Assembly: GCA_963701295.1 (NCBI GenBank)
Contig: OY969585.1
Span: 3,136,001 to 3,200,000, forward strand
Length of the DNA: 64,000 nt
Source of the DNA: Ignavibacteriota bacterium
GTDB lineage: Bacteria > Bacteroidota > Ignavibacteria > UBA10030
Reading direction: 5' to 3'
The notes under the pieces were generated by a model. That model was not told the DNA's origin. It worked only from the letters and a program-made list of their open reading frames with translations, and searched no databases. Every line of letters starts with the position of its first letter. Within the stretch, counting starts at the first letter, position 1. This document shows positions 1 to 64,000 of this stretch, piece after piece. Position numbers and translations under genes: made by a program.

Positions 1-665
1 TTTCCGAAGAAGGATTTTTGCCAAGTAAATTTTCCCTCGAACCTAAATGGGTTATTGATGAATCCATCGAAATAACAGGATATATAAGTATTGAAAAATC
101 TGGACGGGCATTTGTAGAATCTTTCGGCTCATATACTTTTTCTAGATAATGAGTTGAAATGGTAGATGCCAAATGCCCTCCCGCTGAAAATCCCATGATC
201 CCAATCTTGTTGGGATCTATGTTCCATTCTTTGGCATGGCGGCGTACAATTCGGATCGATTCTTGTCCGTCCTGCATCGGGCCAATAGTTTTGTTGATCA
301 TGATGGAAGTATCGGGCAGACGATATTTCAAGACAAAAGCAGTTATCCCAATACTGTTCAACCACATCGCTATTTGAGTGCCCTCGTGTGCAATTGCCAA
401 TCCCCAATAAGCACCCCCCGGGCAAATAATTACAGCTGTCTTATTCGATTTTTCAACCGGTACTGAGGTACATATCAAGCATCGGAGTCGTCACATTTCG
501 CATCTTCACCCAATTATCTTCCGAATCAATTGACTGTTTGTAGCTGGAATTGGTAAGAGCTCCAGGAACCTTGCCCTGCCAAATATCGATAACATTGGTT
601 TGACCGGACAAATGATTTGTATACACCATAAGGAATAATATTGCTGGCACAATTGTTTGTTTCAT
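1..665 (-). pseudogene. Secreted alpha/beta-hydrolase (carbohydrate esterase-like), frameshifted, runs off window
   Basis: Signal peptide ORF 453-665 stops early. Esterase-like motifs (VIICPGG.Y, GIMGFSAGGH) continue downstream in another frame. Confidence 0.7.
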
Positions 666-675
666 ACTCGTGACT

Positions 676-1314
676 CTATTTTTTTAATTCTCGTGCAATT
701 ATTTCTGCCATGACCTTTACAGCTTTTTCGTTGGGATGAATATTGTCGGGAAAATTGCTTCCTTGGTTTTGCATTTGATGGTATAAATCGATGACCTTCA
801 AGTTATTTGCGTTTGCAAGTCTTTCAATAATTGGAATAACTCCATGCACTACCGTCGAATCATTGATACCCCAGGTCGTTTCAAAGACCGGCACAGGCAG
901 ACACAGGAAGATTGCCGGATGTGAGGGGATTGTTTTAAATGTATCGATCAGTGCCTGATAATCCTTCTCATATAAATCTGCATGCCAATTTTGAGGCTTT
1001 GTATCATTTGTTCCAAGTTTGATAATGATAATATCGGGTTCGAAAACAAAGACATTTGAAAATTCTTTATAGATCCAGTATGGGAAATCCCCTTTCTTTT
1101 GCAGCGTCGTAGCACTGCGCCCTGAGTTCAGTACAGAATAGTTCGCTCCGAGGATATTGTCAAGCACCACAGGGTATCCGGTTTTACTTTGGCATGCTAA
1201 TCCGTATCCCTCGGTAATGCTATCGCCAACGCAGGCTACCTTTATTTTCTTAGTAGTGAACGCTGATACAACCAGCGCAAAAATAATGAAACTGATCCAT
1301 CCGGGTTTTTTCAT
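676..1314 (-). CDS. SGNH/GDSL hydrolase (acetyl esterase-like)
   Basis: GDSITEG, GTND and DNIHP blocks. Likely start is MKKPGW at 1314 because the longer ORF crosses the attC. Confidence 0.88.
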   Translation of the reverse strand: MKKPGWISFIIFALVVSAFTTKKIKVACVGDSITEGYGLACQSKTGYPVVLDNILGANYSVLNSGRSATTLQKKGDFPYWIYKEFSNVFVFEPDIIIIKLGTNDTKPQNWHADLYEKDYQALIDTFKTIPSHPAIFLCLPVPVFETTWGINDSTVVHGVIPIIERLANANNLKVIDLYHQMQNQGSNFPDNIHPNEKAVKVMAEIIARELKK

Positions 1315-1399
1315 GGTATTTACTTTCAATAAATGAATTTCATTTGAAGTTTGGGGATATCTGTTCATTGTTTTAATTTCTATTTTGGTTGCCAATTGC

Positions 1400-1531
1400 G
1401 CATAACGGTCGAGGCTATGCACTGTGCGGGATTACGAAGCTGCGTACCTATCACCCGTGACGAAAATTTGCTACAAAAACTGAACTTGCAAAACCACTGA
1501 AACCCGCATTGCGTATGAGCCTTTGTTAGCA
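1400..1531 (-). repeat. attC site, divergent family (132 bp)
   Basis: GCATAAC...GTTAGCA ends with paired arms (GGCTATGCACTGTGCGGG / CCCGCATTGCGTATGAGCC); unlike the main family. Confidence 0.8.
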
Positions 1532-1542
1532 TACGTTTCGTT

Positions 1543-3054
1543 TTATTTCATAGATTTATATTTGAAGTTCTTAAATTTGACTTTCCCTTCACCAATGGAG
1601 CAAAGGCCGAGTCGTAAACTTAGAAATCCGCCCAATGCATTATGATTATAAGAAGAAACTTCAAGTGAATTTTCTATTTTATTCCATTTGACCCCATCGT
1701 TGCTGTAATACATATTGACTGTGTTGTTCATATTTTCGAGGCGCAAAAATACATGATTTTTAATTGCTTTTCTTTCGGTTGGGAATTGCCAACCCCGCAA
1801 ATTAGCCAAAATGTTTTCCTTATCTGCGCCTATGCCTGAATACGCATTGTTGTTGTAGAAAAGCACCAATCCCCCAGTTGCATCTCCCTCAATAAATAAT
1901 TCTACCTGTGCCATATATGAATGGTCTGAGGGGACACAAATCAAGGGAGAACAATCACCAACAGAATGACCTTTCGCATTAATAACTAAACTGTTGTCGA
2001 TCAAATGAAACCTACTAGTGTCGTATTCGTTATAGAATTTCCATTGTGACTTTAGCTCATTGCCCGCAAAATTATCATCTAAGGTAAATCCGATATCTGG
2101 AACTACACCGACGGGTCTTTTGATGGGTTCGTCTGCTTTAATGTTACCCGGTGTTTTATACCAACCGTCATTTGTCCATTCTATTGGTTGAAGCAAGGTC
2201 TGACGCCCCATATTATAATGTTCATTTTCATATCCATGAAAAACCATCCACCACTTTCCGTTTGCGTCTTCAAATAAAGTACCATGTCCTTTAGACCACC
2301 ATTTTTCAGAATTTTCTTTTGTTCTAATGATAGGGTTGAACGGAGAATTCTCCCAAGGACCCAAAGGCGATTTTGAACGTGCAGAAATTACCATGTGACT
2401 TGTCGCAGGACCTGCTGTACCACCTTCCGCAACTGTCAGGTAATAATATTCACCTCGTTTGACAAGCTTAGGCCCTTCCATACAAAAACATTCAATAGAC
2501 CATTCGCGAGGTATAGGCCAGCCATTGTAAGTGTGTTTGAATTCGCCTGTAACAGAAAGTCCATCCTCAGACAAAGGAACATAACCTCCACTACTAAAAT
2601 ACAAATATCGTTTACCTTCAGCGTCTGTAATATGGCCAGGATCGATATTACCTATTTTCAAATCTACAGGATCACTCCATGGACCTTTAATTGAATCGGC
2701 AGTGACAACATAATTTGTATTATTGGCAGGAAAATAAATGTAGTATTTTTTCTTGTATTTCACTAGGTCGGGAGCCCAAACTGAACCTATATATTTATGC
2801 AATGCATTTATTACTGGTGTCCAATTAATTAAATCTTTTGAATGCCAAATCAATAACCCCGGATAATAATCGAAAGATGAATGAACAATATAGTAATCGC
2901 TGCCATCGCGCAATATACTTGGGTCAGGGTAATCTCCTGCAAAAATTGGATTTAAATAATAACCGTCTCCTTTTTCAGAGGTATTAATTTGATGCTGTGC
3001 ATTCGCTAAGAAACCCAATTGAAGGAGCATTGCTATAATAATAGTTTTCTTCAT
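1543..3054 (-). CDS. GH43 beta-xylosidase/arabinofuranosidase
   Basis: NPIFAGDYPDPS, WAPD, IDP, EGP, GHG and GRQT motifs; C-terminal lectin-like domain; signal peptide. Confidence 0.92.
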   Translation of the reverse strand: MKKTIIIAMLLQLGFLANAQHQINTSEKGDGYYLNPIFAGDYPDPSILRDGSDYYIVHSSFDYYPGLLIWHSKDLINWTPVINALHKYIGSVWAPDLVKYKKKYYIYFPANNTNYVVTADSIKGPWSDPVDLKIGNIDPGHITDAEGKRYLYFSSGGYVPLSEDGLSVTGEFKHTYNGWPIPREWSIECFCMEGPKLVKRGEYYYLTVAEGGTAGPATSHMVISARSKSPLGPWENSPFNPIIRTKENSEKWWSKGHGTLFEDANGKWWMVFHGYENEHYNMGRQTLLQPIEWTNDGWYKTPGNIKADEPIKRPVGVVPDIGFTLDDNFAGNELKSQWKFYNEYDTSRFHLIDNSLVINAKGHSVGDCSPLICVPSDHSYMAQVELFIEGDATGGLVLFYNNNAYSGIGADKENILANLRGWQFPTERKAIKNHVFLRLENMNNTVNMYYSNDGVKWNKIENSLEVSSYNHNALGGFLSLRLGLCSIGEGKVKFKNFKYKSMK

Positions 3055-3212
3055 AATTTGTTTCCTATAGTTTCTAAATAAAAATGTGAATGTATCAATA
3101 ATTTATATTTAACGATCCTGTTTTTTTGATCTTTCTGCAATCGGTTAAATATTATAAGCATATCCTTAAAAATGTGTGCTAACTCGTGTAAAAACGAGAT
3201 GTTATTTTTGCG

Positions 3213-3408
3213 TTCTAACGGATGGCGGCTAAGCTGCCACACTGCAAATTCGCAACATGCACCCAACGAAACAAGTTTATACTAATAACCAAATTAAATA
3301 TTCCCCAACCAACGAGGTAATGAAAAGTTAATTATAAAAACTTAAACTCACCATCAGCCATGTAATTTGCAGTGAGCTCTTACCGTCAGCTTGAGCGCCT
3401 GGTTAGGC
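3213..3408 (-). repeat. attC site (196 bp, long form)
   Basis: TTCTAACGGATGGCGGCTAAGCTG...CCGTCAGCTTGAGCGCCTGGTTAGGC. Confidence 0.9.
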
Positions 3409-3469
3409 CGCTGGTTAAAGTTGCCTGAAATCCTCGTCCCTTATAATGTATGAGCTGCTTTTATTTACA

Positions 3470-5089
3470 CTAGTGCTTAATCATATTCAACAAGAAGACA
3501 TCATTCTCTCGGAGGTTCAGTTCTTTTATAAATGCCACGTTATCTTTTATCTTTACTATTTCATGAGATACAGGAGAACCATCATTCAATTTCTTTATTT
3601 GCTCAACTTGCTGTTTGGTAAGTTGCTTTGGCTCGTTCAACGTAAGATACGTTGAATATGGATCGTTCACTTGATAGCCTACTTTATAGATTTCAAGTGT
3701 ATAGCTACCTTCCGGGATTCCTGAAATACGTACTTTTACTTTTCCTTTTGATTTTGCAGGGAGATCGCGAATATAATACACCTGATTATTTACAGAATCA
3801 CCCGGATGGGTGTTGGTGAAATCCCAGAGAAGCACCTGTACGTTGCTCTTTGCATTTTTGCATGCCCACGAGGATGAATCAGTATTAACCAACTCTGTGT
3901 TACCAAGCATATTCATGAACTTGAAGGAATAGAAGACAGGTTTGTTGATTGCCTGATAATTCAGCAATCCGAATCCACCGTGAAAAGGTGTAAAACGTGG
4001 TCCCGCTTCTTCAAAAATATCTGTGAAGACCCAGTAAGACATCGAATTTGCTGCATTGCCAACTTGCTTAATTTTTTCCAGTACATAGGCAGCCTGATGA
4101 TAGCTATCATGGATAGGATCGGTGGGTGTATATGATGAACTCCATTCGGTATAATGCAATTCCAAATTTGGCATAGCGGAGCTTACAATTTCTTTACGGG
4201 ATTGAAGGATATCGCCGCTGACGCTCATGGAATTTTTATCAAGGACTGTTCCTGAATTTCCAAATTCATCGAGATATCCTTGTTTAACTCCGTATGAATG
4301 GGTACTGATAAAATCGAGAGGAATTGCATTTTTACTGCAGAAATCAATCATCTCAGGTTCCCAGGCAGCTCCGGCAGTAGCAGGTCCCCCAACACGATAT
4401 TCTTTATTCACACTCTTTATGGCCTGCACGCTATATTTATATAATTTGAAGTACTCCTCCTGCGTTCCCGACCAGAATCCGTGAAGGTTCGGCTCGTTCC
4501 AGACTTCAAAATACCAGGTCTTCACTTCCTCTGTACCATAGCGTTCAGTGAAATGAAGAGTAAGATTGCGGATCAAGTATTTCCACTTTTTATAATCCTT
4601 TGGCGGTGTAACATTTCCCCTCCACCAGAAAATAACCTGCTTGCCGCTGGCTAATGCTTCCGGCATGAATCCTAATTCAACAAAAGGTTTCATTCCGATA
4701 CTCAGAAGGTAATCATATAGAACATCGATGTACTGAAAATTATATTCCGGTTTTCCATTTTTATCTTCCCTGTAAACGCCCATATCGTCTGTTAACAGTC
4801 CGTGCATACGAATATATTTGAAATCGCATTCCTTTTTTACATAAGCCAGTTGTTGTTGCCAATCCGCCCTTAATCCCTCATTGGCGCGGCCTGCACCAAT
4901 GCATTCTTTGAACATGGCATTGAAGTTCCCTTTGATTTTATTAAAGTCAAGATTGATAATCCGTTCCTGCAAAACGGATGTGTTATCGGAATTGTCTTGA
5001 GCAAATGTAGGGACTACGAACAAGCTTGTAAGAATGATTAATAATAGATAACAAGTTTTCATTTTTTGCTCGCCTTTTAGTGTTAACAT
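3470..5089 (-). CDS. GH39 beta-xylosidase
   Basis: YIRMHGLL, FEVWNEPNL and HYTEW catalytic motifs; signal peptide; true start may be 5062. Confidence 0.92.
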   Translation of the reverse strand: MLTLKGEQKMKTCYLLLIILTSLFVVPTFAQDNSDNTSVLQERIINLDFNKIKGNFNAMFKECIGAGRANEGLRADWQQQLAYVKKECDFKYIRMHGLLTDDMGVYREDKNGKPEYNFQYIDVLYDYLLSIGMKPFVELGFMPEALASGKQVIFWWRGNVTPPKDYKKWKYLIRNLTLHFTERYGTEEVKTWYFEVWNEPNLHGFWSGTQEEYFKLYKYSVQAIKSVNKEYRVGGPATAGAAWEPEMIDFCSKNAIPLDFISTHSYGVKQGYLDEFGNSGTVLDKNSMSVSGDILQSRKEIVSSAMPNLELHYTEWSSSYTPTDPIHDSYHQAAYVLEKIKQVGNAANSMSYWVFTDIFEEAGPRFTPFHGGFGLLNYQAINKPVFYSFKFMNMLGNTELVNTDSSSWACKNAKSNVQVLLWDFTNTHPGDSVNNQVYYIRDLPAKSKGKVKVRISGIPEGSYTLEIYKVGYQVNDPYSTYLTLNEPKQLTKQQVEQIKKLNDGSPVSHEIVKIKDNVAFIKELNLRENDVFLLNMIKH

Positions 5090-5128
5090 ATTTCATATTT
5101 TACATCGAAACAAATTTCAGCGTAAGCG

Positions 5129-5354
5129 GCCTAATGGATGGCAACTAAGCTGCGGCACTGATAATTTGCAACATGCACCCAACGAAACAAGTTCATGCTG
5201 AAAGCCTAATTAATAAATACTAAACTTATAGGTACTAGAAACTGAATAATAAAAACGAAAACCCACTGCCAGTCCTGCTTAACGTACCCATTTACCCGCC
5301 ATGCTTTATCTTTGGGCGGGCGCTATTTCCGTCAGCTTGAGCGCCTGGTTAGGC
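5129..5354 (-). repeat. attC site (226 bp); R' mutated (ATT for GTT); carries a hairpin insert
   Basis: Family consensus arms plus a CCCGCC...GGCGGG insert at ~5291-5320. Confidence 0.85.
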
Positions 5355-5374
5355 AGCGCAATTATTTCTTGTTT

Positions 5375-6010
5375 CTATGATACCTTTTCTGCTACTGCGG
5401 TAATCCAATTTTTTTCAAGAATACAATCTATTTTAGCGAGATGGTACCCCGCTTGATTGAGAAATTCTTTATACTCTTCTGGAGTATGAATTTGCATATC
5501 AATTAATGTTGTCCACTTAGTATTCCGTTTTTCAAATCGAATATCTTGATACACTTCATTGACTATCAAAAGTGTTCCCTTGGGTTTTAAAACACGTTTA
5601 ATTTCTTTTAAGTCATCAATCAAATGGGGCCAGAAATAATATGTTTCAAATGCTGTAATAAGATCGAATGTATTATCCTTAAATGGCAAAGATGAAACCG
5701 TTCCAAACATTATTTCAACTTGACCTTGTCTAATTGGAGTCTCATTTATTTTTTTTGATAGCTTAACCATGTCTTCAGAATAATCAATTCCAAAAACCTT
5801 TCCTCTAGGTGTAGAGAGTGATAATTCTTGAATTGCTTTGCCGCCACCGCAACCAATATCGAGTATATATGCATCTGGTTTAATAGAAACATGATCAAGC
5901 CCCCAGCGTCTAACTTTTGCATGGCCAGAATTCATGCTTCTTCCGATAAATTTTCCCAATTTACCTGACGGTTTTCTACATTGCTTTAATAATTTTTCAA
6001 TCAATCCCAT
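5375..6010 (-). CDS. Class I SAM-dependent methyltransferase
   Basis: LDIGCGGG, GIDYS and LPF..NTFD motifs. Confidence 0.9.
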   Translation of the reverse strand: MGLIEKLLKQCRKPSGKLGKFIGRSMNSGHAKVRRWGLDHVSIKPDAYILDIGCGGGKAIQELSLSTPRGKVFGIDYSEDMVKLSKKINETPIRQGQVEIMFGTVSSLPFKDNTFDLITAFETYYFWPHLIDDLKEIKRVLKPKGTLLIVNEVYQDIRFEKRNTKWTTLIDMQIHTPEEYKEFLNQAGYHLAKIDCILEKNWITAVAEKVS

Positions 6011-6040
6011 TCGATATTATCTCTCATATTTTATAGTGCT

Positions 6041-6080
6041 GCCTAACGGATTGGCGCTAAGCTGCGACGATGAAACTTTC
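6041..6080 (-). repeat. Half attC (R'/L' arm only)
   Basis: GCCTAACGGATTGGCGCTAAGCTGCG runs directly into the stop codon of the next gene. Confidence 0.75.
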
Positions 6081-6083
6081 TAT

Positions 6084-6491
6084 TTATTCATTAAAACTTG
6101 CCCCACAATGAGGACATAATTTACTATCCTTTGGCAAAGGCTTTTTACATTCGGAACATTGATATTCAGATGAATTTGAAACCATATTATTGGCGGCATA
6201 TTCCTTCTTTAACGCCGCTTTAATCATCTTTTGTGTAATACCTAGTTCCTTTGATAACCTGTTAAATTTTTTGGTAATGAAAGAAAGAATAAAGAGAAGT
6301 AATATTCCTCCCCACAATATAGCACCTAGTGATATAAACAAAATAAGATTAATAATAAAAAAAGAAAACCAAAACAATTTTAAATTACTATTCATCGTTT
6401 CCCTGACTTCTTTCCATTCTTCAAATTTTGATGGATCTACTTTTATTTCTGGAAAATCCTCTAAAGTTAGATCTTCAAAATTCTTTTTCAT
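6084..6491 (-). CDS. Membrane protein with C-terminal zinc ribbon
   Basis: Hydrophobic hairpin; CxxC...CPxCG. Confidence 0.75.
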   Translation of the reverse strand: MKKNFEDLTLEDFPEIKVDPSKFEEWKEVRETMNSNLKLFWFSFFIINLILFISLGAILWGGILLLFILSFITKKFNRLSKELGITQKMIKAALKKEYAANNMVSNSSEYQCSECKKPLPKDSKLCPHCGASFNE

Positions 6492-6519
6492 GTCTTTATC
6501 TCCTTAAATTATTAATGCC

Positions 6520-6715
6520 GCCTAACGGATGGCAACTAAGCTGCGGCAACGTGAAGCCGCAAGTTGCTGAAAACGAAACAAGTTCATGCTGAGAACCAAA
6601 TTTATAAGTATCAAAGTTATAGGTACTAGAAACTGAATAACAAAAACGAAAACCCACCACCAGCAATGCTTAACGGCCATACGCTCCAACCGTCAGCTTG
6701 AGCGCCTGGTTAGGT
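6520..6715 (-). repeat. attC site (196 bp, long form)
   Basis: Consensus arms. Confidence 0.9.
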
Positions 6716-6733
6716 TGCGCCTTGGTTTATAGT

Positions 6734-7399
6734 CTATTTACCAATTCGTCGTTCAATTTTTAGATTTGCGATAACACCAAATCCATTACACCAAAGACCA
6801 ACTGAACCATCTTTTCTATTGGACAGTTCGTTTACTACAAGACTTGGATCGCTTGCACCGTTTACATAAACTTTTACCTCAGGCTTTTGTATTACAATCT
6901 TAGCATGGAACCACTCATCACCATTGGGAGCAGGATCAATGCCTTTTTCATATTCTCCAGTGTGCTCGTCGCGTAAACGTTTCCAAGTCCAATCTGGATG
7001 AGACGTGTATTGAACGACATGAGATTTATTAATGGGATTCGGAGAACGGAAATTAAACGGTCTAAAATAGATCGCATCATAAGTATTTTGATTAACGACA
7101 CGGAAAGCGATACCAACAAAACTGCTTTGTGGCGGACCACTTTTACCCTTTGCGTCAAACTCGATGGTACCGTTTGTGAATGTAAAGTTATCAAGCCAGA
7201 CGATTTGGTCACCATCGGTTTTTGTTATCATAATTGCTTCTGAAGAATCTTTTTTTGCAAGCTCTGCCGAAATGAACTTACCTTTCCAGTTTGTTCCATT
7301 TAGTACAGTTTTCAGAACCGGTTTAAAAAAACTCTGAGCATTCAATGAAGATATAAATAGAAATACTAAACACACGACCGATAATATTTTGAATTTCAT
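6734..7399 (-). CDS. Secreted DUF1080-like / 3-keto-disaccharide hydrolase-like protein
   Basis: Signal peptide; F.NGTIEFD, GIAFR, YFRPFN and GSVGLW. Confidence 0.65.
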   Translation of the reverse strand: MKFKILSVVCLVFLFISSLNAQSFFKPVLKTVLNGTNWKGKFISAELAKKDSSEAIMITKTDGDQIVWLDNFTFTNGTIEFDAKGKSGPPQSSFVGIAFRVVNQNTYDAIYFRPFNFRSPNPINKSHVVQYTSHPDWTWKRLRDEHTGEYEKGIDPAPNGDEWFHAKIVIQKPEVKVYVNGASDPSLVVNELSNRKDGSVGLWCNGFGVIANLKIERRIGK

Positions 7400-7455
7400 T
7401 GCTTATCATTCCTTTCAATTAACTATTTGAGTATCCATAAAATATTGATGGCGCA

Positions 7456-7612
7456 ATCTAACGGACCGGCGCTAAGCTGCGGCGCTGATAATTTTCAATA
7501 TTTTGAAAACGAAACGAGTTCACGCTAATAACTTTCAATTCTGTAATCAACCTATGCCCGCCTTGAATTTCACACCCAGCTGGCAACCGTCAGCTTGAGC
7601 GCCTGGTTAGCT
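7456..7612 (-). repeat. attC site (157 bp)
   Basis: Consensus arms; the upstream gene's stop lies in R''. Confidence 0.9.
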
Positions 7613-8242
7613 GGCGTTATTAATTTTCTTAATAACTTTATCAACCCGGTTAACTTGTGAAGTATTTTCTAACTCAGAATATCTTTCCTTCAACAAATCA
7701 AGAAATTGCTTTTTATTTGATGATGTTATTGCAATTAATGATTTCTCAGCATACATCGGCAACTGTTTCCCTGCACATCGGTTTAATTGTTTCATTAGCA
7801 AAGGAAATGCAACTTTTGTGTATTTAGATATACTTGACAACCTCGCCAGAATAGAAACACCATGATCTACTGTGATAACCGATCCTTCATCCAATGCTTC
7901 AACAATTTCTGGGAGAAGTTGCGAAACATGTTCCGGATTGATAGCGGTGATTGTGTCTAAGGCTGTCATAGCACCCCATGCCAACCTATTATTTCGGCTT
8001 TTAAGAATTTCCCCAAATTCCTTATAATATGGCGCAATCAATTCAGCAGCGCCACGTTCTCCAATTTCGTAAAGCACTTTGATACAATCACTTTGAATGT
8101 TTTTATCGTCGTTCTCCAAATTATCTACTAATTCTTTTATCCAATCGGTCTTCTTAGTCTTGATAATTTTGATAGCCAATTCTTGATTTGGATTATCATC
8201 TCGCCGATTGAGAGATGAAGCAAGCAATTTTAACACACTCAT
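7607..8242 (-). CDS. Hypothetical alpha-helical (HEAT-like) protein
   Basis: 211-aa ORF filling a cassette, with an RBS-like sequence. Confidence 0.7.
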   Translation of the reverse strand: MSVLKLLASSLNRRDDNPNQELAIKIIKTKKTDWIKELVDNLENDDKNIQSDCIKVLYEIGERGAAELIAPYYKEFGEILKSRNNRLAWGAMTALDTITAINPEHVSQLLPEIVEALDEGSVITVDHGVSILARLSSISKYTKVAFPLLMKQLNRCAGKQLPMYAEKSLIAITSSNKKQFLDLLKERYSELENTSQVNRVDKVIKKINNAS

Positions 8243-8265
8243 TTTCTTTTCCTTTAGATAACGCC

Positions 8266-8422
8266 ACCTAACGGATCGGCGCTAAGCTGCGGCACTGATA
8301 ACTTCCATAATGTACTAAACGAACCAAGTTCATTCACTTCACTTTCAATTCTGCACTTGACCTCTACGCGCAATGCAAAATGCACTCGCGCCTTTACCGT
8401 TAGCTTGAGCCGCAGGTTAGGC
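8266..8422 (-). repeat. attC site (157 bp)
   Basis: Consensus arms. Confidence 0.88.
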
Positions 8423-8436
8423 CGCCATATTTTGAT

Positions 8437-9387
8437 TTACCAACTACTCAGCGGGCCACCATAGGCTCCCTGATCATTTCGAGTTCCATCAACATCGTTA
8501 TATTTAGAATCCGGGTTGCCAGCATTAATGCAAGGTGATGATGTTAACAAATGGAAGTCAGTTGCGGAAACAAAGTATGGATTATTAGCTGCCTCAAGAA
8601 AATTATACTTAGCCATATAATGACTCGAATCGGTCTGATAAAAAGATATTCTTGGATCGCCCGATGCGTTTGTATTTGCATAGAATATGTTATTCTGAAC
8701 GCTATCAATAACTGAACTTACGAGGAGAAGACCGCCTGCGTAATTATTGGAACTATTATTATAGAAAGTATTATTGACGATTTTATTCGAAGATGAGGAA
8801 GAAAGCAAAGCACCCCCGAACCCAACAGCATAATTATTGATAAAAATATTATTGGTTATGGTTGAGTTTGACTGATCAAGATACAGACCGCCTCCATTGT
8901 TCGATTTATTATTTCTGAAGATCGAATTATGAATCACGACATTAGAATTTGCAACCTCTACAGCTCCATTTCTGATAGTATCATACTTGATAGTAAGATC
9001 GACATTTTCAATGATGGCAAATTGAATAATAGATTGGATCGATGTTCCTGTAATTTGAATCCCTTCCCATGACACATTCTTTGAAGTGAACAGTATTTGA
9101 CTTGTAGAAGTACCAATACAAGAAAGTTTGCCTCGAACAATTAATTGAGTTGAATCCTCGAAATATATCCGAACGCCAGCTTCAATGGTTAGCATACTGG
9201 AAGAATCTATAATAAGAGTATTTGTGACTCTATAGGGAGAACCACTTGCAGTTAGAATAGTATTAAGATGACCGCTGATGACAGTGTATTGCTCGGGAGT
9301 AGGTTCAATTGGAGATTCGTTTTTTGAACAACCAGATAGAATTATCCCAAATGCAATAAAGACAAGTAAGACAATCTGTTTTTGCAT
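8437..9387 (-). CDS. Lipoprotein with right-handed parallel beta-helix repeats
   Basis: LSGC lipobox; NN.F.NN.A..GG repeats; DFHL...SPCINAG and D.GAYGGP tail. Confidence 0.82.
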   Translation of the reverse strand: MQKQIVLLVFIAFGIILSGCSKNESPIEPTPEQYTVISGHLNTILTASGSPYRVTNTLIIDSSSMLTIEAGVRIYFEDSTQLIVRGKLSCIGTSTSQILFTSKNVSWEGIQITGTSIQSIIQFAIIENVDLTIKYDTIRNGAVEVANSNVVIHNSIFRNNKSNNGGGLYLDQSNSTITNNIFINNYAVGFGGALLSSSSSNKIVNNTFYNNSSNNYAGGLLLVSSVIDSVQNNIFYANTNASGDPRISFYQTDSSHYMAKYNFLEAANNPYFVSATDFHLLTSSPCINAGNPDSKYNDVDGTRNDQGAYGGPLSSW

Positions 9388-9406
9388 ATTATTCCTTTTA
9401 TATGGC

Positions 9407-9452
9407 GCCTAACGGTCGGCGCTAAGCTGCGGCATCAATAATTTTCAAGTTT
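9407..9452 (-). repeat. Half attC (R'/L' arm only)
   Basis: GCCTAACGGTCGGCGCTAAGCTGCGGC, then truncated. Confidence 0.75.
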
Positions 9453-9457
9453 TTCTT

Positions 9458-10760
9458 TCATCTCAGTAAAACTAATTTCTTTGTTTCTGTAAACGATCCA
9501 GCCTGTAAACGATAAAAGTATATACCGCTTGATACATTGGCCGCATTCCATGGTTGATTATGATTACCAGCTTGCATTTCTCCATTTATTAATGTCTCAA
9601 CCTCTCTCCCTAAAATGTCATAGAGTTTTAAAATTACAAATGATCTTTTAGCGAGGGTGAAGGAAATAGTTGTACTGGGATTAAACGGATTTGGAAAGTT
9701 CTGCTTCAAAGAAAATGAAAAGGGTTCTGAGTTTCCTTTTTCTATCTTTATTTCAGTGGGAGAAGTTGTAACCCAGACACCGGAACTTGTCCCGGCAAAG
9801 ATACCGTCGCTGTTTACAGCCAGGGACCAAATACGGGTGTTGGCAGGTATCCCCGAGCTGAATGAAGCCCAGGTTACGCCGCCGTCGGCCGAGCGGTGGA
9901 CTCCGTTGTCATCTGTGCCGGCAAAAAGCTGATCATTCACAACGACGAAGCAATTTACGTTCTCCAGGCCGGAATTGTCTGCCGCCCAGTTCGTGCCGTA
10001 ATTGTCGGATATAAAAACACCGGTCAAGGTTACTGCGAACAATCTAGTACCCAACACCGCGAGCTGGGAGATGTGCATATCAGTAAGGCCAGAATTGATT
10101 GCAGTCCAGCTTGTTCCGCCGTTTGTTGTTTTGAAAACACCGTTGCTGGCACTTCCTGCAAAAATGGTGTTCCCACTTGCAACAATAGAGGCAATACGGG
10201 CATCCACTGGTATTCCCGAACTTACTCCGGTCCAGGGTACTGCCATCGTCCAAGGATTTATAGATACCACCTGTTATGCCCGCAAAAAGAGTGGAATTAA
10301 TCATCACAATGGACCATATGGTAGTATCTGCAGCTATTCCAGTGGGTACGACAGCATTCCAGGTTCTGCCGTCATCGGTGGATTGAAAAAACCCATTCCA
10401 TGTACCGACAAGAATTTTGGAGTTCAACATTACAATGGATAGAATGTCAATGCTGCTGTCTGCAGAACCGATCTGAGTCCAGTTCGTGCCGTCATCGGCG
10501 GTAAGAAACATACGGCCGCCATTAAGACTGTCCCATATCCGTGCAAAAACCTTGTCCTGGCTCGTGTATAGACTAAAAAAACTGTTGCTTGCCGGCCAAT
10601 TTGTCTGTATCCATCCGCTGTCGAGCGTGGTTGTGTAGACCGAAGCGCCGGCATTGCCATGCACATTGGCTGCGGCAACCGGCGTAAAACCAACCACTGC
10701 ATTTCCGAATGACAATACAACGGCCATCCAGGCCGTAGAGAACCGCAAAACTTGTTTCAT
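9458..10760 (-). pseudogene. T9SS-secreted beta-propeller (BNR/YCF48-like) protein, frameshifted near 10240
   Basis: ORFs 10080-10760 and 9458-10270 carry contiguous S.D.G.TW repeats; the distal piece has the QNFPNPFNP CTD. Confidence 0.78.
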
Positions 10761-10810
10761 TTTTATTTCATGCTTCCTTTTCTACAATTAATACCATCAC
10801 AGATTTTCTC

Positions 10811-12190
10811 CTATATCACCTGTGTCCATGAGAGACCATACGAACTTGCCGTCGCGTTCGGCGTTATGCCCAGTCCGGGTCCATTTGGTACATATGAATG
10901 TCCGTCGCTTTGAATAAACGGCCTTATAAAACCGTCAACCACGCTGTCAAACCAGGAGTTGCACGAATCGTCTACATGGTGGTATTCCAAGGCGAGAAAA
11001 TCGGGGATGCCCGCGGCAATTTGAAGGTTGGCTGCAAACGAGAACGGCCCCCCAGCGAAGTGTAACGCAGTAAGAATGCCTTTCGAATGCGCATACAAGG
11101 CGGCACGGCTGGTCTCGTGTATCCCTCCGAAAGAGGCTTGATCCGGGTGAATATAATCCAACCTCCCCGCATCGATCCATGGCTTGATCTCGCTAAAGCT
11201 ATAAATGTCCTCACCGGTAAGAATCGGCATATCTGTACCGGCGGTTACCTGTGCGAATTGATCGGGATACCACCATTGGATGATGTCTTCCATCCATCCC
11301 CCGTTCATACCCTGATTGTTCGACTCCGACATAAGATTGGCAAGATTAACAGCCGAAGGAACATCGAGATTAATTTTACTGGCCCACCCTTGATAGTGAT
11401 CGGATGAGAGAGGATAATCAGGGCCGATCAAGCTTCGATATTGCCCGGCGTAGTTCGCAAACTTTTGAAGCCCCGAATCTTTAATAGTATAGCATGTGTA
11501 AGGATAGCCGCTTTCGGATTGTGAGGTGTAATCGGTATTCATAGTGCACAGGGAAGTAAGAGTCATATCCGCTTTAAACCATGTAAACCCCATGTCTAAC
11601 CGGGCCTGGACGTATTGCGGCAATGTGTCCGCGGTCCTCTCAGTAGTGTCGCAATATAATCGCACTTTATCTCTGAGTTTAGGGCCGATGAGTTTCCATA
11701 TCGGCATGTTATACACTTTGCCGATAATGTCCCAGCAGGCCACCTCGATGCCGCAAAATGCTCCTGAGCGTGGCGGAATCAGGCTCATGGAGTAGGCGCT
11801 GCGCGGATCGTAATAAGCCAGGATGGCATTGTTCATTGCATTGAAAACTCTGTCAACCTGAGTAGGGTTCATTCCAATAACGGCCGGCTTGAGGTAGCTC
11901 AGGTCGGTTGCAACATAGCCGTCGTTTTCACGGCATTCGCCATATCCCGAAATCCCTTTATTCGTATCGAGACGAACAATAACACCGCCACATCCACTCA
12001 GTTGCCCTATGTACATATCGGTAATATAGATCCCCTTTTCGCCGGGGGTAATTGCAGCCCTGGCGAAGTTAAATGGGTCTATTATGCCTGCAATCCCCGT
12101 TGTCGCGGCAGCGGTGACACCAAGCATCTTTAGAAACTTGCGTCTCACCATAGATGAGGAGCTGATTTTAATTCCAGCGTTGTTGGCCAT
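10811..12190 (-). CDS. Tat-exported mandelate racemase/muconate lactonizing enzyme family protein
   Basis: RRKFLK twin-arginine signal; G..GYGE, ACWDI.GK, W.ED and TGED motifs. Confidence 0.85.
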   Translation of the reverse strand: MANNAGIKISSSSMVRRKFLKMLGVTAAATTGIAGIIDPFNFARAAITPGEKGIYITDMYIGQLSGCGGVIVRLDTNKGISGYGECRENDGYVATDLSYLKPAVIGMNPTQVDRVFNAMNNAILAYYDPRSAYSMSLIPPRSGAFCGIEVACWDIIGKVYNMPIWKLIGPKLRDKVRLYCDTTERTADTLPQYVQARLDMGFTWFKADMTLTSLCTMNTDYTSQSESGYPYTCYTIKDSGLQKFANYAGQYRSLIGPDYPLSSDHYQGWASKINLDVPSAVNLANLMSESNNQGMNGGWMEDIIQWWYPDQFAQVTAGTDMPILTGEDIYSFSEIKPWIDAGRLDYIHPDQASFGGIHETSRAALYAHSKGILTALHFAGGPFSFAANLQIAAGIPDFLALEYHHVDDSCNSWFDSVVDGFIRPFIQSDGHSYVPNGPGLGITPNATASSYGLSWTQVI

Positions 12191-12257
12191 AAATGGTACA
12201 CTTCTTCATAGATGAGGAATGATTTAGTGATTATTTTATATAAGCATAAGACTTTCA

Positions 12258-12412
12258 GCAAGCAGGATCTGCGCTAAGCTGCGGCGCTGATAAATTTCAA
12301 AATGCACCCAACGAAACAAGTTCATGTTGGCTCTTTCAATTTTGTACTGACCTATGCGCGCCATGCTTAACGTACTCACGCTTATTCCGTCAGCTTGAGC
12401 GCCTGGTTAGGC
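12258..12412 (-). repeat. attC site with degenerate R'
   Basis: GCGCTAAGCTGCGGC...CCGTCAGCTTGAGCGCCTGGTTAGGC; CTAAC box lost. Confidence 0.8.
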
Positions 12413-12420
12413 AACAAAAG

Positions 12421-13273
12421 TTATTTGATATTATATTGTTTCATTAATTCTAGAAGATCTGTTGATGTAACTGCATGTCCCAAGACAAGCTGCGTCTGAC
12501 TTCTAAGATAATTTAGGACTTCTGCTACAACCTGCCCCTCTGTAACAGTGTCTTTTTTCCCGCTGTCTGATATTTTATAGAATGAAAAACCATATTTTTG
12601 TTTAGATAATGCATCTAAAGCACTCTCAATATCCGAGGGAATGGGTGCAAGCTTGCTAGACACCACTCCAATAACTTCACCATCATCAATGTCTAGTACC
12701 TGGACCGCCAGAATTTCCACTGTTAAATGCTGCATTTACAACCCACCGTAAAGACAATTGTCCAGATGACGTTAGAACTTGATCAATACCAGATAAATAT
12801 CCTACAGTCAGTAAAGGTGAAACACCATTGTAACCAGAAGGAAAACCCCAAGTTGTGATAGTGGATCCAGTCATTATTTCTGTCTTTGTGCTAAGTCTTA
12901 GCAATGGAACTTTTAGAGACGATGAGGGTTTGAGAATTGCTAAATCTTTGTTTGCATCGCTTATTACTGAATCCACTTTTGATTTTTGACCATTAGAATA
13001 TATTAGAAGTATTTCTTGTTTTGGACAATTTGCGATCACATGTGCGGCTGTAGCAATCCAGTCATTGGTAACAAAAAAACCTGTTCCACCCATTCTCGTA
13101 TTCAAGCAGATAATCCGCAGGACTGCTTGGTTAGCGATTTTGCCCATTTTACCGGGAGATTCATTTGTTATTGGTGCTGAAATTAATATAGAGTTTCGAT
13201 CTGTTTGTCCAGTACAAATAGTGACGAAAATTAATTCTACAGCAAACAAAATAGCGAGCATAAATGTTTTCAT
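12421..13273 (-). pseudogene. Trypsin-like serine protease, frameshifted near 12700
   Basis: GTGF, TAAHV, DLAIL and GNSGGP; continues as VLDIDDGEVIGVV in another frame. Confidence 0.82.
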
Positions 13274-13291
13274 AAAATGACTCCTTTTGCT

Positions 13292-13388
13292 GCCTAACGA
13301 CCGGCGCTAAGCTGCGGCAACAATTCTTTTTCACTTGCTTATCCATCCCTCGATACCGGTCAGGTCAAGTTTGAGCGCCTGGTTAGGC
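13292..13388 (-). repeat. attC site (97 bp, short/degenerate)
   Basis: Consensus outer arms, short centre. Confidence 0.78.
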
Positions 13389-13893
13389 CGTGCCCGATTT
13401 GATCAAGTAACTCAACACGGTCATGATTTCGTCGAACGAACCAATCCGCCAGTAATGGACGATATTCTCGCTGCCACTCTTCGGGAAGAAGAAAGAAATC
13501 GCCTGCAACTTCCCTGCGACATCGCTTTGATCCACAATGGCATGGCCAAGATGTGCCGCCGGTAATATTAATGTTGTAATCAATTGTGATCTCTTCTCCT
13601 GTTGAGATTCCTCGGCGAGCAACAAGGTATGATATTTCTCCTTCAAATAATTGATAGGCATTTGGATCGCAACAGTGATTGACATGGCGATCTGGAAATC
13701 CTAACAGTAGCACTTTACCGTCGGGATAGTCACAATGGTCTATTCGCTCACCGAGTTCCTCTCGGATAGGGGAGTCGACTGTAATTTCTCGAATGACATT
13801 GACACGGCTAATACGCTCGCCAATTCGAAACGGTCGTACCGCAAATATTCCCAAGCCCTGAATGGAAGATGTTTTGACTTCAATGTTGTTCAT
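13360..13893 (-). CDS. SET domain protein (with post-SET cysteines)
   Basis: G.GIFA, NHCCDPN, GEEITIDY and C.CGS..CR. Confidence 0.9.
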   Translation of the reverse strand: MNNIEVKTSSIQGLGIFAVRPFRIGERISRVNVIREITVDSPIREELGERIDHCDYPDGKVLLLGFPDRHVNHCCDPNAYQLFEGEISYLVARRGISTGEEITIDYNINITGGTSWPCHCGSKRCRREVAGDFFLLPEEWQREYRPLLADWFVRRNHDRVELLDQIGHGLTRRSNLT

Positions 13894-13927
13894 AATGAAA
13901 TCGAATTAGCTAACTGCTTTTCACACG

Positions 13928-14079
13928 GCCTAACGGATCGACGCTAAGCTGCGACGATGAATACTTTCAAAGTGTACTATCACCGCGCAAGATTGATAAC
14001 TTAAATTCATAATCTAAACTTTCCACGCGCGGTAATTTGTACAATTGCTCCAACCGTCAGCTTGAGCGCCTGGTTAGGG
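13928..14079 (-). repeat. attC site (152 bp)
   Basis: Consensus arms. Confidence 0.88.
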
Positions 14080-14093
14080 CGCAAACCTTATTA

Positions 14094-14492
14094 TTAAATT
14101 CTGCGTTCTTCAACAATAGTTCCTTGGTGATACACAATCTTCCAATTATCATTTGAGCGGCGCCAAATGGTTGCTCTCCGCGTTATCCGATCTCTCTGAA
14201 TCAAAGTGTAGGTAACAAGTTAATGATCCGTGGCTATTTCAAGGCAATCAAAGTCCTTTGTTTTCCAAATATCTTCGGTTGGATTTTTAAACCGTTTTTC
14301 CAATTCTTCTAAGACATATTCACGATTGTAACGTCTACCTGAAGCTCCGACTTCCCAGAAAGTCGTTTCTGTCATATTCTCAAAATCCTTACGAGTAGTT
14401 CCATATTCTGGCCGATGAAAGATAGGTTCAAGCTTCATCAGTTCTTTCAATACATCCGTTGTCTTTTGTTCTGCGATTGAATGTGATACCAT
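14094..14492 (-). pseudogene. DUF4440/NTF2-like protein with in-frame stop at 14220
   Basis: F.EVGASGRRY; after the TAA the frame continues LVTYTL...RRATIW...WKIVYHQGT. Confidence 0.8.
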
Positions 14493-14523
14493 ATGTTTTC
14501 TTTTATTGAGGAAATTGTTTGCG

Positions 14524-14686
14524 CCCTAACGGACCGGCGCTAAGCTGCGGCGCTGATAATTTTCGTAATGCAACCAACGAAACAAGTTCATGCTTATAAC
14601 CAAATTGATAAGTATCAAAGTTATAGGTACTAAAAACCGAATAATAAAAACGAAAGCCCACCACAAGCAATGCTTAACGTACTCAA
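14524..14686 (-). repeat. Truncated long attC (L''/R'' arm missing)
   Basis: Consensus from CCCTAAC to CTTAACGTACTCA, then unrelated sequence. Confidence 0.8.
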
Positions 14687-14714
14687 TAACTACCTTCATC
14701 GTGTGAGCACAATG

Positions 14715-15648
14715 CTACTTCGATTCTTTCCTACCTTGAATATTCAAAAGTGGTGTCAATTTTTGGTCGTACGGCAAAATAATTGTCGAGTTATTGGGAC
14801 TATTCACTACATCTTTGAGCTGGGAGATGTAATACCATTGCAGATAATTCTGCGTCAATCCATTGCCAATTATTTTTTGAGCATTCGAAATACCCTGAGC
14901 CTCAATTGCTTTTCGTTGCGCCTCCTTCTGAGCATACTGTATGGTATACTCCATTTGTTGCGCTTCCTGAGAAGCTTTAAGTTTTGCCGCAATGGCATCG
15001 CTGACAGTTGCCGGTGGTTCTACATTTCTAATAAGCACATTATCCAAAATTACGCCTTTACCGTTCAATTCCTGCAGCAATAATTCAGTAACCATCTTCG
15101 TATAGGCATCTCTTTGGAGAGACATAACATCGCTTGCGTCAAACTTCGTGGCAGCATTTACCAGGGCAGTTCTAATGGCTGGCCTTACAATCACTTCTTC
15201 ATAGTTAAGCCCAATATTGCTGTAAACATTATTTGCTTGCGATGGATCTAAATGATACCAAACAGCTGACATCAAATTTCAGAATAAGTTGATCGCGGGA
15301 TAATGTGGCAACAGCATCATCACCGACCTTATTCCCTTCGTTTTTGACTGAAGACATAGTGTAGTCTTTCGTTTGAATAGACATTTTATACACATCAGTT
15401 AAAAAAAAGATCGGATGAATACCGGCTGGGAGAGACTGTGAACCAACATTGCCAAACGTAACAGGAACTCCTACATATCCTGGTTCAATAATCGTAAAAG
15501 AAGCAGAAAGCAAGGATAATACTGCCAATCCAAGACTTGCAAATCCGAGTTTCTTAAAATTAAAGGGGTAAGAGACATTCCGTGGCTTAACGGTCAGCAG
15601 AGCAATTCCTACAGCAGCAAACAACACAATAAAGAATGAAGCGGTCAT
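14715..15648 (-). pseudogene. SPFH/prohibitin family protein, frameshifted near 15270
   Basis: N-terminal TMs with I.PG.VGV...FG; C-terminal part I..K..A.Q.A..M...EA..K.IEA.G. Confidence 0.82.
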
Positions 15649-15787
15649 GATTTTCTCCTTTGTTTTTTGTTCTTATTACTAATTTTTGATATTACAATTT
15701 ACAAATTTCTAGAGCACTCCGCGAGCGTCTATATATTTCCTTCTGCTTATAAACTTGTTCGTGCGGGATATTGCATCCGCGTTCTGA

Positions 15788-15815
15788 CCGTTAGCATGAG
15801 CCGCCGATTAGGCGG
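15788..15815 (-). repeat. Degenerate half attC (L''/R'' arm only)
   Basis: CCGTTAGCATGAGCCGCCGATTAGGCGG. Confidence 0.6.
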
Positions 15816-15863
15816 TACCCAGAGATGCGTTCATAAAATGTGATAGAGTCTCACAATAATCAC

Positions 15864-17042
15864 TTAGTGTTTTATTGGGGAAAGTTTTTTCAACATATCT
15901 ACGGCATTAGTATTTTTTGGATCCAACTCAAGAGATTTCTTGTAGTTCACAATCGCAAGATCATTGTTTCCGTCATCCATGTACGCTTCACCCAGACTAT
16001 CGTACACATTTGATGACGCGGGGTAGGCCTCGACATTAAGCTGTAAAATCTGAATAGCTTCTTTTGTTTTTTTCATATTTAGGAGTGCATAACCAAGATC
16101 ATTCAATTCATTTTCACCAAGGTTATAGTTGTTTGGTTCATTTTGCTTTAGACGATGGTATTGAGCTAATGCGGAGCCAATACCTTTCTGTCTTATTGTC
16201 GAAAACAACGACTCAAGTATTGTCTTCTTACTGTAGGCCAATTTAATTCCCGTCGTCAATGCTTCTCCCGGGGTGGCGAAATGCTCGACATTATTGAGAT
16301 TTTCGAACTCCATTTCCAAGCCTGCGTAGTTCCTTTTCGCTATGACGTCTGAGAATTCTGCAATTCGCTTTGGAAGTCCTTCCGCAAGAATCAGTTTTAC
16401 AGGAAGATCGGTATGCCTTCGTGCGTAGTCAACTTCGACGTCAAAGAATCTATCATCAAACCCTTCGAGTACGATGTACCGCCTGAAAAGTGTCGGTTCT
16501 TGGAAAAGTGCGTAGAAACCAAAATATGCTCCTTGTGAACCTCCCAACAGAGTACGATCCGTCGAATCCGCTTTAAGATGGGTTTCTACATAGGGAATCA
16601 GTTCTTCTCGAAGAAATCGTAGATATTTTTCAGCTCCAAGTGTAAATGGGTCGAAATCCCTATTGCGCATGTTCTTTCCGCCCTCTTTGGGTAGTAGTTT
16701 ACTACCATACGCGGGGCTCACAATGATAAGCTTAGGCACAAAGTGTCCGTAGTATAGATATTGTACTATGTCTGTGACCATAGCAAACATATGATCTCCA
16801 TCTAAAAGATAGAGCACCGGATAGGATTTAATGGAATCATTGTATCCTTGTGGAAACCATATCTTGATGAAATAATCCGTGCCTGTGTTGATCGAATGAA
16901 TCTGCCTCAGTTCAGTGCCATCAATAGGAACTTTCGGATAGACTGTCCTGGCAGTTGAGTCATTTTGCGCACTGACATTGCTGCAAATACTCAACAATGC
17001 ATATAAAAGAGCACCTACTAGAAAAGTGAAATGTTTTTTCAT
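15864..17042 (-). CDS. IroE-like alpha/beta hydrolase with C-terminal TPR
   Basis: YPVLYLLDGD, G.SQG and N.YDSLGEAY TPR. Confidence 0.85.
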   Translation of the reverse strand: MKKHFTFLVGALLYALLSICSNVSAQNDSTARTVYPKVPIDGTELRQIHSINTGTDYFIKIWFPQGYNDSIKSYPVLYLLDGDHMFAMVTDIVQYLYYGHFVPKLIIVSPAYGSKLLPKEGGKNMRNRDFDPFTLGAEKYLRFLREELIPYVETHLKADSTDRTLLGGSQGAYFGFYALFQEPTLFRRYIVLEGFDDRFFDVEVDYARRHTDLPVKLILAEGLPKRIAEFSDVIAKRNYAGLEMEFENLNNVEHFATPGEALTTGIKLAYSKKTILESLFSTIRQKGIGSALAQYHRLKQNEPNNYNLGENELNDLGYALLNMKKTKEAIQILQLNVEAYPASSNVYDSLGEAYMDDGNNDLAIVNYKKSLELDPKNTNAVDMLKKLSPIKH

Positions 17043-17128
17043 GACTATTCCCTCCTATGTTTGATTTGTTGTTCGCGCATCAGCCTAGCAACGATAACCT
17101 ATTGCACAGTTGATAAACGTACAGCACC

Positions 17129-17170
17129 GCCTAACGGATCGGCGCTAAGCTGCCGCACTGATTACTTTCG
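17129..17170 (-). repeat. Half attC (R'/L' arm only)
   Basis: GCCTAACGGATCGGCGCTAAGCTGCCGCACTGA. Confidence 0.75.
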
Positions 17171-17271
17171 ATATCGTTCTTTATTATCTTCAACCCATGA
17201 GTACATTTGCTTCCCTCTACTATCGAAGAATGCATTTTGCTCAAACATTCAGGGAAAAACGAGCAACTTTC

Positions 17272-19953
17272 TCACTTTAATAGAATAAGTGCCTTCGTCT
17301 TAACAAAGTCACCTGTGTGTAATTGATAGAGATATACACCGCTGGAAAAGTTTTGGGCATCCCATTCCACCGAATAGGAACCAGGTTCTTTCCATTGATC
17401 AATGAGAACAGCAACTTCTCTACCAAGGAGATCATAAATCCTTAGTGAAACTTGACTCTTTTTTTGAATAGAAAATGAAATCTTGGTTGATGCATTGAAT
17501 GGATTGGGGTAATTCTGCTGCAAATTCAATTGACATGGAAGAGCATGACTCAGAGAAACAGATGTAATCCCTATCTCAGAACCATTGTAATGAATGACCG
17601 TATCGAATTTACTGGGACTAATTATACCAATACCCTTTCCAGTATCCACCCAAATGATATTGAAAATTTTATTTTGAGACATACCATTAAATGTTCCCTG
17701 TCTAGATCCGATGGTTAGCTGTTTTGAAGAATCATGATAAGTAATCGGGATAACTGAATATACTCCTCGTTCATAATTGTAGTTGTCATTTTCGTCTTCG
17801 TATAATGTGAATTGTCCATCCGCACCTCGATAAATTCGCAGTTCGAGCGTATCTGCAGGTTTTTCAGTGGCATATTGCATAAAAGGTCCTATCGGAATGA
17901 TGGAACCGGCTTTCACGAATAAAGGGATAGTTTCAATTGGTGCTTGAGCATCAATCGTTTGACCACCATTAAGAGATTCACCTGTCCAGAAATTATACCA
18001 TATGGTTGATTTCGGCAAATAAACTTTTCGCGTTTTAGATGTGTTGGTGCTAGTACTATATGATTGAGTGGTTACCGGATTTACAAGAAATGCCGGACCA
18101 AACATATATTGATCCTGAATATTAGTAATTGCTACGTCCGTTCGAAAATCAAAAGCAAGCGCTCGCATGATTGTATAGGATTCGTTGGTAACCTTCCAGG
18201 CGAGGGAATAGATATACGGTAGGAGTCGGTACCGCAGGTTATCGTAATTCAATAAAATTGATTTTGTATTTGCATCCCAGTTATTTGAAAACAACGCGCG
18301 TTCGCCTTTTCCATGAATTCTAAATATCGGACAGAAAGTGCCAAATTGGAACCAACGAGTAAACAATTCTCTGTTTGCAGCGGTTGTCCAATCGGGAGAT
18401 GTCCAGTTTAAATGATACCCTCCAATATCTGACGTCCAATATGGAATCCCGGAGACACAGGCGTTAATTGCCTGAGGCACTTGAATTGTATAAGAACTGA
18501 AGGTACACGTAATATCGGACGACCAAAGGGTTGTTGCATTTCGCTGCTGTCCGGCAAATGCCTGACGCACAAGGAAGAATGCTCGCTTTCCTGATATATC
18601 AGTTCTCCAGTTCTTATAAAGACCAATAGTATGTGTTAAGGAATAGGTATTGAAATAATCGATCCCTTTGCCAAGTGCAAAAATACTTTTTCTGCGTGCA
18701 TCTAGAAGTCCCCCATTGTCCGGTTCGCATTGGTCTACCCACCATGCATCCCATCCATAAGGAGTAATAAGACTATTATTCGCCTGTCTCCAATATATAT
18801 CTCGCGCATTGGAATTATGAGCATCATAGTATGTGTCATAATTATGTGTCATCACATCCTGCCAGGTAATATCAGTCAATCCTCCTGCGTTCTTCAACTC
18901 ATTAAAATTATTTGTTCCGCTTGCGAAAACCGGCCAAATCGAAATCATCGCATGAATGTTTGCTTTGTGTAACGAATCCACCATCGCTTTGGGATTAGGA
19001 TATCTGGTAGGGTTCATCACGTGCGAACCGATTACATCTGGTTCCCAGTAATACCAATCCTGAACGATGCAATCAACAGGGATGTGATTGTTTCGGTAAT
19101 TGTCTTTGACGGATAACACTTCAGCCTGGCTCTGATACCTATCCTGCGATTGAAACAATCCAAAACTCCACTTGGGAAACATTGGAGTCTGGCCAGTGGC
19201 TTCGCGGTAAAGTGAGATGATATGATCAAAGTCCGGACCGTAGAAAAAATAATAATCTACCATCGTACCGCTCTCCGATACATATTTGTATTTTGTATTG
19301 CCTGCCTCAGCACCATAAAAATTCGATGCCGAGTAGTTATCCCACATAAGTCCATACCCTTTGTTGGATAGTAAAACCGGAATTGCGCCAGTCATATATT
19401 GGATAGCCATATCCTGATTTCGGCCTTTGTAATTCATGGATCCGGCATCTGTCGGATGACAGCCCAATCCAAACAAAGCTTCATCCGCAGGAGATTGAAA
19501 GAGTGTTTCACTATTGTATGTATTGATGCCGGCAATGGTCGCCGCCGTCATATTCTTTCCTACAGAATCATCTTCGGCAAGTATAAGCGCACCATTAAGT
19601 TCGGTATACTGGATTGAATTGGTCAACTTTGTCAATTTGATTTTTATTTTACCGGTTGAAATAATTATCTCGGTTGAGCTTTCAGCAACTTGAAACTGAG
19701 GCTGAGTTATCCACGAGTTTGTTACTACCAAGGACGTTTTTGAAGAGAGTGCCGTCAACGATGTATATTTTACTTCAACGACATCCTCTTTACAAATTTT
19801 AATCTTCATGAAACCATTATCCAATGTGCATGTGATTCCATCGGCATCAGTTGTATACGATACTATGGAAGCCAGCGCAGTGTGACTGACTACGAAGAAA
19901 ATTAGGACAATTGTTATCGAGACAATGATACATTTATATTTAGACTTGTTCAT
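17272..19953 (-). CDS. GH31 alpha-xylosidase-like enzyme with T9SS CTD
   Basis: D.IVQDW, WWVD..EPD, WS.DI, DIGG and RWFQFG; QNYPNPFN CTD. Confidence 0.9.
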   Translation of the reverse strand: MNKSKYKCIIVSITIVLIFFVVSHTALASIVSYTTDADGITCTLDNGFMKIKICKEDVVEVKYTSLTALSSKTSLVVTNSWITQPQFQVAESSTEIIISTGKIKIKLTKLTNSIQYTELNGALILAEDDSVGKNMTAATIAGINTYNSETLFQSPADEALFGLGCHPTDAGSMNYKGRNQDMAIQYMTGAIPVLLSNKGYGLMWDNYSASNFYGAEAGNTKYKYVSESGTMVDYYFFYGPDFDHIISLYREATGQTPMFPKWSFGLFQSQDRYQSQAEVLSVKDNYRNNHIPVDCIVQDWYYWEPDVIGSHVMNPTRYPNPKAMVDSLHKANIHAMISIWPVFASGTNNFNELKNAGGLTDITWQDVMTHNYDTYYDAHNSNARDIYWRQANNSLITPYGWDAWWVDQCEPDNGGLLDARRKSIFALGKGIDYFNTYSLTHTIGLYKNWRTDISGKRAFFLVRQAFAGQQRNATTLWSSDITCTFSSYTIQVPQAINACVSGIPYWTSDIGGYHLNWTSPDWTTAANRELFTRWFQFGTFCPIFRIHGKGERALFSNNWDANTKSILLNYDNLRYRLLPYIYSLAWKVTNESYTIMRALAFDFRTDVAITNIQDQYMFGPAFLVNPVTTQSYSTSTNTSKTRKVYLPKSTIWYNFWTGESLNGGQTIDAQAPIETIPLFVKAGSIIPIGPFMQYATEKPADTLELRIYRGADGQFTLYEDENDNYNYERGVYSVIPITYHDSSKQLTIGSRQGTFNGMSQNKIFNIIWVDTGKGIGIISPSKFDTVIHYNGSEIGITSVSLSHALPCQLNLQQNYPNPFNASTKISFSIQKKSQVSLRIYDLLGREVAVLIDQWKEPGSYSVEWDAQNFSSGVYLYQLHTGDFVKTKALILLK

Positions 19954-20077
19954 AATAAATCAATCCTTTATTGGAGACCTATACTCTATCATTCGTACAT
20001 AAGATAGTCTAATATATGCATAAATTATTAACGCACATAGAGACGAGGAAATTGTGAAGAAATAATGTTATTGCAGG

Positions 20078-20112
20078 GAGCCCATTCCGTCAGCTTGAGC
20101 GCCTGGTTAGGC
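20078..20112 (-). repeat. Half attC (L''/R'' arm only)
   Basis: GAGCCCATTCCGTCAGCTTGAGCGCCTGGTTAGGC with no partner arm nearby. Confidence 0.78.
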
Positions 20113-20122
20113 TGCCTTCTTA

Positions 20123-20497
20123 TTACTTACTCTTAAGCCAAGTTCTCGCGGCATCTATATCTGTAAACCATTTTAACGACAGGCCAGCATTCTTGGCCGA
20201 AATCTCCTGAAACGATTGCAGACCTGCATTCTCTTCGAGATCTACGACAGCTATCTTTATCCTCGATCTGTCTGCAGGATAATCTCTGACACGAAAATAG
20301 GATTCTGCAAATGCAAAACGTCCCTTTGCCGAACGAACATCTATGAGTTGCGCATAAACATTCATTGAATTTCCAATGGCATTTACTTCACTCAGTAGTT
20401 TATCAACCGCGTTCGATAGTACTTCACCTGTGATAATGATTTCACAGATTCCTTCATTCAAAGATGTCGCAAGTTGATACTCCTTATTATCTTTCAT
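20123..20497 (-). CDS. STAS/SpoIIAA-like small protein
   Basis: LIDVR...KIAVV...F.DIDAA..WL pattern. Confidence 0.65.
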   Translation of the reverse strand: MKDNKEYQLATSLNEGICEIIITGEVLSNAVDKLLSEVNAIGNSMNVYAQLIDVRSAKGRFAFAESYFRVRDYPADRSRIKIAVVDLEENAGLQSFQEISAKNAGLSLKWFTDIDAARTWLKSK

Positions 20498-20516
20498 TGC
20501 TGATCCCCTTGAGACC

Positions 20517-20674
20517 GCCTAACGGACCGGCGCTAAGCTGCGGCGTTGATAACTTTCGTAATGCACTAAACTAACGAGTTCATGCTGATGAATAAATTAT
20601 TAAGCATCTAAAACTTTAAGTGCAATGTAAATTGCTCCCAAGCTCACTCCGTCAGCTTGAGCGTCTGGTTAGGC
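20517..20674 (-). repeat. attC site (158 bp)
   Basis: Consensus arms. Confidence 0.9.
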
Positions 20675-21358
20675 AGCGGGTTTGCTCCCTCCATATACGG
20701 CAAAGTTATAGTACTTCCAAAGGACATCAATTTGAACAAAGCCGATTTCCTGTAACCAAGTCAATTGGTTGATTAAGTTTGCCGGATGATCCTCGACGTA
20801 ATGCTTAGGTATCCACTTTTGTTCAATTTCCTCTATAGGAACTTGTAGACACATATACTCTCTCCATTTCACTATATAAAGCCCTTGCAGATGAGAACCA
20901 GAACCAAGAACATTATCAGCGTTATAAAAAACACCACCGGGATTTAAACAGGAATAAATCTTTTTATAAAACTTAATTTTGTTGTCATCACTAAGTAAAT
21001 GATGCAATGAAAGTGATGATATTGCTACGTCATAGACTGAATCAAACTCATAATGTTCAAAGTTTGCAATTTGATAACGCACATTTTCTCCGACACCGAG
21101 TTTCGTCTGTGCTACTTGTAGCATCTTTTCAGCGATATCAACACAGGTAATAGTAGCTTGAGGAAAAACATCCTTAATCCGTTTTGCAATTGTGCCTGTT
21201 CCACATCCAAGATCAATTACGCGAATTGCCTGATTCTTATTAAATGGCAAAGCTGCAATGAGTGCATCAAGCATTTGTTCATAGTAAGGAATGAGCCGAC
21301 GAATAATCGCGTCAAACTCTTGGGCCTCTTCTTCAAAGTGCTGTTTAACATTTTCCAT
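20669..21358 (-). CDS. Class I SAM-dependent methyltransferase (CmoA-like)
   Basis: IDLGCGTG, SSLSLHHL and LNPGGVFYNAD. Confidence 0.9.
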   Translation of the reverse strand: MENVKQHFEEEAQEFDAIIRRLIPYYEQMLDALIAALPFNKNQAIRVIDLGCGTGTIAKRIKDVFPQATITCVDIAEKMLQVAQTKLGVGENVRYQIANFEHYEFDSVYDVAISSLSLHHLLSDDNKIKFYKKIYSCLNPGGVFYNADNVLGSGSHLQGLYIVKWREYMCLQVPIEEIEQKWIPKHYVEDHPANLINQLTWLQEIGFVQIDVLWKYYNFAVYGGSKPAA

Positions 21359-21372
21359 TTTCTTTTCTCACC

Positions 21373-21486
21373 GCCTAACGGATCGGCTCCCGATAAATCG
21401 GGACGCATCGGGAGTATAGTATTTACTTGTTGAGCTTGCGAAATCCCGCCTTGGCGGGGACTCTTTCCTTTTTAAAATGGTTAGGT
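21373..21486 (-). repeat. attC site replaced internally by an IS110 right-end remnant
   Basis: CGCATCGGGAGTATA.TATTTACTTG...ACTCTTTCCTTTTTAAA.TGG matches 28935-28981. Confidence 0.8.
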
Positions 21487-21496
21487 TGCAATTATT

Positions 21497-22720
21497 TCAC
21501 TTGAGCAAAACCAATTTTTTCGTCTGAGTGAATGAGCCAGCCTGCAAACGATAAAAATATACTCCACTTGGAAGATTGGCAGCATTAAATCTGATAGAAC
21601 ATGTGCCTGCCTGCTGACGTTCGTTGACCAACGTCTTTAATTCCTTTCCAAGTACATCGTAAACTTTCAACGTGATAAAATTAATTATTGGTAATTGATA
21701 ACGTATCACAGTCGTTGGATTAAAAGGATTCGGAAAATTTTGCTCGAGCGTGTACACTTGTGGTAATAATGATTTGTTATTATTAACGCCTGTAATCATA
21801 TCCGACAGTGGCCGTCGCCACGCGCCGGTGGCAGTGCCTGCGACAATAGTGTTGTTGCTTATGGCAAGTGCATATAGGTTTTTATCAGTCAAGCCGGAAT
21901 TGACGGCAACCCAATTACTCCCGCTGTTAGTCGAAAGAAAAACGCCGCCGCCATTAGTGCCTGCAAAAATATTACCGTCGATAACGGCGAAACCATAAAC
22001 ATAGTTGTTCAAGACGGCAGTCCAATTACTCCCGCTGTTAGTCGAACGATAAGCGTTGCCGTTCTGTGTACCTGCAAAAATAGTACTGTCGCTGATGGCA
22101 AGAGCATAAACATCATTGTTGATCAAGGCGGTGGCAGTCCAGCTCGTGCCGCTGTTAGTCGAAAGATAAACCCCGCCATATGTACCTGCAAAAATACTAC
22201 TTCCGTTGATGGCAAAAGCACCAACATCTTTGCTGGTCAGGCCGGAATCGATGGAAGTCCAGCTCGTACCACTGGTAGTCGAAAGAAAAACGCCACCGCC
22301 CCAAGTGCCTGCAAAAATATTACTGCCACTGACGGCAAGAGCATAAACATCGGTGTTGGTCAAACCTTTATTAACGGCAGTCCAGCTAGTACCACTGTTA
22401 GTCGAAATATAAACGCCGTCAGAAGTGCCTGCAAAAATATTACTGTCGATGACGGCAAGAGCACTAATATCAGTGTTGGCCAAGGTGGAATCGACGAGAG
22501 TCCAGCTCGTACCACTGTTAGTCGAAAGATAAACGCCGCCGGCATAAGTGCCTGCAAAAATATCACCGTTGATGACGGCAAAACTTCTAACACCGCCAGC
22601 ACTGCCGCTTATGCCACTGCATTGAACCCATTGGGCGTAGAGTGAATTCGCACTATTGAATAGGTAAAATGCCATAAATAGGAATCCGCCTCTGTGGATA
22701 TATCGTAAAATATCTTTCAT
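21497..22720 (-). CDS. T9SS-secreted beta-propeller repeat protein
   Basis: Repeated IFAGT..GV.LSTNSGTSW; QNFPNPFNP CTD; start taken at MKDILRY. Confidence 0.88.
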   Translation of the reverse strand: MKDILRYIHRGGFLFMAFYLFNSANSLYAQWVQCSGISGSAGGVRSFAVINGDIFAGTYAGGVYLSTNSGTSWTLVDSTLANTDISALAVIDSNIFAGTSDGVYISTNSGTSWTAVNKGLTNTDVYALAVSGSNIFAGTWGGGVFLSTTSGTSWTSIDSGLTSKDVGAFAINGSSIFAGTYGGVYLSTNSGTSWTATALINNDVYALAISDSTIFAGTQNGNAYRSTNSGSNWTAVLNNYVYGFAVIDGNIFAGTNGGGVFLSTNSGSNWVAVNSGLTDKNLYALAISNNTIVAGTATGAWRRPLSDMITGVNNNKSLLPQVYTLEQNFPNPFNPTTVIRYQLPIINFITLKVYDVLGKELKTLVNERQQAGTCSIRFNAANLPSGVYFYRLQAGSFTQTKKLVLLK

Positions 22721-22758
22721 GGGTCTCTCCTTTTGTGATATAGCCATGTGCAATTGCA

Positions 22759-22914
22759 ACCTAACGGACCGGCGCTAAGCTGCGGCGTTGAAAAGTTTCG
22801 TAATGCAACCAACGAAACAAGTTCATTCAATTAACTTTCAATTAAACACTAAACCTATGCGCGCCATGAATTTTGCAGTGAGCTCATTCCGTCAGCTTGA
22901 GCGCCTGGTTAGGG
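22759..22914 (-). repeat. attC site (156 bp)
   Basis: Consensus arms. Confidence 0.9.
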
Positions 22915-22925
22915 CGCTGGCATTA

Positions 22926-22954
22926 TTGACTTTATGCCAGATATGACATATATT
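22926..22954 (+). promoter_or_regulatory. sigma70-like promoter of the TA cassette with overlapping operator palindrome
   Basis: TTGACT-N17-TATATT; spacer contains TATGCCAGATATGACATA. Confidence 0.65.
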
Positions 22955-22962
22955 GTAAACGT

Positions 22963-23295
22963 ATGAATTATGAAGACAAACCTCTTGTTTGGTTACACGG
23001 TGAAGTAAAAACTCCACCGTTCTCAAAAAATGCTCGCCTTGAAGCTGGCTTTTTATTGAGACAGCTACAAGCGGGAGAAAAGCTAAGTCTCCCCTTCTCA
23101 AGACCGATGCCAGCAATTGGAGCAAGATGCCATGAACTCCGAATTAACGATGAAAATAAAATATGGCGTATCATTTATCGAATTGATTCCGATGCAATAA
23201 TTATTTTAGAAATCTTTCAAAAACAGACACAACAAACACCAAAGAATATTATTGATATCTGTAAACGTCGCTTACGAATATACGACGAATTATAA
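22963..23295 (+). CDS. RelE/ParE-superfamily (HigB/Gp49-like) toxin
   Basis: SRPMP.IG..C.ELRI...WRIIY...F.K.TQ.TP. Confidence 0.88.
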   Translation: MNYEDKPLVWLHGEVKTPPFSKNARLEAGFLLRQLQAGEKLSLPFSRPMPAIGARCHELRINDENKIWRIIYRIDSDAIIILEIFQKQTQQTPKNIIDICKRRLRIYDEL

Positions 23296-23306
23296 GGACA
23301 ACAAAA

Positions 23307-23618
23307 ATGGATAAAGCAAAACAAAAACGTCTTGAATCCGCAGGATGGAAAGTTGGAACAGCAAGCAATTTCCTTAACCTTTCTTCTGAGGAATCTGCAT
23401 ATATCGAACTCAAACTTCAATTAGCAAAGAACCTGCAGAAACGACGTATTGAGAAAAAACTTACACAAATGGCAGTAGCCCGAATGCTTAAATCAAGCCA
23501 ATCGCGTGTAGCAAAAATGGAATCAGGTGATCCGACCGTTTCTATCGACCTACTCATCCGTTCTCTGTTAGCTCTCGGTGCTAAACCAAGAGCGTTATTA
23601 CGAACTATTGCTCAATAA
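23307..23618 (+). CDS. XRE-family HTH antitoxin
   Basis: LTQ..VA..L.SSQSRVAKME; follows the toxin. Confidence 0.88.
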   Translation: MDKAKQKRLESAGWKVGTASNFLNLSSEESAYIELKLQLAKNLQKRRIEKKLTQMAVARMLKSSQSRVAKMESGDPTVSIDLLIRSLLALGAKPRALLRTIAQ

Positions 23619-23634
23619 TTTTTTTCTGCCAGCG

Positions 23635-23847
23635 CCCTAACGGATGGCAACTAAGCTGCGGCGCTGATAATTTTCAATATACACAAAACGAAGTGAGTTC
23701 ATGCTAAAAGTTTATTATTAAACATCTAAACCTCTACGCGCTATGCTTAACGTACCCATTTACCCGCCATGCTTTATCTTTGGGCGGGCGCTCATTCCGT
23801 CAGCTTGCTTGCCCGCCGTCTTGTTGGGCGGGAGCGCCTCGTTACCT
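23635..23847 (-). repeat. attC site with two hairpin insertions and a degenerate R''
   Basis: Consensus arms; inserts at ~23759-23788 and 23808-23832. Confidence 0.8.
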
Positions 23848-23860
23848 GGCGCAAATAATA

Positions 23861-24643
23861 TTATTTCCAGACAGGACAAGCTTTGATCAATTCCTTCCTG
23901 ATTTCGTCATCTTTTATATAGCGTTTAACAAGTTTAGAATAAATGCTAATATCTTTGTAAAAGTAAGATATTCGTGATAAAATCTTCTTGTTCTGGATAT
24001 CATTATCACTAGAAGATAGTTTAAATAAGTCCTTTTGGATTTCATAATCTACAAGGTATACATCCGAATCATACAATGTAGATTCTTCATATTGTGGAAA
24101 TTCATGTTTCCACTTATTAATAAATATTTCCACTTTGCCCCAGATATTGCGATAATCATATTCGAATTTGCTGCTCGAACATAACTCAGGGATATCAGTA
24201 ATATTGACTGACAAAGAAGCATCTTCAAATGGATTAATGTCAAGTTTAATATTATCAGACTTGTTGTCACGAATAAAATATTTTGTTTCTCTTGCGACAA
24301 TTCGAACATTGCATCCAACAGGATATCTTGCATGCAATAATGTTTCCGGAAAACAAGTAAACTGACAATCTGAACGAAGGGCGTATATAATTATTTCAAA
24401 ATGTTTTAATGGTGTTCTGGGAAGAAATGTTTTATCTACTACGTCCACCATCAAACCCAAAAATATTTCGTTTAACGAATCCGATCGAATTGGACCAACA
24501 TATCCAACAACTTTGCCAATAAAAACATATGTGGTCGAATCAAATCTGACAGGCCTTTGTTTTACAATTGAACAGGGAAACACATTAGTCATGTAAATGA
24601 TGGATAATAAGAGAATAAATATCACGATTTTATAAATATTCAT
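23861..24643 (-). CDS. Hypothetical secreted protein
   Basis: Signal-like N-terminus from MNIYK; fills a cassette. Confidence 0.65.
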   Translation of the reverse strand: MNIYKIVIFILLLSIIYMTNVFPCSIVKQRPVRFDSTTYVFIGKVVGYVGPIRSDSLNEIFLGLMVDVVDKTFLPRTPLKHFEIIIYALRSDCQFTCFPETLLHARYPVGCNVRIVARETKYFIRDNKSDNIKLDINPFEDASLSVNITDIPELCSSSKFEYDYRNIWGKVEIFINKWKHEFPQYEESTLYDSDVYLVDYEIQKDLFKLSSSDNDIQNKKILSRISYFYKDISIYSKLVKRYIKDDEIRKELIKACPVWK

Positions 24644-24679
24644 CTTATGTGATCCTTCTAATATTAATTGTTTTGCGCC

Positions 24680-24839
24680 ACCTAACGGATGGCGCATAAG
24701 CTGCGGCGTTGATAACTTTCAATATACTGAAAACGAACAAAGTTTATTCACATCACTATTGCGGAACATATCGGAAGAATATTATTTACTTGTCCGAAGG
24801 ACTCCTTCAGAGACTCTTTCCTTTTTAAAGTGGTTAGCC
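24680..24839 (-). repeat. attC site partly replaced by an IS110 right-end remnant
   Basis: TATTATTTACTTG...ACTCTTTCCTTTTTAAA.TGG|TTAG. Confidence 0.8.
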
Positions 24840-24853
24840 AGCATTTTGAATGC

Positions 24854-25045
24854 TTAAAAAAGTTTCCTTATAAAAACCACAAATAGAATCAATGCGATAA
24901 GAAACAAATAAGAAGCGGGTCGTGCACAATTTATAGTCCACCATATTCCTACACTTTTAGGAACAAAATATCTGGAATCGTTCGGATTATAATAAAATAT
25001 TCCCCACTTCCAGTTGTTGGGTTCATTATGAATGTCGTCATTCAT
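24854..25045 (-). CDS. DUF5808-like small membrane protein
   Basis: WKWGIFYYNPND.R.FVPK..G...TIN. Confidence 0.75.
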   Translation of the reverse strand: MNDDIHNEPNNWKWGIFYYNPNDSRYFVPKSVGIWWTINCARPASYLFLIALILFVVFIRKLF

Positions 25046-25105
25046 GTTCTGATCCTTTTATTGGTGAGTTGTGTGGCCGTTTGTTATGCGCCGCGCAGCC
25101 GTTCA

Positions 25106-25636
25106 TCATTTTCCTTTCCCAGCCTGAGTTGAAGCCATTTCAGGGACGGACAGGATGTCTTCATTCCCAATGTCAATAATGATATTCCACTTCCCATCGA
25201 TTTTCTTGCAGACATCGATCCATCTGTATCCTTTTTCAAGAGACCCCTTCGGGGTGGGTTCGAGCCAGCGGTCTCTGCCTCGTGCGTACGCGAGGTCGCC
25301 CGATGCTGAGATTTCTACCGTATCCACAGTGGTAGTCATACTGTCAGAGCCTACGCTGTCTGCAGCAAACGCTTTCTCGAAGTATTTACGAATGGATTCA
25401 CGACCAACCACCAGTGGTCTATTCTGGTCGATAACAATCGCGTTGGGTGCGAAGAAGTGAACAGTCTTGTCGATGTCCTTCGCTCTCCCTGCGGCCATCA
25501 ACTGAGCTTCGAGGTCACGCACTGCGCTTGCCTCGGCCTGCTTGTCAACGTCCGAAGTCCGAGCGCATCCGACAAGGGGAAGACAAATAACGGAAAGAAG
25601 CGCAAAGACCTTTTGAGCTATCATAATGAGCTCCAT
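25106..25636 (-). CDS. SnoaL/DUF4440 NTF2-like lipoprotein
   Basis: LVGC lipobox; VEISASGDLAY and KK.DGKW. Start placed inside cassette ends GTTATGC (25083) / GCATAAC (25693). Confidence 0.78.
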   Translation of the reverse strand: MELIMIAQKVFALLSVICLPLVGCARTSDVDKQAEASAVRDLEAQLMAAGRAKDIDKTVHFFAPNAIVIDQNRPLVVGRESIRKYFEKAFAADSVGSDSMTTTVDTVEISASGDLAYARGRDRWLEPTPKGSLEKGYRWIDVCKKIDGKWNIIIDIGNEDILSVPEMASTQAGKGK

Positions 25637-25711
25637 TCTTGTTCGATGAATGCCACACAAAACGTCATCAGCGTCGGCTGCGTGGCGCATAACTCTATAA
25701 AAGCGCAAGCG

Positions 25712-25904
25712 GTATAACGGTTGGCAACTAAGCTGCAGCGCTGATAAGTTACAAGTTGCTGAAAACGAAATGAGTTCATACTGATATTTTTATTATTAAG
25801 AACAAAACCTCTGCAAGCCATGCTTAACGTACCGAGCCTGCCCGCCGGAGTTTGCTTTGTAACGTAGGCGGGCTCATTCCGTCAGCTTGAGTTGCTGGTT
25901 ATGT
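25712..25904 (-). repeat. attC site (193 bp) with hairpin insert
   Basis: Consensus arms; CCTGCCCGCC...GGCGGG insert at ~25837-25872. Confidence 0.85.
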
Positions 25905-25914
25905 TGCAATTGTC

Positions 25915-27372
25915 TCATTTGAGCAATATGAGTTTCTTCGTCTCGCTATATGAACCAGCTTGCAACCGATAAAAATAAATTCCACTCGACATATTTGCCG
26001 CAATCCATTGTTTCGTGTAACTTCCGGCTGACATTTCTTCTGAAACAATTGTCGCCACCTCTCTTCCTATCAAATCAAATACTCTTAGTGACACAAACGA
26101 TTTTGTTGGAATGCTAAATGAAATATTTGTAGAAGGATTAAAGGGATTCGGATAATTTTGCAGAAGGGAAAAAGTTTCCGGTGTAACAATGGCTACTCCC
26201 TCAACAGATGTTGGCATATTTGATTTAAGATATGGATAACCATTATTTATGCTTGAATCAATAGACCATACGGTTGTAAAATTCCAACCGTAACCGGTAA
26301 AAGTGGACTGTGATTTCATCTCAGTTGTGGTTTCACCAAATCCATCGACGCCGTTTGATTGGCCGGAGGATGTCACATCCCATAAACAGCTACCAGTGGT
26401 GGAAACGGTTTGATACCCAATCAAGCCGCCAACATGATTCGTACCCGTTGCAGAGCCACTGCTGTAGCAGTGTGTGGCGGTGGAAGAATATTTATTACCC
26501 AGAACATTATCATAATAGCCCCATTGCTCCCCAATCAAACCACCGACAAAAGAACCACCCGTTACAGAACCAATGCTGTAGCAATTCTCAATGGTGGCAG
26601 TACTTTGGTATCCAATCAAGCCACCGATATAAGAACCACCAGTTACAGAGCAACTGCTATAGCAGGTCTGGGCGTCGGCATCAATTTGATTCCCAATCAA
26701 GCCACCGATATAATAAACTCCACCAGTTACAGAACCAGTGCTGGAGCAGTTACTGACGGTGGATTCGAATTCCGACCCAATCAAGCCACCGATATAAGAA
26801 ACACCAGTTACAGAGCCACTGCTGGAGCAGTTACTGACGGTGGATTCGAATTCCGACCCAATCAAGCCACCGATATAAGAAACACCAGTTACAGAGCCAC
26901 TGCTGTGGCAGTTTATAAGAGTCCCACCCGACCCACCGTGATACCCAATTAAACCGCCGACAATATTGTTTCCAATTATCTTTACACTATCGAGCTTTAA
27001 ATTTTTGATTGTTGCCCACCATACCCTTCCAAAAAGACCAATGTAGTTCTTCGTGCTTCGGCTTATAAACAGACCGGTGATTTTATACCCCTGCCCATCG
27101 TATGAGCCATTGAAAAATTTCGTGCTATCTCCAATAGGAGAAAACCCTGCACCACCATCCCAAGAAGAACTTGTTGAGGCATCAATATCCGCTGTCTGAA
27201 TAAAATTCTTGTTCCATAAACTGCTGTCTTGTATAATCCAATAAAGGTTGTTTAATGTCGCAATTTGATAAGGATCGCCTGATGTACCGGATCCTGAAGG
27301 CTGGGTAGCCGTTTGGGAAAATAATGTGCTTGCAAAAAAAAGGAGAGCAAAAACTAATAATAAGTTTTTCAT
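25915..27372 (-). CDS. GLUG-motif T9SS-secreted protein
   Basis: G.GT..DPYQI, repeated GSVTG..YIGGLIG and QNYPNPFNP CTD. Confidence 0.88.
   Translation of the reverse strand: MKNLLLVFALLFFASTLFSQTATQPSGSGTSGDPYQIATLNNLYWIIQDSSLWNKNFIQTADIDASTSSSWDGGAGFSPIGDSTKFFNGSYDGQGYKITGLFISRSTKNYIGLFGRVWWATIKNLKLDSVKIIGNNIVGGLIGYHGGSGGTLINCHSSGSVTGVSYIGGLIGSEFESTVSNCSSSGSVTGVSYIGGLIGSEFESTVSNCSSTGSVTGGVYYIGGLIGNQIDADAQTCYSSCSVTGGSYIGGLIGYQSTATIENCYSIGSVTGGSFVGGLIGEQWGYYDNVLGNKYSSTATHCYSSGSATGTNHVGGLIGYQTVSTTGSCLWDVTSSGQSNGVDGFGETTTEMKSQSTFTGYGWNFTTVWSIDSSINNGYPYLKSNMPTSVEGVAIVTPETFSLLQNYPNPFNPSTNISFSIPTKSFVSLRVFDLIGREVATIVSEEMSAGSYTKQWIAANMSSGIYFYRLQAGSYSETKKLILLK
26740..26901. repeat. Exact 2 x 81-bp in-frame tandem duplication
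   Basis: 26740-26820 is identical to 26821-26901. Confidence 0.9.
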
Positions 27373-27410
27373 AAGTAATTTCCTTTCATTCTTTTGTTAA
27401 GAGCAATTGC

Positions 27411-27600
27411 ACCTAACGGGTGGGCACTAAGCTGCCGCACTGAATACTTTCAAGTTGCTGAAAACGAAACAAGTTTATGCTGATAACGAAATTAATTCCA
27501 CAAATGTTATGAAGTACAAAGAACTTAATAATAAAAACTGAAAACCACCATTCGCCATGCGTAAAGTACCAACGCTCATCCGGTCAGCTTGAGTGCCTGG
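27411..27600 (-). repeat. Long attC interrupted by an IS (its R'' resumes at 28981-28987)
   Basis: ...CAGCTTGAGTGCCTGG | IS | TTAGGC. Confidence 0.9.
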
Positions 27601-27681
27601 ATATTACCAAAAAGGAATCTCCCGATTATGTACATTGATAATTCTCTAGGTCACCAACATCCACAATCTAAGGAGATTCCC

Positions 27682-28683
27682 ATGTATTACTCAGGTATCG
27701 ATTTGCATTCTGATAATTGTTTTATCACCACTGTTGATGACACTGGTGCTGTCATCAAGCGACAACGTGTCGAGAATAACAATGAACGTGTTCTTGATTA
27801 CTTCCACTCTCTGCCCGGTCCTCATCACGCAGTCGTTGAGTCTACCACAGGATGGTACTGGCTCAACGATCTTCTCAGCGATCACGGCATCGAGCTTGTC
27901 CTTGCTCACGCCAAATATCTCAAAGCCATCAGTTATGCTAAAGTTAAAACAGATAAAGTCGATTCGCAAACTCTTGCTCTTCTCTTACGACAGGGACTCA
28001 TTCCACGGGCTCACAAAATCAGCCGAGAACTACGCGGCCTGCGCGATACCATGCGTATTCGTCTACGGCTCGTTCAGCAACGAACTGCCAGTCTTCTGCG
28101 TCTCTACAGTATTCAGACCAAATTTAACGGCTCTGTTCCGGATCCGTATCGTTTTCAACTTGCTGTCTTGCAACATACCAGAGACACTTTTACTGCTCAG
28201 ATCCTCTCGCTGGAAAAATCTCTCCATCCTGTGCTGATTCCCAACGACGATATTCAACGGCTCTTGCACATTCCAGGTATCGGCAAGCTCACCGCATTCA
28301 CGGTGTATCTTGAAATCGACGGCATTGAACGATTCGACTCCGATAAAAAGTTTGTCTCTTACTGCCGACTCGTCCCTGCTGCCGATAACTCCAATCGCTC
28401 TGTGCACCATCGCTCCAGCAAAGACGGCAATAAGTATCTCAAAATCGCCTTCTCCGATGCCGCTGTTCATGCTATTCAGTACTATCCGGAATACAAACGC
28501 TTATTCCAGAAATTAGCTCGTCGCTCCAATGAGGCGACTGCGCGAACCGTCGTTGCCAAAGAACTTGCGAAGATTGTTTACTATGTCTTAAAAAACAAAA
28601 CAATATATAAAGGTCTCAAAGGTCAGCCGATCAGCCGGCATAAATCTCAGCAGTGGCCGCGCCTCTCAAGCCCGCTTTCCTAA
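27682..28683 (+). CDS. IS110-family transposase/recombinase (DEDD RuvC-like)
   Basis: GIDLH, VVEST, KTDKVD, IPGIG and Y..LVP...S; AAGGAG RBS. Confidence 0.93.
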   Translation: MYYSGIDLHSDNCFITTVDDTGAVIKRQRVENNNERVLDYFHSLPGPHHAVVESTTGWYWLNDLLSDHGIELVLAHAKYLKAISYAKVKTDKVDSQTLALLLRQGLIPRAHKISRELRGLRDTMRIRLRLVQQRTASLLRLYSIQTKFNGSVPDPYRFQLAVLQHTRDTFTAQILSLEKSLHPVLIPNDDIQRLLHIPGIGKLTAFTVYLEIDGIERFDSDKKFVSYCRLVPAADNSNRSVHHRSSKDGNKYLKIAFSDAAVHAIQYYPEYKRLFQKLARRSNEATARTVVAKELAKIVYYVLKNKTIYKGLKGQPISRHKSQQWPRLSSPLS

Positions 28684-28699
28684 CTGATCCCGACTGCGT

Positions 28700-28900
28700 C
28701 GGGATCGTTCGCTGGATTGGGAAGAGAGTGCGCTGTGCCGTGGTAATATCTGGAACATCTCGCTCGACGAGATACGCTTTCACCATCGTTTCTTCAATGA
28801 GTGAATGTAAATCCGTAAACTGGTTTGGACGGCATTGCTCTGGTAATCGCCTGTCTATTCGATAGAGAACGCGGCATCGGCACGGATTCGGTCGTCCTTA
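28700..28900 (+). ncRNA. Putative bridge/seekRNA of the IS
   Basis: Hairpin-rich; contains matches to both IS ends and a 6-nt match to the attC target; boundaries approximate. Confidence 0.65.
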
Positions 28901-28981
28901 ATGTTAAAGAACTCTGCATTCCGATTGCGCGGAACGCATCGGGAGTATATTATTTACTTGACTCTTTCCTTTTTAAACTGG

Positions 28982-29401
28982 TTAGGCGGCATTAATACAT
29001 AAAGATTTTTTACGAATCATAATGATAACCAATTTCTGTCGCTGAATAATGCTACCAAATAAGTACGCGATAGAAGGAAGCAACAACAACTGAGAACTAT
29101 ACTGTATAAAAACGTTATCGATAAATTGCGCTCGGACTATCAAGAAACAAAATGTAAATGTGATAATCCCATGCCAAGCAATATTCTTTCGTGAACGTTC
29201 TATGACATTTTGAATTGTACCTTTTTGAGCCCACTTTTCTGTGCCCCTTTTTGTGACCCAATGCCGTAACATTCTAATATTTAATTTCTGCCAAAACTTC
29301 TGTTCAATTTCTGTAACCGGTAAACAGATTAAAGGAATAGATATAATTGACAATACTAGGCAAACAATTGATGGAATAAAAAGTATAAACTGAATCTTCA
29401 T
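28982..29401 (-). CDS. Hypothetical membrane protein
   Basis: Three hydrophobic segments; stop codon in R''. Confidence 0.6.
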   Translation of the reverse strand: MKIQFILFIPSIVCLVLSIISIPLICLPVTEIEQKFWQKLNIRMLRHWVTKRGTEKWAQKGTIQNVIERSRKNIAWHGIITFTFCFLIVRAQFIDNVFIQYSSQLLLLPSIAYLFGSIIQRQKLVIIMIRKKSLCINAA

Positions 29402-29428
29402 TTACTTGTCTAGATGTTTTTTAATGCC

Positions 29429-29623
29429 GCCTAACGGACCGGCGCTAAGCTGCGGCATGACAAAACCTCAACCTGCACCCAACGAAACAAGTTTAACCAC
29501 AAAACCAAATTAATAAAAACTAAACCAGCGAGAAACTTAAAACAAACTTAACAAACGTAAACCCACCACGCGCAATGTAAATTGCACTACGCTCACTCCG
29601 TCAGCTTGAGCGCCTGGTTAGGT
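29429..29623 (-). repeat. attC site (195 bp)
   Basis: Consensus arms. Confidence 0.9.
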
Positions 29624-29636
29624 TGCGTTTTGCCGA

Positions 29637-30116
29637 TTACTTTAAAATAAAGATTACAGTTAGCGCTAAAAGAACAAGTGTGATCAAAGTTATTGAAAAA
29701 AAGATATTCATAATGCGACTATGGCTAGATGAATCCTTGGTCATCCTAAGAAGCTCATAAAATACACCACAGTTTTTTATAGATTCTTCAGCAGGTGCAA
29801 TGCCCATTTTAATTTCTAAATTTCGAGCAATATTTTGACAGCCCCTATAAAGTTGGCGAGTCCTGATTTCTAGCAACCAAAATATTATTGTTAGAAAAAC
29901 ACCAATAACAATAACTATCACTAACCATAATCTAGAATTATAGTCTAACGGATTTTTATAAGCCCAATTAAAAGCAATTGCAAGGGCTGCGAGTACTGCT
30001 AAATAACCAGCAAAAAGTTGATGACGCCAGCTTAAGAAATAGCGATGTAATTGACATGCATTTTCATAGGCAACTTTATTAGTTTCAAAAAGGATTTCTT
30101 CCTTGGTTTTGCCCAT
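29637..30116 (-). CDS. Hypothetical 3-TM membrane protein
   Basis: GAGG RBS; three hydrophobic helices. Confidence 0.7.
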   Translation of the reverse strand: MGKTKEEILFETNKVAYENACQLHRYFLSWRHQLFAGYLAVLAALAIAFNWAYKNPLDYNSRLWLVIVIVIGVFLTIIFWLLEIRTRQLYRGCQNIARNLEIKMGIAPAEESIKNCGVFYELLRMTKDSSSHSRIMNIFFSITLITLVLLALTVIFILK

Positions 30117-30188
30117 TTGTTTATCCTCGATAAAGTTAAGACTCTTCAGTTTATTAAAATCGATTTTGAATAACTATTTCAAAACGCA

Positions 30189-30348
30189 ACATAACGGACG
30201 GGCACTAAGCTGCGGCGTTGATAACTTTCGTCATGCAACCAACGAAACAAGTCCCACAACGAAAGTTTTATCATTTGCACCAGACCCTATGCTTAGCCAT
30301 GTTAATTGCACCCAGCTGGCAACCGTCAGCTTGAGTGCCTGGTTAGGC
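30189..30348 (-). repeat. attC site (160 bp)
   Basis: Consensus arms. Confidence 0.9.
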
Positions 30349-30648
30349 TATTGTTACTTTGTTGTACAAACTTTCTTCATAGACAAAATATTCCGACTCT
30401 TTCATAACTCGAATTTTTCTGAGCACAGGCAGCGCATCACCGAGATGCTTTTTGGAACTTAACTTGCACTGCTTTTTTATTCTCGTTCAAATCAAAACTT
30501 GTTGACAACGTAACCGTATAGAAAGCAACCAACATTTTAGTCTGCACTTCGCCCTTAGAAACTTTTGCCAGTAGAAAGAAATATAAAACCCAAATAGGTA
30601 ACCACAATACTTTAAAACACAACTCACACAAAGCGCGCTGCCTGTGCA
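30349..30648 (-). ncRNA. ORF-less structured cassette, family copy A
   Basis: 13-bp stem 30423-30435 / 30635-30647; homologous to copies B and D; strand inferred. Confidence 0.6.
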
Positions 30649-30805
30649 GCCTAACGATTGGCAACTAAGCTGCGGCGTTGATAATTACGAGTCATGCAAT
30701 CAACGAAACGAGCCACACGTCTTTCGCGCCATAAAAATAACGTGTGTTTAGCGCCATGAATTTACCACCAACGCTCCAACCGTCAGCTTGAGTTGCTGGT
30801 TATGT
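30649..30805 (-). repeat. attC site (157 bp)
   Basis: Consensus arms. Confidence 0.88.
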
Positions 30806-31079
30806 TATAGTTTATTTAATGTACAAACTTTCCGAAAAACAATATTCGCTAACATCATCATAACTTGAATGTTTCTGAGCACAGGCAGCGCATCGCCGAG
30901 ATTCTTTTCGGTGCTTAACATGCACTGCTTTTTTCTCGTACAAAACAAAACTTGTTGACAGCATAACTTATAGAAAGCAACCAATCGCGAATTTTGTACA
31001 ATGTGAATGAAACTTAAAGCCAGTAGAACGCGATTACCAAACCCCGCAAGTAACACATACAGAGCGCGCTGCCTGTGCA
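30806..31079 (-). ncRNA. ORF-less structured cassette, family copy B
   Basis: 13-bp stem 30879-30891 / 31066-31078. Confidence 0.6.
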
Positions 31080-31232
31080 ACATAACGGACGGCAACTAAG
31101 CTGCAGCGCTGAAATGCCGTAAGTTGCTGAATACAAAATAAGTTTATTATAAGATCTTTTAAACAATAATTTCTAAGCGCCATGCTTAACGTACCAACGC
31201 TCATTCTGTCAGCTTGAGTTGCTTGGTTAGGC
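31080..31232 (-). repeat. attC site (153 bp)
   Basis: Consensus arms. Confidence 0.88.
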
Positions 31233-31431
31233 CAACAGATTTTAATTTTATCACCATTGGTCGAAAGACAACGACCGATACTTTCAAAATGTACTCAACG
31301 AAATAGATACTTGCGCGTGCGGTGCAAACGAATATTCAATTTAAACGGCACGACGTAGATAGCATTCAAACACTCGTAACAACAAAACATTTTTAAAAAC
31401 ATAATTACTAAACTTTCGCACCGCACGCGCG
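31233..31431 (-). ncRNA. ORF-less structured cassette C (different sequence, same layout)
   Basis: 13-bp stem GCGCGTGCGGTGC 31313-31325 / 31418-31430. Confidence 0.5.
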
Positions 31432-31583
31432 GCCTAACGGACGGCAACTAAGCTGCAGCGCTGATATGCCGCAAGTTGCTATCAACAAACCAAGTTTATT
31501 ACAAAATCTTTTAAACAATAATCTCTAAGTGTCATGCTTAACGTACCAATGCTCATTCTGTCAGCTTGAGTTGCTGGTTAGAA
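31432..31583 (-). repeat. attC site (152 bp)
   Basis: Consensus arms; very similar to 31080-31232. Confidence 0.88.
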
Positions 31584-31664
31584 CGCACGCGGTAGAATGC
31601 TCTATATAACATATGCAAGCATAAAGAGAACTATTGTCAGGGAGTAAAACAAAACGACCGTCAT

Positions 31665-32354
31665 TTAGTCGTTTGTTAACTGCCGTGCCTGCTTGATTTC
31701 TTCAGCAATTTCTTGAATCACTTTCCAGTTACGGGAGAGCCGTAAATATTTCGGATGATATGTACGGTAACATAGCTTTGGCAAACCTGGATGCTTGATT
31801 CGAAGCAGCAAGCCTACTTCAGGAGTACACTTCAATCCGGGGAATGTCTCTTTGAGACGTTCGTCATATTTTGAGCCTGTAAAGAATACCACAGCGTCTG
31901 GCTGCGTAATATCAATTTCCTTCTGTAAAAGGCCGAGATGACATATCTCATTTTCTGCATCAGCATCAGGTCTTCCATTCGACTGATCAAGCTTCACAAG
32001 ATTCGACCATAAGAAAGAATGTGAGGATTGGCCAGTATTCACGACTTTTTGAAGTTCACTCCCAGCTTGCCAAAATGGAGAACCTTTGGATTGTCCGCTC
32101 TGCGTGAAGTTAGCATACATATTCATCAATTGTTTTGGAGAATATGATCCATCGGGGAAAAAAGTATCATCCCAACCATAAGTCTGCTGTCCAACTACCA
32201 TAACTCGAGTCTTAAGGACGCAGTATTCCGTAGGAACACAGATGAGCTGAGGTTTAGAAAGACCCTTATGTGACGTTCCGATAGATTGAAGACGTGTGAA
32301 GACGCTAGAATAAAATTCCAACAGTTCCTCGTTTAACTCGCTCGCTACCATCAC
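31665..32354 (-). CDS. Uracil-DNA glycosylase superfamily protein
   Basis: VMVVGQ, W.NLVK, EI.I.QPD.VVFFTG and TYHP. Confidence 0.7.
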   Translation of the reverse strand: MMVASELNEELLEFYSSVFTRLQSIGTSHKGLSKPQLICVPTEYCVLKTRVMVVGQQTYGWDDTFFPDGSYSPKQLMNMYANFTQSGQSKGSPFWQAGSELQKVVNTGQSSHSFLWSNLVKLDQSNGRPDADAENEICHLGLLQKEIDITQPDAVVFFTGSKYDERLKETFPGLKCTPEVGLLLRIKHPGLPKLCYRTYHPKYLRLSRNWKVIQEIAEEIKQARQLTND

Positions 32355-32642
32355 TTACCTGACAAAAAATATCCATATTGCGGCAAGAGTAATCCCACCA
32401 AAGCCACCTTCTATTGAGTTACGAGCATTATCTATAGACCCAATTCGGGATCCTCGATCATCACAGATGTCGGATCCTCGTACGAAGGCAATTCTGTTTC
32501 CTCGGTCGTCGAGAATAAAATCGCCCTGTACATATCCGAGTCGTCCACCTCGGTCGTCTTTGATATCGTTTCCTTGAATATAACCAACTCGGCGACCGGA
32601 GCTATCGTGAATATTATTTCCTTGCATTTTCATGTTAGGCAT
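32355..32642 (-). CDS. Small beta-flower-like repeat protein with C-terminal hydrophobic helix
   Basis: Four I.D.(R/S)G.R.G repeats. Confidence 0.65.
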   Translation of the reverse strand: MPNMKMQGNNIHDSSGRRVGYIQGNDIKDDRGGRLGYVQGDFILDDRGNRIAFVRGSDICDDRGSRIGSIDNARNSIEGGFGGITLAAIWIFFVR

Positions 32643-32722
32643 AATTGGTTCCTTTCGTTAAGGTTTATAAAAAACACGAATGGCAGATAATTATTTTAAC
32701 TACACCAAAAGTAATTCGTGCG

Positions 32723-32917
32723 TTCTAACGGACTGGCGCTAAGCTGCGGCGCTGATAATTTTCAAATTGCAATGAACGAAACAAGTTCATGCTGAAACCA
32801 AATTAATAAAAACAAAAGTTATAGGTACTAAAAACTGAATAATAAAAACGATAACCCACCACCAGCCATGCTTAACGTAGCCACGCTCATTCCGTCAGCT
32901 TGAGCGCCTGGTTAGGC
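32723..32917 (-). repeat. attC site (195 bp)
   Basis: Consensus arms. Confidence 0.9.
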
Positions 32918-33694
32918 GCCATTGGTACGTAAATTCCTTGATACCTTACCGATATATAACGCAACTTTAGACTTTAGCAACGGTTCACCATGTACAAAAA
33001 ATGGACCGTAAAGTTGACCACGTGACACTTTATTGACTGTACCGTTTGAAAGTTGTTCCATAAAGTTTTCTAAATCGGTTTCATTTTTAGCATGCTTTTT
33101 ATCAGTAGTTGCATTTGTAATAAACTCATGAACAAGCATAATTGATCTCGAACATCCCTTGCGCTCCGCTTCACAAAGCGCGCCAGCGCAAGCGGTGAGA
33201 AGCTGATAACGTAGATTACCGAAACGTGCACTGTCTTTCATTTGCAATCCTAATAAAGCCAAAACCAATTGCTCAGCACGGATTGCTCCATTAGAGTTTG
33301 GATCTTTCTTGCGTCGTTCAAATGCTTTCGAAAACGTTTGTGCAACCGATTCACCAAATGGCTCATCTGCTTTTGCCTCTACAGCTAAAAGATATAAACC
33401 GAATGTATCCCGCACATAAACAGCTATATCGCTATTTCGGGTTTCGCCAGAAAAGTCGTCGAACTTGAGTTTTGCTTCTGGCTCTGCAACCCATGTCAGC
33501 ACAGGGCCGAAATTTGGATGACCCGAAAGGATGGAAACAACTTCTTCCGGCATTTTATTTCCAGCTCCCAGCCAAGCGCGCGCAACTTCCTTCGCACTTC
33601 GTTCATCTTTCCATTGGTTCGGTCTTTTGGGGCCCGCATATCTACGCCACTTCTCAAGTGAATCAATTACACGGTCATTTTTATTGATTGACAT
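32912..33694 (-). CDS. DUF6946-like putative PD-(D/E)XK nuclease
   Basis: WK..RSAKE.A.AW, R..D...VEAK.DE.FG and RYQLL. Confidence 0.6.
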   Translation of the reverse strand: MSINKNDRVIDSLEKWRRYAGPKRPNQWKDERSAKEVARAWLGAGNKMPEEVVSILSGHPNFGPVLTWVAEPEAKLKFDDFSGETRNSDIAVYVRDTFGLYLLAVEAKADEPFGESVAQTFSKAFERRKKDPNSNGAIRAEQLVLALLGLQMKDSARFGNLRYQLLTACAGALCEAERKGCSRSIMLVHEFITNATTDKKHAKNETDLENFMEQLSNGTVNKVSRGQLYGPFFVHGEPLLKSKVALYIGKVSRNLRTNGA

Positions 33695-33711
33695 GTATTT
33701 TCTCCAATGGC

Positions 33712-33906
33712 GCCTAACGGACTGGCGCTAAGCTGCGGCGCTGATAATTTTCAAGTTGCTGATAACGAAACAGGTTCATGCTAATAACCAAATTGATAAG
33801 TATCAATGTTATAGATACTAAAAACTGAATAGTAAAAACGAAAAACCACCATTAGCCATGAATTTTGCAGTTGGCTCATTCCGTCAGCTTGAGCGCCTGG
33901 TTAGGC
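33712..33906 (-). repeat. attC site (195 bp)
   Basis: Consensus arms. Confidence 0.9.
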
Positions 33907-34713
33907 GCCAACGTCTTTGATACTTTCATTAAGTTCGTCGCCAGACTTGAGCAACTCAGAAAATCTCTTGATGAAACGAGCGGCCGGTGCACCATCAACA
34001 ATCTCATGATTGAATGAAACCGTGAGGCAAAGATGCTCTCTTGATTCAAGCTTGTTCTCGATAATCTTTGGTCGGTCAACAATAGTTCCTACCGTCACAA
34101 CAACAGTACCTCCACCAACAGGAATAAACCAGAGAGCCTCGTTCCCGAACATTCCAACCGCTGTAACAGCAACCTTGCCGTAACGTTTACTCATGGAAAT
34201 GCTATGAGATGCAGCGCGAATAAAGGTGCGAAGAAGAAATCTTGGGATCAAGCGAAACCAAAATATCCCAGAGAGTGCGCCTAACTCCCCTTGATTAGTA
34301 TGTTGAGCCGATCTAATCTCATCGTGAATTTGGCGATATGTCTTCATTTGTGCTGCTCGAATACCCAAAGGTTCGGGGACTTTTTCACTGTTGATATCAC
34401 GCTCAATGAGGACAGAAATTGCGATGTCATTGAGGAGAATGAGCTTTCGGCCCTTACGAAATGAATTCAGATGTGGATGTTCGGCAATTGCACGCGCCAA
34501 GCAAGTAACAATGAACGCTGTAAAGGAAAGACGTTCTCCAGTTCGCTGCAGATGTTCCCGAATGATACGCCTAGGCTCGGAAACGTCAACCTCAAGAATG
34601 CCATGGATAGTATCTTGCTCGTTGCCAATTGCAGCGGCAGCTGCCACCATTTGCCTATTGTGCGTGAATGGAATAGAACGATAGCCTGAAGATTTGATTG
34701 AATCTGACTGCAT
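33901..34713 (-). CDS. Stand-alone 2-oxoacid dehydrogenase E2-like acyltransferase domain
   Basis: LTVSFNHEIVDGAPAARF (DHR..DG-type motif). Confidence 0.85.
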   Translation of the reverse strand: MQSDSIKSSGYRSIPFTHNRQMVAAAAAIGNEQDTIHGILEVDVSEPRRIIREHLQRTGERLSFTAFIVTCLARAIAEHPHLNSFRKGRKLILLNDIAISVLIERDINSEKVPEPLGIRAAQMKTYRQIHDEIRSAQHTNQGELGALSGIFWFRLIPRFLLRTFIRAASHSISMSKRYGKVAVTAVGMFGNEALWFIPVGGGTVVVTVGTIVDRPKIIENKLESREHLCLTVSFNHEIVDGAPAARFIKRFSELLKSGDELNESIKDVGA

Positions 34714-34736
34714 CCAAAACCTTTCTTTGCGTTGGC

Positions 34737-34892
34737 GCCTAACGGTTGGCGGCTAAGCTGCCGCATTGATAATTTTCAAAATATACAAAACGAAACACGT
34801 TCATAGTACATACTTTCAAGTTAAAATAAAACCTATGTGCGCCATGAATTTAGTAGTGAGCTCATCCGGTCAGCTTGAGCCGCTGGTTAGAA
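34737..34892 (-). repeat. attC site (156 bp)
   Basis: Consensus arms. Confidence 0.9.
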
Positions 34893-35015
34893 CACACATG
34901 GCTGATTATTCAATTATTAAAATCATTGTCACGTTTGCTTTTTACGCAAAAGTAAATGTTATGGCTAAACATCTTTTGGAATTGCTCACTAAAATGTAAC
35001 CGAAACATCCTGCAG

Positions 35016-35546
35016 TTAAGTGAGTGAAATATTCCGTGGGTGTAATGGCCAATCTGGTCGTCCAGTGATGCCAGGATGCTTTGGAGGCACATTCTGTACA
35101 CGCCGGTAAAATGAATCTAGCTCCCAGAAATGAATTTTACCCCGATTTTCAGGTTTCCTGAGTTCATCAACATAATTGCCCATGATTCCATCCCATAACT
35201 GAACTAAAGGGGGCGCGTAAAACCGATCGATGAGATCCGGATCAACTAGTTTGTGCCGATCCAAAAGACCAAGGACATCAAATGCTCGGCACACCTTGTC
35301 GAGGTTTTCTAACTTTCCATCTTTTTTCATATCTGACCAAGTTTTATTCCTCTGGATGTATGTACGGATGATAGCACGATCCGGCCTTACCTCTTCCATA
35401 AATTTTACTGCATGCATGAAGGATTCTAATTCAAAAGCCTCATGTTGTAGTTTGACTTGATACTTGCTATTCCGGATAATAAGTCCTGTCATAATTGCAT
35501 ATGCAAGTAATGATCCGAACTCTAACACATTTTGAATAGTAAACAT
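35016..35546 (-). CDS. DUF4760-like membrane-anchored protein
   Basis: AAGGAGG RBS; N-terminal TM; F..LG.L....VD...W pattern. Confidence 0.6.
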   Translation of the reverse strand: MFTIQNVLEFGSLLAYAIMTGLIIRNSKYQVKLQHEAFELESFMHAVKFMEEVRPDRAIIRTYIQRNKTWSDMKKDGKLENLDKVCRAFDVLGLLDRHKLVDPDLIDRFYAPPLVQLWDGIMGNYVDELRKPENRGKIHFWELDSFYRRVQNVPPKHPGITGRPDWPLHPRNISLT

Positions 35547-35659
35547 TTTTATATATCCTCCTTAATTTTTTGATCATTTGGTTTTCTATATTACTATTTT
35601 TTGAATCACTTGTGGATGTTATCATAAGTTTAATAAAAATATTATAGCTGGTTTGTGTG

Positions 35660-35810
35660 TTCTAACGGACGGCACTAAGCTGCGGTGCTAATAACTTTCA
35701 AGTTGTACTATCTTCGCGCGAGCATCATTCTTACAATTTAACATCTACACTTTCGACGCGCGGTGAAATGCACCGTCGCTCATTCCGTCAGCTTGAGTGC
35801 TTGGTTAGGT
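35660..35810 (-). repeat. attC site (151 bp)
   Basis: Consensus arms. Confidence 0.9.
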
Positions 35811-36039
35811 TATAGTTATTTCGTTGTACAGAATTTCTTTTAAGATACACTTTGCTCACACCATCACAACTTTAATTTTTCTGACCACAGGCAGCGCATT
35901 AACGAGATTCTTTTTCTCTCGTACAAAACAATTCTTGTTAACACCACACACTTATTGAAAGCAACCAATTTCTAAATCTGTAGAATCTCTATAAAAACCA
36001 AAGCCATTTGACAACGACACAGAGCGCGCTGCCTGTGGA
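35811..36039 (-). ncRNA. ORF-less structured cassette, family copy D (first in array)
   Basis: 13-bp stem 35885-35897 / 36026-36038. Confidence 0.6.
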
Positions 36040-36114
36040 ACCTAACTATGATTAGACTGCATATCGCAGCCTAATACGCTTTTTTGAGTGTTAGACTGCA
36101 TATTGCAGCCTAAC
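36040..36114 (-). other. attI-like site with two palindromic direct repeats
   Basis: Core GTTAGGT not followed by attC arms; TTAGACTGCATAT(C/T)GCAGCCTAA at 36052-36074 and 36091-36113. Confidence 0.7.
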
Positions 36115-36196
36115 ATGATGAACTTGGTAACTATGAAACGGATTTTGGCAGCTCCCAACAATTCCCCACTTTCTTTAGATACTTATCCGCGCTGGT

Positions 36197-36225
36197 AATC
36201 TATCAATTGCGTCACTGAAATGCAA
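36197..36225 (-). promoter_or_regulatory. Candidate Pc-like promoter firing into the array
   Basis: TTGCAT-N17-TAGATT with extended TG. Confidence 0.5.
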
Positions 36226-36334
36226 GGGAATAAATTTCTATCCCCAAAGAAGCCCTAAGAGATAGCATTTAAAATAAGTGCTTACGAAAGAAGAAAACGC
36301 AGAAATGAGAATATATCGATATGCGACCAACAAC

Positions 36335-36373
36335 TCCGAAGTCTGATGCTCTATCCAGTTGAGCTACGGGTAC
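36335..36373 (-). pseudogene. 5' half of tRNA-Arg(TCG), broken after the anticodon loop
   Basis: GTACCCG-TA-GCTC-AACTGGATA-GAGC-A-TCAGA-CTTCGGA; the expected TCTGA and T-arm are absent. Confidence 0.85.
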
Positions 36374-36752
36374 GTCTTATTTTTGAGTCCCGCCAAACAA
36401 CAGCGGGATTCTGAGAATTACATCTACTCGCACAAAACACTCGTAGGCATTTTTCGAACTACAGGGACGTTTTAATGCTCTCTGATTCGTTAATAATTTA
36501 CAAAACAAACTCCCCTCTTGCAACATTACAATTCCAAGTGGTGTCCGGAGTTCTTCATCTGCTGTGCTTTTGCGTTTTGTACATCCACCGTGTTTTAACG
36601 GAATCTTTGGGCAGACATCCTGACACTATATATATGGATATATTAAAAAAAGAGAGATTCATCCTGCGCCAAATTGCAATCTTCAAATATTCATCCTCAA
36701 GATTTTACCTGTTATATTTCAGAGCTTATCGAATCGTTCATTTTTTCTTAAC

Positions 36753-36781
36753 TTGCATTTGAAGATGTACGAATGTACATT
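36753..36781 (+). promoter_or_regulatory. Candidate promoter overlapped by palindrome TGTAC-N4-GTACA
   Basis: TTGCAT-N17-TACATT upstream of the 36860 ORF. Confidence 0.4.
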
Positions 36782-36859
36782 TAGTACGTACGATGTTGTA
36801 TGATACAACCAATCTAAAAAAAATTACGATATTTCAGTTTCAACCTCAAATTAACAACT

Positions 36860-39214
36860 GTGGAGTGCGGGATGCGGAATAACCAAAATGAATCTCAGAT
36901 AATCGTTGTGAAACGATCATTGTGTGTTCGTAGCTTTGAAAAAGCAAACCGATTGATTGCTCGTTTCCGCCGCTCTCGGATTGCTTTGCTCTTTAGTGCT
37001 CTTGTGCTCATGGTACTCTGCTGTTTCCTGCTGATCGACGGATGCAGCAAAGACAGCGGTCCGACCGCTCCATCTACTACAGTAACGTTGCAGGGAAACC
37101 AGGCTTTTCATGCCGGAGCTGTCGCCGGGTATCAAGCAGTCGGTGCAGGCATATCATATCCTTTTACGGCGCTACAGCTTGCTAGTCCCACCGGCAGCAC
37201 GATTCGCAGTCTATCCGTTACGAATCTGTTCTCGAGTTCTAATGGCTTTAAAGCGCTCATGCGCACATCGAAGATTACAGACACACTCGCGTTTTTACCG
37301 CTTCTGAATCTTTATGGTGGTCATAGATTTAATGGGAATGTATTGACTTTATTTTTTTATAGCGATGCGGCAGGTACGCAGTCTGCGGGAAATGTTGCGG
37401 TAACGTTGCCTGCGAATACCACTAATCCACTGGATCCAACCAGCTATGCCTCCTACCCAGCTAACATCACAATCGCTATGAATATTACTGGGGGCAATCT
37501 GCCATGTACAGGAAACCTCGTGGTTAGTTTCACGGGTGGAACAGGTGCAAATACGATGACAGGAACAAATACACTGACCAAGGACAATGTTGTATTCGAT
37601 CTGAACCTTGCTCTTGATAACCAGATGAATGCAACTGGGTCGATTACTATTACAGAGAGCGGCGCTACAATAGAAGCAACAAATGTGAAAGGCGCAGTGT
37701 ACGCTTACCTCACCTGCGATGTGAAGATTAATCCTTATGGCTGGATTGGAACCGGCACACTCAACCTAATACAGGGTTCGATGACAGCAAATGTGTATAC
37801 AGGCACTGGAACATCCACTGCCACATCAGATAGTCTCGGCAGTCTGAACATTAACTATGCAGATGGCACTCATGAGATTGTGGTTAACGCGCTCTCAGGA
37901 GGCTTGACAAGTTCAATTACCTCGCCGGTCAGCATCACGGCAACTAGCGGTTCGTCGCAGAGTGCCACGATTAACACAGCTTTTTCCTCGCCTTTAGTTG
38001 CAACAGTTAAAGACCAGAGCAGCATTCCGGTAAGCGGAGCGACGGTTACTTTTACAGCACCGTCATCCGGACAGAGTTGTACTTTTACAGGTGGAGCCAC
38101 TGCGATTACCGCAACCACCAATGCACAGGGACAGGCACAAGTCACCGTTACCGCGAATGCCATAGCCGGGAACTACAATGTGACGGCATCAGTGGCTGGT
38201 GTTACAACGACAGCAACTTTCTCGTTGACGAACAACAGTCTAAATACTGGATATAATGCGCCACTTTTCTATAACAGCAGCCAGGGAACAATCGTAACTA
38301 TCAACAATAATGGTCAGTCCATCGGCTATCTATCATCAACTATGGGTTCTAGTTATACGGTACCGGTTTACTGGTCCACACCCACTTCTCAGCCGCAGAC
38401 CCTTCAAATCGCTACAGGTGACAGCTCAGCTGTTGCGAAGGGGCTTAACGACAACGGCCAGCTTGTTGGCTACTCTGCTGGTGGTACATATATCGTTAAT
38501 CCCGATTATTATACTGATACGAAACCTATTTATTGGTCAAGCCCAACGGCGAAGCCAGAATACCTGGCGGTGCCTAGTAAGTGGTATAATGCGTATGCAA
38601 TGAGCATCAACAATAGCGGGCAGATTGTTGGTTATGCATTGAACGGAACTGTCGTTATTCCCCTTTACTGGTCTAGCCCAACTGACACGCCTCAGGTGCT
38701 TGCGGGTACCTCAGTTAATGGACCGAGCTTCATCACTTCCAATGGTCAGATCTTAGGTGATTTTACTCCATATTACGTAAAGAGCGAAGTGGTCTGGACT
38801 AGCCCGACGGCTCAACCTATTGTGCTGAAAAGTCTTGCTGCAAGCGCTACTATATATCCCTACTCTATTAATACATCAGGCGTAATTGTGGGAGAAAACT
38901 TAGATACGAGCGGTCAAACTGCCGTGACCTGGGCAAATGCCAACGCATCCCCTCAGGCGCTGCCTCTACCACATGTGCCATCTATATTGGGTATCACCAA
39001 CGCTGCCAGCATCAATACCGCAGGTGTTATCGTTGGCTCATTCAGCAACGGCCAAGGCGGTGGAGATTGCATGATCTGGAAGAATGGGCAGGTACAGGAC
39101 CTTGCCGTCTTGATTAGCTATTCCCTTGGTCCAGCTACGTTAATCACAGATAAGGGTTGGATACTTGGTACAGCGTATTATGGATACAATCAATACATCC
39201 TTATTCCCAAGTGA
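36860..39214 (+). CDS. Surface lipoprotein with Big_1 (invasin-type Ig) domain and C-terminal HAF-like propeller repeats
   Basis: Lipobox-like IDGC; L.ATVKD...PV.G.TVTF and TNAQG.A; A..IN..GQIVG repeats; start uncertain. Confidence 0.75.
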   Translation: MECGMRNNQNESQIIVVKRSLCVRSFEKANRLIARFRRSRIALLFSALVLMVLCCFLLIDGCSKDSGPTAPSTTVTLQGNQAFHAGAVAGYQAVGAGISYPFTALQLASPTGSTIRSLSVTNLFSSSNGFKALMRTSKITDTLAFLPLLNLYGGHRFNGNVLTLFFYSDAAGTQSAGNVAVTLPANTTNPLDPTSYASYPANITIAMNITGGNLPCTGNLVVSFTGGTGANTMTGTNTLTKDNVVFDLNLALDNQMNATGSITITESGATIEATNVKGAVYAYLTCDVKINPYGWIGTGTLNLIQGSMTANVYTGTGTSTATSDSLGSLNINYADGTHEIVVNALSGGLTSSITSPVSITATSGSSQSATINTAFSSPLVATVKDQSSIPVSGATVTFTAPSSGQSCTFTGGATAITATTNAQGQAQVTVTANAIAGNYNVTASVAGVTTTATFSLTNNSLNTGYNAPLFYNSSQGTIVTINNNGQSIGYLSSTMGSSYTVPVYWSTPTSQPQTLQIATGDSSAVAKGLNDNGQLVGYSAGGTYIVNPDYYTDTKPIYWSSPTAKPEYLAVPSKWYNAYAMSINNSGQIVGYALNGTVVIPLYWSSPTDTPQVLAGTSVNGPSFITSNGQILGDFTPYYVKSEVVWTSPTAQPIVLKSLAASATIYPYSINTSGVIVGENLDTSGQTAVTWANANASPQALPLPHVPSILGITNAASINTAGVIVGSFSNGQGGGDCMIWKNGQVQDLAVLISYSLGPATLITDKGWILGTAYYGYNQYILIPK

Positions 39215-39703
39215 TAAGTTACGTGTGGTGGCATGCCCAGATTATGTGCCAATGAAAGGTTAGTATTTTTTTTAATATCAAGCGCTGGCAACCTGATAAG
39301 GTAAAATGTTTTTTGCTTAGAATTAAAAAAATACCAGTTCCGACGCATTACCAAATGTCGAGACTATTCAATCCTGTAGCAGATAAGGTTGTAGTAACTG
39401 TTGTTCGCAATTTTGGCAGGTATCCGATAGAAGAGCAAAAAGTTCTTGTTCCTTTTTCCAAGTTTCTCACACTGTTAAAGGAATTGGAGAAGCATAAGTT
39501 CAAAGAAGCATAAGAAATCGGACTTTTTAACCTGGCGCTTAATCTCGACTTATCCAGAAAAGCCGGAAGCCACGTGTACATGATGCGCACAAGAGTGTGC
39601 ACCAATAATAACGCATACATTCTTGAAGATTATCGTGCAAAGCACAATACAAATTATTAGTACGCAAATTCATAGCGCGCAGTGGCGTCGAGTGTAGTGG
39701 AAG

Positions 39704-41536
39704 CTACAATTCAAGAAGTTGGATGATATCAAATCGCTTCATTTTAGAAAGTTCAACTTTGAGTTCCTTTCGTTTCTCTTTGTCATAGAGGAAGAAAAAG
39801 AGCTGCTGCATTTTCTTTTCCTTTATCGAACGAGGTATATCCATTTTTTCCAATGTGTAAGGATCAAATCCGGTATAAAACATTACTGAGGCGAGAGTCA
39901 TGGGTGTTGGAGTAAAATCCTGAACCTGTTCCAACTTCATATTCAGTTTTTGCATGTGAATAGCAATATCCGCCATATCCTCAAGCCCGCTCGCTGGTAG
40001 GCTTGAAATAAAATACGGGATCAGTTGCTGATTTAATCCATATTCCTGACAAATATCCGTGAACCGGTTATATACATGGATGAACAGATCGAAGGAAGGT
40101 TTGCGCAGGAGTTTTAAAACTTTTTCTGAAGTATGTTCCGGAGCAACTTTTAACCTGCCCGAAACATGATGAACAACAAGTTCCTTAAAATATTCAAGCG
40201 CCGAAGGATCGACAGGCTTATTCTTTTTATCGAGGATAAGATCGTACCTGATTCCGCTTCCAACGGTAATTTTTTTGATGCCCTTCACCTTTCTCGCTTC
40301 ATTGTAAAGTTCAATGAGCGGTGTGTAATTGGTATCTAAGTTTTTACAAAGAACAGGATACAAACACGATGGCCGTTTGCATATGGCACATTGTTTTAGA
40401 TTAATGCCTTTCATCTCATACATGTTTGCCGAAGGACCGCCCAGATCGGTAATGTGTCCCTTAAAAGATGGAGCATGAACAATTGCCTTCAGTTCTTTCA
40501 GTATAGAACTTTTGGAACGGCTTGAAATAAATTTTCCCTGATGAGCGGAAATAGTACAAAATGAACACCCTCCAAAGCATCCCCTGTGAATTGTCACAGA
40601 ATCTTTGATCATTTCATACGCCGGAATCGGCTCTTTGCCATTGTATCTTGGATGCGGCAGGCGCGTATAAGGCAGATCATAGACGTTGTCAATTTCTTTC
40701 TGCGAAAGCGGCGGATATGCCGGATTCACTATTACCCATTCCTTCCCTGTTTTCTCAGCAAGAGATCGTTGTTCAAGTTTATTTGATTCCTCTTCGGTGA
40801 TCACAAAGTTGCGTGCAAACGCTTTCTTGCTCTTCACGCAATCCTCATAAGAGGCAAGCAAAATTATTTTATCATTTTGTGCGGAAGGATATTCTTTTGC
40901 ACGAAAAGCCGTTTGAGGAATTTGTGTTATGCTTTCAATGCTCTCGCCTCTTCCTAATTTCTTCGCTACTGCTACGATAGATTTTTCCGCCATTCCATAG
41001 ACAAGGAGATCTGCATTTGAATCAATCAATATGGAAGGTTTTAAAGAGTCACTCCAATAATCGTAATGCGTAAGCCTGCGGAGCGAAGCTTCGATCCCCC
41101 CGATGATTAAGGGAACTTGCGGAAAGAGCGATTTCAGGATTTTTGAATATACCGTTACTGCATAATCTGGCCTCTGTCCCGATTTATTCCCTGGTGTGAA
41201 TGCATCGTTGGAACGGAGACGTTTGTTTGCTGTATAGTGGTTGATCATCGAGTCCATATTACCCGATGTCACTCCAAAGAACAGCCTTGGTATTCCTAAT
41301 TTCTTAAAATCCCTGAGGTCATCGCGCCAGTTAGGCTGCGGAACAATGGCGACTGTATATCCGGTTTTTTCCAGTACCCGTGCAACAACCGCGGCACCAA
41401 ATGCCGGGTGGTCAACAAATGCATCTCCTGTAAAGAGTATGACATCGGCTTGTTGCCAACCAAGCTCCTGCATCCCCTTTATGGATGTAGGAAAGAAATC
41501 GGCATGTCTAGATGTTTGACTAATTGCGCTTTTCAT
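39704..41536 (-). CDS. ygiQ: YgiQ family radical SAM protein
   Basis: GDA.VDHP.FG, RGCFGGCSFC and LKVAPEH. Confidence 0.92.
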   Translation of the reverse strand: MKSAISQTSRHADFFPTSIKGMQELGWQQADVILFTGDAFVDHPAFGAAVVARVLEKTGYTVAIVPQPNWRDDLRDFKKLGIPRLFFGVTSGNMDSMINHYTANKRLRSNDAFTPGNKSGQRPDYAVTVYSKILKSLFPQVPLIIGGIEASLRRLTHYDYWSDSLKPSILIDSNADLLVYGMAEKSIVAVAKKLGRGESIESITQIPQTAFRAKEYPSAQNDKIILLASYEDCVKSKKAFARNFVITEEESNKLEQRSLAEKTGKEWVIVNPAYPPLSQKEIDNVYDLPYTRLPHPRYNGKEPIPAYEMIKDSVTIHRGCFGGCSFCTISAHQGKFISSRSKSSILKELKAIVHAPSFKGHITDLGGPSANMYEMKGINLKQCAICKRPSCLYPVLCKNLDTNYTPLIELYNEARKVKGIKKITVGSGIRYDLILDKKNKPVDPSALEYFKELVVHHVSGRLKVAPEHTSEKVLKLLRKPSFDLFIHVYNRFTDICQEYGLNQQLIPYFISSLPASGLEDMADIAIHMQKLNMKLEQVQDFTPTPMTLASVMFYTGFDPYTLEKMDIPRSIKEKKMQQLFFFLYDKEKRKELKVELSKMKRFDIIQLLEL

Positions 41537-41830
41537 TTATCTCTCTAACAAACTTAAGCACGATGGTATTGCATAATATAAGACTTCATATTGAATGTTT
41601 AATTTCTAAGAATGCTTTTAACCACCCCTTCTTTTCACTATCAAATAATGACGAGTTTTCTCCTCCTTAAATGAAGAGGGGATAAAGGGGTGGTGGAATA
41701 GCGGTGTAAGAAGATAATCGATTTTTATTTTTATGTGATATTGCGAAACATCGGGAATTTAAAAAGAAAACCCCCAACTATCTTTTGAATAATCAGTGTT
41801 TCAAGAAAATAGCACTATGGTACTACTAGA

Positions 41831-43288
41831 TTACACAACATATGTCGATGAAGCTGTATCCCCGCCGCGTCCTGTCCAATTCGTATGGAAGAATTCACCG
41901 CGCGGTTTATCAATCCGTTCGTACGTATGCGCACCAAAATAATCGCGCTGTGCTTGCAGGAGATTTGCAGGCAGTCTCTTCTGACGATAGCCATCATAGA
42001 ACGCAAGCGATGAACTCATTGCTGGCATCGGAATTCCAACCTGTGCTGCCGTTGCGACAACCTTCCGCCATGAATCCTGGCAGTTCGCCGCGATTTTCTT
42101 AAAATATGGATCGAGAAGAATATTTGCGAGTTTCGGATTCTTATCATATGCATCTTTGATTTTTCCAAGGAAGGTGCTGCGGATAATACATCCACCGCGC
42201 CACAGAAGCGCGATTCCGCCGTAATTCAGATCCCATTTATATTCCTTCGCTGCTTCCTTCATCAACATATATCCCTGTGCATAGGAAGTGAGTTTCGAAG
42301 CATACATTGCCTTGTGTATATCTTCCACAATCTTTTTTTTATTACCGCTGATATTTTTCTTCGTGGGCCCCTTTAAAATCTTTGAAGCGATAACACGCTC
42401 ATCTTTAATAGCAGAGAGACAACGCGCAAAGACCGCTTCCGAGACCATTGTCATGGGAATGCCAAGATCAAGAGCTGAAACACTCGCCCATTTCCCTGTC
42501 CCCTTTTGTCCCGCTGTGTCGAGAATAGAATCTATAACATACTTTTTCTTTTCATCTTTATAGTTAAGAATATCTCGAGTGATTTCGATAAGATAGGACT
42601 TTAACTCACTTTCGTTCCATTCTTTGAAAACTTCATACATCTCTCTATTGCTCATGCCCAGGCCATCTTTCATCATCTGATAGCATTCACAAATAAGCTG
42701 CATATCGCCGTACTCAATGCCGTTATGAACCATCTTGACGAAATGGCCCGCCCCATCATTCCCTACCCAATCGCAGCATGGAGTACCATCTTCCACTTTC
42801 GCTGCAATTGCCTGAAAGATCTGTTTCACAGCCGGCCATGCCGCTGGTGAACCGCCGGGCATAATAGACGGGCCTTTCAACGCGCCTTCTTCACCGCCGG
42901 AAACGCCTGTGCCGATAAACAATAGACCCTTACTCTCCAGATATTTTGTTCTTCGGATAGTATCAAGAAAATGTGAATTGCCTCCGTCAATAATAATATC
43001 GCCTGTTTCGAGAAACGGAATCAGCTGCTCGATGAATTCATCAACCGCCTTCCCTGCTTTGACCATGAGCATTGCTTTGCGCGGGCGCTTCAAAGCAGCA
43101 ACGAGTTCTTGAATCGTATGTGCACCGATGAATTTCTTTCCCACACCCCTGCCCTGTATAAATTGATCTACTTTTTCTGTCGTACGGTTAAAAACAGAAG
43201 CGGTAAATCCGCGGCTCTCGATATTCAATACAAGGTTTTCACCCATGACTGCTAATCCTACTAATCCAAAATCAGCTTTTTGTTCCAT
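41831..43288 (-). CDS. gndA: 6-phosphogluconate dehydrogenase (decarboxylating)
   Basis: GLAVMG, GVSGGEEGA and HFVKMVHNGIEY; start MEQKADF. Confidence 0.96.
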   Translation of the reverse strand: MEQKADFGLVGLAVMGENLVLNIESRGFTASVFNRTTEKVDQFIQGRGVGKKFIGAHTIQELVAALKRPRKAMLMVKAGKAVDEFIEQLIPFLETGDIIIDGGNSHFLDTIRRTKYLESKGLLFIGTGVSGGEEGALKGPSIMPGGSPAAWPAVKQIFQAIAAKVEDGTPCCDWVGNDGAGHFVKMVHNGIEYGDMQLICECYQMMKDGLGMSNREMYEVFKEWNESELKSYLIEITRDILNYKDEKKKYVIDSILDTAGQKGTGKWASVSALDLGIPMTMVSEAVFARCLSAIKDERVIASKILKGPTKKNISGNKKKIVEDIHKAMYASKLTSYAQGYMLMKEAAKEYKWDLNYGGIALLWRGGCIIRSTFLGKIKDAYDKNPKLANILLDPYFKKIAANCQDSWRKVVATAAQVGIPMPAMSSSLAFYDGYRQKRLPANLLQAQRDYFGAHTYERIDKPRGEFFHTNWTGRGGDTASSTYVV

Positions 43289-43346
43289 TCTTGTTTTTCC
43301 TCTACGTGAGCAGTTGATGTGTATAACACGATTATGAATTTTTAAG

Positions 43347-44618
43347 TTATTTGAAACGACCTTGATGAGCCCACAAACCCAACGCCGGATTTGAAATATA
43401 GAATATCTTCTCTCCATCGGGCAGAGTGTTAAAACCATCCTTGAGTTTTTCAGGGTTGTACTTCTTCGTCATCTCATTCAACTCTGCATAATTGAAGTTG
43501 ACACTTTCGATTTCTTGTTTTGTAAGATACCCGGGGCAATACGTAATCGAGAAGCGCCGTTCGGACGAGCCATGAATCAAATGTGCAGCTGCACCAAGAT
43601 TGTTTTTCAGGTCATCTTCGGTCTTTACAAGTTCCAATATTTTTGGTGTACCAACATAGCCATATTTACGAATCAGCGAATCGATCTGTTTATCCTCGCC
43701 AAATTCTTTTAGAGCCGGAGCGAGAACGATCAGTTCTCCTCCATCTGCAATTGCCATACGGGTGCGATAGATGCTCTTATTGCCAAGCCAGGTACTCTTA
43801 AATTCCAAGGGATCAAGATGCACAACAACTTTCTTTAACGGCTCTTCGACCATTTGAAAATTTACTTTGAGCGATAATGCTGCTGCAAGATCAAAGCATT
43901 CCATATCATCGCCGATATAGAGACCGCGGACTTTCAGTTGTCCATCTACACCGGACGAAACGACCGTCAGAACGTAGATAATCGGCAAATGCGCTGCAAA
44001 TTGATCTGATGCATAATTATAAACACGTCGTACCGGATTATCTGCGCGTCCCATAATGCGTTCCATCCCGTACACCGCCCCGAGAAAATGACTTTTATTA
44101 ATCCCTTCAGGTCCGCCAGTTCCAACAAGAATGTTTTTATTATAATTTGCCATCCCGATTACTTCATGCGGCACGACCTGGCCAAGTGATAAAATCAGGT
44201 CGAATTTTCCTTCGACCAGCAGTTTGTTGACTTGTGCCTTCCAAGGATAATCCAGCTTTCCTTCCGATTGTTGATATATGAATTCGGGAGGTACCTCGCC
44301 CAGTGTCACTACATCTTTTCGCCAATCGTGCACACGAAAAAGATTGAGCGGTATATTACTGAACATAGTTTTGGTTTCTTGTTCGGTCATCGCAGTGTGA
44401 GTCCCCAGTGCCGGCAGGATATCCGTAAGTTTTTCCTTGTAGTATTCCCATGTCAGGCGCGTGAGTATCCCGGCATGTGAATGAAAGCGTGTAAAGTCAG
44501 GTGGAATAGCTAATACTTTTTTCTTCACACCTAATTTTAAAAACGCAACAGTAAGCCCTTTCTTCAGATCTTCTTCATAGAGAACTTCACTTTCCGAGCC
44601 ACGGCTGTAAAACAGCAT
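43347..44618 (-). CDS. Lactate racemase N-terminal domain (DUF2088) protein
   Basis: PPD.TR, ALGTH and VPHEV.G. Confidence 0.82.
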   Translation of the reverse strand: MLFYSRGSESEVLYEEDLKKGLTVAFLKLGVKKKVLAIPPDFTRFHSHAGILTRLTWEYYKEKLTDILPALGTHTAMTEQETKTMFSNIPLNLFRVHDWRKDVVTLGEVPPEFIYQQSEGKLDYPWKAQVNKLLVEGKFDLILSLGQVVPHEVIGMANYNKNILVGTGGPEGINKSHFLGAVYGMERIMGRADNPVRRVYNYASDQFAAHLPIIYVLTVVSSGVDGQLKVRGLYIGDDMECFDLAAALSLKVNFQMVEEPLKKVVVHLDPLEFKSTWLGNKSIYRTRMAIADGGELIVLAPALKEFGEDKQIDSLIRKYGYVGTPKILELVKTEDDLKNNLGAAAHLIHGSSERRFSITYCPGYLTKQEIESVNFNYAELNEMTKKYNPEKLKDGFNTLPDGEKIFYISNPALGLWAHQGRFK

Positions 44619-44699
44619 CGTATATTTTCCTTTTTGCTATCTACTTATAAAACAGAAGAACACAGATGATAGTTCTCCGATAAAGTTCCCCTTTCATTC

Positions 44700-44929
44700 T
44701 TTATGTAAAAGTTACCGCTGCATACATGCTGATCCGCCTTTGGCAACCACTCGCGTTTAATTTACTGAGTACCTACTTCAAACCATTCATGACCTGCTGT
44801 TTTAATTCAGCTTTTAACAATGAACACATTGCTTTTTGCCATCGCACCGCACAATACTCCACCGACCCCGGTAATCGCAATAGTCTTTCCAGTGAAATCA
44901 CAAGTATTCGTTACATCCTGTAAGTTCAT
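44700..44929 (-). pseudogene. Remnant of an SDR oxidoreductase N-terminus (D-mannonate oxidoreductase-like)
   Basis: MNLQDVTNTCDFTGKTIAITGVGGVLCGAMAK, then an early stop. Confidence 0.6.
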
Positions 44930-45252
44930 TGGTTTACCCTTTACATAAAACATCTGTTCAAAACATTTAATACTACATGAATATAATGGAGATTATATGA
45001 TTTTGCCATAGTTAATCCACCTTATCGTAGAAATGTTTAAGGATTGTATTGCGAGAGGACAAAAGAGTTGAAAAATATATTGTTGCTTAGAAAAGTAGCA
45101 ATATTCTCGTATGAGAGTAAATTAATTTTCTCGAAAAGATTGCTTGTCTACACAACGCCATTCAGGTTCGCATAAACTTTCTTTATGATTCATACCTGAT
45201 CGATCAGATATAAAAAACCGTATCCAACAAAGGGCAGTCAATTTCTCATTAG

Positions 45253-48147
45253 TTATTTTTCCGGAACTGCATGCCTTAGCGTAACAGCTTTTGTTTGAAT
45301 CTTCATGATCGCGGGCTTCAATCCCGGTGAGGTAGCGGACAACGTGATTTCACCCAGCCGCCTTGTAGACTGAACAATTATTTGAGCCATTCCATTAAAA
45401 GTTTTTCGTTTCCATTGTCCGGCAGGATTAATAATTTGAATCAAACCCGGATCGGTGTTCGGTTCATCCCATTGGCTTGCTTTCCTGAATCGTTGTCCTA
45501 TAACAGCATAACCATTTTTTCCGGATGTAATTCTATTGTGGTCGAGTCGGAATGATTGGTTCGGAGCATTACGTTTGATATTGGATGCAAGCAAATGTCC
45601 ATCGACATAAATCGACTGGTTCTCAACAATACTCTTTGTAAATAGATTTACTTCGGTTTCGTTTGTGATATCAGGTAACTCAAACGTCCCTCGAATGACA
45701 ATGAGCGAGTCAGTATAGACGCGCCAATCGTCACTTCTTTGACTTTTTAAGACCGGTTTCCAAGCTGAGTCATCAAATCCGGAAGCTACTTCGGGACGAT
45801 CGTTCAGATTGTTCACAGCCAGTTCTTTCAGGTTCTCAATTTTTAACGTCTTTATGGTTTCGAAATATTTGTCGGCTTCATGACTCGACGGATCGCCGTT
45901 GCCTACTCCGATAATTTTTCCTGGTCCATTCAAGGAAAAATTGATTTCGTTATCCGCAGTTGGCATCATCAACCCCTGAACGTCATGAATCTGAACGGTG
46001 ATAACAGCTACGTCTTCGCCATCGGCCTGAATACTTTTTCGGTCAGGTGAAAGCTGAATAATCGCCGGTGCACTGCTCGTTACCACTTTTTTTGTAATGA
46101 TTTCTTTACCAGATTTATATCCGCGGGCCAGCAAAATGCCCTGTTGGTAATTTACTTTCCATTCGAGATGGCTGTTTACAAGCACGGTTTTTTTACCAAG
46201 CGATTTATTGTTCAGGAAGAGTTCAACCTCGTCACAGTTGCTATAGACAGTAACATTTATTTCCTTGCTTTCATGTCCTTTCCAGTTCCAATGCGGCATA
46301 ATATGAAGAACCGGTTCTTTTCCCCACCACGATTTGAGATAATAAAAAACATCTTTGGGGAAACCGCATAAATCGATACATCCGGATTGATTGATCACAG
46401 CAGGCCAGTTATATGGATTTGATTCACCGCGATAGTCGAAACCTGTCCAATAGAACAAGCCGGAAAGAAACGGTCGTGCTGCATAGAATTGCCAACCTGA
46501 TTCGGCCCCGACATTCTCTGGTATACGTTTGGTTGGCTCCATATGAGCTTTAAGATTATCCGTGATATAAATACCTCGTGTCTGCTTGGTATTAGTTTCC
46601 TCGGTACCGATCCCTGCCTGCCAAGGAAATTCTTCGTGATGCCTGTCGATATCACCCTGTACAATATAGTTGTAACCCATTACTTGAACGACCATTCCAC
46701 TGCCTTTATCCCATCCACCGCTTACTGCAACAGTGAATGCACGTGATGAGTCGAAACGCTGGGCATAGGTCTGCATTGAAGCCGTTACGCGCGTACCTTT
46801 GATATTACTTTCAATTGCCCATTCTTCATTACCCAGCGACCATAAAACCACGCTTGGATGATTCCGATCACGCTTCATAAGGCGTTCAAGACAACTAAGA
46901 TGTTCTTCGTTGCTGCCCATGAGCCTGTTCTCGTCGAGCACGAGCATTCCAAGTCTGTCGCATGCATCAAGAAATTCAGGAGTCGGAGGATTGTGCGAAG
47001 TACGGATAGCGTTACTTCCCATATCTTTTAATCGTTGAATGCGGTATTCCTGCAAAGCATCGGGAATGGCTGTTCCAACCCCGGCATGATCTTGGTGGTT
47101 GTTGGTTCCAACAATTTTCACATGTTTTCCGTTCAGAAAGAAACCTTCATTCGCATCGAACCGGACAGTGCGAATACCAAAACTCGTTTCATACGTATCG
47201 ACTATCTTGCCGGCTGATCGGATAACTGTTTTGAGTATGTGTACATTAGGTGTTTCGATAGACCATAATTTTGGATTGATGACATTGTAGAAGCTAAAGT
47301 ATTCTGCCTGGTTACCAGCGGGGAGTGATAGTTGCTTTTTTGTTCCTGAAACAACAGTTTTTCCATCGGCATCGATAATGACTTCATCAATATCGAAAGT
47401 TGAACTTTCTCTTGATTCATTGACAACACTTGTACGTGCAGTGATAATTGCGAGATCGTCTTTTAAATCAGAAGTGACAAATGTACCATGGCGTGGTATA
47501 TGCAGAGGCGCAGTTTTCGTAAGCCATACATGACGGTAAATTCCTGCCCCTTCGTAGTACCAGCCTTCCTCCATGGTAGCATCAACGCGGACAGCGACAA
47601 TATTGTCATCGCCATAATTAAGGTAATCGCTTATGTCATAACTAAAACTTGTGGAGCCGCTATGTTCAGTACCAAGATAAAACCCGTTCACCCAGACGAT
47701 GGAATTGCGATGCACACCATCAAATTCAATGGAGATGCGTTTGCCCAGATCGGATTCAGAAATAAAAAAAGATTTTCGGTACCAACCTACGCTGTTTTCA
47801 GGAAAATCGCGGCCAATAGCTCTATATCCGTGACTATGCCCGCCGCGCGCATCAAACGGAAGTTCGACGCACCAATCGTGCGGCAAGTCAAGTGTTCGCC
47901 AGGCACGATCGTCAAATTCTTTTGATGCAGCCCCGTCGCCAAAGCCTATTTTCGTAAAGTACGAGAAGTAACTTGTTCCGTTATTAAAATCTTTCTGAGC
48001 ATCGTAAGAATGCCCTAGTGCAAAATGCCAGCCAAAATCCATTAAAAGATGTTCCCGACCGTCAATTTTTTTTGTAGACGTTTTATCCTGGCAAAATGCA
48101 TATATCGAAATGAAAAGTGTAGATAAGATACAAAGTGTTTTTTTCAT
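45253..48147 (-). CDS. GH2 beta-galactosidase
   Basis: LPHDW, GWYRK, NAIRTSHNP, RDRNHPSV..WSLGNE and WTGFDY.GE. Confidence 0.93.
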   Translation of the reverse strand: MKKTLCILSTLFISIYAFCQDKTSTKKIDGREHLLMDFGWHFALGHSYDAQKDFNNGTSYFSYFTKIGFGDGAASKEFDDRAWRTLDLPHDWCVELPFDARGGHSHGYRAIGRDFPENSVGWYRKSFFISESDLGKRISIEFDGVHRNSIVWVNGFYLGTEHSGSTSFSYDISDYLNYGDDNIVAVRVDATMEEGWYYEGAGIYRHVWLTKTAPLHIPRHGTFVTSDLKDDLAIITARTSVVNESRESSTFDIDEVIIDADGKTVVSGTKKQLSLPAGNQAEYFSFYNVINPKLWSIETPNVHILKTVIRSAGKIVDTYETSFGIRTVRFDANEGFFLNGKHVKIVGTNNHQDHAGVGTAIPDALQEYRIQRLKDMGSNAIRTSHNPPTPEFLDACDRLGMLVLDENRLMGSNEEHLSCLERLMKRDRNHPSVVLWSLGNEEWAIESNIKGTRVTASMQTYAQRFDSSRAFTVAVSGGWDKGSGMVVQVMGYNYIVQGDIDRHHEEFPWQAGIGTEETNTKQTRGIYITDNLKAHMEPTKRIPENVGAESGWQFYAARPFLSGLFYWTGFDYRGESNPYNWPAVINQSGCIDLCGFPKDVFYYLKSWWGKEPVLHIMPHWNWKGHESKEINVTVYSNCDEVELFLNNKSLGKKTVLVNSHLEWKVNYQQGILLARGYKSGKEIITKKVVTSSAPAIIQLSPDRKSIQADGEDVAVITVQIHDVQGLMMPTADNEINFSLNGPGKIIGVGNGDPSSHEADKYFETIKTLKIENLKELAVNNLNDRPEVASGFDDSAWKPVLKSQRSDDWRVYTDSLIVIRGTFELPDITNETEVNLFTKSIVENQSIYVDGHLLASNIKRNAPNQSFRLDHNRITSGKNGYAVIGQRFRKASQWDEPNTDPGLIQIINPAGQWKRKTFNGMAQIIVQSTRRLGEITLSATSPGLKPAIMKIQTKAVTLRHAVPEK

Positions 48148-48417
48148 ATTAACCCATTTATAAAATTTGTATTCAGAAACCCTCAGATTGCAACAGTGAC
48201 TTATAAATATGTTGCAATTTCACGAAAAGCTCCGTAGCGAACTGTTATCCAAAAAATAGTAACAAGTTTTCCATTCAACAGCAAATCTGGATTAGCGTTT
48301 GTATAATTGTTAGAGGTCTTTTGTTGGGAAGTTTGCCTTTTCCTCACTTTCTATGTATTTTTCATCGCAGTGAATTATATGGTTCCCTATCGAACAAAAA
48401 CCTACAAGGCAACATTA

Positions 48418-49770
48418 ATGAAATATTTCACTTTCTTTTTCGTTTTTTACTCTTCGATCTCCTTTGCTCAATTCGATAAAGAGGCAACCCGATTGGATGC
48501 CCACACGATGAGTCCCATGATATTTGAAGCTATTCCATATTGGAGCAGCGACACGACATCCATCGAACTCTTCGTTCTCTATCGTATGAGTCCGTCGTTT
48601 TTCTTTTTTGCAAAGACAGACAACGCACAACAAGAAAGTTACGAAGCAAAAGGTGAATTAATTGTTGAAATCATGGATAGTAACAGTGTCACAGTTGGAC
48701 GCGACTTCCGCCCGATGCGGATTGAACGAACCTCGATGCCTGCAGAGGATGTGCTTCCATCTGATGAGATTCAAGGAATTTTTACTTTTAAACTCAAAAA
48801 GGGATTTTTTAAAATTGTTATTGAAGCGAAAGACAGCGAGTCTGGTAAATCATTCATCAATCACGATACAAAAGTGGATGCTCGGACTTTTTCTGCTTCC
48901 AGTTTGAATGTTTCTCCTATCATGTTTGTCGATCCGATACAATCCGACTCCTCTTCATCCAACCATATTATTTGTTTCCCGAAAAACCATGGCGGTAATA
49001 TTATCATTGGACAAACAGGAGTATGCTTGTTTCAAGTCGTTTCACCAGACACAAACACTGACATTCACCTTGCTTGGAAAATACAAAGCAAGAGCGAAGA
49101 CGATGACGAGATTTCGCAAAAATTACAGGGCGAACAATGTTCCCAGCAAAACGGCACACTTGTCTTGATCGAAAATGCAAAGCGTGTCTCTTTTACAGTA
49201 AAAAAAGGGCCGTCGTACAGCCGATTCGTCTTTGCATCGATTCCCTTAGAACGGTTGGATGCCGGTACATATATGTTCACCACAATAGTGACTCAAGGTA
49301 CCTTGAAGTCTGTGAAAGAATTTAGATATAAAGTTATTTGGCCGCTCAAACCTCGTTCTCTTTCCGATCCTAAACTTGCCGTTGACGCATTGAAACTTAT
49401 CGCAACAGAAGAAGAAATCGACCAAATGTCTGTGTTCAGTTCCGTCAAATCGAGAAAAGCGTTCCAAACATTCTGGCATAAACGCAATCCAGACACTACA
49501 CATGCGTATAATTCAGTCATGGCTGAATACTACCGCCGCGTAGATGAATCAATTAAGAGATTTTCTATTGCAGATGAAAAAGACGGATATCGTACTGACC
49601 GCGGACACATCTATATCTTATTCGGCGCACCATCCATAACAAATCGCTTGCTGAAACCGAATGCATCGCCAACCGAAATCTGGACATATGAAAAACTTAA
49701 AAAGCGATTTACTTTTAGGGATTCAAAGAAAAACGGCAATTATATTCTTGTGAAGACGGAGAATTATTGA
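48418..49770 (+). CDS. GWxTD domain-containing protein
   Basis: FW..R.P...N....EYY.RV...GY.TDRG.IYI.FG.P; start taken at MKYF. Confidence 0.85.
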   Translation: MKYFTFFFVFYSSISFAQFDKEATRLDAHTMSPMIFEAIPYWSSDTTSIELFVLYRMSPSFFFFAKTDNAQQESYEAKGELIVEIMDSNSVTVGRDFRPMRIERTSMPAEDVLPSDEIQGIFTFKLKKGFFKIVIEAKDSESGKSFINHDTKVDARTFSASSLNVSPIMFVDPIQSDSSSSNHIICFPKNHGGNIIIGQTGVCLFQVVSPDTNTDIHLAWKIQSKSEDDDEISQKLQGEQCSQQNGTLVLIENAKRVSFTVKKGPSYSRFVFASIPLERLDAGTYMFTTIVTQGTLKSVKEFRYKVIWPLKPRSLSDPKLAVDALKLIATEEEIDQMSVFSSVKSRKAFQTFWHKRNPDTTHAYNSVMAEYYRRVDESIKRFSIADEKDGYRTDRGHIYILFGAPSITNRLLKPNASPTEIWTYEKLKKRFTFRDSKKNGNYILVKTENY

Positions 49771-50762
49771 AACCCATTATTGTTATAACGATAGGTGATT
49801 TTAACGGTATCGGCCCAGAACTTGCACTTAAAGCCGCAATTCATCCAACTATAAAAAAGCTCTGCGTACCAATTCTCATCGGGCCATTAAGTGTTTTTGA
49901 ACAGACAGCAAAAAACTGTAAACTCAAAGTACCGCTTGCACAAACAACGTTAGTCCAGCTTCATCGATCTGGTCTTTCGGTTATAGATGTTGGGGATGGT
50001 ATTGGTGCAGATATCCAGTATGGCACTACCACAAAAACGGCGGGTCGATCTGCAGGTGCTGCTCTTGAGCGCGCTGTTGAACTCTGCGTGCAAGGAAAGG
50101 CAGCAGCAATGGTCACTGCTCCTCTATCCAAAGAAGCGCTGAATCTTGCGGGTTATAGTTTCCCAGGACAAACAGAGATGATTGCACTCCTGAGTCGATC
50201 TCAGAACGTAGCGATGATGCTTGTATCAGATACAATGCGCGTAGGACTTGTTACTATCCACTCGGCGCTCAAGGATGTCGCAGCAAATATATCCAAAGAA
50301 AAAACTATCGAAAAAATCGCCATTATCAATTCATCACTGATGAAAGATTTTCACTTGAAGAAACCGCGGCTTGCCGTCCTTGCACTAAATCCACACGCAG
50401 GCGAGAAAGGATTGTTTGGTACTGAAGATGATGCAATGATCGCACCGGCGATAGCAGATTCCAAGGCAGCGGGAATTCTTGCCGAAGGTCCATTTTCTGC
50501 TGATGCATTCTTTGGAACACATGCGTATAAAAAGTATGATGCGATTGTGGCAATGTACCATGATCAGGGATTAATTCCACTCAAGATGAGTTCATTCGGA
50601 AAAGGTGTGAATTTTTCAGCAGGACTGAAGATCGTCCGCACTTCACCTGACCACGGCACGGCCTACGACATTGCTGGAAAGAACAAAGCAAACCTATCCA
50701 GCATGATCGAAGCGATCAAGCTTGCCATTCAAATATCACAGAATAGGCGCGATCATGATTGA
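49767..50762 (+). CDS. pdxA: 4-hydroxythreonine-4-phosphate dehydrogenase
   Basis: GD.NGIGPE, LNPHAGE, MYHDQG and RTSPDHGT. Confidence 0.95.
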   Translation: MKPIIVITIGDFNGIGPELALKAAIHPTIKKLCVPILIGPLSVFEQTAKNCKLKVPLAQTTLVQLHRSGLSVIDVGDGIGADIQYGTTTKTAGRSAGAALERAVELCVQGKAAAMVTAPLSKEALNLAGYSFPGQTEMIALLSRSQNVAMMLVSDTMRVGLVTIHSALKDVAANISKEKTIEKIAIINSSLMKDFHLKKPRLAVLALNPHAGEKGLFGTEDDAMIAPAIADSKAAGILAEGPFSADAFFGTHAYKKYDAIVAMYHDQGLIPLKMSSFGKGVNFSAGLKIVRTSPDHGTAYDIAGKNKANLSSMIEAIKLAIQISQNRRDHD

Positions 50763-51426
50763 ACTAAGGAACGTGTCGGTATCGTTTGACGGTCAACAAG
50801 TTCTCGACCGCCTCAATTTCTCGGTAGAACAAGGTGAGTTTGTATATCTGGTCGGACAAACCGGTACCGGAAAAAGTTCACTCATGCGGTTGTTGTACTT
50901 TGATTTATATCCATCTACCGGAAGAGTGAAGATTGCCAGCTATGATTCTACGACTCTTACGAATCGTCAAATACCGCTCATCCGACGCCGGCTGGGAATT
51001 GTGTTTCAAGATTTTAAATTGCTCGATGATCGAAATGTGTACGATAATGTTGCCTTCGCACTTTTTGTCACGAACGCACGACGAAGTGAAATCAAGAAAA
51101 CAGTTTTGCACGTACTCGCTGATGTTGGCTTAAGTCACAAACGCAATCATATGCCGCATGAGTTGTCAGGCGGAGAACAGCAGCGTGTCGTCATAGCGCG
51201 TGCATTGGTTAACGAACCGATTGTCCTCCTTGCAGATGAGCCGACAGGTAATCTTGACCCAATTTCTTCCGCTGAGATAATGGAACTTCTCAAGAAAATC
51301 AATATGCGCGGGACCGCTGTACTCATGGCAACTCATAATTATGATTTAGTAAAAAAATATCCCGCGCGAGTGGTTCAGTTGAAAGATGGGAAACTGACTG
51401 AAATAGATATGAAGAAAGGAAAATAG
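50755..51426 (+). CDS. ftsE: Cell division ATP-binding protein
   Basis: Walker A; [20 protein letters not shown] and ADEPTGNLD. Confidence 0.9.
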
Positions 51427-51489
51427 GCTGATGACCTCGCATGGTTCTTGCGACGAAGCGATGAGATCCTTGCGAAGGTTTCTCAGAGG

Positions 51490-51720
51490 CTACTTTACCT
51501 GTTCTACACGACGAACCTCTGGGTGCTGTATCATTAACGACCGCTCAATACCTGCCCGCAATGTCATCGACGACATGGGACAACCAACACACGACCCCAG
51601 TAACCGTACCTCAACAATACCGCTTTCTGTGACACGCACAAGCTGAACATCACCCCCGTCGATTGCAAGAAAGATTCGCAGACGTTCAAGGCTTGCTTCA
51701 ATAATTTGCGGCGTTAACAA
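51490..51720 (-). CDS. NifU-like (Nfu) protein
   Basis: DGGDV.L and G.C.GCP.S..TL..GIE. Confidence 0.9.
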   Translation of the reverse strand: MLTPQIIEASLERLRIFLAIDGGDVQLVRVTESGIVEVRLLGSCVGCPMSSMTLRAGIERSLMIQHPEVRRVEQVK

Positions 51721-51733
51721 GTTTTTCTCCAGC

Positions 51734-52831
51734 TCAATTCTGATTCGGCAACAATATCTCTATCTTTGGTACCGATGGTATTCCAAGATATTGAATACTA
51801 ATTTGTGCCGCAAGCTGCCTTGCGATGGCTTGAATAATTTTTCCTTGTTGAGAGTCTGGGTCTCCATGTACAATCGGATCACCTTTATCTCCGCCAATGC
51901 GAACTTTGGTGTCAATGGGGATTTCACCAAGGAATGGAACGTTCAACTCATGAGCCATTCGTTTACCACCGCCAATATCAAAGATGTTTTCTCTTTGACC
52001 ACAATGGCTGCAAATGAAATAGCTCATATTTTCAACGATTCCGAGCACAGGCACATTAACTTTATTGAACATCACTAGACCTTTTTTCGCATCGGCAAGA
52101 GCAACATCTTGCGGAGTTGTCACTATCACTGCTCCCGTCAACGGGATCGTCTGAACAAGTGTCAACTGAATATCTCCCGTCCCAGGAGGCATATCGAAGA
52201 TCAGATAATCCAAGTCACCCCAGGTTACATCCGCTATAAATTGTTTTACAGCGCTGCTTGCCATTGGTCCGCGCCAGATAACTGCTTCCATCGGGTTGAC
52301 AAGAAATCCGATCGACATAACCTTGACGCCATACTTTACAAGCGGTTGAAGTTTACCGCCCGATACTTTCGGTTTCTCGTTCATTCCGAACATCAAAGGA
52401 GCACTTGGACCGTACACGTCCGCATCTAATAATCCAACCTTAGCTCCATCCATTGCAAGTGCTACTGCCAAATTCACTGCAACAGTTGATTTGCCCACCC
52501 CTCCTTTTCCACTTGCAATAGTGATCGTATTCTTTACTCCAGAAAGGAAGTCCTCTTTTTGTGCATGCGTATTACGTTGCACATGAGAAGTCATCGCAAT
52601 ATCAATCTTCCCAACTCCTTCGATTGTCATTCGTATAGCTTTCTCGCAATCAATTATGAATTGATCTCGCACCGGACACGCGGGCGTAGTGAGTTGCAGA
52701 TCGAACTTGATATCGCTTCCTTCGATTGTGAGGTTCTTGACAAATCCAAGAGCCACAATATCGCGATGCAAATCAGGATCTTTAACCTTTTTAAGTGATA
52801 ACAAAATATTTTCTTCAGTGAGTTTGAGCAT
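51734..52831 (-). CDS. apbC: Mrp/ApbC Fe-S cluster carrier ATPase
   Basis: SGKGGVGKST, DADVYGPS, PPGTGD and ENMS..C..C. Confidence 0.93.
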   Translation of the reverse strand: MLKLTEENILLSLKKVKDPDLHRDIVALGFVKNLTIEGSDIKFDLQLTTPACPVRDQFIIDCEKAIRMTIEGVGKIDIAMTSHVQRNTHAQKEDFLSGVKNTITIASGKGGVGKSTVAVNLAVALAMDGAKVGLLDADVYGPSAPLMFGMNEKPKVSGGKLQPLVKYGVKVMSIGFLVNPMEAVIWRGPMASSAVKQFIADVTWGDLDYLIFDMPPGTGDIQLTLVQTIPLTGAVIVTTPQDVALADAKKGLVMFNKVNVPVLGIVENMSYFICSHCGQRENIFDIGGGKRMAHELNVPFLGEIPIDTKVRIGGDKGDPIVHGDPDSQQGKIIQAIARQLAAQISIQYLGIPSVPKIEILLPNQN

Positions 52832-52911
52832 TGATATCCTAAATTATTCGTTTACAAATTTTATTTTTGTTAACTCTCTCTACAACGTTTCTTTATTTTG
52901 CCCAGTTCCAT

Positions 52912-54339
52912 CTACCCTTTCATAACACCCATCGGAACCATCTTTGCTACTTTTCGAGCAATACCTGCATAATGAACAACATCAACGACAACACTCACAT
53001 CTTTATATGCTTCCGGCTTTTCTTCGGTCAATCCGCTTTTTGAAGCGCCGCGTATGTGAATCCCTTTTTCTTTGAGTTGGTGAATCAATTGTTCCGCGCT
53101 GATATCTTTTTTTGCTGCGTGCCGGCTCATTGCACGTCCGGCACCATGGCAGGAAGAACCAAAAGTCTCTAACATCGCTCTTTCGGTCCCCACTAAGACA
53201 TAGGAGCTCGTACCCATACTTCCGGGAATCAGTACGGGCTGGCCTATTTCAAAATAATCACTCGGAACATCCCGATGATGTTTTGGGAAAGCACGTGTGG
53301 CTCCTTTCCGATGCACTAATACTTTTAAATTCCTTCCGTTGATACGGTGTTCCTCTTCTTTGGCGATGTTGTGCGCAACGTCGTACACAAGACGGAGACT
53401 GCCAGAACCCATGACACGCTCGAATACTTTTCGGGTCCAATGACTCATTATCTGGCGATTAGCAAATGCAAAGTTTGCCGCTGCTGCCATTGCTTTCAAA
53501 TAAATTTGTCCTTCTTTTGATTTAATTGGTACACATGCAAGCTGCCGGTCTACTACCTTGATGCCATACTTCGGCATCGCTTCCTGCATCACTTCTAGAT
53601 AATCCGTGCATACCTGATGACCGAGACCGCGCGATCCGCTGTGGATCATCACTACAACTTGATTGAGTCTGAGGCCAAACGCCTTCGCCGCTTCTTCATC
53701 AAACACTTCCGTGATATATTGTATTTCGACAAAATGATTGCCGGAACCAAGAGTACCGAGCTGATCGCGTCCGCGCTGCTTCGCACGTTTGCTCACTTCG
53801 TTTGGATCTGCAATGACCATCCTGCCATGTTCCTCAATATGCTCCAGATCGCCTGGCGTTCCATAGCCGTTTTCGACAGCCCAATGCGCGCCGTCGAGGA
53901 GAACTTTATCGAGCTGCGCAAAAGAAATTTCCAATATTCCTGATTTTCCCGTACCGCATGGAATATCACAGAACATCTGATTGAGTAATGAATCAACTTT
54001 TGGTCTCACTTCTTCTAATAAGTAATCGGAAGCGAGCAGCCGCACGCCGCAGTTGATATCAAATCCAACACCACCTGCGGAGACAACCCCTTTTTCTAAA
54101 TCCGCAGCTGCTACGCCGCCTATCGCGAAACCATAGCCCTGATGTGCATCCGGCATTGCGAGAGAACGGCCAACCAAACCCGGAAGCGTAGCAACATTCG
54201 CTACCTGTTTCAGTGTTTCATCCCGCTCGATCGCACTAATAAGTTCTTTACTTGCATAGATCAATCCCTCCACTTTCATTCCATCTCGGAATGATTTGGG
54301 GATTAGATATCGATATTCATCTAACTGCGTAATTGACAT
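52912..54339 (-). CDS. rtcB: RtcB RNA ligase
   Basis: MPDAHQGYG, DINCG, GNHF, HRKGAT and HGAGR. Confidence 0.95.
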   Translation of the reverse strand: MSITQLDEYRYLIPKSFRDGMKVEGLIYASKELISAIERDETLKQVANVATLPGLVGRSLAMPDAHQGYGFAIGGVAAADLEKGVVSAGGVGFDINCGVRLLASDYLLEEVRPKVDSLLNQMFCDIPCGTGKSGILEISFAQLDKVLLDGAHWAVENGYGTPGDLEHIEEHGRMVIADPNEVSKRAKQRGRDQLGTLGSGNHFVEIQYITEVFDEEAAKAFGLRLNQVVVMIHSGSRGLGHQVCTDYLEVMQEAMPKYGIKVVDRQLACVPIKSKEGQIYLKAMAAAANFAFANRQIMSHWTRKVFERVMGSGSLRLVYDVAHNIAKEEEHRINGRNLKVLVHRKGATRAFPKHHRDVPSDYFEIGQPVLIPGSMGTSSYVLVGTERAMLETFGSSCHGAGRAMSRHAAKKDISAEQLIHQLKEKGIHIRGASKSGLTEEKPEAYKDVSVVVDVVHYAGIARKVAKMVPMGVMKG

Positions 54340-54342
54340 AGG

Positions 54343-54762
54343 TTAGATGTCCACAAATACACGTGCTATCCAATCGCCATCGTGGTCTTCAACCTTCAAC
54401 TGATGATACGTAATAGCTTTCACATCCAGCTTTAATTCATGTTTCGATACATCGTATGGTTCACCAAGGAGATTGGCTTTCAACAAAGTATCCGTGAGTG
54501 TTTCAAATTTCACATCCGCAGTCAAGAATTTTTCAGCATCGTACAGGTAGAGAATTTCTGTCAACCACCGCACCAACAAGTTTTCACGATCAGTTGCCTG
54601 AAGCTCTATAGACCGAATCTGACGTGATTCAATCTTCGATGTTCCGGCTACAATTGAGATGAAACCATGCACTGCATTCCGAAATATATCCTGCATCGAA
54701 TTGCCGTGCGCTTCGATTCCCAGATCGGACGGGTGTTCGAGAATTTCGAATGGCGGTTTCAC
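54343..54762 (-). CDS. Archease
   Basis: EH..D.G and VKAITYH...VDI. Confidence 0.92.
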   Translation of the reverse strand: MKPPFEILEHPSDLGIEAHGNSMQDIFRNAVHGFISIVAGTSKIESRQIRSIELQATDRENLLVRWLTEILYLYDAEKFLTADVKFETLTDTLLKANLLGEPYDVSKHELKLDVKAITYHQLKVEDHDGDWIARVFVDI

Positions 54763-54768
54763 TTCACA

Positions 54769-55680
54769 TCAGACCAGCATTCTGCTGCTCAACTGCTTGA
54801 GTGCTTCAAGATAGAGTGCAGAGGTCTTCAGAATTACATCATCCGGTAATTTGGGCGCAGGCGGCTGCTTGTTGAAATTGATAGACAAAAGATAGTCACG
54901 CACAAACTGTTTGTCGAAACTCTCCTGACCGCGACCGGGCTGATATTTGTCTTTTGGCCAAAACCGTGATGAATCCGGAGTGAGCAATTCATCAATGAGA
55001 ATGAGTTCCCCATTTTCATTTTCGCCAAATTCCATTTTTGTATCGGCAATGATAATGCCTTTCTTTTCTGCAAGCTGCGCTCCGCGTTGATAGATCTTGA
55101 TAGAAATATCGCGCACTTTGTTTGCCAATTCCCTGCCAATAATGCTGCACATCTGCTCGAACGAAATATTTTCATCGTGTTTGCCGATATCTTCTTTGGT
55201 TGTCGGAGTAAAAATTGGCGCCGGCAATTTTGACGATTCCACGAGGCCATTTGGCAAATGAATACCACAAACAATTTTACTTTTTTGATATTCATTCCAA
55301 CCAGTACCTGAGAGATATCCGCGAACAATACATTCCACCGGCAATGGTTTTGATTTTTTCACGAACATGGAGCGATCGCCAAGAACGGTCCAATACGGTT
55401 TGCATTCTAATGGAAAGTCATACACAATAGAAGAGATGACATGGTTCGGAACGATATCTTTTGTCTGCTCAAACCAAAAGTCGGATATCTGTGTTAACAC
55501 TTTTCCCTTGTAGGGGATACCTTCATTCATGACTACATCGAATGCAGAAATTCTATCAGTGGCAACAATGAGCAGTGACTCGCCAAAATCATAGATGTCC
55601 CGCACTTTGCCGCGATTGATCAGTTTCAAGCCGGATAAATTTGTTTGTGTGATAACCGGTTCCAGATAATTGATAGTCAT
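54769..55680 (-). CDS. purC: SAICAR synthetase
   Basis: [21 protein letters not shown] and TPDSSRFW. Confidence 0.96.
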
Positions 55681-55688
55681 AGATCCTC

Positions 55689-56288
55689 TTATGCAAATGA
55701 ACAGGTGATGGTAAGTGCTTTTTCCAATCGTTGTAAATATTCAGCGCGTGGAATTTCACGCGCTCCAAATCTCTGCAGGTGTGGTGTAGTGAATTGTGTA
55801 TCCAATAATGTGTACCCTTTTTCTTTCAATCGCATCACAAGATGCACGAGTGCAACCTTTGAGGCATCTTTCATTTTACTGAACATAGATTCGCCAAAAA
55901 AAGCTCCGCGAATCGCAACACCGTAGAGCCCGCCGACAAGCATTCCATCCTTCCACGCCTCAACGCTGTGTGCAATACCGACATGATGCAATTGAACATA
56001 GCTTTTAATGATCGCTTCAGAAATCCATGTCTCTGGCCGTTGTGCACATGCATGCATCACTTCTTCAAATCTTTTATTAATCAGAATATCGAACGGCTTC
56101 TTTTTCAGCGTTAACTTGAGACTGCGCGGAATATGGAATGTATCAAGTTCGAATATCGTTCGTGGATCAGGAGAGTACCAGCCAATTTCTCCTGTCTTCG
56201 GATCAGCCATCGGAAAATAACCATTGCAATATGCCGTACATAAAAACTCCGGATCAATAGTTTTTATATCTGACGAATGTGGTTCCAT
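55689..56288 (-). CDS. aat: Leucyl/phenylalanyl-tRNA-protein transferase
   Basis: AY..G.FP, AHSVE.W, GGLYG and GESMFS. Confidence 0.94.
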
Positions 56289-56341
56289 GCAGTGTGAGAG
56301 ATATTACATCCTTCTTTCCTGATATTAAAAATCAACTGCTT

Positions 56342-57436
56342 TTAATCACCAAATGCAGTACCTACAGCCCGAGCAGATGTGATATATTGTGAATCAAGCG
56401 GCACGGTGCGAAGTTTGAGGATTGCTTCTTTAACCGGAACGGCGACAACTTCTGTTCCACGCAAACTGACCATATATCCGAATTTGCCTTGTGCCGCTAA
56501 CTCAAGAGCCATAGCACCGTACCGAGTTGCGAGAATTCGATCATAAGGAGTTGGACTACCGCCCCGGAGAACATGCCCAAGTACGACGACGCGCGTTTCC
56601 AGTCCTGTTGCTGCTTCAATCTTTCGTCCTACCAGATCACCAATGCCTCCGAGACGTACAGGGTCGGTGCGCTTTTTATCCATTTCTTTCACGACAACAT
56701 CGCCTTCGGCAGACTTCGCTCCTTCTGCAACACAAATGATGCTGAAACGATTTCCGCGTTTACTGCGCAAGAGCACATGTTCGTAGACTTTTTCCCACTT
56801 AAAGGGAATCTCGGGAATTAAAATCATATCTGCACCGCCGGCAATTCCTGAACCGAGTGCGATCCATCCCGCATACCGTCCCATCACTTCAACGACCATG
56901 ACGCGATGATGCGCCGAAGCAGTTGTATGAAGACGATCGATTGCTTCCGTCGCAACCCAGACTGCAGAATCGTACCCAAATGTCACGTCTGTTGCAGAGA
57001 GATCGTTATCGATGGTTTTCGGAACGCCGATGAAATTCAGTCCGAGTTCTGTGAATCGATCAACGATATGCATCGTGCCATCCCCGCCGATAGCGATGAG
57101 TGCATCCAGATTCCAATCGCGGTAATTCTGAATGGCCTGGCTCGAATAGTCGAGCACTTCAACACCCTGCGGTGTTTCAACCGGAAATTGAAACGGATTT
57201 CCTTTGTTTGATGTGCCGAGAATCGTGCCGCCAACATTCACGATACCGCCAACATCACGAGGAGTTAATTCACGCATCCTTCCTTCGACAAGACCTTCGA
57301 AGCCATCCAGAATACCGATAACTGTACTGCCGAATTGCGTCATCGCTGGTTTGGCAATGCTCCGAATGACTGCATTCAAACCTGGGCAATCACCACCACC
57401 TGTAAGAATTCCAATTCTCTTAAGAGTACTTTTCAT
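56342..57436 (-). CDS. pfkA: 6-phosphofructokinase
   Basis: GGGDCPGLN, GGDGT, PKTIDND and EVMGR. Confidence 0.93.
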   Translation of the reverse strand: MKSTLKRIGILTGGGDCPGLNAVIRSIAKPAMTQFGSTVIGILDGFEGLVEGRMRELTPRDVGGIVNVGGTILGTSNKGNPFQFPVETPQGVEVLDYSSQAIQNYRDWNLDALIAIGGDGTMHIVDRFTELGLNFIGVPKTIDNDLSATDVTFGYDSAVWVATEAIDRLHTTASAHHRVMVVEVMGRYAGWIALGSGIAGGADMILIPEIPFKWEKVYEHVLLRSKRGNRFSIICVAEGAKSAEGDVVVKEMDKKRTDPVRLGGIGDLVGRKIEAATGLETRVVVLGHVLRGGSPTPYDRILATRYGAMALELAAQGKFGYMVSLRGTEVVAVPVKEAILKLRTVPLDSQYITSARAVGTAFGD

Positions 57437-57521
57437 TTTTTATGTCTCACGTATGTCGCTATTTTTTATCTCTTCAAAGATATACAATAGTATTCATTGT
57501 TTCCATCAACGCACACAGACG

Positions 57522-57556
57522 AAAAAGCCCCTCCAGTTGAACTGAAGAGGCCTTTT
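57522..57556. terminator. Intrinsic terminator-like hairpin
   Basis: AAAAAGCCCCTCCAG...CTGAAGAGGCCTTTT after the 57577 stop. Confidence 0.6.
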
Positions 57557-57576
57557 CCAAAATATTATCGGCCAAA

Positions 57577-58350
57577 TTAAACCGTTGCCTTTGGCATGAT
57601 GCTCTGTTGATATTTTTCACCGAGCCATGCACCGAAGAGTGAAATCATGAATCCTATAAGTAATCCAACAATAAGATACATCGCAGGAACACGAAGAGAA
57701 ACGATGTATCTTAAATACACCCAATCTAAAAGTACTGCGAGCAGTCCTGCAACAGCAGGTTCTTTCAGTGTTACACCCGGTGATTTATATCCCACAAGGA
57801 AACCTGTAATAACGAAGCTTATTATGAAGCCGATAAAAGCAAATTTAAAGAGATGGACAAGAAATATTTTTGACAGAATGAAAACAAATAAGATGTTGAG
57901 CGCAAAACAAATTATTACTCCAACAATTACCCATTTCCAAAGAAATTTTTGATTTTCTGCTTCTGCTGCTGAAGCTTCATCTCCCTGAAGTTTTTCACCT
58001 GCCCAGCCGCCGACCCATGAAAAACCCAAACCGAGGATCAGGAGCAACAAGTTGATCGATGCTGAAAATTGAATTTCAGCTTTGGTGATATAAAGAACAA
58101 AAAGCATCACGAGCATCACGAGCACGCCACCAACTGAGGCTTCGTTAATTGTAATTCCCGGCGAATAATATCCGATAATTGTACCGGTGACAATGAATCC
58201 AACTAACATAACTATTACCTGAACTTGACCACTATGGAATGTCGGCGCTATAATGAAATACGATACCCCAACTATGATAAGTCCGGCAATAACCGATAAG
58301 ATGACCCATTTCCACTGTAACTTTGATTCTTTATGTGCAGTGTGCGTCAT
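57577..58350 (-). CDS. Internally duplicated 8-TM membrane protein
   Basis: Two copies of WKWVI...GY.SPG.T..E...W.GEK. Confidence 0.8.
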   Translation of the reverse strand: MTHTAHKESKLQWKWVILSVIAGLIIVGVSYFIIAPTFHSGQVQVIVMLVGFIVTGTIIGYYSPGITINEASVGGVLVMLVMLFVLYITKAEIQFSASINLLLLILGLGFSWVGGWAGEKLQGDEASAAEAENQKFLWKWVIVGVIICFALNILFVFILSKIFLVHLFKFAFIGFIISFVITGFLVGYKSPGVTLKEPAVAGLLAVLLDWVYLRYIVSLRVPAMYLIVGLLIGFMISLFGAWLGEKYQQSIMPKATV

Positions 58351-58971
58351 AGTCTTTTTCCTTTCAAAGGTAGTTCATCTGGTGGTTTACAATACTGATG
58401 TTGAATATCTCAAAACAATGAAGGAAAAGCAAGAAATTTGTACGAATTTGGATGGATTTTCATGATGCCTCAATATTATATGTATTTACTTCGAAAACGT
58501 AACAGGCTCTTGGGTATACTATAAAGCTGTTCAAAAAACATGAGTGTGGAAGTGACGGTACAAGCAGGTTTAATACCTTCTTAGATAACCCGCCCCATAA
58601 CCCCTGGCATCGTAATTGCTTTTATCGTGATGAACTTTGGATTAGAAACATTTATGTTGACACATCCTTTAAAGTGTTGTACGTTGTATGCGCTATTCCA
58701 ATAAAGCAGCGATCATTCAGGTTCAATGGGGCAGTAATGAGTCGGTGTGTTGCTTACGTGATAATTTCTAGTCTGTAGATTTACTCATTCACTCCTCATT
58801 ATTTCTTATCGCATAATTTCTACTACAAGGTAAACAGGCATAAATGTCTCCAATCGCTGAAGAGCGTTATACAAGAGAGAGAATATTCATAGTTCAAGAT
58901 AAAAACGCTCAATCAAATCGTTGCAATATCACAAAAACATAAATCATATTAATCAGAAGGAGAAATAAAAC

Positions 58972-60576
58972 ATGAAAACAATTACATTCATCCTGCTTTT
59001 GGCAGTGTGTGCCCTGTCTGCGTATTCTCAAAACATAACCAATACGCTGGGTACGGGTGGGGCATTTATGATCAAAGGTGCATCAAATAGTTATTTGACC
59101 TTAAACCAGACAGACGGGCTTTTTTCTCTGAACAAGAACCTCTCCCTGCTGAATTCAACCGACTCAACAATCGGGTATATTCTAAAACAATGGAGAATTA
59201 GTGCGTATGTCCATTACGAAAGATATATACACAATTTTGCGCCCGTCGGAGCCTATGGTTATAATACATTTGTTGGACTTAATTCGGGAAATTTCACAAT
59301 GTCAGGTACCAGCTCCTCTTCAAGCTATAATACCGGAATTGGTTTTCAATCGCTTCAAAGCCTGACAACCGGCAGTGATAACACAGCAGTGGGGTATCAA
59401 TCTTTAATTTCCAACACGACTGGCATTGATAACACAGCAGTGGGATATCAATCTTTAATTTCCAACACGAACGGCAGTAATAACACAGCAGTGGGATATT
59501 CTTCTTTATGGTCCAGTCCGAGTGGCATGCAAAACACAGCATTGGGGGATGAATCTTTACTATCCAACACAACCGGCAGTAATAACACAGCAGTGGGGGA
59601 CAAATCTTTATCTGCTGACATTTGGACCGCGACCGGCAGTGATAATACAGCATTGGGGAGGAGATCTTCATATGACAATACGTCCGGTAGCTATAACACA
59701 GCAATGGGGGAGAATTCTTTATTTTATAATATGACCGGCTCTTATAACACAGCAGTAGGGGAGAATTCTTTACATTGCGTATCGGCCAACTCCGGTGCTT
59801 ATGGGAATTCATGCTCTTATAACACAGCAGTGGGAGATAATTCTTTATCTTCCAACTGGACAGGCTATTCTAACACAGCAATGGGGGATTATTCTTTATG
59901 TAACGATTCGATCGGTTATTATAACACAGCAGCTGGGGCTGGATCTTTATATTCCAACAAAACTGGCTATTCTAACACAGCAGTGGGGATGAATTCTTTA
60001 TATTCCACGAACAGCCCTGAGAATACAGCTTTGGGAAATTATGCCGGACTCAACGTAACCACAGGCATAAATAATACCCTCATTGGATATGATGCCCAAC
60101 CGATTGCAGGAGCCGTATCCAATACAATCACACTTGGCAATACCTCTGTTATGGTTCTTCGATGCAATGCTCCAATAATTTCTGCTTTATCGGATGCACG
60201 GGACAAGAGAAATATACAAGATCTCAGTTTAGGAATTGATTTTCTCATGAAATTAAAACCACGCCTGTTCAACTGGGATAGAAGAGAATGGTATAAGGAT
60301 AGTAAATCAAATGGGAGCAAGATGCAGAAAACACCGACTGCGGGATTCATTGCACAGGAGCTTGATGAAGCCCAGACAAAAGAGAATGCCGAATGGCTCA
60401 ATCTTGTGTTGAAAGATAATCCTGAAAAACTCGAAGCAACACCCGGCAATCTCCTGCCCGTGATGGTGAAAGCTCTTCGGGAGCTCAAAGCGGAAAATTA
60501 TAAGCTTAAAGATAAACTAGATAAGTATGAACAGATGCAAAATGTTTTAGTAAAAGAAATTGAACAACTACAATAA
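58972..60576 (+). CDS. Secreted fibre-like protein: 14-aa NTAVG repeats + S74 intramolecular chaperone
   Basis: Signal peptide; SDARDK.NI, GFIAQE and coiled coil. Confidence 0.85.
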   Translation: MKTITFILLLAVCALSAYSQNITNTLGTGGAFMIKGASNSYLTLNQTDGLFSLNKNLSLLNSTDSTIGYILKQWRISAYVHYERYIHNFAPVGAYGYNTFVGLNSGNFTMSGTSSSSSYNTGIGFQSLQSLTTGSDNTAVGYQSLISNTTGIDNTAVGYQSLISNTNGSNNTAVGYSSLWSSPSGMQNTALGDESLLSNTTGSNNTAVGDKSLSADIWTATGSDNTALGRRSSYDNTSGSYNTAMGENSLFYNMTGSYNTAVGENSLHCVSANSGAYGNSCSYNTAVGDNSLSSNWTGYSNTAMGDYSLCNDSIGYYNTAAGAGSLYSNKTGYSNTAVGMNSLYSTNSPENTALGNYAGLNVTTGINNTLIGYDAQPIAGAVSNTITLGNTSVMVLRCNAPIISALSDARDKRNIQDLSLGIDFLMKLKPRLFNWDRREWYKDSKSNGSKMQKTPTAGFIAQELDEAQTKENAEWLNLVLKDNPEKLEATPGNLLPVMVKALRELKAENYKLKDKLDKYEQMQNVLVKEIEQLQ

Positions 60577-60594
60577 TCAAAGGAGAGATAAAAA

Positions 60595-62184
60595 ATGAAA
60601 ACGATGACATTCTTTCTGGTTTTGGCAGTATGCGCCCTACCAGCATATTCGCAAAACATAACCAACACGCTTGGTACAGGTGGAGTATTTACTATCAAAG
60701 ATGCGTCAAATACTTACCTCACCTTAAGCCAGTCAAGCGGGCTTTTGACCTTGTACAAGAACCTCAACCTGGAGTATACAACAAGCTCGACAAGCGGGGT
60801 TATTACAAAAGGAGGGAATAGATTTATACATGATTATGCGCCTTCCGGAGTCGATGGTCAGAATACATTTGTTGGGATAAATTCAGGGAATTTCACAATG
60901 TTAGGTACTAGCATAATCTATTCAAGTCATAATAGCGGATTTGGTTATAATTCGCTTAAAAGCCTGACAACCGGCTATGATAACACAGCAGTGGGGTATT
61001 CATCTTTAACTTCCAACACGACTGGCAATTTAAATACAGCAGTGGGGGCTGGATCTTTATTACTAAACATGACGGGCAATTTTAACACAGCGGTGGGAGA
61101 TTATTCTTTATCTAGCAATTCGACCGGCAATGAGAACACAGCAATGGGACATTATTCTTTATCTTCCAATGTGACCGGCAACGATAACACAGCAGTGGGT
61201 TATCAATCTTTACCTTCCAACACGAACGGCTCTGATAACACAGCAGAGGGCTGTGAATCTTTATATTCCAACACGGCCGGTTCTTATAATACAGCAGATG
61301 GGTATGCATCTTTATATTCCAACACGACCGGCTCTAATAACACGGCAGTGGGGTATATATCTTTATATTACAGCACGACCGGTTATTCTAATACAGCAGT
61401 GGGGTATTCATCTTTATATAACAACACGACCGGCTATTCTAACACAGCAATAGGGGATTATTCTTTAACTACCAACACGGACGGCTATTATAATACAGCA
61501 GCAGGGGAAAATTCTTTACATTCCAACATGGACGGCTTTTCTAACACAGCAGTGGGGGAGAATTCTTTATATTCCACGACCGGCTCTGAGAACACAGCTT
61601 TGGGAAATGATGCAGGTAACAACGTAACCACAGGCACAAATAATACCTTAATTGGATATAATGCTCAGCCGATTGCGGGAGCCGTATCCAATACAATCAC
61701 GCTTGGCAATAGCTCTGTTACAGTTCTTCGATGCAATGCTCCAGCAATTTCTGCTTTATCGGATGCACGGGACAAGAGAAACATTCATGATCTAAGCTTA
61801 GGAATTGATTTTCTCATGAAATTAAAACCACGCTTGTTCAACTGGGATAAAAGAGAATGGTATAAGGATAATAAATCAGATGGAAGCAAGATGCAGAAAA
61901 CGCCGACTGCGGGATTCATTGCACAAGAGCTTGACGAAGTCCAGACAAAAGAGAATACCGAATGGCTCAATCTTGTCCTGAAAGATAATCCCGAGAAGCT
62001 TGAAGCAACACCCGGCAATCTCTTGCCTGTAGTAGTGAAAGCTATTCAGGATCTCAAATCGGAAAATGATGAGATCAAGGACAAAGTCGATAAGTTTGAA
62101 CGGATGCAAAATGTATTAGTAAGTGAGATTGAACAACTGAAATCGAAAGACGCAGAATTCAAACAGGTTCGGAATGGCAATTGA
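60595..62184 (+). CDS. Paralogous fibre-like protein with S74 chaperone
   Basis: Same architecture; near-identical C-terminal third. Confidence 0.85.
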   Translation: MKTMTFFLVLAVCALPAYSQNITNTLGTGGVFTIKDASNTYLTLSQSSGLLTLYKNLNLEYTTSSTSGVITKGGNRFIHDYAPSGVDGQNTFVGINSGNFTMLGTSIIYSSHNSGFGYNSLKSLTTGYDNTAVGYSSLTSNTTGNLNTAVGAGSLLLNMTGNFNTAVGDYSLSSNSTGNENTAMGHYSLSSNVTGNDNTAVGYQSLPSNTNGSDNTAEGCESLYSNTAGSYNTADGYASLYSNTTGSNNTAVGYISLYYSTTGYSNTAVGYSSLYNNTTGYSNTAIGDYSLTTNTDGYYNTAAGENSLHSNMDGFSNTAVGENSLYSTTGSENTALGNDAGNNVTTGTNNTLIGYNAQPIAGAVSNTITLGNSSVTVLRCNAPAISALSDARDKRNIHDLSLGIDFLMKLKPRLFNWDKREWYKDNKSDGSKMQKTPTAGFIAQELDEVQTKENTEWLNLVLKDNPEKLEATPGNLLPVVVKAIQDLKSENDEIKDKVDKFERMQNVLVSEIEQLKSKDAEFKQVRNGN

Positions 62185-62238
62185 ACATGCACGTGCCCGC
62201 ATTAAGCGGACAGCAAAAAAATATTTTAATAACAAATA

Positions 62239-62754
62239 ATGAGTACGAAAATGAAAACAACAATTATATCTTTAGCCATAGTATTTGCTTCTTCATTGGT
62301 CTACAGCCAGATAGTGCCTATCAGCAAGAGCACTATGACTTTTGATGCCGGAACTGATATAACAGTCCAGGCAGGAGCAGATATATGTGCTGATAATATA
62401 GTCATCAACGGCACGTGGTCTGGCAGTGGGACAAAATGCCAAGCACCGCTTTCCGTGGAAACGACCACGACCTTGCTCACCGCACCCAGAGTATTGTCAC
62501 TGGCGCAGAATTATCCCAACCCATTTAATCCGACGACAACGATTGAATTTACTGTGCCGAAAGATGGGCATGTGTCGTTGACGATCTACAACTCACTAGG
62601 CCAATTGGTGGCGACAGTGTTTGATGGAGAGGCAAGAGCTGGTTACATCCAGAGGGCAACATTTGACGCTTCGCAGTTAGCAAGCGGCGTGTACTTCTCC
62701 CGGCTGCAGTATAATGAAAAAACGCTTCTCAAAAAGTTGGTACTCATGAAGTGA
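62239..62754 (+). CDS. Small T9SS CTD protein
   Basis: Signal peptide, short domain and QNYPNPFNP CTD. Confidence 0.82.
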   Translation: MSTKMKTTIISLAIVFASSLVYSQIVPISKSTMTFDAGTDITVQAGADICADNIVINGTWSGSGTKCQAPLSVETTTTLLTAPRVLSLAQNYPNPFNPTTTIEFTVPKDGHVSLTIYNSLGQLVATVFDGEARAGYIQRATFDASQLASGVYFSRLQYNEKTLLKKLVLMK

Positions 62755-62860
62755 TTCCACGTTTTTTGTGGAATCATCCCGACATCTTGTGTTGGGATCT
62801 GATCTCTATCTGAGGACATCTGATGCCTGGATTCCGTGTAAAAGCATCATGGAATGACAA
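62755..62860. repeat. REP-like palindrome cluster
   Basis: GATTCCAC/GTGGAATC, ATCCCGAC/GTTGGGAT and ATTCC/GGAAT hairpins. Confidence 0.45.
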
Positions 62861-62869
62861 AATATATAT

Positions 62870-62893
62870 GCGTCAGAAAGTAATTTCTGACGC
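62870..62893. terminator. Hairpin between convergent genes
   Basis: GCGTCAGAAA-GTAA-TTTCTGACGC. Confidence 0.55.
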
Positions 62894-62922
62894 CACGGAA
62901 AATTCTTTTTTGCACAATAGAG

Positions 62923-64000
62923 TTATTTTGAGAACGCATCCAATTGATTTTGCGTTTTCGCATCAGGAATGGATTGCACTGTTTTGAACTTCTCCGTCAA
63001 GCCTGCCAATTGTTTATCGGCTTTGTCATAGTTGTTCTTCGCATTGTTCAACTGCATGCCAAGCGTCTCAAACACATCGCTGAATTTTCGCAGTTCTGTG
63101 CCGAGGAGCTCAAGATTCTGAAATATTTCTTTTGCACTACGTTCAATTTGCAGTCCTTTTAAGCCAAGCGCGATGACTCGCAAATGCGCATAAAAGCTGT
63201 TCGGCGAAACCGGAACCACCCTTCGCTTGGTTGCGTACGAATACAATCCATCCTCCTCGTCATAGGATTCATCTTTTATAATAGTTTCATAATAGATGTT
63301 TTCAGCGGGAATATACATCAACGCAAAGTCGAACGTCCCTTCATCCGGCAAAATATATTTTTCTGCGATTGCATCGATGTGTTTCTTCACATCCGACTTA
63401 AAAAGGCGTGCAGCGGTTTTCTTTTCCTGGTCCGATTTTGCATCGAGCATCTTGCGGAAATTTTCCAGCGGGAATTTAGAATCGACCGGCACTTTTCCGC
63501 CGGCTGTATTGATGATCGCATCGACTGTTTGGCCATTCCGAAATGTATATTGAATGTCATAGGCATTTGCCGGAAGAACTTGCTTGAGCAAATCTTCCAA
63601 CAACAATTCGCCAAGCCCGCCGCGAAGTTTGGGAGCTTTGAGCATTTCCTCCAATTTCGAGACGCTCTGACCAAGTTCCTTGATCTCTTGCGTCGCTTTC
63701 CCAAGCTCGCCGAGTTTATTCTGAACATCTTGAATCACCTTTGCCGCATTATCCAATCGCGACCCCATCTGACCAGTGTTATTTTGCAATTGTTGAGTAA
63801 TGCCGTTCAGTTGATTTGTTACTATCAAAATGAGATTATTGACCGTATCGGAATTATTCTTGAGATTTTGATTTACCTCGCCGCGCAGTGCATCGACTTG
63901 CTGCTGGAAGATCATTGCTGCTTGTGTTGAATCATTCCCTTTCCGCTGCAACGTCCGCTGAAGCACTATCAGCACAAGGACCACAACAACAATTAAAACT
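62923..64000 (-). CDS. rmuC: DNA recombination protein RmuC (5' end off window)
   Basis: PK.RG..GE..L, VDSKFP, KYI.P..GT.DFALMYIP.E. Confidence 0.92.
   Translation of the reverse strand, partial: VLIVVVVLVLIVLQRTLQRKGNDSTQAAMIFQQQVDALRGEVNQNLKNNSDTVNNLILIVTNQLNGITQQLQNNTGQMGSRLDNAAKVIQDVQNKLGELGKATQEIKELGQSVSKLEEMLKAPKLRGGLGELLLEDLLKQVLPANAYDIQYTFRNGQTVDAIINTAGGKVPVDSKFPLENFRKMLDAKSDQEKKTAARLFKSDVKKHIDAIAEKYILPDEGTFDFALMYIPAENIYYETIIKDESYDEEDGLYSYATKRRVVPVSPNSFYAHLRVIALGLKGLQIERSAKEIFQNLELLGTELRKFSDVFETLGMQLNNAKNNYDKADKQLAGLTEKFKTVQSIPDAKTQNQLDAFSK

Follow-up and report, generated by a model that had tools for sequence, protein, structure and literature searches.

A cassette array without a neighboring integrase gene is probably a satellite integron platform served in trans by a distant IntI

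If an integron-type cassette array lies far from any integrase gene, is it a relic, or can it be supplied with cassettes in trans? This question is raised by the 64,000-nt window analyzed here (the whole stretch of DNA; positions are those of the window unless given as genome positions). The original prediction described an integron-type array of about 30 homogeneous attC sites and co-oriented cassettes in a member of the Ignavibacteria/Bacteroidota group, which it interpreted as a resident superintegron-like system. The placement agrees with public records that contain the same attI, which are titled 'Ignavibacteriae bacterium', 'Bacteroidota bacterium' and 'uncultured Bacteroidetes bacterium'.

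Between 3.2 and 35.8 kb, the window contains 30 attC-derived sites of one family, as predicted; 22 of them have both arms. A repeat finder and an HMM, trained on copies inside the window and used with a cut-off of 15 bits, identified 29 sites from 3209 to 35812 (22 two-armed and 7 half sites). The 30th is a variant (21372..21487, − strand) in which R′ and R″ cores flank IS-end-like filler that replaces the middle; the attC at 24679–24838 is comparable in having an IS-end-like middle. When the same HMMs were run on the reversed genome, the maximum was 11.3 bits, compared with 40–70 bits per arm for typical real sites. Rfam models at their gathering thresholds gave no matches in the window. The first attC (35660..35810, − strand) and the most distal one inside the window (3213..3408, − strand) were both placed by HMM and folding, and two further attC, at −1733 and −990, carry the array beyond the window start, giving a total of ~39 kb and 31 HMM sites with a far end near genome position 3,133,240. 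The cassette array thus occupies 1..36046 plus ~2.8 kb before the window (− strand, cassettes reading away from attI), with 28 R′ crossover cores at a median spacing of ~960 bp. The predicted array end, 36114, corresponds instead to the upstream edge of attI.

These sites have the R″ and R′ cores (RYYYAAC ... GTTRRRY), L boxes, bottom-strand hairpin and extrahelical bases of attC. Owing to the dominance of the long AT-rich middle, whole-site minimum free energy folding frequently failed to give the canonical hairpin (z −0.8 to −5.0; 3 of 22 sites undelimited), and arm pairing was counted in its place. Site length, from the folding script, is 97–196 bp (median 157; 19 of 22 sites delimited). 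On the + (bottom) strand, where the original prediction had placed the extrahelical bases, 13.9 of 15 arm positions pair with a G and a T bulged (21 of 22 sites scored), versus 8.0 of 15 in the best ungapped register. The second bulge is T in 20 of the 21 scored sites; the bulged G was demanded by the search pattern, which makes its count circular.

The long ORFs between attC sites all lie on the − strand, except for an IS110 gene and a toxin-antitoxin-like pair (Gp49-like plus HTH; 22963..23618, + strand) that is reversed inside its cassette and whose HTH partner scores below the cut-off of its antitoxin model. With these exceptions the cassettes are co-oriented, and they appear to move as GTT-to-GTT units. 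The first, and thus newest, cassette (35811..36045, − strand) is short and has no ORF of ≥70 aa. Large cassette genes on the − strand include a GH31 glycoside hydrolase with a secretion C-terminal sorting domain (17272..19953) and a GH39 glycoside hydrolase (3470..5089); genes for GH43, a GDSL lipase/esterase and a BD-FAE-type esterase (2..3054, − strand) share one 4.0-kb inter-attC segment in which no internal attC was found. The carbohydrate-active and secreted-protein genes in the arrays are unusually large. The IS110-family element (~1,380 bp; 27601..28980, + strand; NF033542 above cut-off) lies within an attC R″ arm. It has nine near-identical copies in the genome, nine of nine at the same attC position, and such insertion of an IS110-family transposase at one fixed attC position is a likeness to the IS1111-attC group as cited in the accessible text of PMC11187229.

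Which integrase could act on this array? Neither intI nor an intI remnant was found near it, and attI is not adjacent to intI as it would be in a complete integron; with at least two attC and no intI nearby, the array falls among CALINs. The genome (one contig, 99.3% complete) encodes a single full-length IntI, at a distance of 395 kb from the array. It gives the single TIGR02249 match above cut-off (453 bits), aligns to VchIntIA (2a3v) over residues 7–318, integron-specific insertion included (E 4e-86), and retains all tyrosine recombinase catalytic residues. Neither of the two observations that the original prediction named as contrary to it, an identical cassette order across strains with neither circles nor any IntI and a mainly dispersed repeat, was made, as this IntI is intact and the attC repeat is clustered. 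A search for LexA found none above cut-off in the genome and one partial match. The genome contains nine large arrays with a total of 169 attC, 151 of them away from intI and 18 beside it, and attC arms are about as alike between arrays (0.68–0.80) as within them (0.66–0.82).

The array has an attI at its head (36040..36115, − strand), recognized by sequence and position, with a GTTRRRY core at 36040–36046 that follows two 25-bp palindromic repeats. It differs at 2 of 72 nt from the site between intI and the first cassette of the intI-linked array (70/72 identical). Upstream lies a copy of the intI-attI spacer (36116..36262, − strand), in which homology to the intI locus extends only as far as the start codon of intI; by segment, it is 67/70 over attI and 63/82 over the spacer, then 21/53 upstream of the candidate Pc. 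The spacer copy has deletions and extra flank in common with another satellite head at genome position 2,834,100 (92% over 221 bp). The candidate Pc, a TTGCRT-N17-TARATT block (36197..36225, − strand), points into the array and may serve as its promoter. Each of its six genome copies is upstream of an attI-like site; it matches 7 of 12 sigma-70 consensus bases, and a sigma-70 promoter scan of the head gave no matches, the block falling below threshold. Directly upstream of it is a terminator-like hairpin (36226..36245, − strand; one found versus 0.4 expected).

This attI is one of several. The core pattern has seven exact matches in the genome, one beside intI and six without intI, including the window copy and five elsewhere (none in the reversed control), and two other attI types contribute at least four intI-less copies. 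One attI site, at 1,210,437, is damaged. Two arrays, at 1,155k and at 2,373k (the second adjoining IS3-like genes), yielded no attI at their heads. Six full-length copies differ at 0–7 of 72 nt and have in common a 1-nt deletion that is absent from five of five aligned congener copies. The attI copies are thus alike within the genome, whereas the upstream spacers follow the locus: the Pc segments of the window and 2,834,100 heads differ from the matching head in the congener G009 at 16 and 8 positions and from their own intI locus at 56 and 59, much of the latter reflecting a single 18-nt deletion common to both heads and the end offset that it causes. Within the genus, 11 of 16 genomes contain this attI pattern, compared with 1 of the 70 other genomes from the family. 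Congeners encode one or two IntI each, of three types that are ~61% identical, the intI flanks vary among them, and G009 has four attI cores, one with intI. The G006 head retains an intI remnant, a 74-aa N terminus. Two heads carry a 107–118-nt remnant of another IntI type, joined to window-type attI exactly at a GTT core.

One alternative is that a complete integron has recently been stripped of intI and persists as a passive CALIN, its attI intact for lack of time. However, the intI-less head type is common to G009, so that intI loss predates the split between this genome (G000) and G009, and the G000 attI copies nonetheless have genome-specific features. Together with the cassette differences described below, this makes a frozen relic unlikely.

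How did the array reach its present site? Beside its head is the 5′ half of a tRNA-Arg(TCG) gene (36331..36371, − strand), cut at the anticodon loop, which we regard as an island-end scar; ARAGORN found no intact tRNA within the window. The intact tRNA-Arg(TCG) gene, at genome position 2,498,254, is 674 kb from the array and on the opposite strand, with a 92-aa integrase remnant beside it. Of 11 congener loci examined, 9 have an empty tRNA-Arg(TCG) at the array site, and the window array is therefore no ancestral locus that the whole genus retains. A tRNA fragment at one end and an empty site in relatives are features of a tRNA-integrated island; an intact integrase of its own and both island ends in place were not found at the window array. 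The array is predicted to mark one end of a large inversion (635–670 kb) across the terminus, with the other end at the 2,464–2,496k array; the breakpoints are placed at the arrays, either inside them or at their edges. The original prediction is thus supported as to a chromosomal integron-type array and not supported as to a single sedentary superintegron, as the array has no local intI or remnant, is one of nine large arrays and occupies a site at which 9 of the 11 congener loci are empty.

The inversion, which ends at two arrays, might suggest that one superintegron was split by rearrangement, a recognized source of CALINs (accessible text of PMC4889954), or that an assembly artifact scattered one array; three public DNA runs yielded only short pieces, none of which confirms the contig. 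Breakage cannot supply every piece with its own attI, however, and neither spacer nor flank is the same from head to head. Since independent congener assemblies, such as that of G009, also show several intI-less attI heads, we consider either version very improbable.

Have cassettes moved between the loci? The eighth cassette of the window with its attC (30186..30656, − strand) is identical over 471 bp to genome positions 2,478,233–2,478,703 in the intI-less 2,464–2,496k array, with the identity bounded by GTT cores, and other exact twins between intI-less arrays span 443 bp and 1,978 bp. At one orthologous intI-less locus, the first cassettes all differ in six of six congener genomes. Both findings argue against the passive relic, the 471-bp twin because it sits seven cassettes behind the window attI. 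No exact twin involves the intI-linked array, which has in common with the others only IS copies and one 618-bp stretch; that stretch, a 98% match to a satellite, was dropped as a candidate since it lacks cassette boundaries. A public-read contig that joins the window attI to a different first cassette was also set aside, as it matches a paralogous head at 1,796,978. Intact attC are more frequent near attI than far from it in another satellite (12/13 versus 6/14, p 0.005) and in the intI-linked array (8/9 versus 2/9, p 0.001); the window array shows the same tendency (13/15 versus 8/16; rho −0.28), which is not significant by itself (p 0.13), and the two arrays without attI have no gradient.

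It is also conceivable that RecA-type gene conversion or horizontal replacement produced both the twins and the alike attI copies, in which case the satellites would be donors for IntI and not landing sites. Homology for such events is available in the 150–200-bp attC repeats and in IS copies identical over 1.4 kb, the heads are chimeric between IntI types, and twin identity stops ~10 nt short of the next core, within the attC arm, in two of five comparisons. In the other three it stops within or just after the next GTTRRRY core, and in all five it begins 1–4 nt before the upstream GTT, not variably in the upstream attC as RecA would predict. Such conversion would also leave unexplained why full attI is kept at six loci, if unused, and we regard it as improbable.

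Taken together, the sequence comparisons suggest that the window array is probably a satellite integron platform whose cassettes are loaded and rearranged in trans by the single IntI of the genome. Given the three IntI types of the congeners, a local or visiting integrase that disappeared recently could also account for this pattern. From the exact 471-bp twin, the alike attI copies and the six differing first cassettes, we infer that the satellites may be active in trans at present. A whole integron platform could have arisen by duplication or arrived with a tRNA-targeting island, and a later deletion reaching to the edge of the candidate Pc would have removed intI, perhaps because one enzyme suffices. 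IntI would excise cassettes as circles through recombination of folded bottom-strand attC and insert them at the G|TT of any attI copy. Each head would then offer a separate first, expressed position, and the cell could potentially trial several new genes simultaneously. Exchange between loci, mediated by IntI or RecA, would keep the attI copies alike, and the common repeats may also have acted as ends of the 635–670-kb inversion across the terminus. More tentatively, with the chances somewhat against the full scheme, the genome may harbor a distributed integron, in which one IntI serves at least six attI pads on tRNA-targeting islands, with exchange of the attI block actively keeping the pads matched to the resident enzyme, parallel expressed first positions and pads acting also as ends of chromosome-scale inversions.

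CALINs make up about half of all integron-type elements, their origin and status are debated, and standard tools are blind to attI outside classes 1–3 (accessible text of PMC9024848 and PMC4889954). Since this genome combines one defined IntI, six matched orphan attI, mismatched attI types and exact twins, the choice between relic and active satellite can be tested directly, with the mismatched types as natural controls. If the satellites are active, an integron can escape the limit of one docking site and one promoter. If the distributed reading is true, many of the large CALINs now in databases would be not relics but active satellites that have gone undetected.

How does this array compare with known systems? 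Integrons have been reported before in Ignavibacteriae (accessible text of PMC9024848). Sedentary chromosomal integrons, such as V. cholerae VchIntIA/VCR (PDB 2a3v; accessible text of PMC5371416), differ from this genome, where nine large arrays place only 18 of 169 sites beside intI, and from the window array, which is intI-less and whose site is empty in congeners. In the CALIN surveys (PMC4889954 and PMC9024848, accessible text), half of CALINs occur in genomes that encode IntI elsewhere, a likeness to the window array along with two or more attC and no neighboring intI. Those with more than 10 attC account for 6.6%, attI outside classes 1–3 could not be detected, and CALINs are discussed as donors to the attI of the integron; the window array, by contrast, has 31 sites, a head of attI plus spacer, and a likely role as recipient. 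The attG/SALIN elements (bioRxiv 10.1101/2022.09.11.507474) and the off-locus CALINs of Xanthomonas (bioRxiv 10.1101/2025.06.18.660453) similarly hold cassettes off the intI locus that are usable in trans. According to the accessible text, however, attG are 3-bp motifs, whereas at the head of the window array 220 bp of the integron platform are copied, and attI is not mentioned there for the Xanthomonas CALINs. Among attI-headed satellites, our literature search, which was scant on subscription papers and whose supplements could list more, found only a prophage precedent, the attI-headed CALIN of Shewanella prophage M16-3 (accessible text of PMC9892861). That case is one pair within a prophage, whereas here the chromosome holds at least six copies, the arrangement recurs across the genus, and there are signs that cassettes travel and attI copies are homogenized.

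The row of cassettes at the start of the window (1–36046, − strand) is a real feature. HMMs of both attC arms identified 29 attC sites at 3209–35812 (22 two-armed and 7 half sites), against a maximum of 11.3 bits in the reversed-genome control, and a variant at 21372–21487 with IS-end-like filler inside is a 30th, in agreement with the original prediction of about 30 sites in an integron-type array. Another attC, at 24679–24838, contains a short IS-end-like filler. The window holds one repeat family, with two conserved arms and a variable AT-rich middle between them, and the array continues ~2.8 kb past the window start. Pairing of the arms on the + strand covers 13.9/15 positions with a G and a T bulged versus 8.0 unbulged (21/22 sites scored), a test in which counting the bulged G is circular. 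Since the ORFs between attC sites lie on the − strand, the + strand is the bottom strand, as had been proposed.

The array encodes methyltransferases, hydrolases, GH31, GH39 and GH43 enzymes, a toxin-antitoxin-like pair and an IS110 gene, and several cargo proteins carry a secretion C-terminal sorting domain. The cassette cargo at 2–5089 and 17272–19953 includes the GH31 enzyme (893 aa, with a secretion tail), GH39 and, within one 4-kb segment, GH43 and two esterases; such large carbohydrate-active enzymes are long by integron cargo standards. Short cassettes of one family that lack ORFs (30186–31586 and 35811–36045) have exact copies in other arrays. All nine copies of the IS110-family element (27601–28980 and eight other genome sites) occupy one position in the attC R″ arm and are 99.6–100% identical; a single fixed attC position is also described for the IS1111-attC group in the sections consulted of PMC11187229. 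An 830-bp repeat with eight near-identical copies outside arrays (497,263 and seven other sites) is probably a small mobile element. Elsewhere in the window, 58972–62184 encodes, in tandem, two 530-aa proteins that have 17-aa repeats and an S74 chaperone domain, and then a secretion-tail protein; an archease gene adjoins rtcB at 52912–54762.

The segment at 36040–36115, directly upstream of the first cassette, corresponds to the stretch that elsewhere in the genome separates intI from the first cassette of its own array. This attI has a GTTRRRY core behind two palindromic repeats and differs from the intI-linked attI at 2 of 72 nt. The intI-attI spacer is also kept, and homology stops where intI would start (identity 63/82 in the spacer, 21/53 beyond). 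At the homology edge, a TTGCRT-N17-TARATT block faces the cassettes; all six of its genomic copies precede attI-like sites, and we read it as a candidate cassette promoter (Pc), one that falls below the sigma-70 scan threshold and gave no match there.

The genome is a single 3.64-Mb contig (99.3% complete) in which only one gene, at 3,566,706–3,567,665 and 395 kb from the window head, passes the integron-integrase cut-off. The encoded IntI keeps its catalytic residues and aligns with VchIntIA end to end, including the integron insertion. Queries with three IntI types revealed no intI remnant close to the window, and a C-terminal IntI fragment of 45 aa at 581,744. The attC family numbers 189 sites genome-wide (137 two-armed), 169 of them in nine clusters of 8–31 sites each, and only 18 of these 169 are beside intI. 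With origin and terminus placed by GC skew alone, the leading-strand template carries the bottom strand in 8/9 clusters, as is reported for the majority of sedentary integrons in the portion seen of PMC5371416.

How might an array so far from intI be used? We consider it probable, on sequence evidence, that the window array is a satellite platform served in trans. Cassette 8 (30186–30656) is a 471-bp exact twin, GTT core to GTT core, of cassette 14 in the intI-less array at 2,464–2,496 kb, and that array in turn has two more exact twins (443 and 1,978 bp) in common with the one at 224–261 kb. Twin identity begins 1–4 nt before the upstream GTT in 5/5 comparisons and ends at the next core in three, ~10 nt earlier in the other two. 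It is also possible that homologous recombination alone moves cassettes between arrays, which we regard as distinctly unlikely given where twin identity starts. No twin was found in the array linked to intI. Among the six full attI copies, differences amount to 0–7 nt; these copies have in common a deletion absent from five aligned congener copies, while the segment upstream of attI, unlike attI itself, groups by locus across genomes; this suggests that attI is kept matched within the genome by exchange or selection.

An alternative, that the array is a frozen relic, is unlikely, if slightly less so than recombination traffic alone. The six genomes compared at one orthologous locus without intI each have a different, unrelated cassette in first place. 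In the window array, 13/15 attC sites near attI are intact against 8/16 farther away (p 0.13); the same bias reaches significance in another satellite and in the array linked to intI, and the two arrays without an attI show none. Together, cassette twins, matched attI copies, variable first cassettes and the attC gradient may be signs of use in trans.

The genome contains seven matches to the attI core pattern, one of them adjoining intI. It also has orphan attI sites that belong to two other IntI types (1,406,894; and 3,339,621, 1,046,696 and 98,929), and the genes for these types are found in congeners and absent here. Two heads have 107–118 nt from the 5′ end of a different type's intI, joined at a GTT core to an attI like the window's, and one congener head (G006) retains 74 aa of IntI, suggesting that heads arise by intI deletion from whole platforms. 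Chimeric heads, with the promoter block of one IntI type and the attI of another, occur at three loci (L011:3450–3900, L027:3050–3500 and L084:1450–1900). The three IntI types are ~61% identical and have one common attC family in the genus. Complete-integron loci of one congener correspond to attI alone here, sometimes of another type (L028 vs 224,177; L025 vs 3,339,621).

At 70 bp upstream, the head is preceded by the 5′ half of a tRNA-Arg(TCG) that breaks off at the anticodon loop (36331–36371). The intact gene is found together with an integrase remnant at 2,498,254, where it adjoins the tail of the 2,464-kb array. In 9/11 congener loci at this tRNA, the genes that here lie to the right of the head are joined to the intact tRNA and tadA, and these nine loci contain no attC or attI matches; of the other two, one is different and the second is cut off by a contig edge. 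The array's far flank is joined to the 2,369–2,464-kb region in 4/7 congener loci. From these joins we predict that an island inserted at tRNA-Arg and that a 635–670-kb inversion followed, with ends in or beside the window array and the 2,464-kb array. Such an inversion could have divided a single array; that the window array is merely split, or an artefact, is nevertheless very improbable, as it has an attI head of its own. At its far end is a tRNA-Met 3′ half module common to other arrays, including that at 2,834 kb. The latter array has the head most closely related to the window head, and it is situated close to an intact tyrosine integrase and a further tRNA-Arg 5′ half. The module, made up of an attC half, a hairpin and a tRNA-Met 3′ end, recurs at the distal ends of several arrays (3,133,100–3,133,240, 2,819,460, 2,419,850 and 1,811,330). 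A tRNA or fragment lies ≤3.5 kb from an end in 8/12 hand-delimited arrays, versus 8.5% for a random point. Displaced tRNA 5′ halves also mark several islands in this genome (2,198,038; 2,316,508; 2,839,321; 3,462,846; 3,626,778), often beside a tyrosine integrase.

IntI is present in 12/15 congeners and 7/25 other relatives sampled, and the window head is matched in 11/15 congeners, counts in which kin are non-independent samples. Heads that lack intI and lead into attC sites were seen in fetched loci of six congeners (G001, G004, G006, G008, G009 and G010). Titles of public records that have the same attI name Ignavibacteriae, Bacteroidota or Bacteroidetes bacteria, which supports the predicted Ignavibacteria/Bacteroidota lineage at group level.

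In the parts consulted of two surveys, attI is undetectable outside classes 1–3 and attC clusters that have no neighboring intI (CALINs) are discussed as relics or donors (Cury 2016, PMC4889954; Neron 2022, PMC9024848). A Shewanella prophage has one attI-headed CALIN adjoining a complete integron, according to the sections seen of PMC9892861. The openly available main texts searched yielded no genome-wide case of attI-headed satellites. By definition, the window array counts as a CALIN rather than a complete integron. We liken it to an integron platform from which the enzyme is missing and which, judging from its sequence, would work in trans.

Follow-up and report, generated by a model that had tools for sequence, protein, structure and literature searches.

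Among the elements of the IS110 superfamily, RNA-guided recombination, RNAs that lie downstream of the gene for the transposase in some branches, donor regions with several loops, and targeting of attC sites are all in print, as set out in parts of two reports (PMC11187229, PMC11208160). In IS621, the handshake arrangement of the bridge RNA drives strand exchange forward and disfavours excision, according to sections of PMC11208158 and PMC13626964. ISGsu4, ISGsu5, ISShfr7 and ISShwo5 make up one cluster in Supplementary Table 1 of PMC11208160, and in the source data of PMC11187229 ISGsu4 is labelled IS110 and ISShwo5 is labelled IS1111; a literature search found no paper treating these four as RNA-guided elements.

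In this work we analysed a 64,000-nt stretch of DNA from an Ignavibacteriota genome (the window), in which one such IS interrupts an integron cassette array. It is likely that this intact IS, every copy of which occupies the same position in attC, moves in circular form and that a predicted bridge RNA with two loops, encoded at the 3' end of its transcript, directs its insertion. The limits, the nine copies, the insertion point, and the four guide matches with their covariation are read from sequence, and the mechanistic steps are carried over from IS621. The class of mechanism is known and the element is not a new system; a literature search found no paper on this lineage, and an ISfinder entry or a supplementary table row for the clade may exist.

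The element, its array and its transposase

Positions 27601-28981 of the window contain an intact IS110-type IS of 1381 bp interrupting one attC of a cassette array (Table 1). The array is of the integron type, extends over approximately positions 1-36000, and has minus-strand genes and long attC sites. The initial annotation had placed the IS in an attC, opposite to the cassettes, and the interrupted attC among the minus-strand cassette genes confirms this; all the motifs that it named were found in place, as was the 333-aa ORF (27682-28683). The non-coding ends measure 81 nt on the left and 298 nt on the right, the long region being downstream of the gene. The sole IntI of the genome above the TIGR02249 cut-off, a full IntI at genome position 3566721, is 400 kb off at the end of another array, and none adjoins the array of the window. 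Genome-wide there are about ten separate attC clusters with 106 pattern-matched sites, and the IS family occupies 11/106 of these.

Table 1. Positions of the element and its parts in the window (sTIR, inverted repeats near the ends)
Feature	Position	Strand	Remarks
Interrupted attC remainder (L'', spacer, L', R', in cassette orientation)	27409..27600	-	Repeat family D3/D6; ~197 nt when empty; reconstructed site folds with R'/R'' paired
R'' remainder of attC (plus strand TTAGGC), severed from the rest of the site	28982..28987	-	
Left copy of GG core (suggested to be 2 nt; last G invariant)	27599..27600	+	
Left terminal 8 nt: donor half read by guide 28741-28750; gives -10-like GATATT in circle	27601..27608	+	
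Left sTIR, 9 bp perfect	27609..27617	+	sTIR 8-14 bp perfect in 83/95 events
IS110-family transposase, 333 aa	27682..28683	+	NF033542; D7, E53, D91, D94, S237
Predicted target-binding loop (loop 1) of bridge RNA; 5' stem overlaps last eight codons of transposase	28659..28733	+	
5' target guide CCTAAC(T): complement of core + attC right flank; TAA = transposase stop	28679..28685	+	
3' target guide CGCTGG + handshake AT (= first two bases of left end)	28710..28717	+	Covaries with left flank -6..-1
5' donor guide: reverse complement of core + left end	28741..28751	+	Covaries at +6
Donor loop inner multibranch part: two variable hairpins, 3-bp closing stem	28752..28814	+	Closing pairs covary
3' donor guide TAAACTGG + handshake TT (= first two bases of attC right flank)	28816..28825	+	
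Third hairpin region, variable, contains CGCCTG	28831..28883	+	No guide role found
-35 box TTGACT, predicted circle-junction promoter	28958..28963	+	
Right sTIR (28966-28974), terminal donor half, right core copy	28966..28981	+	

Several other features were recorded in the window. A second perfect 8-bp inverted repeat pair (27619-27626 and 28938-28945) is found inside the sTIRs at unequal distances from them, and its right member also belongs to a hairpin. Near the promoter-proximal end of the array, a 41-nt fragment (36330-36370) is 95% identical to the tRNA-Arg(TCG) of the genome; ARAGORN called no tRNA within the window, and the intact tRNA-Arg(TCG) gene adjoins an integrase fragment where another large array ends. 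Cassettes and neighbours at 25915-27372, 21497-22759 and 36860-39214, a set that includes the cassette downstream of the interrupted attC, code for repeat-rich proteins whose C-terminal tails resemble what we take to be a type IX secretion sorting signal. An antisense-oriented two-gene cassette (22963-23618) presumably resembles a RelE/HigB-type toxin with an HTH antitoxin, and two tandem ORFs at 58972-62184 are made of 51-nt repeats (17-aa units).

The transposase scored 169.8 bits against NF033542 (IS110-family RNA-guided transposase, cut-off 140), and in the alignment to IS621 and ISCro4 its residues D7, E53, D91, D94 and S237 align with the catalytic set of IS621. It is 20-25% identical to ISEc11, IS5075 and ISKpn2. 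In BLASTP analysis only 138 residues were aligned with ISUnCu1 (28% identity), and 331 residues with an ISGsu4-family protein (31% identity); among 3096 plasmid records no close relative was detected, the best reaching 34.5%. The phylogenetic tree was built from 25 proteins, six frameshifted or mis-started of the 31 rows having been left out. In this tree, which gave long-branch warnings, contains ISUnCu1 as its only IS1111-attC protein and lacks ISKpn4, ISPa21, ISPst6, IS621 and ISEc21, the clade of the element groups with ISGsu4-like proteins (98/97), apart from the IS1111 references (100/99). ISUnCu1 is taken here to be an IS1111-attC member, consistent with its insertion point. The name ISUnCu1 is from PMC10232235. 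With the same long-branch warnings, the AU test rejected a clade with ISUnCu1 (p = 1.7e-53) and one with all seven IS1111-type references (p = 0.0096).

Insertion site and copies in the genome

The closed 3.64-Mb genome carries nine identical copies of the IS and two sister copies (89% amino-acid identity). All of them (11/11) share one insertion base and one orientation in attC, i.e., at G↓TT of the R'' box (bottom-strand reading) and antisense to the cassettes; two of the nine identical copies share their flanks and probably represent one event. Empty attC sites have CGCCTGG before the insertion point in 49/95 cases and a sequence ending in GCTGG in 27/95. A CGCCTG guide would prefer the former sites, and the loop-1 guide the latter. 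Insertions were found in GCTGG sites in 8/9 cases versus these 27/95 empty sites (Fisher p = 0.0006, or 0.0016 with the duplicated event counted once), and in CGCCTGG sites in 0/9 cases versus 49/95. This subtype test within one genome is free of relatedness among homologues. The putative 3' target guide is adapted to attC sites of the GCTGG subtype and predicts the subtype preference within the genome. The copy in the window is the exception, as it sits in a TGCCTGG site with a one-base mismatch to its own CGCTGG guide.

After insertion, the seven bases replacing R'' were unpaired in 8/8 folded sites, and the original R'' was paired with R' in 7/8 (brackets read by eye). Because R'' is replaced by unpaired bases, these folding models make it likely that IntI use of an occupied attC is impaired.

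The two sister copies (genome 2408632-2410023 and 2396324-2397732) have Ser237 changed to Pro and a guide change that extends the reading frame past the stop by four codons. Their left junctions are identical and their right ends differ; one of the two looks chimeric, and the base at which their donor guide departs from that of the main element is also the one that differs in the right end of one sister. The sister copies are likely to be inactive, judging from the sequence, because Pro replaces the catalytic Ser and the Ser-Asn motif is kept in 120/120 close homologues. At least six right-end-only remnants of the IS family are also present (window 21370-21490 and 24677-24840; genome 1810046, 2382028, 2384981 and 3333607). 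Each stops at a TTAG/CTAG flank, four are joined directly to an attC R' arm, and in the window remnants the -35 box is interrupted by an additional small hairpin. No left-end-only remnants of the family were found in the genome.

Guide segments and predicted RNA structure in relatives

A homologue set of 177 loci, 42-91% identical and with named records mostly from Ignavibacteriota and Bacteroidota assemblies, was read with a motif parser for flanks, ends and the four guides. The parser resolved 111/177 loci in all eight fields, the other 66 being truncated, interrupted or too divergent; after two mis-parsed loci were dropped, 95 unique insertion events with 72 distinct guide sets were obtained. 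Invariant guide positions, the loop-1 handshake and the core G were partly fixed by the parser, and only variable positions are used as evidence.

In loop 1, the 3' arm matches the attC left flank above the shuffled level at positions -6 to -1, with 78/95 at -4 (41.0 shuffled), 62/95 at -5 (35.1) and 91/95 at -3 (74.1), and between +4 and +6 the 5' arm (CCTAAC) covaries with the right flank (77/95 at +4; 58.2 shuffled). In loop 2, the 3' arm matches the right end in 95/95 events at each of the variable positions -6, -4 and -2 (38.2 shuffled at -2) and in 83/95 at -3 (42.6), and the 5' arm matches the left end in 86/95 at +6 (45.9). The signal ends 6 nt from the core G in all four arms, and cross-loop controls are flat, save at the shared core position -1. 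Kinship inflates the shuffle p-values: the tree-aware analysis gave 2-9 independent pairs per position, none with p<0.05 (underpowered), and in the sum over seven positions about 21 independent pairs changed in the predicted direction, 0.3 in the opposite direction, and 16 showed no difference.

The two donor matches reported in the initial annotation are real. TGGTAATATC (28741-28750) corresponds to the left junction GATATTACCA (27600-27609) over 10 nt, for which we estimate ~0.0006 occurrences expected per 300 nt, and TAAACTGG (28816-28823) copies the right end (28974-28981) over 8 nt (~0.009 per 300 nt, also an estimate). The guide/target covariation across homologues that it had named as a check was run, and both donor matches covary with the ends over the 95 events; guide covariation thus supports its proposal that this recombinase of the IS110 superfamily is RNA-guided and programmed for the present attC sites. 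The target side came out differently. The initial annotation had found no clear second target guide and missed the target loop (28659-28733); both target guides are upstream of the donor loop and overlap the end of the transposase gene. Its own candidate, CGCCTG, was picked because the copy in the window sits in a TGCCTGG site. The motif is indeed present at 28848-28853, where ~0.15 would be expected by chance; as a target guide it was rejected, since only 1/72 guide sets have it in the 60 nt that follow the donor loop, 0/9 insertions are in the commonest, CGCCTGG attC, and the mean longest match of the region to its own attC flank is 3.15 versus 3.30 in shuffled pairings.

Two loci skipped by the parser, L009 and L011, were read by eye and have non-attC-like flanks with correspondingly changed guides. 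In both loci the loop-1 3' arm fits the left flank of the locus itself (6 and 8 nt), and the loop-2 3' arm fits its right end. The right flank of L009 begins with TC, the 5' target guide is altered to match it, and TC replaces TT as the dinucleotide that follows the donor guide; in L011 the 5' guide matches the single observed right flank with mismatches, and the handshake TT is changed to CC. Separately, a 30%-identical IS110 element on an Alteromonas plasmid (L181, ~390-2000) has a TTAGG right flank, TCTAAC just past the stop codon, and a GGTTTG-AT segment resembling its own left junction; its flank, by eye, shows no clear attC. In the left flanks of L023, L031, L033, L036, L055, L106 and L117, a different IS end is found 8-20 bp away in the same attC, which suggests stacked insertions by a second attC-targeting family.

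When read on the minus strand, target and donor each consist of a left half, a 2-nt core and a right half, as in IS621, and the two bases past each right guide match positions 6-7 of the other DNA, which gives the AT and TT handshakes of the window (Table 1). The loop-2 handshake is TT in 88/95 events, with no parser constraint. A G is present at both junctions in 95/95 events, in part through the parser; T precedes this invariant G at the right junction in 22/95, and in 21 of those 22 the target flank also has T. Because the T before the G tracks the T of the target flank, the alignments suggest a 2-nt core of GG (CC on the other strand), not CT, with position -1 behaving as a shared or exchanged base. 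The sTIRs are set 8 and 7 nt from the junctions (core included), with 15 nt between them; these offsets are built into the parser, yet the repeats pair there.

TTGACT (28958-28963), with 17 nt to GATATT in the joined form, is present as described in the initial annotation, and TTGACT with a 17-nt spacing to the junction hexamer was found in 89/95 events, so that the sequence supports a putative junction promoter. No end-to-end circle joint was found in the assembled contigs of four runs (X1, X15, X16, X17; contigs only), and a search with the circle-junction pattern returned 0 viral contigs. Metatranscriptome contigs of relatives extend over the region, as assembled sequence only. A junction-spanning leader frame into the transposase was rejected as a clade feature: starting from the TTG of the -35 box, only 8/72 guide sets keep it open, and in 44/72 the length of the left end is not divisible by 3.

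The RNA alignment covered 55 of the 72 guide sets. Over all stems, 98.9% of the cells are paired, with 167 both-side changes versus 51.9 in shuffled alignments, and 0/500 shuffles reach 167; slid-stem controls are 26-44% paired, a comparison tilted towards the structure, as it was derived from the same alignment. The outer stem of loop 1 has both-side changes at 6/9 pairs (0/500 shuffles) and overlaps the transposase codons for W-P-R and beyond; the TAA of the guide is the in-frame stop codon in 70/72 guide sets. Loop 2 combines invariant CCC/GGG closing pairs with a covarying inner stem, and its interior ranges from two hairpins to ~10 nt (~10 nt in L056, L080 and L097). Taken singly, the sequence folds with a modest z-score of -2.24. 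The GCC at 28737-28739 may pair with a 5' GGC (RNAalifold) or close the donor loop with a 3' GG, all of these bases being invariant. The GTGCCG/CGGCAC stem (28735-28740 and 28878-28883) that the initial annotation had drawn around the guide segments is seen in the MFE fold; as a conserved frame it does not hold, a perfect partner being present in only 22/72 guide sets. The predicted product is a structured RNA in which both loops, target and donor, have matches to the two strands.

Proposed mechanism, alternatives and comparison with described systems

Circle formation, transcription, RNA binding and strand exchange are modelled here on IS621 and ISEc11. Rare excision would join the ends and create the promoter TTGACT-17-GATATT, as in IS621, and the junction transcript would carry the transposase and then the bridge RNA. 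Loop 1 would pair with both attC strands, 6 nt on one side and 5 on the other, around the 2-nt GG core, and loop 2 with the two strands of the junction in the circle; strand exchange would then be carried out by a tetramer with DEDD and Ser237. The AT and TT handshake bases would pair only after exchange, so that insertion may be favoured over excision. Insertion would unpair the R box, and the neighbouring cassettes could be locked or fused.

The features that tie this family to attC could also mean that a folded attC hairpin (single strand or cruciform) is recognised in place of the plain duplex, the guides being real and attC structure a second requirement. An attC-like L'' box and TTA flank are present in 75/95 events, the opposite attC arm is found in 51/77 events with enough flank versus 10/77 in the coding control, and the insertion site is the G↓TT triplet that pairs within the attC hairpin. 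We nevertheless consider this reading unlikely: the close relatives L009 and L011 combine non-attC-like targets with an unchanged RNA frame, the insertions of L023, L036, L055 and L106 are in attC fragments directly beside the end of another element (either order possible), and the genome has only 13 occurrences of the 10-mer that fits the guide, so that sequence alone can give specificity. Still less plausible, and indeed very improbable, is that the matches arose as side effects of common descent or local duplication and that the protein alone selects attC. Guides and ends do share one element and one history, and the independent-pair tests stay below significance; the target flanks, however, are host DNA and still covary with loop 1, the guide predicts, within one genome, the attC subtype that receives the insertions, and RNA dependence was found in all tested superfamily relatives described in the cited parts of PMC11187229 and PMC11208160. 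We give this reading almost no weight.

The link to the IS1111-attC subgroup made in the initial annotation would make the element an ordinary member of that group, with a target-only seekRNA, CGCCTG as one target match, and ends recognised by the protein through the sTIRs. The downstream non-coding region, the sTIRs, the antisense insertion near the attC 5' end and the top-strand-first guides are all IS1111 traits (parts of PMC11187229 and PMC3001079). Against them, the insertion point is 7 bp from that of ISKpn4, ISPst6 and ISPa25 (PMC13604230, in part) and of ISUnCu1, the sTIRs are separated by 15 nt versus 10 in the IS1111-attC type, the BLASTP and AU results place the protein elsewhere, CGCCTG is unconserved, and the donor guides covary with the ends. 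Ordinary membership is thus highly unlikely, and the link was given up in favour of a separate lineage with a different insertion point.

Under the bridge-RNA reading, attC targeting was likely gained independently of the IS1111-attC group, in an Ignavibacteriota/Bacteroidota lineage, because the proteins show only distant kinship to the described integron-targeting elements. We propose further, at roughly even odds, that the ISGsu4-related branch has a third IS110 architecture, with a downstream handshake bridge RNA, IS1111 order and a stop codon that is also a target-guide triplet, and with an independent Ignavibacteriota attC targeting at G↓TT whose guide was repeatedly retuned to attC subtypes. 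If this is true, the commonest attC subtype of a genome can escape, and the family documents how the guide of a bridge element and its targets in chromosomal integrons have coevolved in nature. As a separate origin of attC targeting, at a base of its own, and with 11/106 sites of this genome occupied, the element may influence how mobile the cassettes of Ignavibacteriota integrons are. The element would also offer a readable donor loop and handshake pair in an IS1111-like layout, for which target matches (seekRNA) or predicted donor pairing only have been published, and the question of seekRNA versus bridge RNA becomes testable on one element. For tool builders it would provide a 333-aa enzyme, a core other than CT, numerous naturally occurring guide variants, and short natural RNAs of ~130 nt for both loops (L056, L080, L097).

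In common with IS621 and ISCro4 (IS622) (parts of PMC11208160, PMC11208158, PMC13626964 and bioRxiv 10.1101/2025.05.14.653916), the element has a DEDD + Ser enzyme, a predicted target loop followed by a donor loop, two guides per loop for opposite strands, and handshake dinucleotides 3' of the right guides that match the exchanged strand only; a 2-nt core and a junction promoter would be further common points. Unlike in IS621 and ISCro4, the predicted RNA is downstream of the gene and overlaps the stop codon, the orientation in which target and donor are read is reversed, the suggested core is GG and not CT, the sTIRs are long, and the donor loop has a multibranch insert; the protein is only distantly similar to the two (E 6.5e-8 and 1.2e-5). 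The narrow IS110 group (IS621, ISEc21) has a long upstream non-coding region, the bottom-strand guide first and no long sTIR, none of which applies to the element.

Like the IS1111 family, the element has its 298-nt non-coding region downstream, and in both loops the top-strand match lies 5' of the bottom-strand one (PMC11187229, in part). The IS1111 sTIRs are 11-13 bp at 7 and 3 bp from the ends, in contrast to 9 bp at 8 and 7 nt here, and the IS1111 clade has a P----S/T-G motif where the element, outside that clade, has Ser-Asn. With ISKpn4, ISPst6, ISPa21, ISPa25 and ISUnCu1 of the IS1111-attC group it shares the attC target, the antisense orientation, the R''-proximal end, the downstream non-coding region, sTIRs and the top-strand guide first (parts of PMC11187229 and PMC3001079). 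ISKpn4, ISPst6 and ISPa25 insert beside L'' (PMC13604230, in part), and ISUnCu1 of plasmid pIEC33019, with sTIRs set 7 and 3 bp from its ends, does the same; the present element inserts 7 bp away, in R''. Unlike that group it has a clear donor loop and a separate protein clade (ISUnCu1 being the sole member compared in the tree). With the ISGsu4 cluster it shares the sister-group position in the tree and the GIDLH start, and L180, an ISGsu4-family locus, also has a long downstream region; identity to the family is only 31%, and the comparison covers the protein and the downstream region of L180. The group IIC-attC introns, a third kind of mobile element, are likewise parasites of the attC 5' end, antisense to cassettes, and are retroelements with a ribozyme, without bridge RNA or DEDD recombinase (parts of PMC3001079). 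Taken together, the sequence features indicate an element that likely works like IS621 and is laid out like IS1111, outside both narrow groups and outside IS1111-attC.

Follow-up and report, generated by a model that had tools for sequence, protein, structure and literature searches.

Gene-less integron cassettes of an Ignavibacteria-like genome share a covarying stem that abuts the recombination core

Three homologous cassettes without a recognizable gene (A, B and D) lie in the 64,000-nt stretch of DNA analysed here (the window), and a preliminary description proposed that they represent a structured RNA, or a single-stranded DNA element, mobilized by an integron. Which of these, if either, does their long-range stem serve? 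Gene-less cassettes account for 6–49 % of Vibrio arrays (Boucher et al. 2006, PMC1382264), and both the role of such cassettes and the origin of cassettes in general are questions on which the family described below bears.

Anatomy and genomic setting of the cassettes

A, B and D are genuine gene-less integron cassettes, and their host genome is Ignavibacteria-like. Complementary GTTRRRY-type cores were found at both ends, followed by an attC site with L boxes, as in integron gene cassettes. Their description as homologous but diverged was borne out, with core-to-core bounds set for each and a mean column identity of 78 %. Cassette C, which the preliminary description omitted despite its having the same architecture, belongs to a separate branch with the same frame. 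The features are as follows.

30342..30655, minus strand: gene-less cassette A, core to core (314 bp), with an identical copy in another array of the genome
30350..30422: spacer of A, from the R'' core to the inner arm (73 nt)
30423..30435: inner 13-bp arm of A
30635..30647: core-abutting 13-bp arm of A
30799..31086, minus strand: gene-less cassette B (288 bp; arms 30879–30891 and 31066–31078, spacer 72 nt, loop 174 nt)
31226..31438, minus strand: gene-less cassette C (213 bp; arms 31313–31325 and 31418–31430, spacer 79 nt, loop 92 nt)
35804..36046, minus strand: gene-less cassette D, first in the array (243 bp; arms 35885–35897 and 36026–36038, spacer 73 nt, loop 128 nt)
30192..30346, minus strand: attC site of A, with a long variable terminal region
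30652..30803, minus strand: attC site of B
31083..31230, minus strand: attC site of C
31435..31581, minus strand: attC site upstream of C
35663..35808, minus strand: attC site of D
36041..36126, minus strand: attI copy (96.5 % identity over 86 nt to the attI beside the intI of the genome), with no adjacent intI
36197..36225, minus strand: predicted array promoter, Pc-like (host-trained matrix score 14.7, approximately the 90th percentile of gene-upstream regions)

The array thus has an attI copy beside D and an integrase gene elsewhere in the genome, where just one intI scores over the TIGR02249 cut-off, approximately 395 kb from the array with A–D. Copies of cassettes of the A–D kind are present in four arrays, identical copies sit among differing neighbours in several of them, and all eight A/B/D-type matches in the genome are whole cassettes within arrays. 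D does occupy the first position, as had been noted, adjoining the attI copy with the predicted promoter beyond; however, this position is not enriched for such cassettes, since only 7/53 gene-less members of known context abut attI, against approximately 10 attI-like per 103 attC-like sites in the genome.

The 13-bp stem and the family that shares it

A, B and D each possess a perfect 13-bp inverted repeat, one arm of which directly touches the 8-bp core (by arithmetic, 300 nt would contain a perfect repeat of this length in this anchored position by chance with a probability of ~5e-6), and the compensatory swap reported for D is a G-C to C-G change. The short motifs listed in the preliminary description and its G/T-rich minus strand are likewise present. 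Further homologues supported the stem beyond what three copies could show: across 25 arm haplotypes, 297/325 cells are Watson–Crick (shuffled partners: mean 74 %, maximum 83 %), and alternative pair types occur at 8/13 stem positions across branches. As a predicted pairing, the stem is well supported across branches by these paired changes. Within 38 close homologues, a tree-aware covariation test returned only a core pair as significant and no stem pair individually, the power of the test being low there because the arms barely vary. Wobble pairs single out no strand (7 favour the bottom and 8 the top), and the covariation is compatible alike with single-stranded DNA and with RNA and cannot separate them. 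A covarying stem inside a cassette is thus, by itself, no evidence of an RNA.

In the consensus folds, conserved pairing is confined to the 13-bp stem and to the core of attC. An inner CGAGA/TCTCG stem, previously proposed to be shared, shows 0 compensatory changes in the 38 homologues and is absent from both consensus folds. Consensus folds and covariation tests, in which a multi-helix covarying structure of the kind expected of a structured ncRNA was sought, yielded one helix only, and folding of the whole of cassette A was no better than that of shuffles (z −0.8 and −1.1).

We collected 62 members of the family, A, B, D and C included, using a profile HMM and patterns instead of a covariance model; one partial A/B/D homologue ending at a contig edge and three fragments were kept out of the alignments. 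The frame consists, in order, of the 8-bp core, the abutting 13-bp arm, a variable loop, the partner arm and a 71–79-nt spacer, save for one member with no spacer and one with a spacer of 40 nt. The zero gap between arm and core in all 62 members is the condition by which the set was built; the partner arm was then located in each (10–13/13 pairs), and the cores pair at 8/8 positions in 52/54 members. Gene-less bodies are AT-rich and 125–323 bp in length. Spacers and loops are exchanged as modules at the arm: one member combines a G-type spacer with a loop 94 % identical to that of a C-type member. In the spacer-less member, exact loss of the spacer leaves a 21-bp terminal repeat, and its loop is 82–90 % identical to those of spacer-bearing sisters. 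For comparison, perfect 13–16-bp terminal repeats end 30/54 of the other attC-bounded cassettes of the genome.

The family is narrowly distributed. An order-wide search returned one true member in another family, and the eight matches outside the genus in a class-wide search had no partner arm better than 9/13. Nothing matching B plus C was found in phage and plasmid collections, and viral contigs searched with two patterns gave 0 matches.

The same stem and spacer also enclose genes. Seven complete cassettes in five genomes hold 627–4030 nt of unrelated genes within the frame (one further candidate lacking its far end was excluded from the counts), and in one of them a kb-size gene payload lies in the stem in reversed orientation. 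Payloads of one branch include restriction-modification genes, and most are bordered by a second 13–17-bp inverted repeat and a short A-rich direct repeat. The genome of A–D yielded a single gene-bearing frame. The A/B/D, C, G, E and H branches, with 54 members between them, are gene-less throughout, and a search of 16 genomes for an empty form of the gene-bearing branch found none.

A single-stranded DNA clamp and its alternatives

Because relatives wrap the stem around unrelated genes, a frame for handling DNA is likelier than a structured RNA. In the reading that we consider best, to which we assign a probability of roughly 45 %, the stem would be a clamp in single-stranded DNA at the crossover. 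Its arms are likely paired in the single-stranded form that is cut and joined by the integrase, so the empty members would probably be minimal cassettes that propagate themselves, and not RNA genes; IntI would move and multiply them in trans. In the circle formed on excision, the 13-bp helix and that of the 8-bp core would be stacked coaxially, the former taking a role likely played in the ordinary gene cassettes of the genome by their 13–16-bp terminal repeats. Loop and spacer would be held G-poor on the recombining strand, we propose because mispairing with attC is thereby avoided.

The observations behind this clamp are the cassette anatomy, the copies in four arrays, the covariation across branches, the contact between arm and core and the indifference of the stem to its payload. 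The strand bias of loop and spacer, which is common to the attC loops of the genome, also supports it: GC skew is −0.13 to −0.41 (all except one single-member spacer), against −0.23 in the attC loops and −0.06 to −0.15 at neutral sites. The recombination of attC sites as a folded bottom strand (PMC5371416) is a further point in its favour. Some results speak against it. The bottom strands of mobile-integron attC sites are described as G-rich (PMC5027507); here, the bottom strand is G-poor and is the less stably folded of the two. In most replicates, the computed folding of attC in the circle was approximately 0.8 whether the arm was present or not, in a model that does not cover coaxial stacking; the same test was weak, as deleting an ordinary terminal extension had a clear effect in only 3/7 controls. 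Nor does the clamp account for a spacer that stays at 71–79 nt although the sequences are only weakly related, or for the blocks conserved within the loop (gamma alpha ~1.0).

Those blocks would sit more comfortably with a non-coding RNA, transcribed from the array or from its own promoter, closed by the stem and perhaps released by cleavage at the helix of core and arm, with the unstructured loop as a sponge or antisense payload. The GC-rich covarying stem of conserved sequence, the exchange of spacers and loops as modules and the precedent of an integron sRNA, sRNA-Xcc1 (cited in PMC6557892 and PMC8876359), are in keeping with this idea. We nevertheless regard it as unlikely. A search of Rfam with the cassettes of the window gave no match at E≤10, nor was there any above the gathering score in eight other loci; the consensus folds lack an inner helix, folding z-scores are close to 0 and the stem is kept around kb-size gene payloads. 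Ten RNA runs contained 5–8 % of the words, and the seven compared were all assembled contigs, lacking strand, ends, level or a silent control stretch. In three of these runs, contigs of relatives span the boundary between spacer and arm with no shared end listed, although such contigs are possibly DNA. Of the earlier proposal of an integron-mobilized structured RNA or ssDNA element, the conserved non-coding element with a covarying long-range stem is supported, the structured RNA is not, and ssDNA fits better.

Alternatively, the frame might be a scaffold for gene capture, with A, B, C and D amplified as blanks whose loop could accept foreign genes, giving rise to new cassettes. One branch does house unrelated genes, mostly inside the second inverted repeat and the A-rich direct repeat, exact spacer loss turns the frame into an ordinary long terminal repeat, and how cassettes form de novo is described as largely unknown (PMC5371416); if true, this would be the first sequence-level handle on how integron cassettes arise. 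The uniformly empty 54 members, the lack of an empty gene-bearing branch among the 16 genomes and the single gene-bearing frame in this genome make such a scaffold rather improbable.

A role as promoter or spacing cassettes, adjusting the expression of their neighbours as in Vibrio and Treponema, appears still less probable. Among 29 gene-less cassettes of Vibrionaceae, the majority were active as promoters (PMC11014356), as were ORF-less cassettes from oral metagenomes (PMC6557892), and the bodies here are AT-rich. Using a matrix trained on the host genome, however, we detected no conserved sigma-70 site on either strand of the 38 homologues (best 5.5 and 6.7, against 6.4 and 7.8 in shuffles), although the same matrix recovered the attI promoter (14.7) as a positive control; alternative sigma factors were inspected by eye only. 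A generic promoter scan returned 16 sites where 15.6 were expected, and a promoter role leaves the stem unaccounted for.

Inverted repeats of 13 bp around 80–200 bp recall both MITEs and invertible segments, and B contains a 92-codon frame that could suggest a small protein, yet all three are very improbable: the genome has no copy outside arrays and the arms no target duplication, inverted loops number 0/38, central mismatches are frequent in the arms, and lengths are spread over all three frames with no start column yielding a conserved ORF length. The claim that no internal ORF exists holds only in part, as A has a 64-codon and B this 92-codon TTG-started minus-strand frame; neither is conserved, and homologues show frameshifting indels, which places the cassettes within the definition of non-coding cassettes used by Boucher et al. 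(no ORF over 150 bp, or homologues conserved without a codon pattern). Separately, a possible small ORF of 11 codons that begins in the inner arm was discarded, being shortened to 7 codons in 13/34 copies.

Relation to known cassettes

The closest counterparts are the paralogous non-coding cassettes of Vibrio chromosomal integrons, for which the authors left open a selfish element, a promoter or an RNA (PMC1382264). Like these, the present family is gene-less, multi-copy, lineage-restricted and conserved over its whole length; the terms 'inverted repeat' and 'secondary structure' are absent from the main text of that paper, and the covarying core-abutting stem, fixed spacer, modular swapping and gene-bearing branch go beyond it. 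Promoter cassettes of Vibrionaceae (PMC11014356) and Treponema-like oral integrons (PMC6557892) are similar in having no ORF, AT-rich sequence and an ordinary attC, and differ from the present family, which lacks a conserved sigma-70 promoter by the host-trained matrix; the Vibrionaceae study also concerns cassettes of 491–666 bp, against bodies of 125–323 bp here. sRNA-Xcc1 of Xanthomonas, likened by description only (via PMC6557892 and PMC8876359), is also a non-coding integron cassette and is set apart, again by description, by the absence of an Rfam match here.

Gene-less multi-copy integron cassettes were thus already known, and we found no description of a core-abutting covarying clamp with a fixed-spacer frame in searches of the open full-text literature. 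The family offers a defined, mutable unit, with its 13-bp stem set directly at the crossover, its spacer of fixed length and its natural spacer-less and gene-filled variants, so the selfish-DNA, RNA, promoter and gene-capture ideas can be separated in a standard recombination assay.

Resemblances to a retron, 6S RNA, REPIN and group II intron were dropped on inspection. The cassettes are not themselves attC sites, as there is no R''-L''...L'-R' order with extrahelical bases and the A/B/D profile has no match to attC sites. Unlike attC, each sits between two intact attC sites in cassette orientation and has no L boxes. It does resemble the variable terminal structure of attC (PMC5371416, PMC5027507) in its paired arms and unstructured, strand-biased loop, and its composition and some short words are shared with the attC loops of this genome.

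Cassettes A, B and D and their array

Four gene-less integron cassettes lie in the window:
30342-30655, minus strand, cassette A
30799-31086, minus strand, cassette B
31226-31438, minus strand, cassette C
35804-36046, minus strand, cassette D

A, B and D are homologous and carry exact 13-bp inverted repeats with a swap in D, as the preliminary description stated. Its claim that they are ORF-less stood in part: TTG-started frames reach 64 codons in A and 92 in B, but none is conserved among homologues, whose lengths span all three frames, and no start yields a conserved ORF.

The host genome is a single contig of 3.64 Mb, in which a pattern scan detected 103 attC-like sites spread over several arrays; the one intI over the family cut-off lies ~395 kb from the window array. 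This array is oriented on the minus strand. A copy of the attI of the genome's integron adjoins D, with a predicted promoter ~150 bp upstream; therefore, D is the first cassette of an array that has a predicted promoter but lacks its own integrase. First position, which the preliminary description pointed out for D, is not enriched in the family: 7 of 53 gene-less members with known context occupy it.

A common frame with variable contents

The frame comprises an 8-bp core, a 13-bp arm abutting it, a variable loop, a partner arm and a spacer. Close homologues came from a metagenome scan (28 loci), whose pattern fixed the core-side arm and so suppressed variation there, and from relatives (5/60 matched, all of the same genus), giving 39 near-complete distinct sequences, of which 38 were aligned. 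In this alignment, three pairs of the 13-bp stem show changes on both sides, while the inner CGAGA/TCTCG stem put forward in the preliminary description shows none, and a tree-aware test found one core pair significant and no other pair; covariation within the close family alone is therefore thin.

Cassette C and other short cassettes have this frame in common, with differing loops and spacers. The arm-plus-core pattern matched 7/277 genomes of the order, six of this genus and one of another family, whose member has an intact frame and a 40-nt spacer. Among the 62 members of the wider family, the arms form 25 haplotypes with 91 % Watson–Crick cells, many inherited from few events, and alternative pair types occur at 8/13 stem positions. 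Loops range from 83 to 4030 nt; the spacer measures 71–79 nt in 60 members, though similarity between branches hardly exceeds that of shuffles, and is exactly absent in one. Spacers and loops have been swapped between members at the arm. The cassette family is real, and our literature search of full texts found no description of this frame. Multi-copy non-coding cassettes are known in Vibrio (PMC1382264).

Separately, L039, an A/C-rich 251-bp gene-less cassette, is devoid of the paired arms and has a 12-bp terminal repeat.

Readings of the 13-bp stem

Our best reading, at a probability of roughly 0.45, is that the paired arms may act as a cassette-level clamp on ssDNA in self-propagating minimal cassettes. 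Several features favour DNA: the stem begins directly at the core with zero gap; it is retained around payloads of kb size; in ordinary cassettes of this genome, too, the bases after the crossover are paired, with perfect 13–16-bp terminal repeats in 30/54 and none longer; the bottom strand of loop and spacer is A/C-rich and G-poor, like the attC loops of this genome; and 12/13 non-wobble arm mismatches are purine–purine on the bottom strand. The strand bias of loops and spacers exceeds neutral skew, and 8-mers common to these and attC loops are modestly above shuffles in most sets. Against a clamp on DNA, wobble pairs divide 7 to 8, favouring neither strand; the G bias published for mobile attC sites is, in the excerpts of PMC5027507, opposite to that here; and computed attC folding, a test only partly sensitive, hardly depends on the arm. 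The clamp reading and all its rivals leave the fixed spacer length and conserved loop blocks unexplained.

The terminal repeats of ordinary cassettes (e.g. window 32911–33718) each have their own sequence, are exactly 16 bp in 10 cases and may reflect a copying step during cassette formation. Genome-wide, attC sites are mostly 144–208 bp, vs 57–141 bp quoted in PMC5371416, and their bottom strands are G-poor, opposite to the skew published in PMC5027507.

An ncRNA closed by the 13-bp stem is unlikely. One integron sRNA has been reported, second-hand via citing papers (PMC6557892). On either strand, the consensus fold contains only the 8-bp core pairing, a 13–14-bp stem and a few 2–3-bp helices, A is no more stable than shuffles on either strand, and an Rfam search of the window cassettes gave no match, leaving the structured RNA originally proposed unsupported. 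Ten metatranscriptome runs contain small shares of the stretch. In seven of them, contigs of relatives overlie attC sites and portions of the gene-less bodies at low depth; three cross the spacer–arm boundary of B, with no common end among those listed. Such contigs come without strand, ends or level and may be DNA.

We give somewhat less credence to a gene-capture scaffold. A pattern search recovered seven complete gene-bearing frames in 5 genomes (745–4148 bp), with unrelated payloads that include a methylase fragment, an MvaI/BcnI nuclease and one two-gene payload on the opposite strand; two SieB-like matches were weak and below cut-off. This genome has 12 gene-less frames and a single gene-bearing one, the latter recovered by a general search over its entire cassette set. 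In five gene-bearing loci (L129, L131, L136, L137 and L138), each end of the payload is marked by a second, inner inverted repeat together with a short A-rich direct repeat, and L136 and L138 have additional nested flank sequence in common.

Promoter or spacing cassettes are more doubtful still: some gene-less cassettes elsewhere act as promoters (PMC11014356 and PMC6557892, as excerpted), yet a matrix trained on the host, whose promoters are sigma-70-type, picks up the attI promoter but gives no site conserved across the family. The eight A/B/D-type copies in the genome, among them two identical copies of A, are each a whole cassette within an array, and a MITE, an invertible segment or a peptide is highly improbable.

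Neighbouring elements and attI sites

Two further features lie in the window:
22963-23618, oriented against the array, Gp49/RelE-like and HTH gene pair
27570-28986, IS110-family element (PF01548, PF02371) inserted within an attC right arm

The gene pair is likely a toxin–antitoxin cassette. The IS110-family element has 10 further copies in the genome, the inspected flanks of which likewise show attC sequence, as in attC-targeting IS1111 elements. Finally, the genome holds ~10 attI-like sites vs one intI; it looks as if arrays were seeded with attI, in some cases together with a portion of the promoter region upstream.
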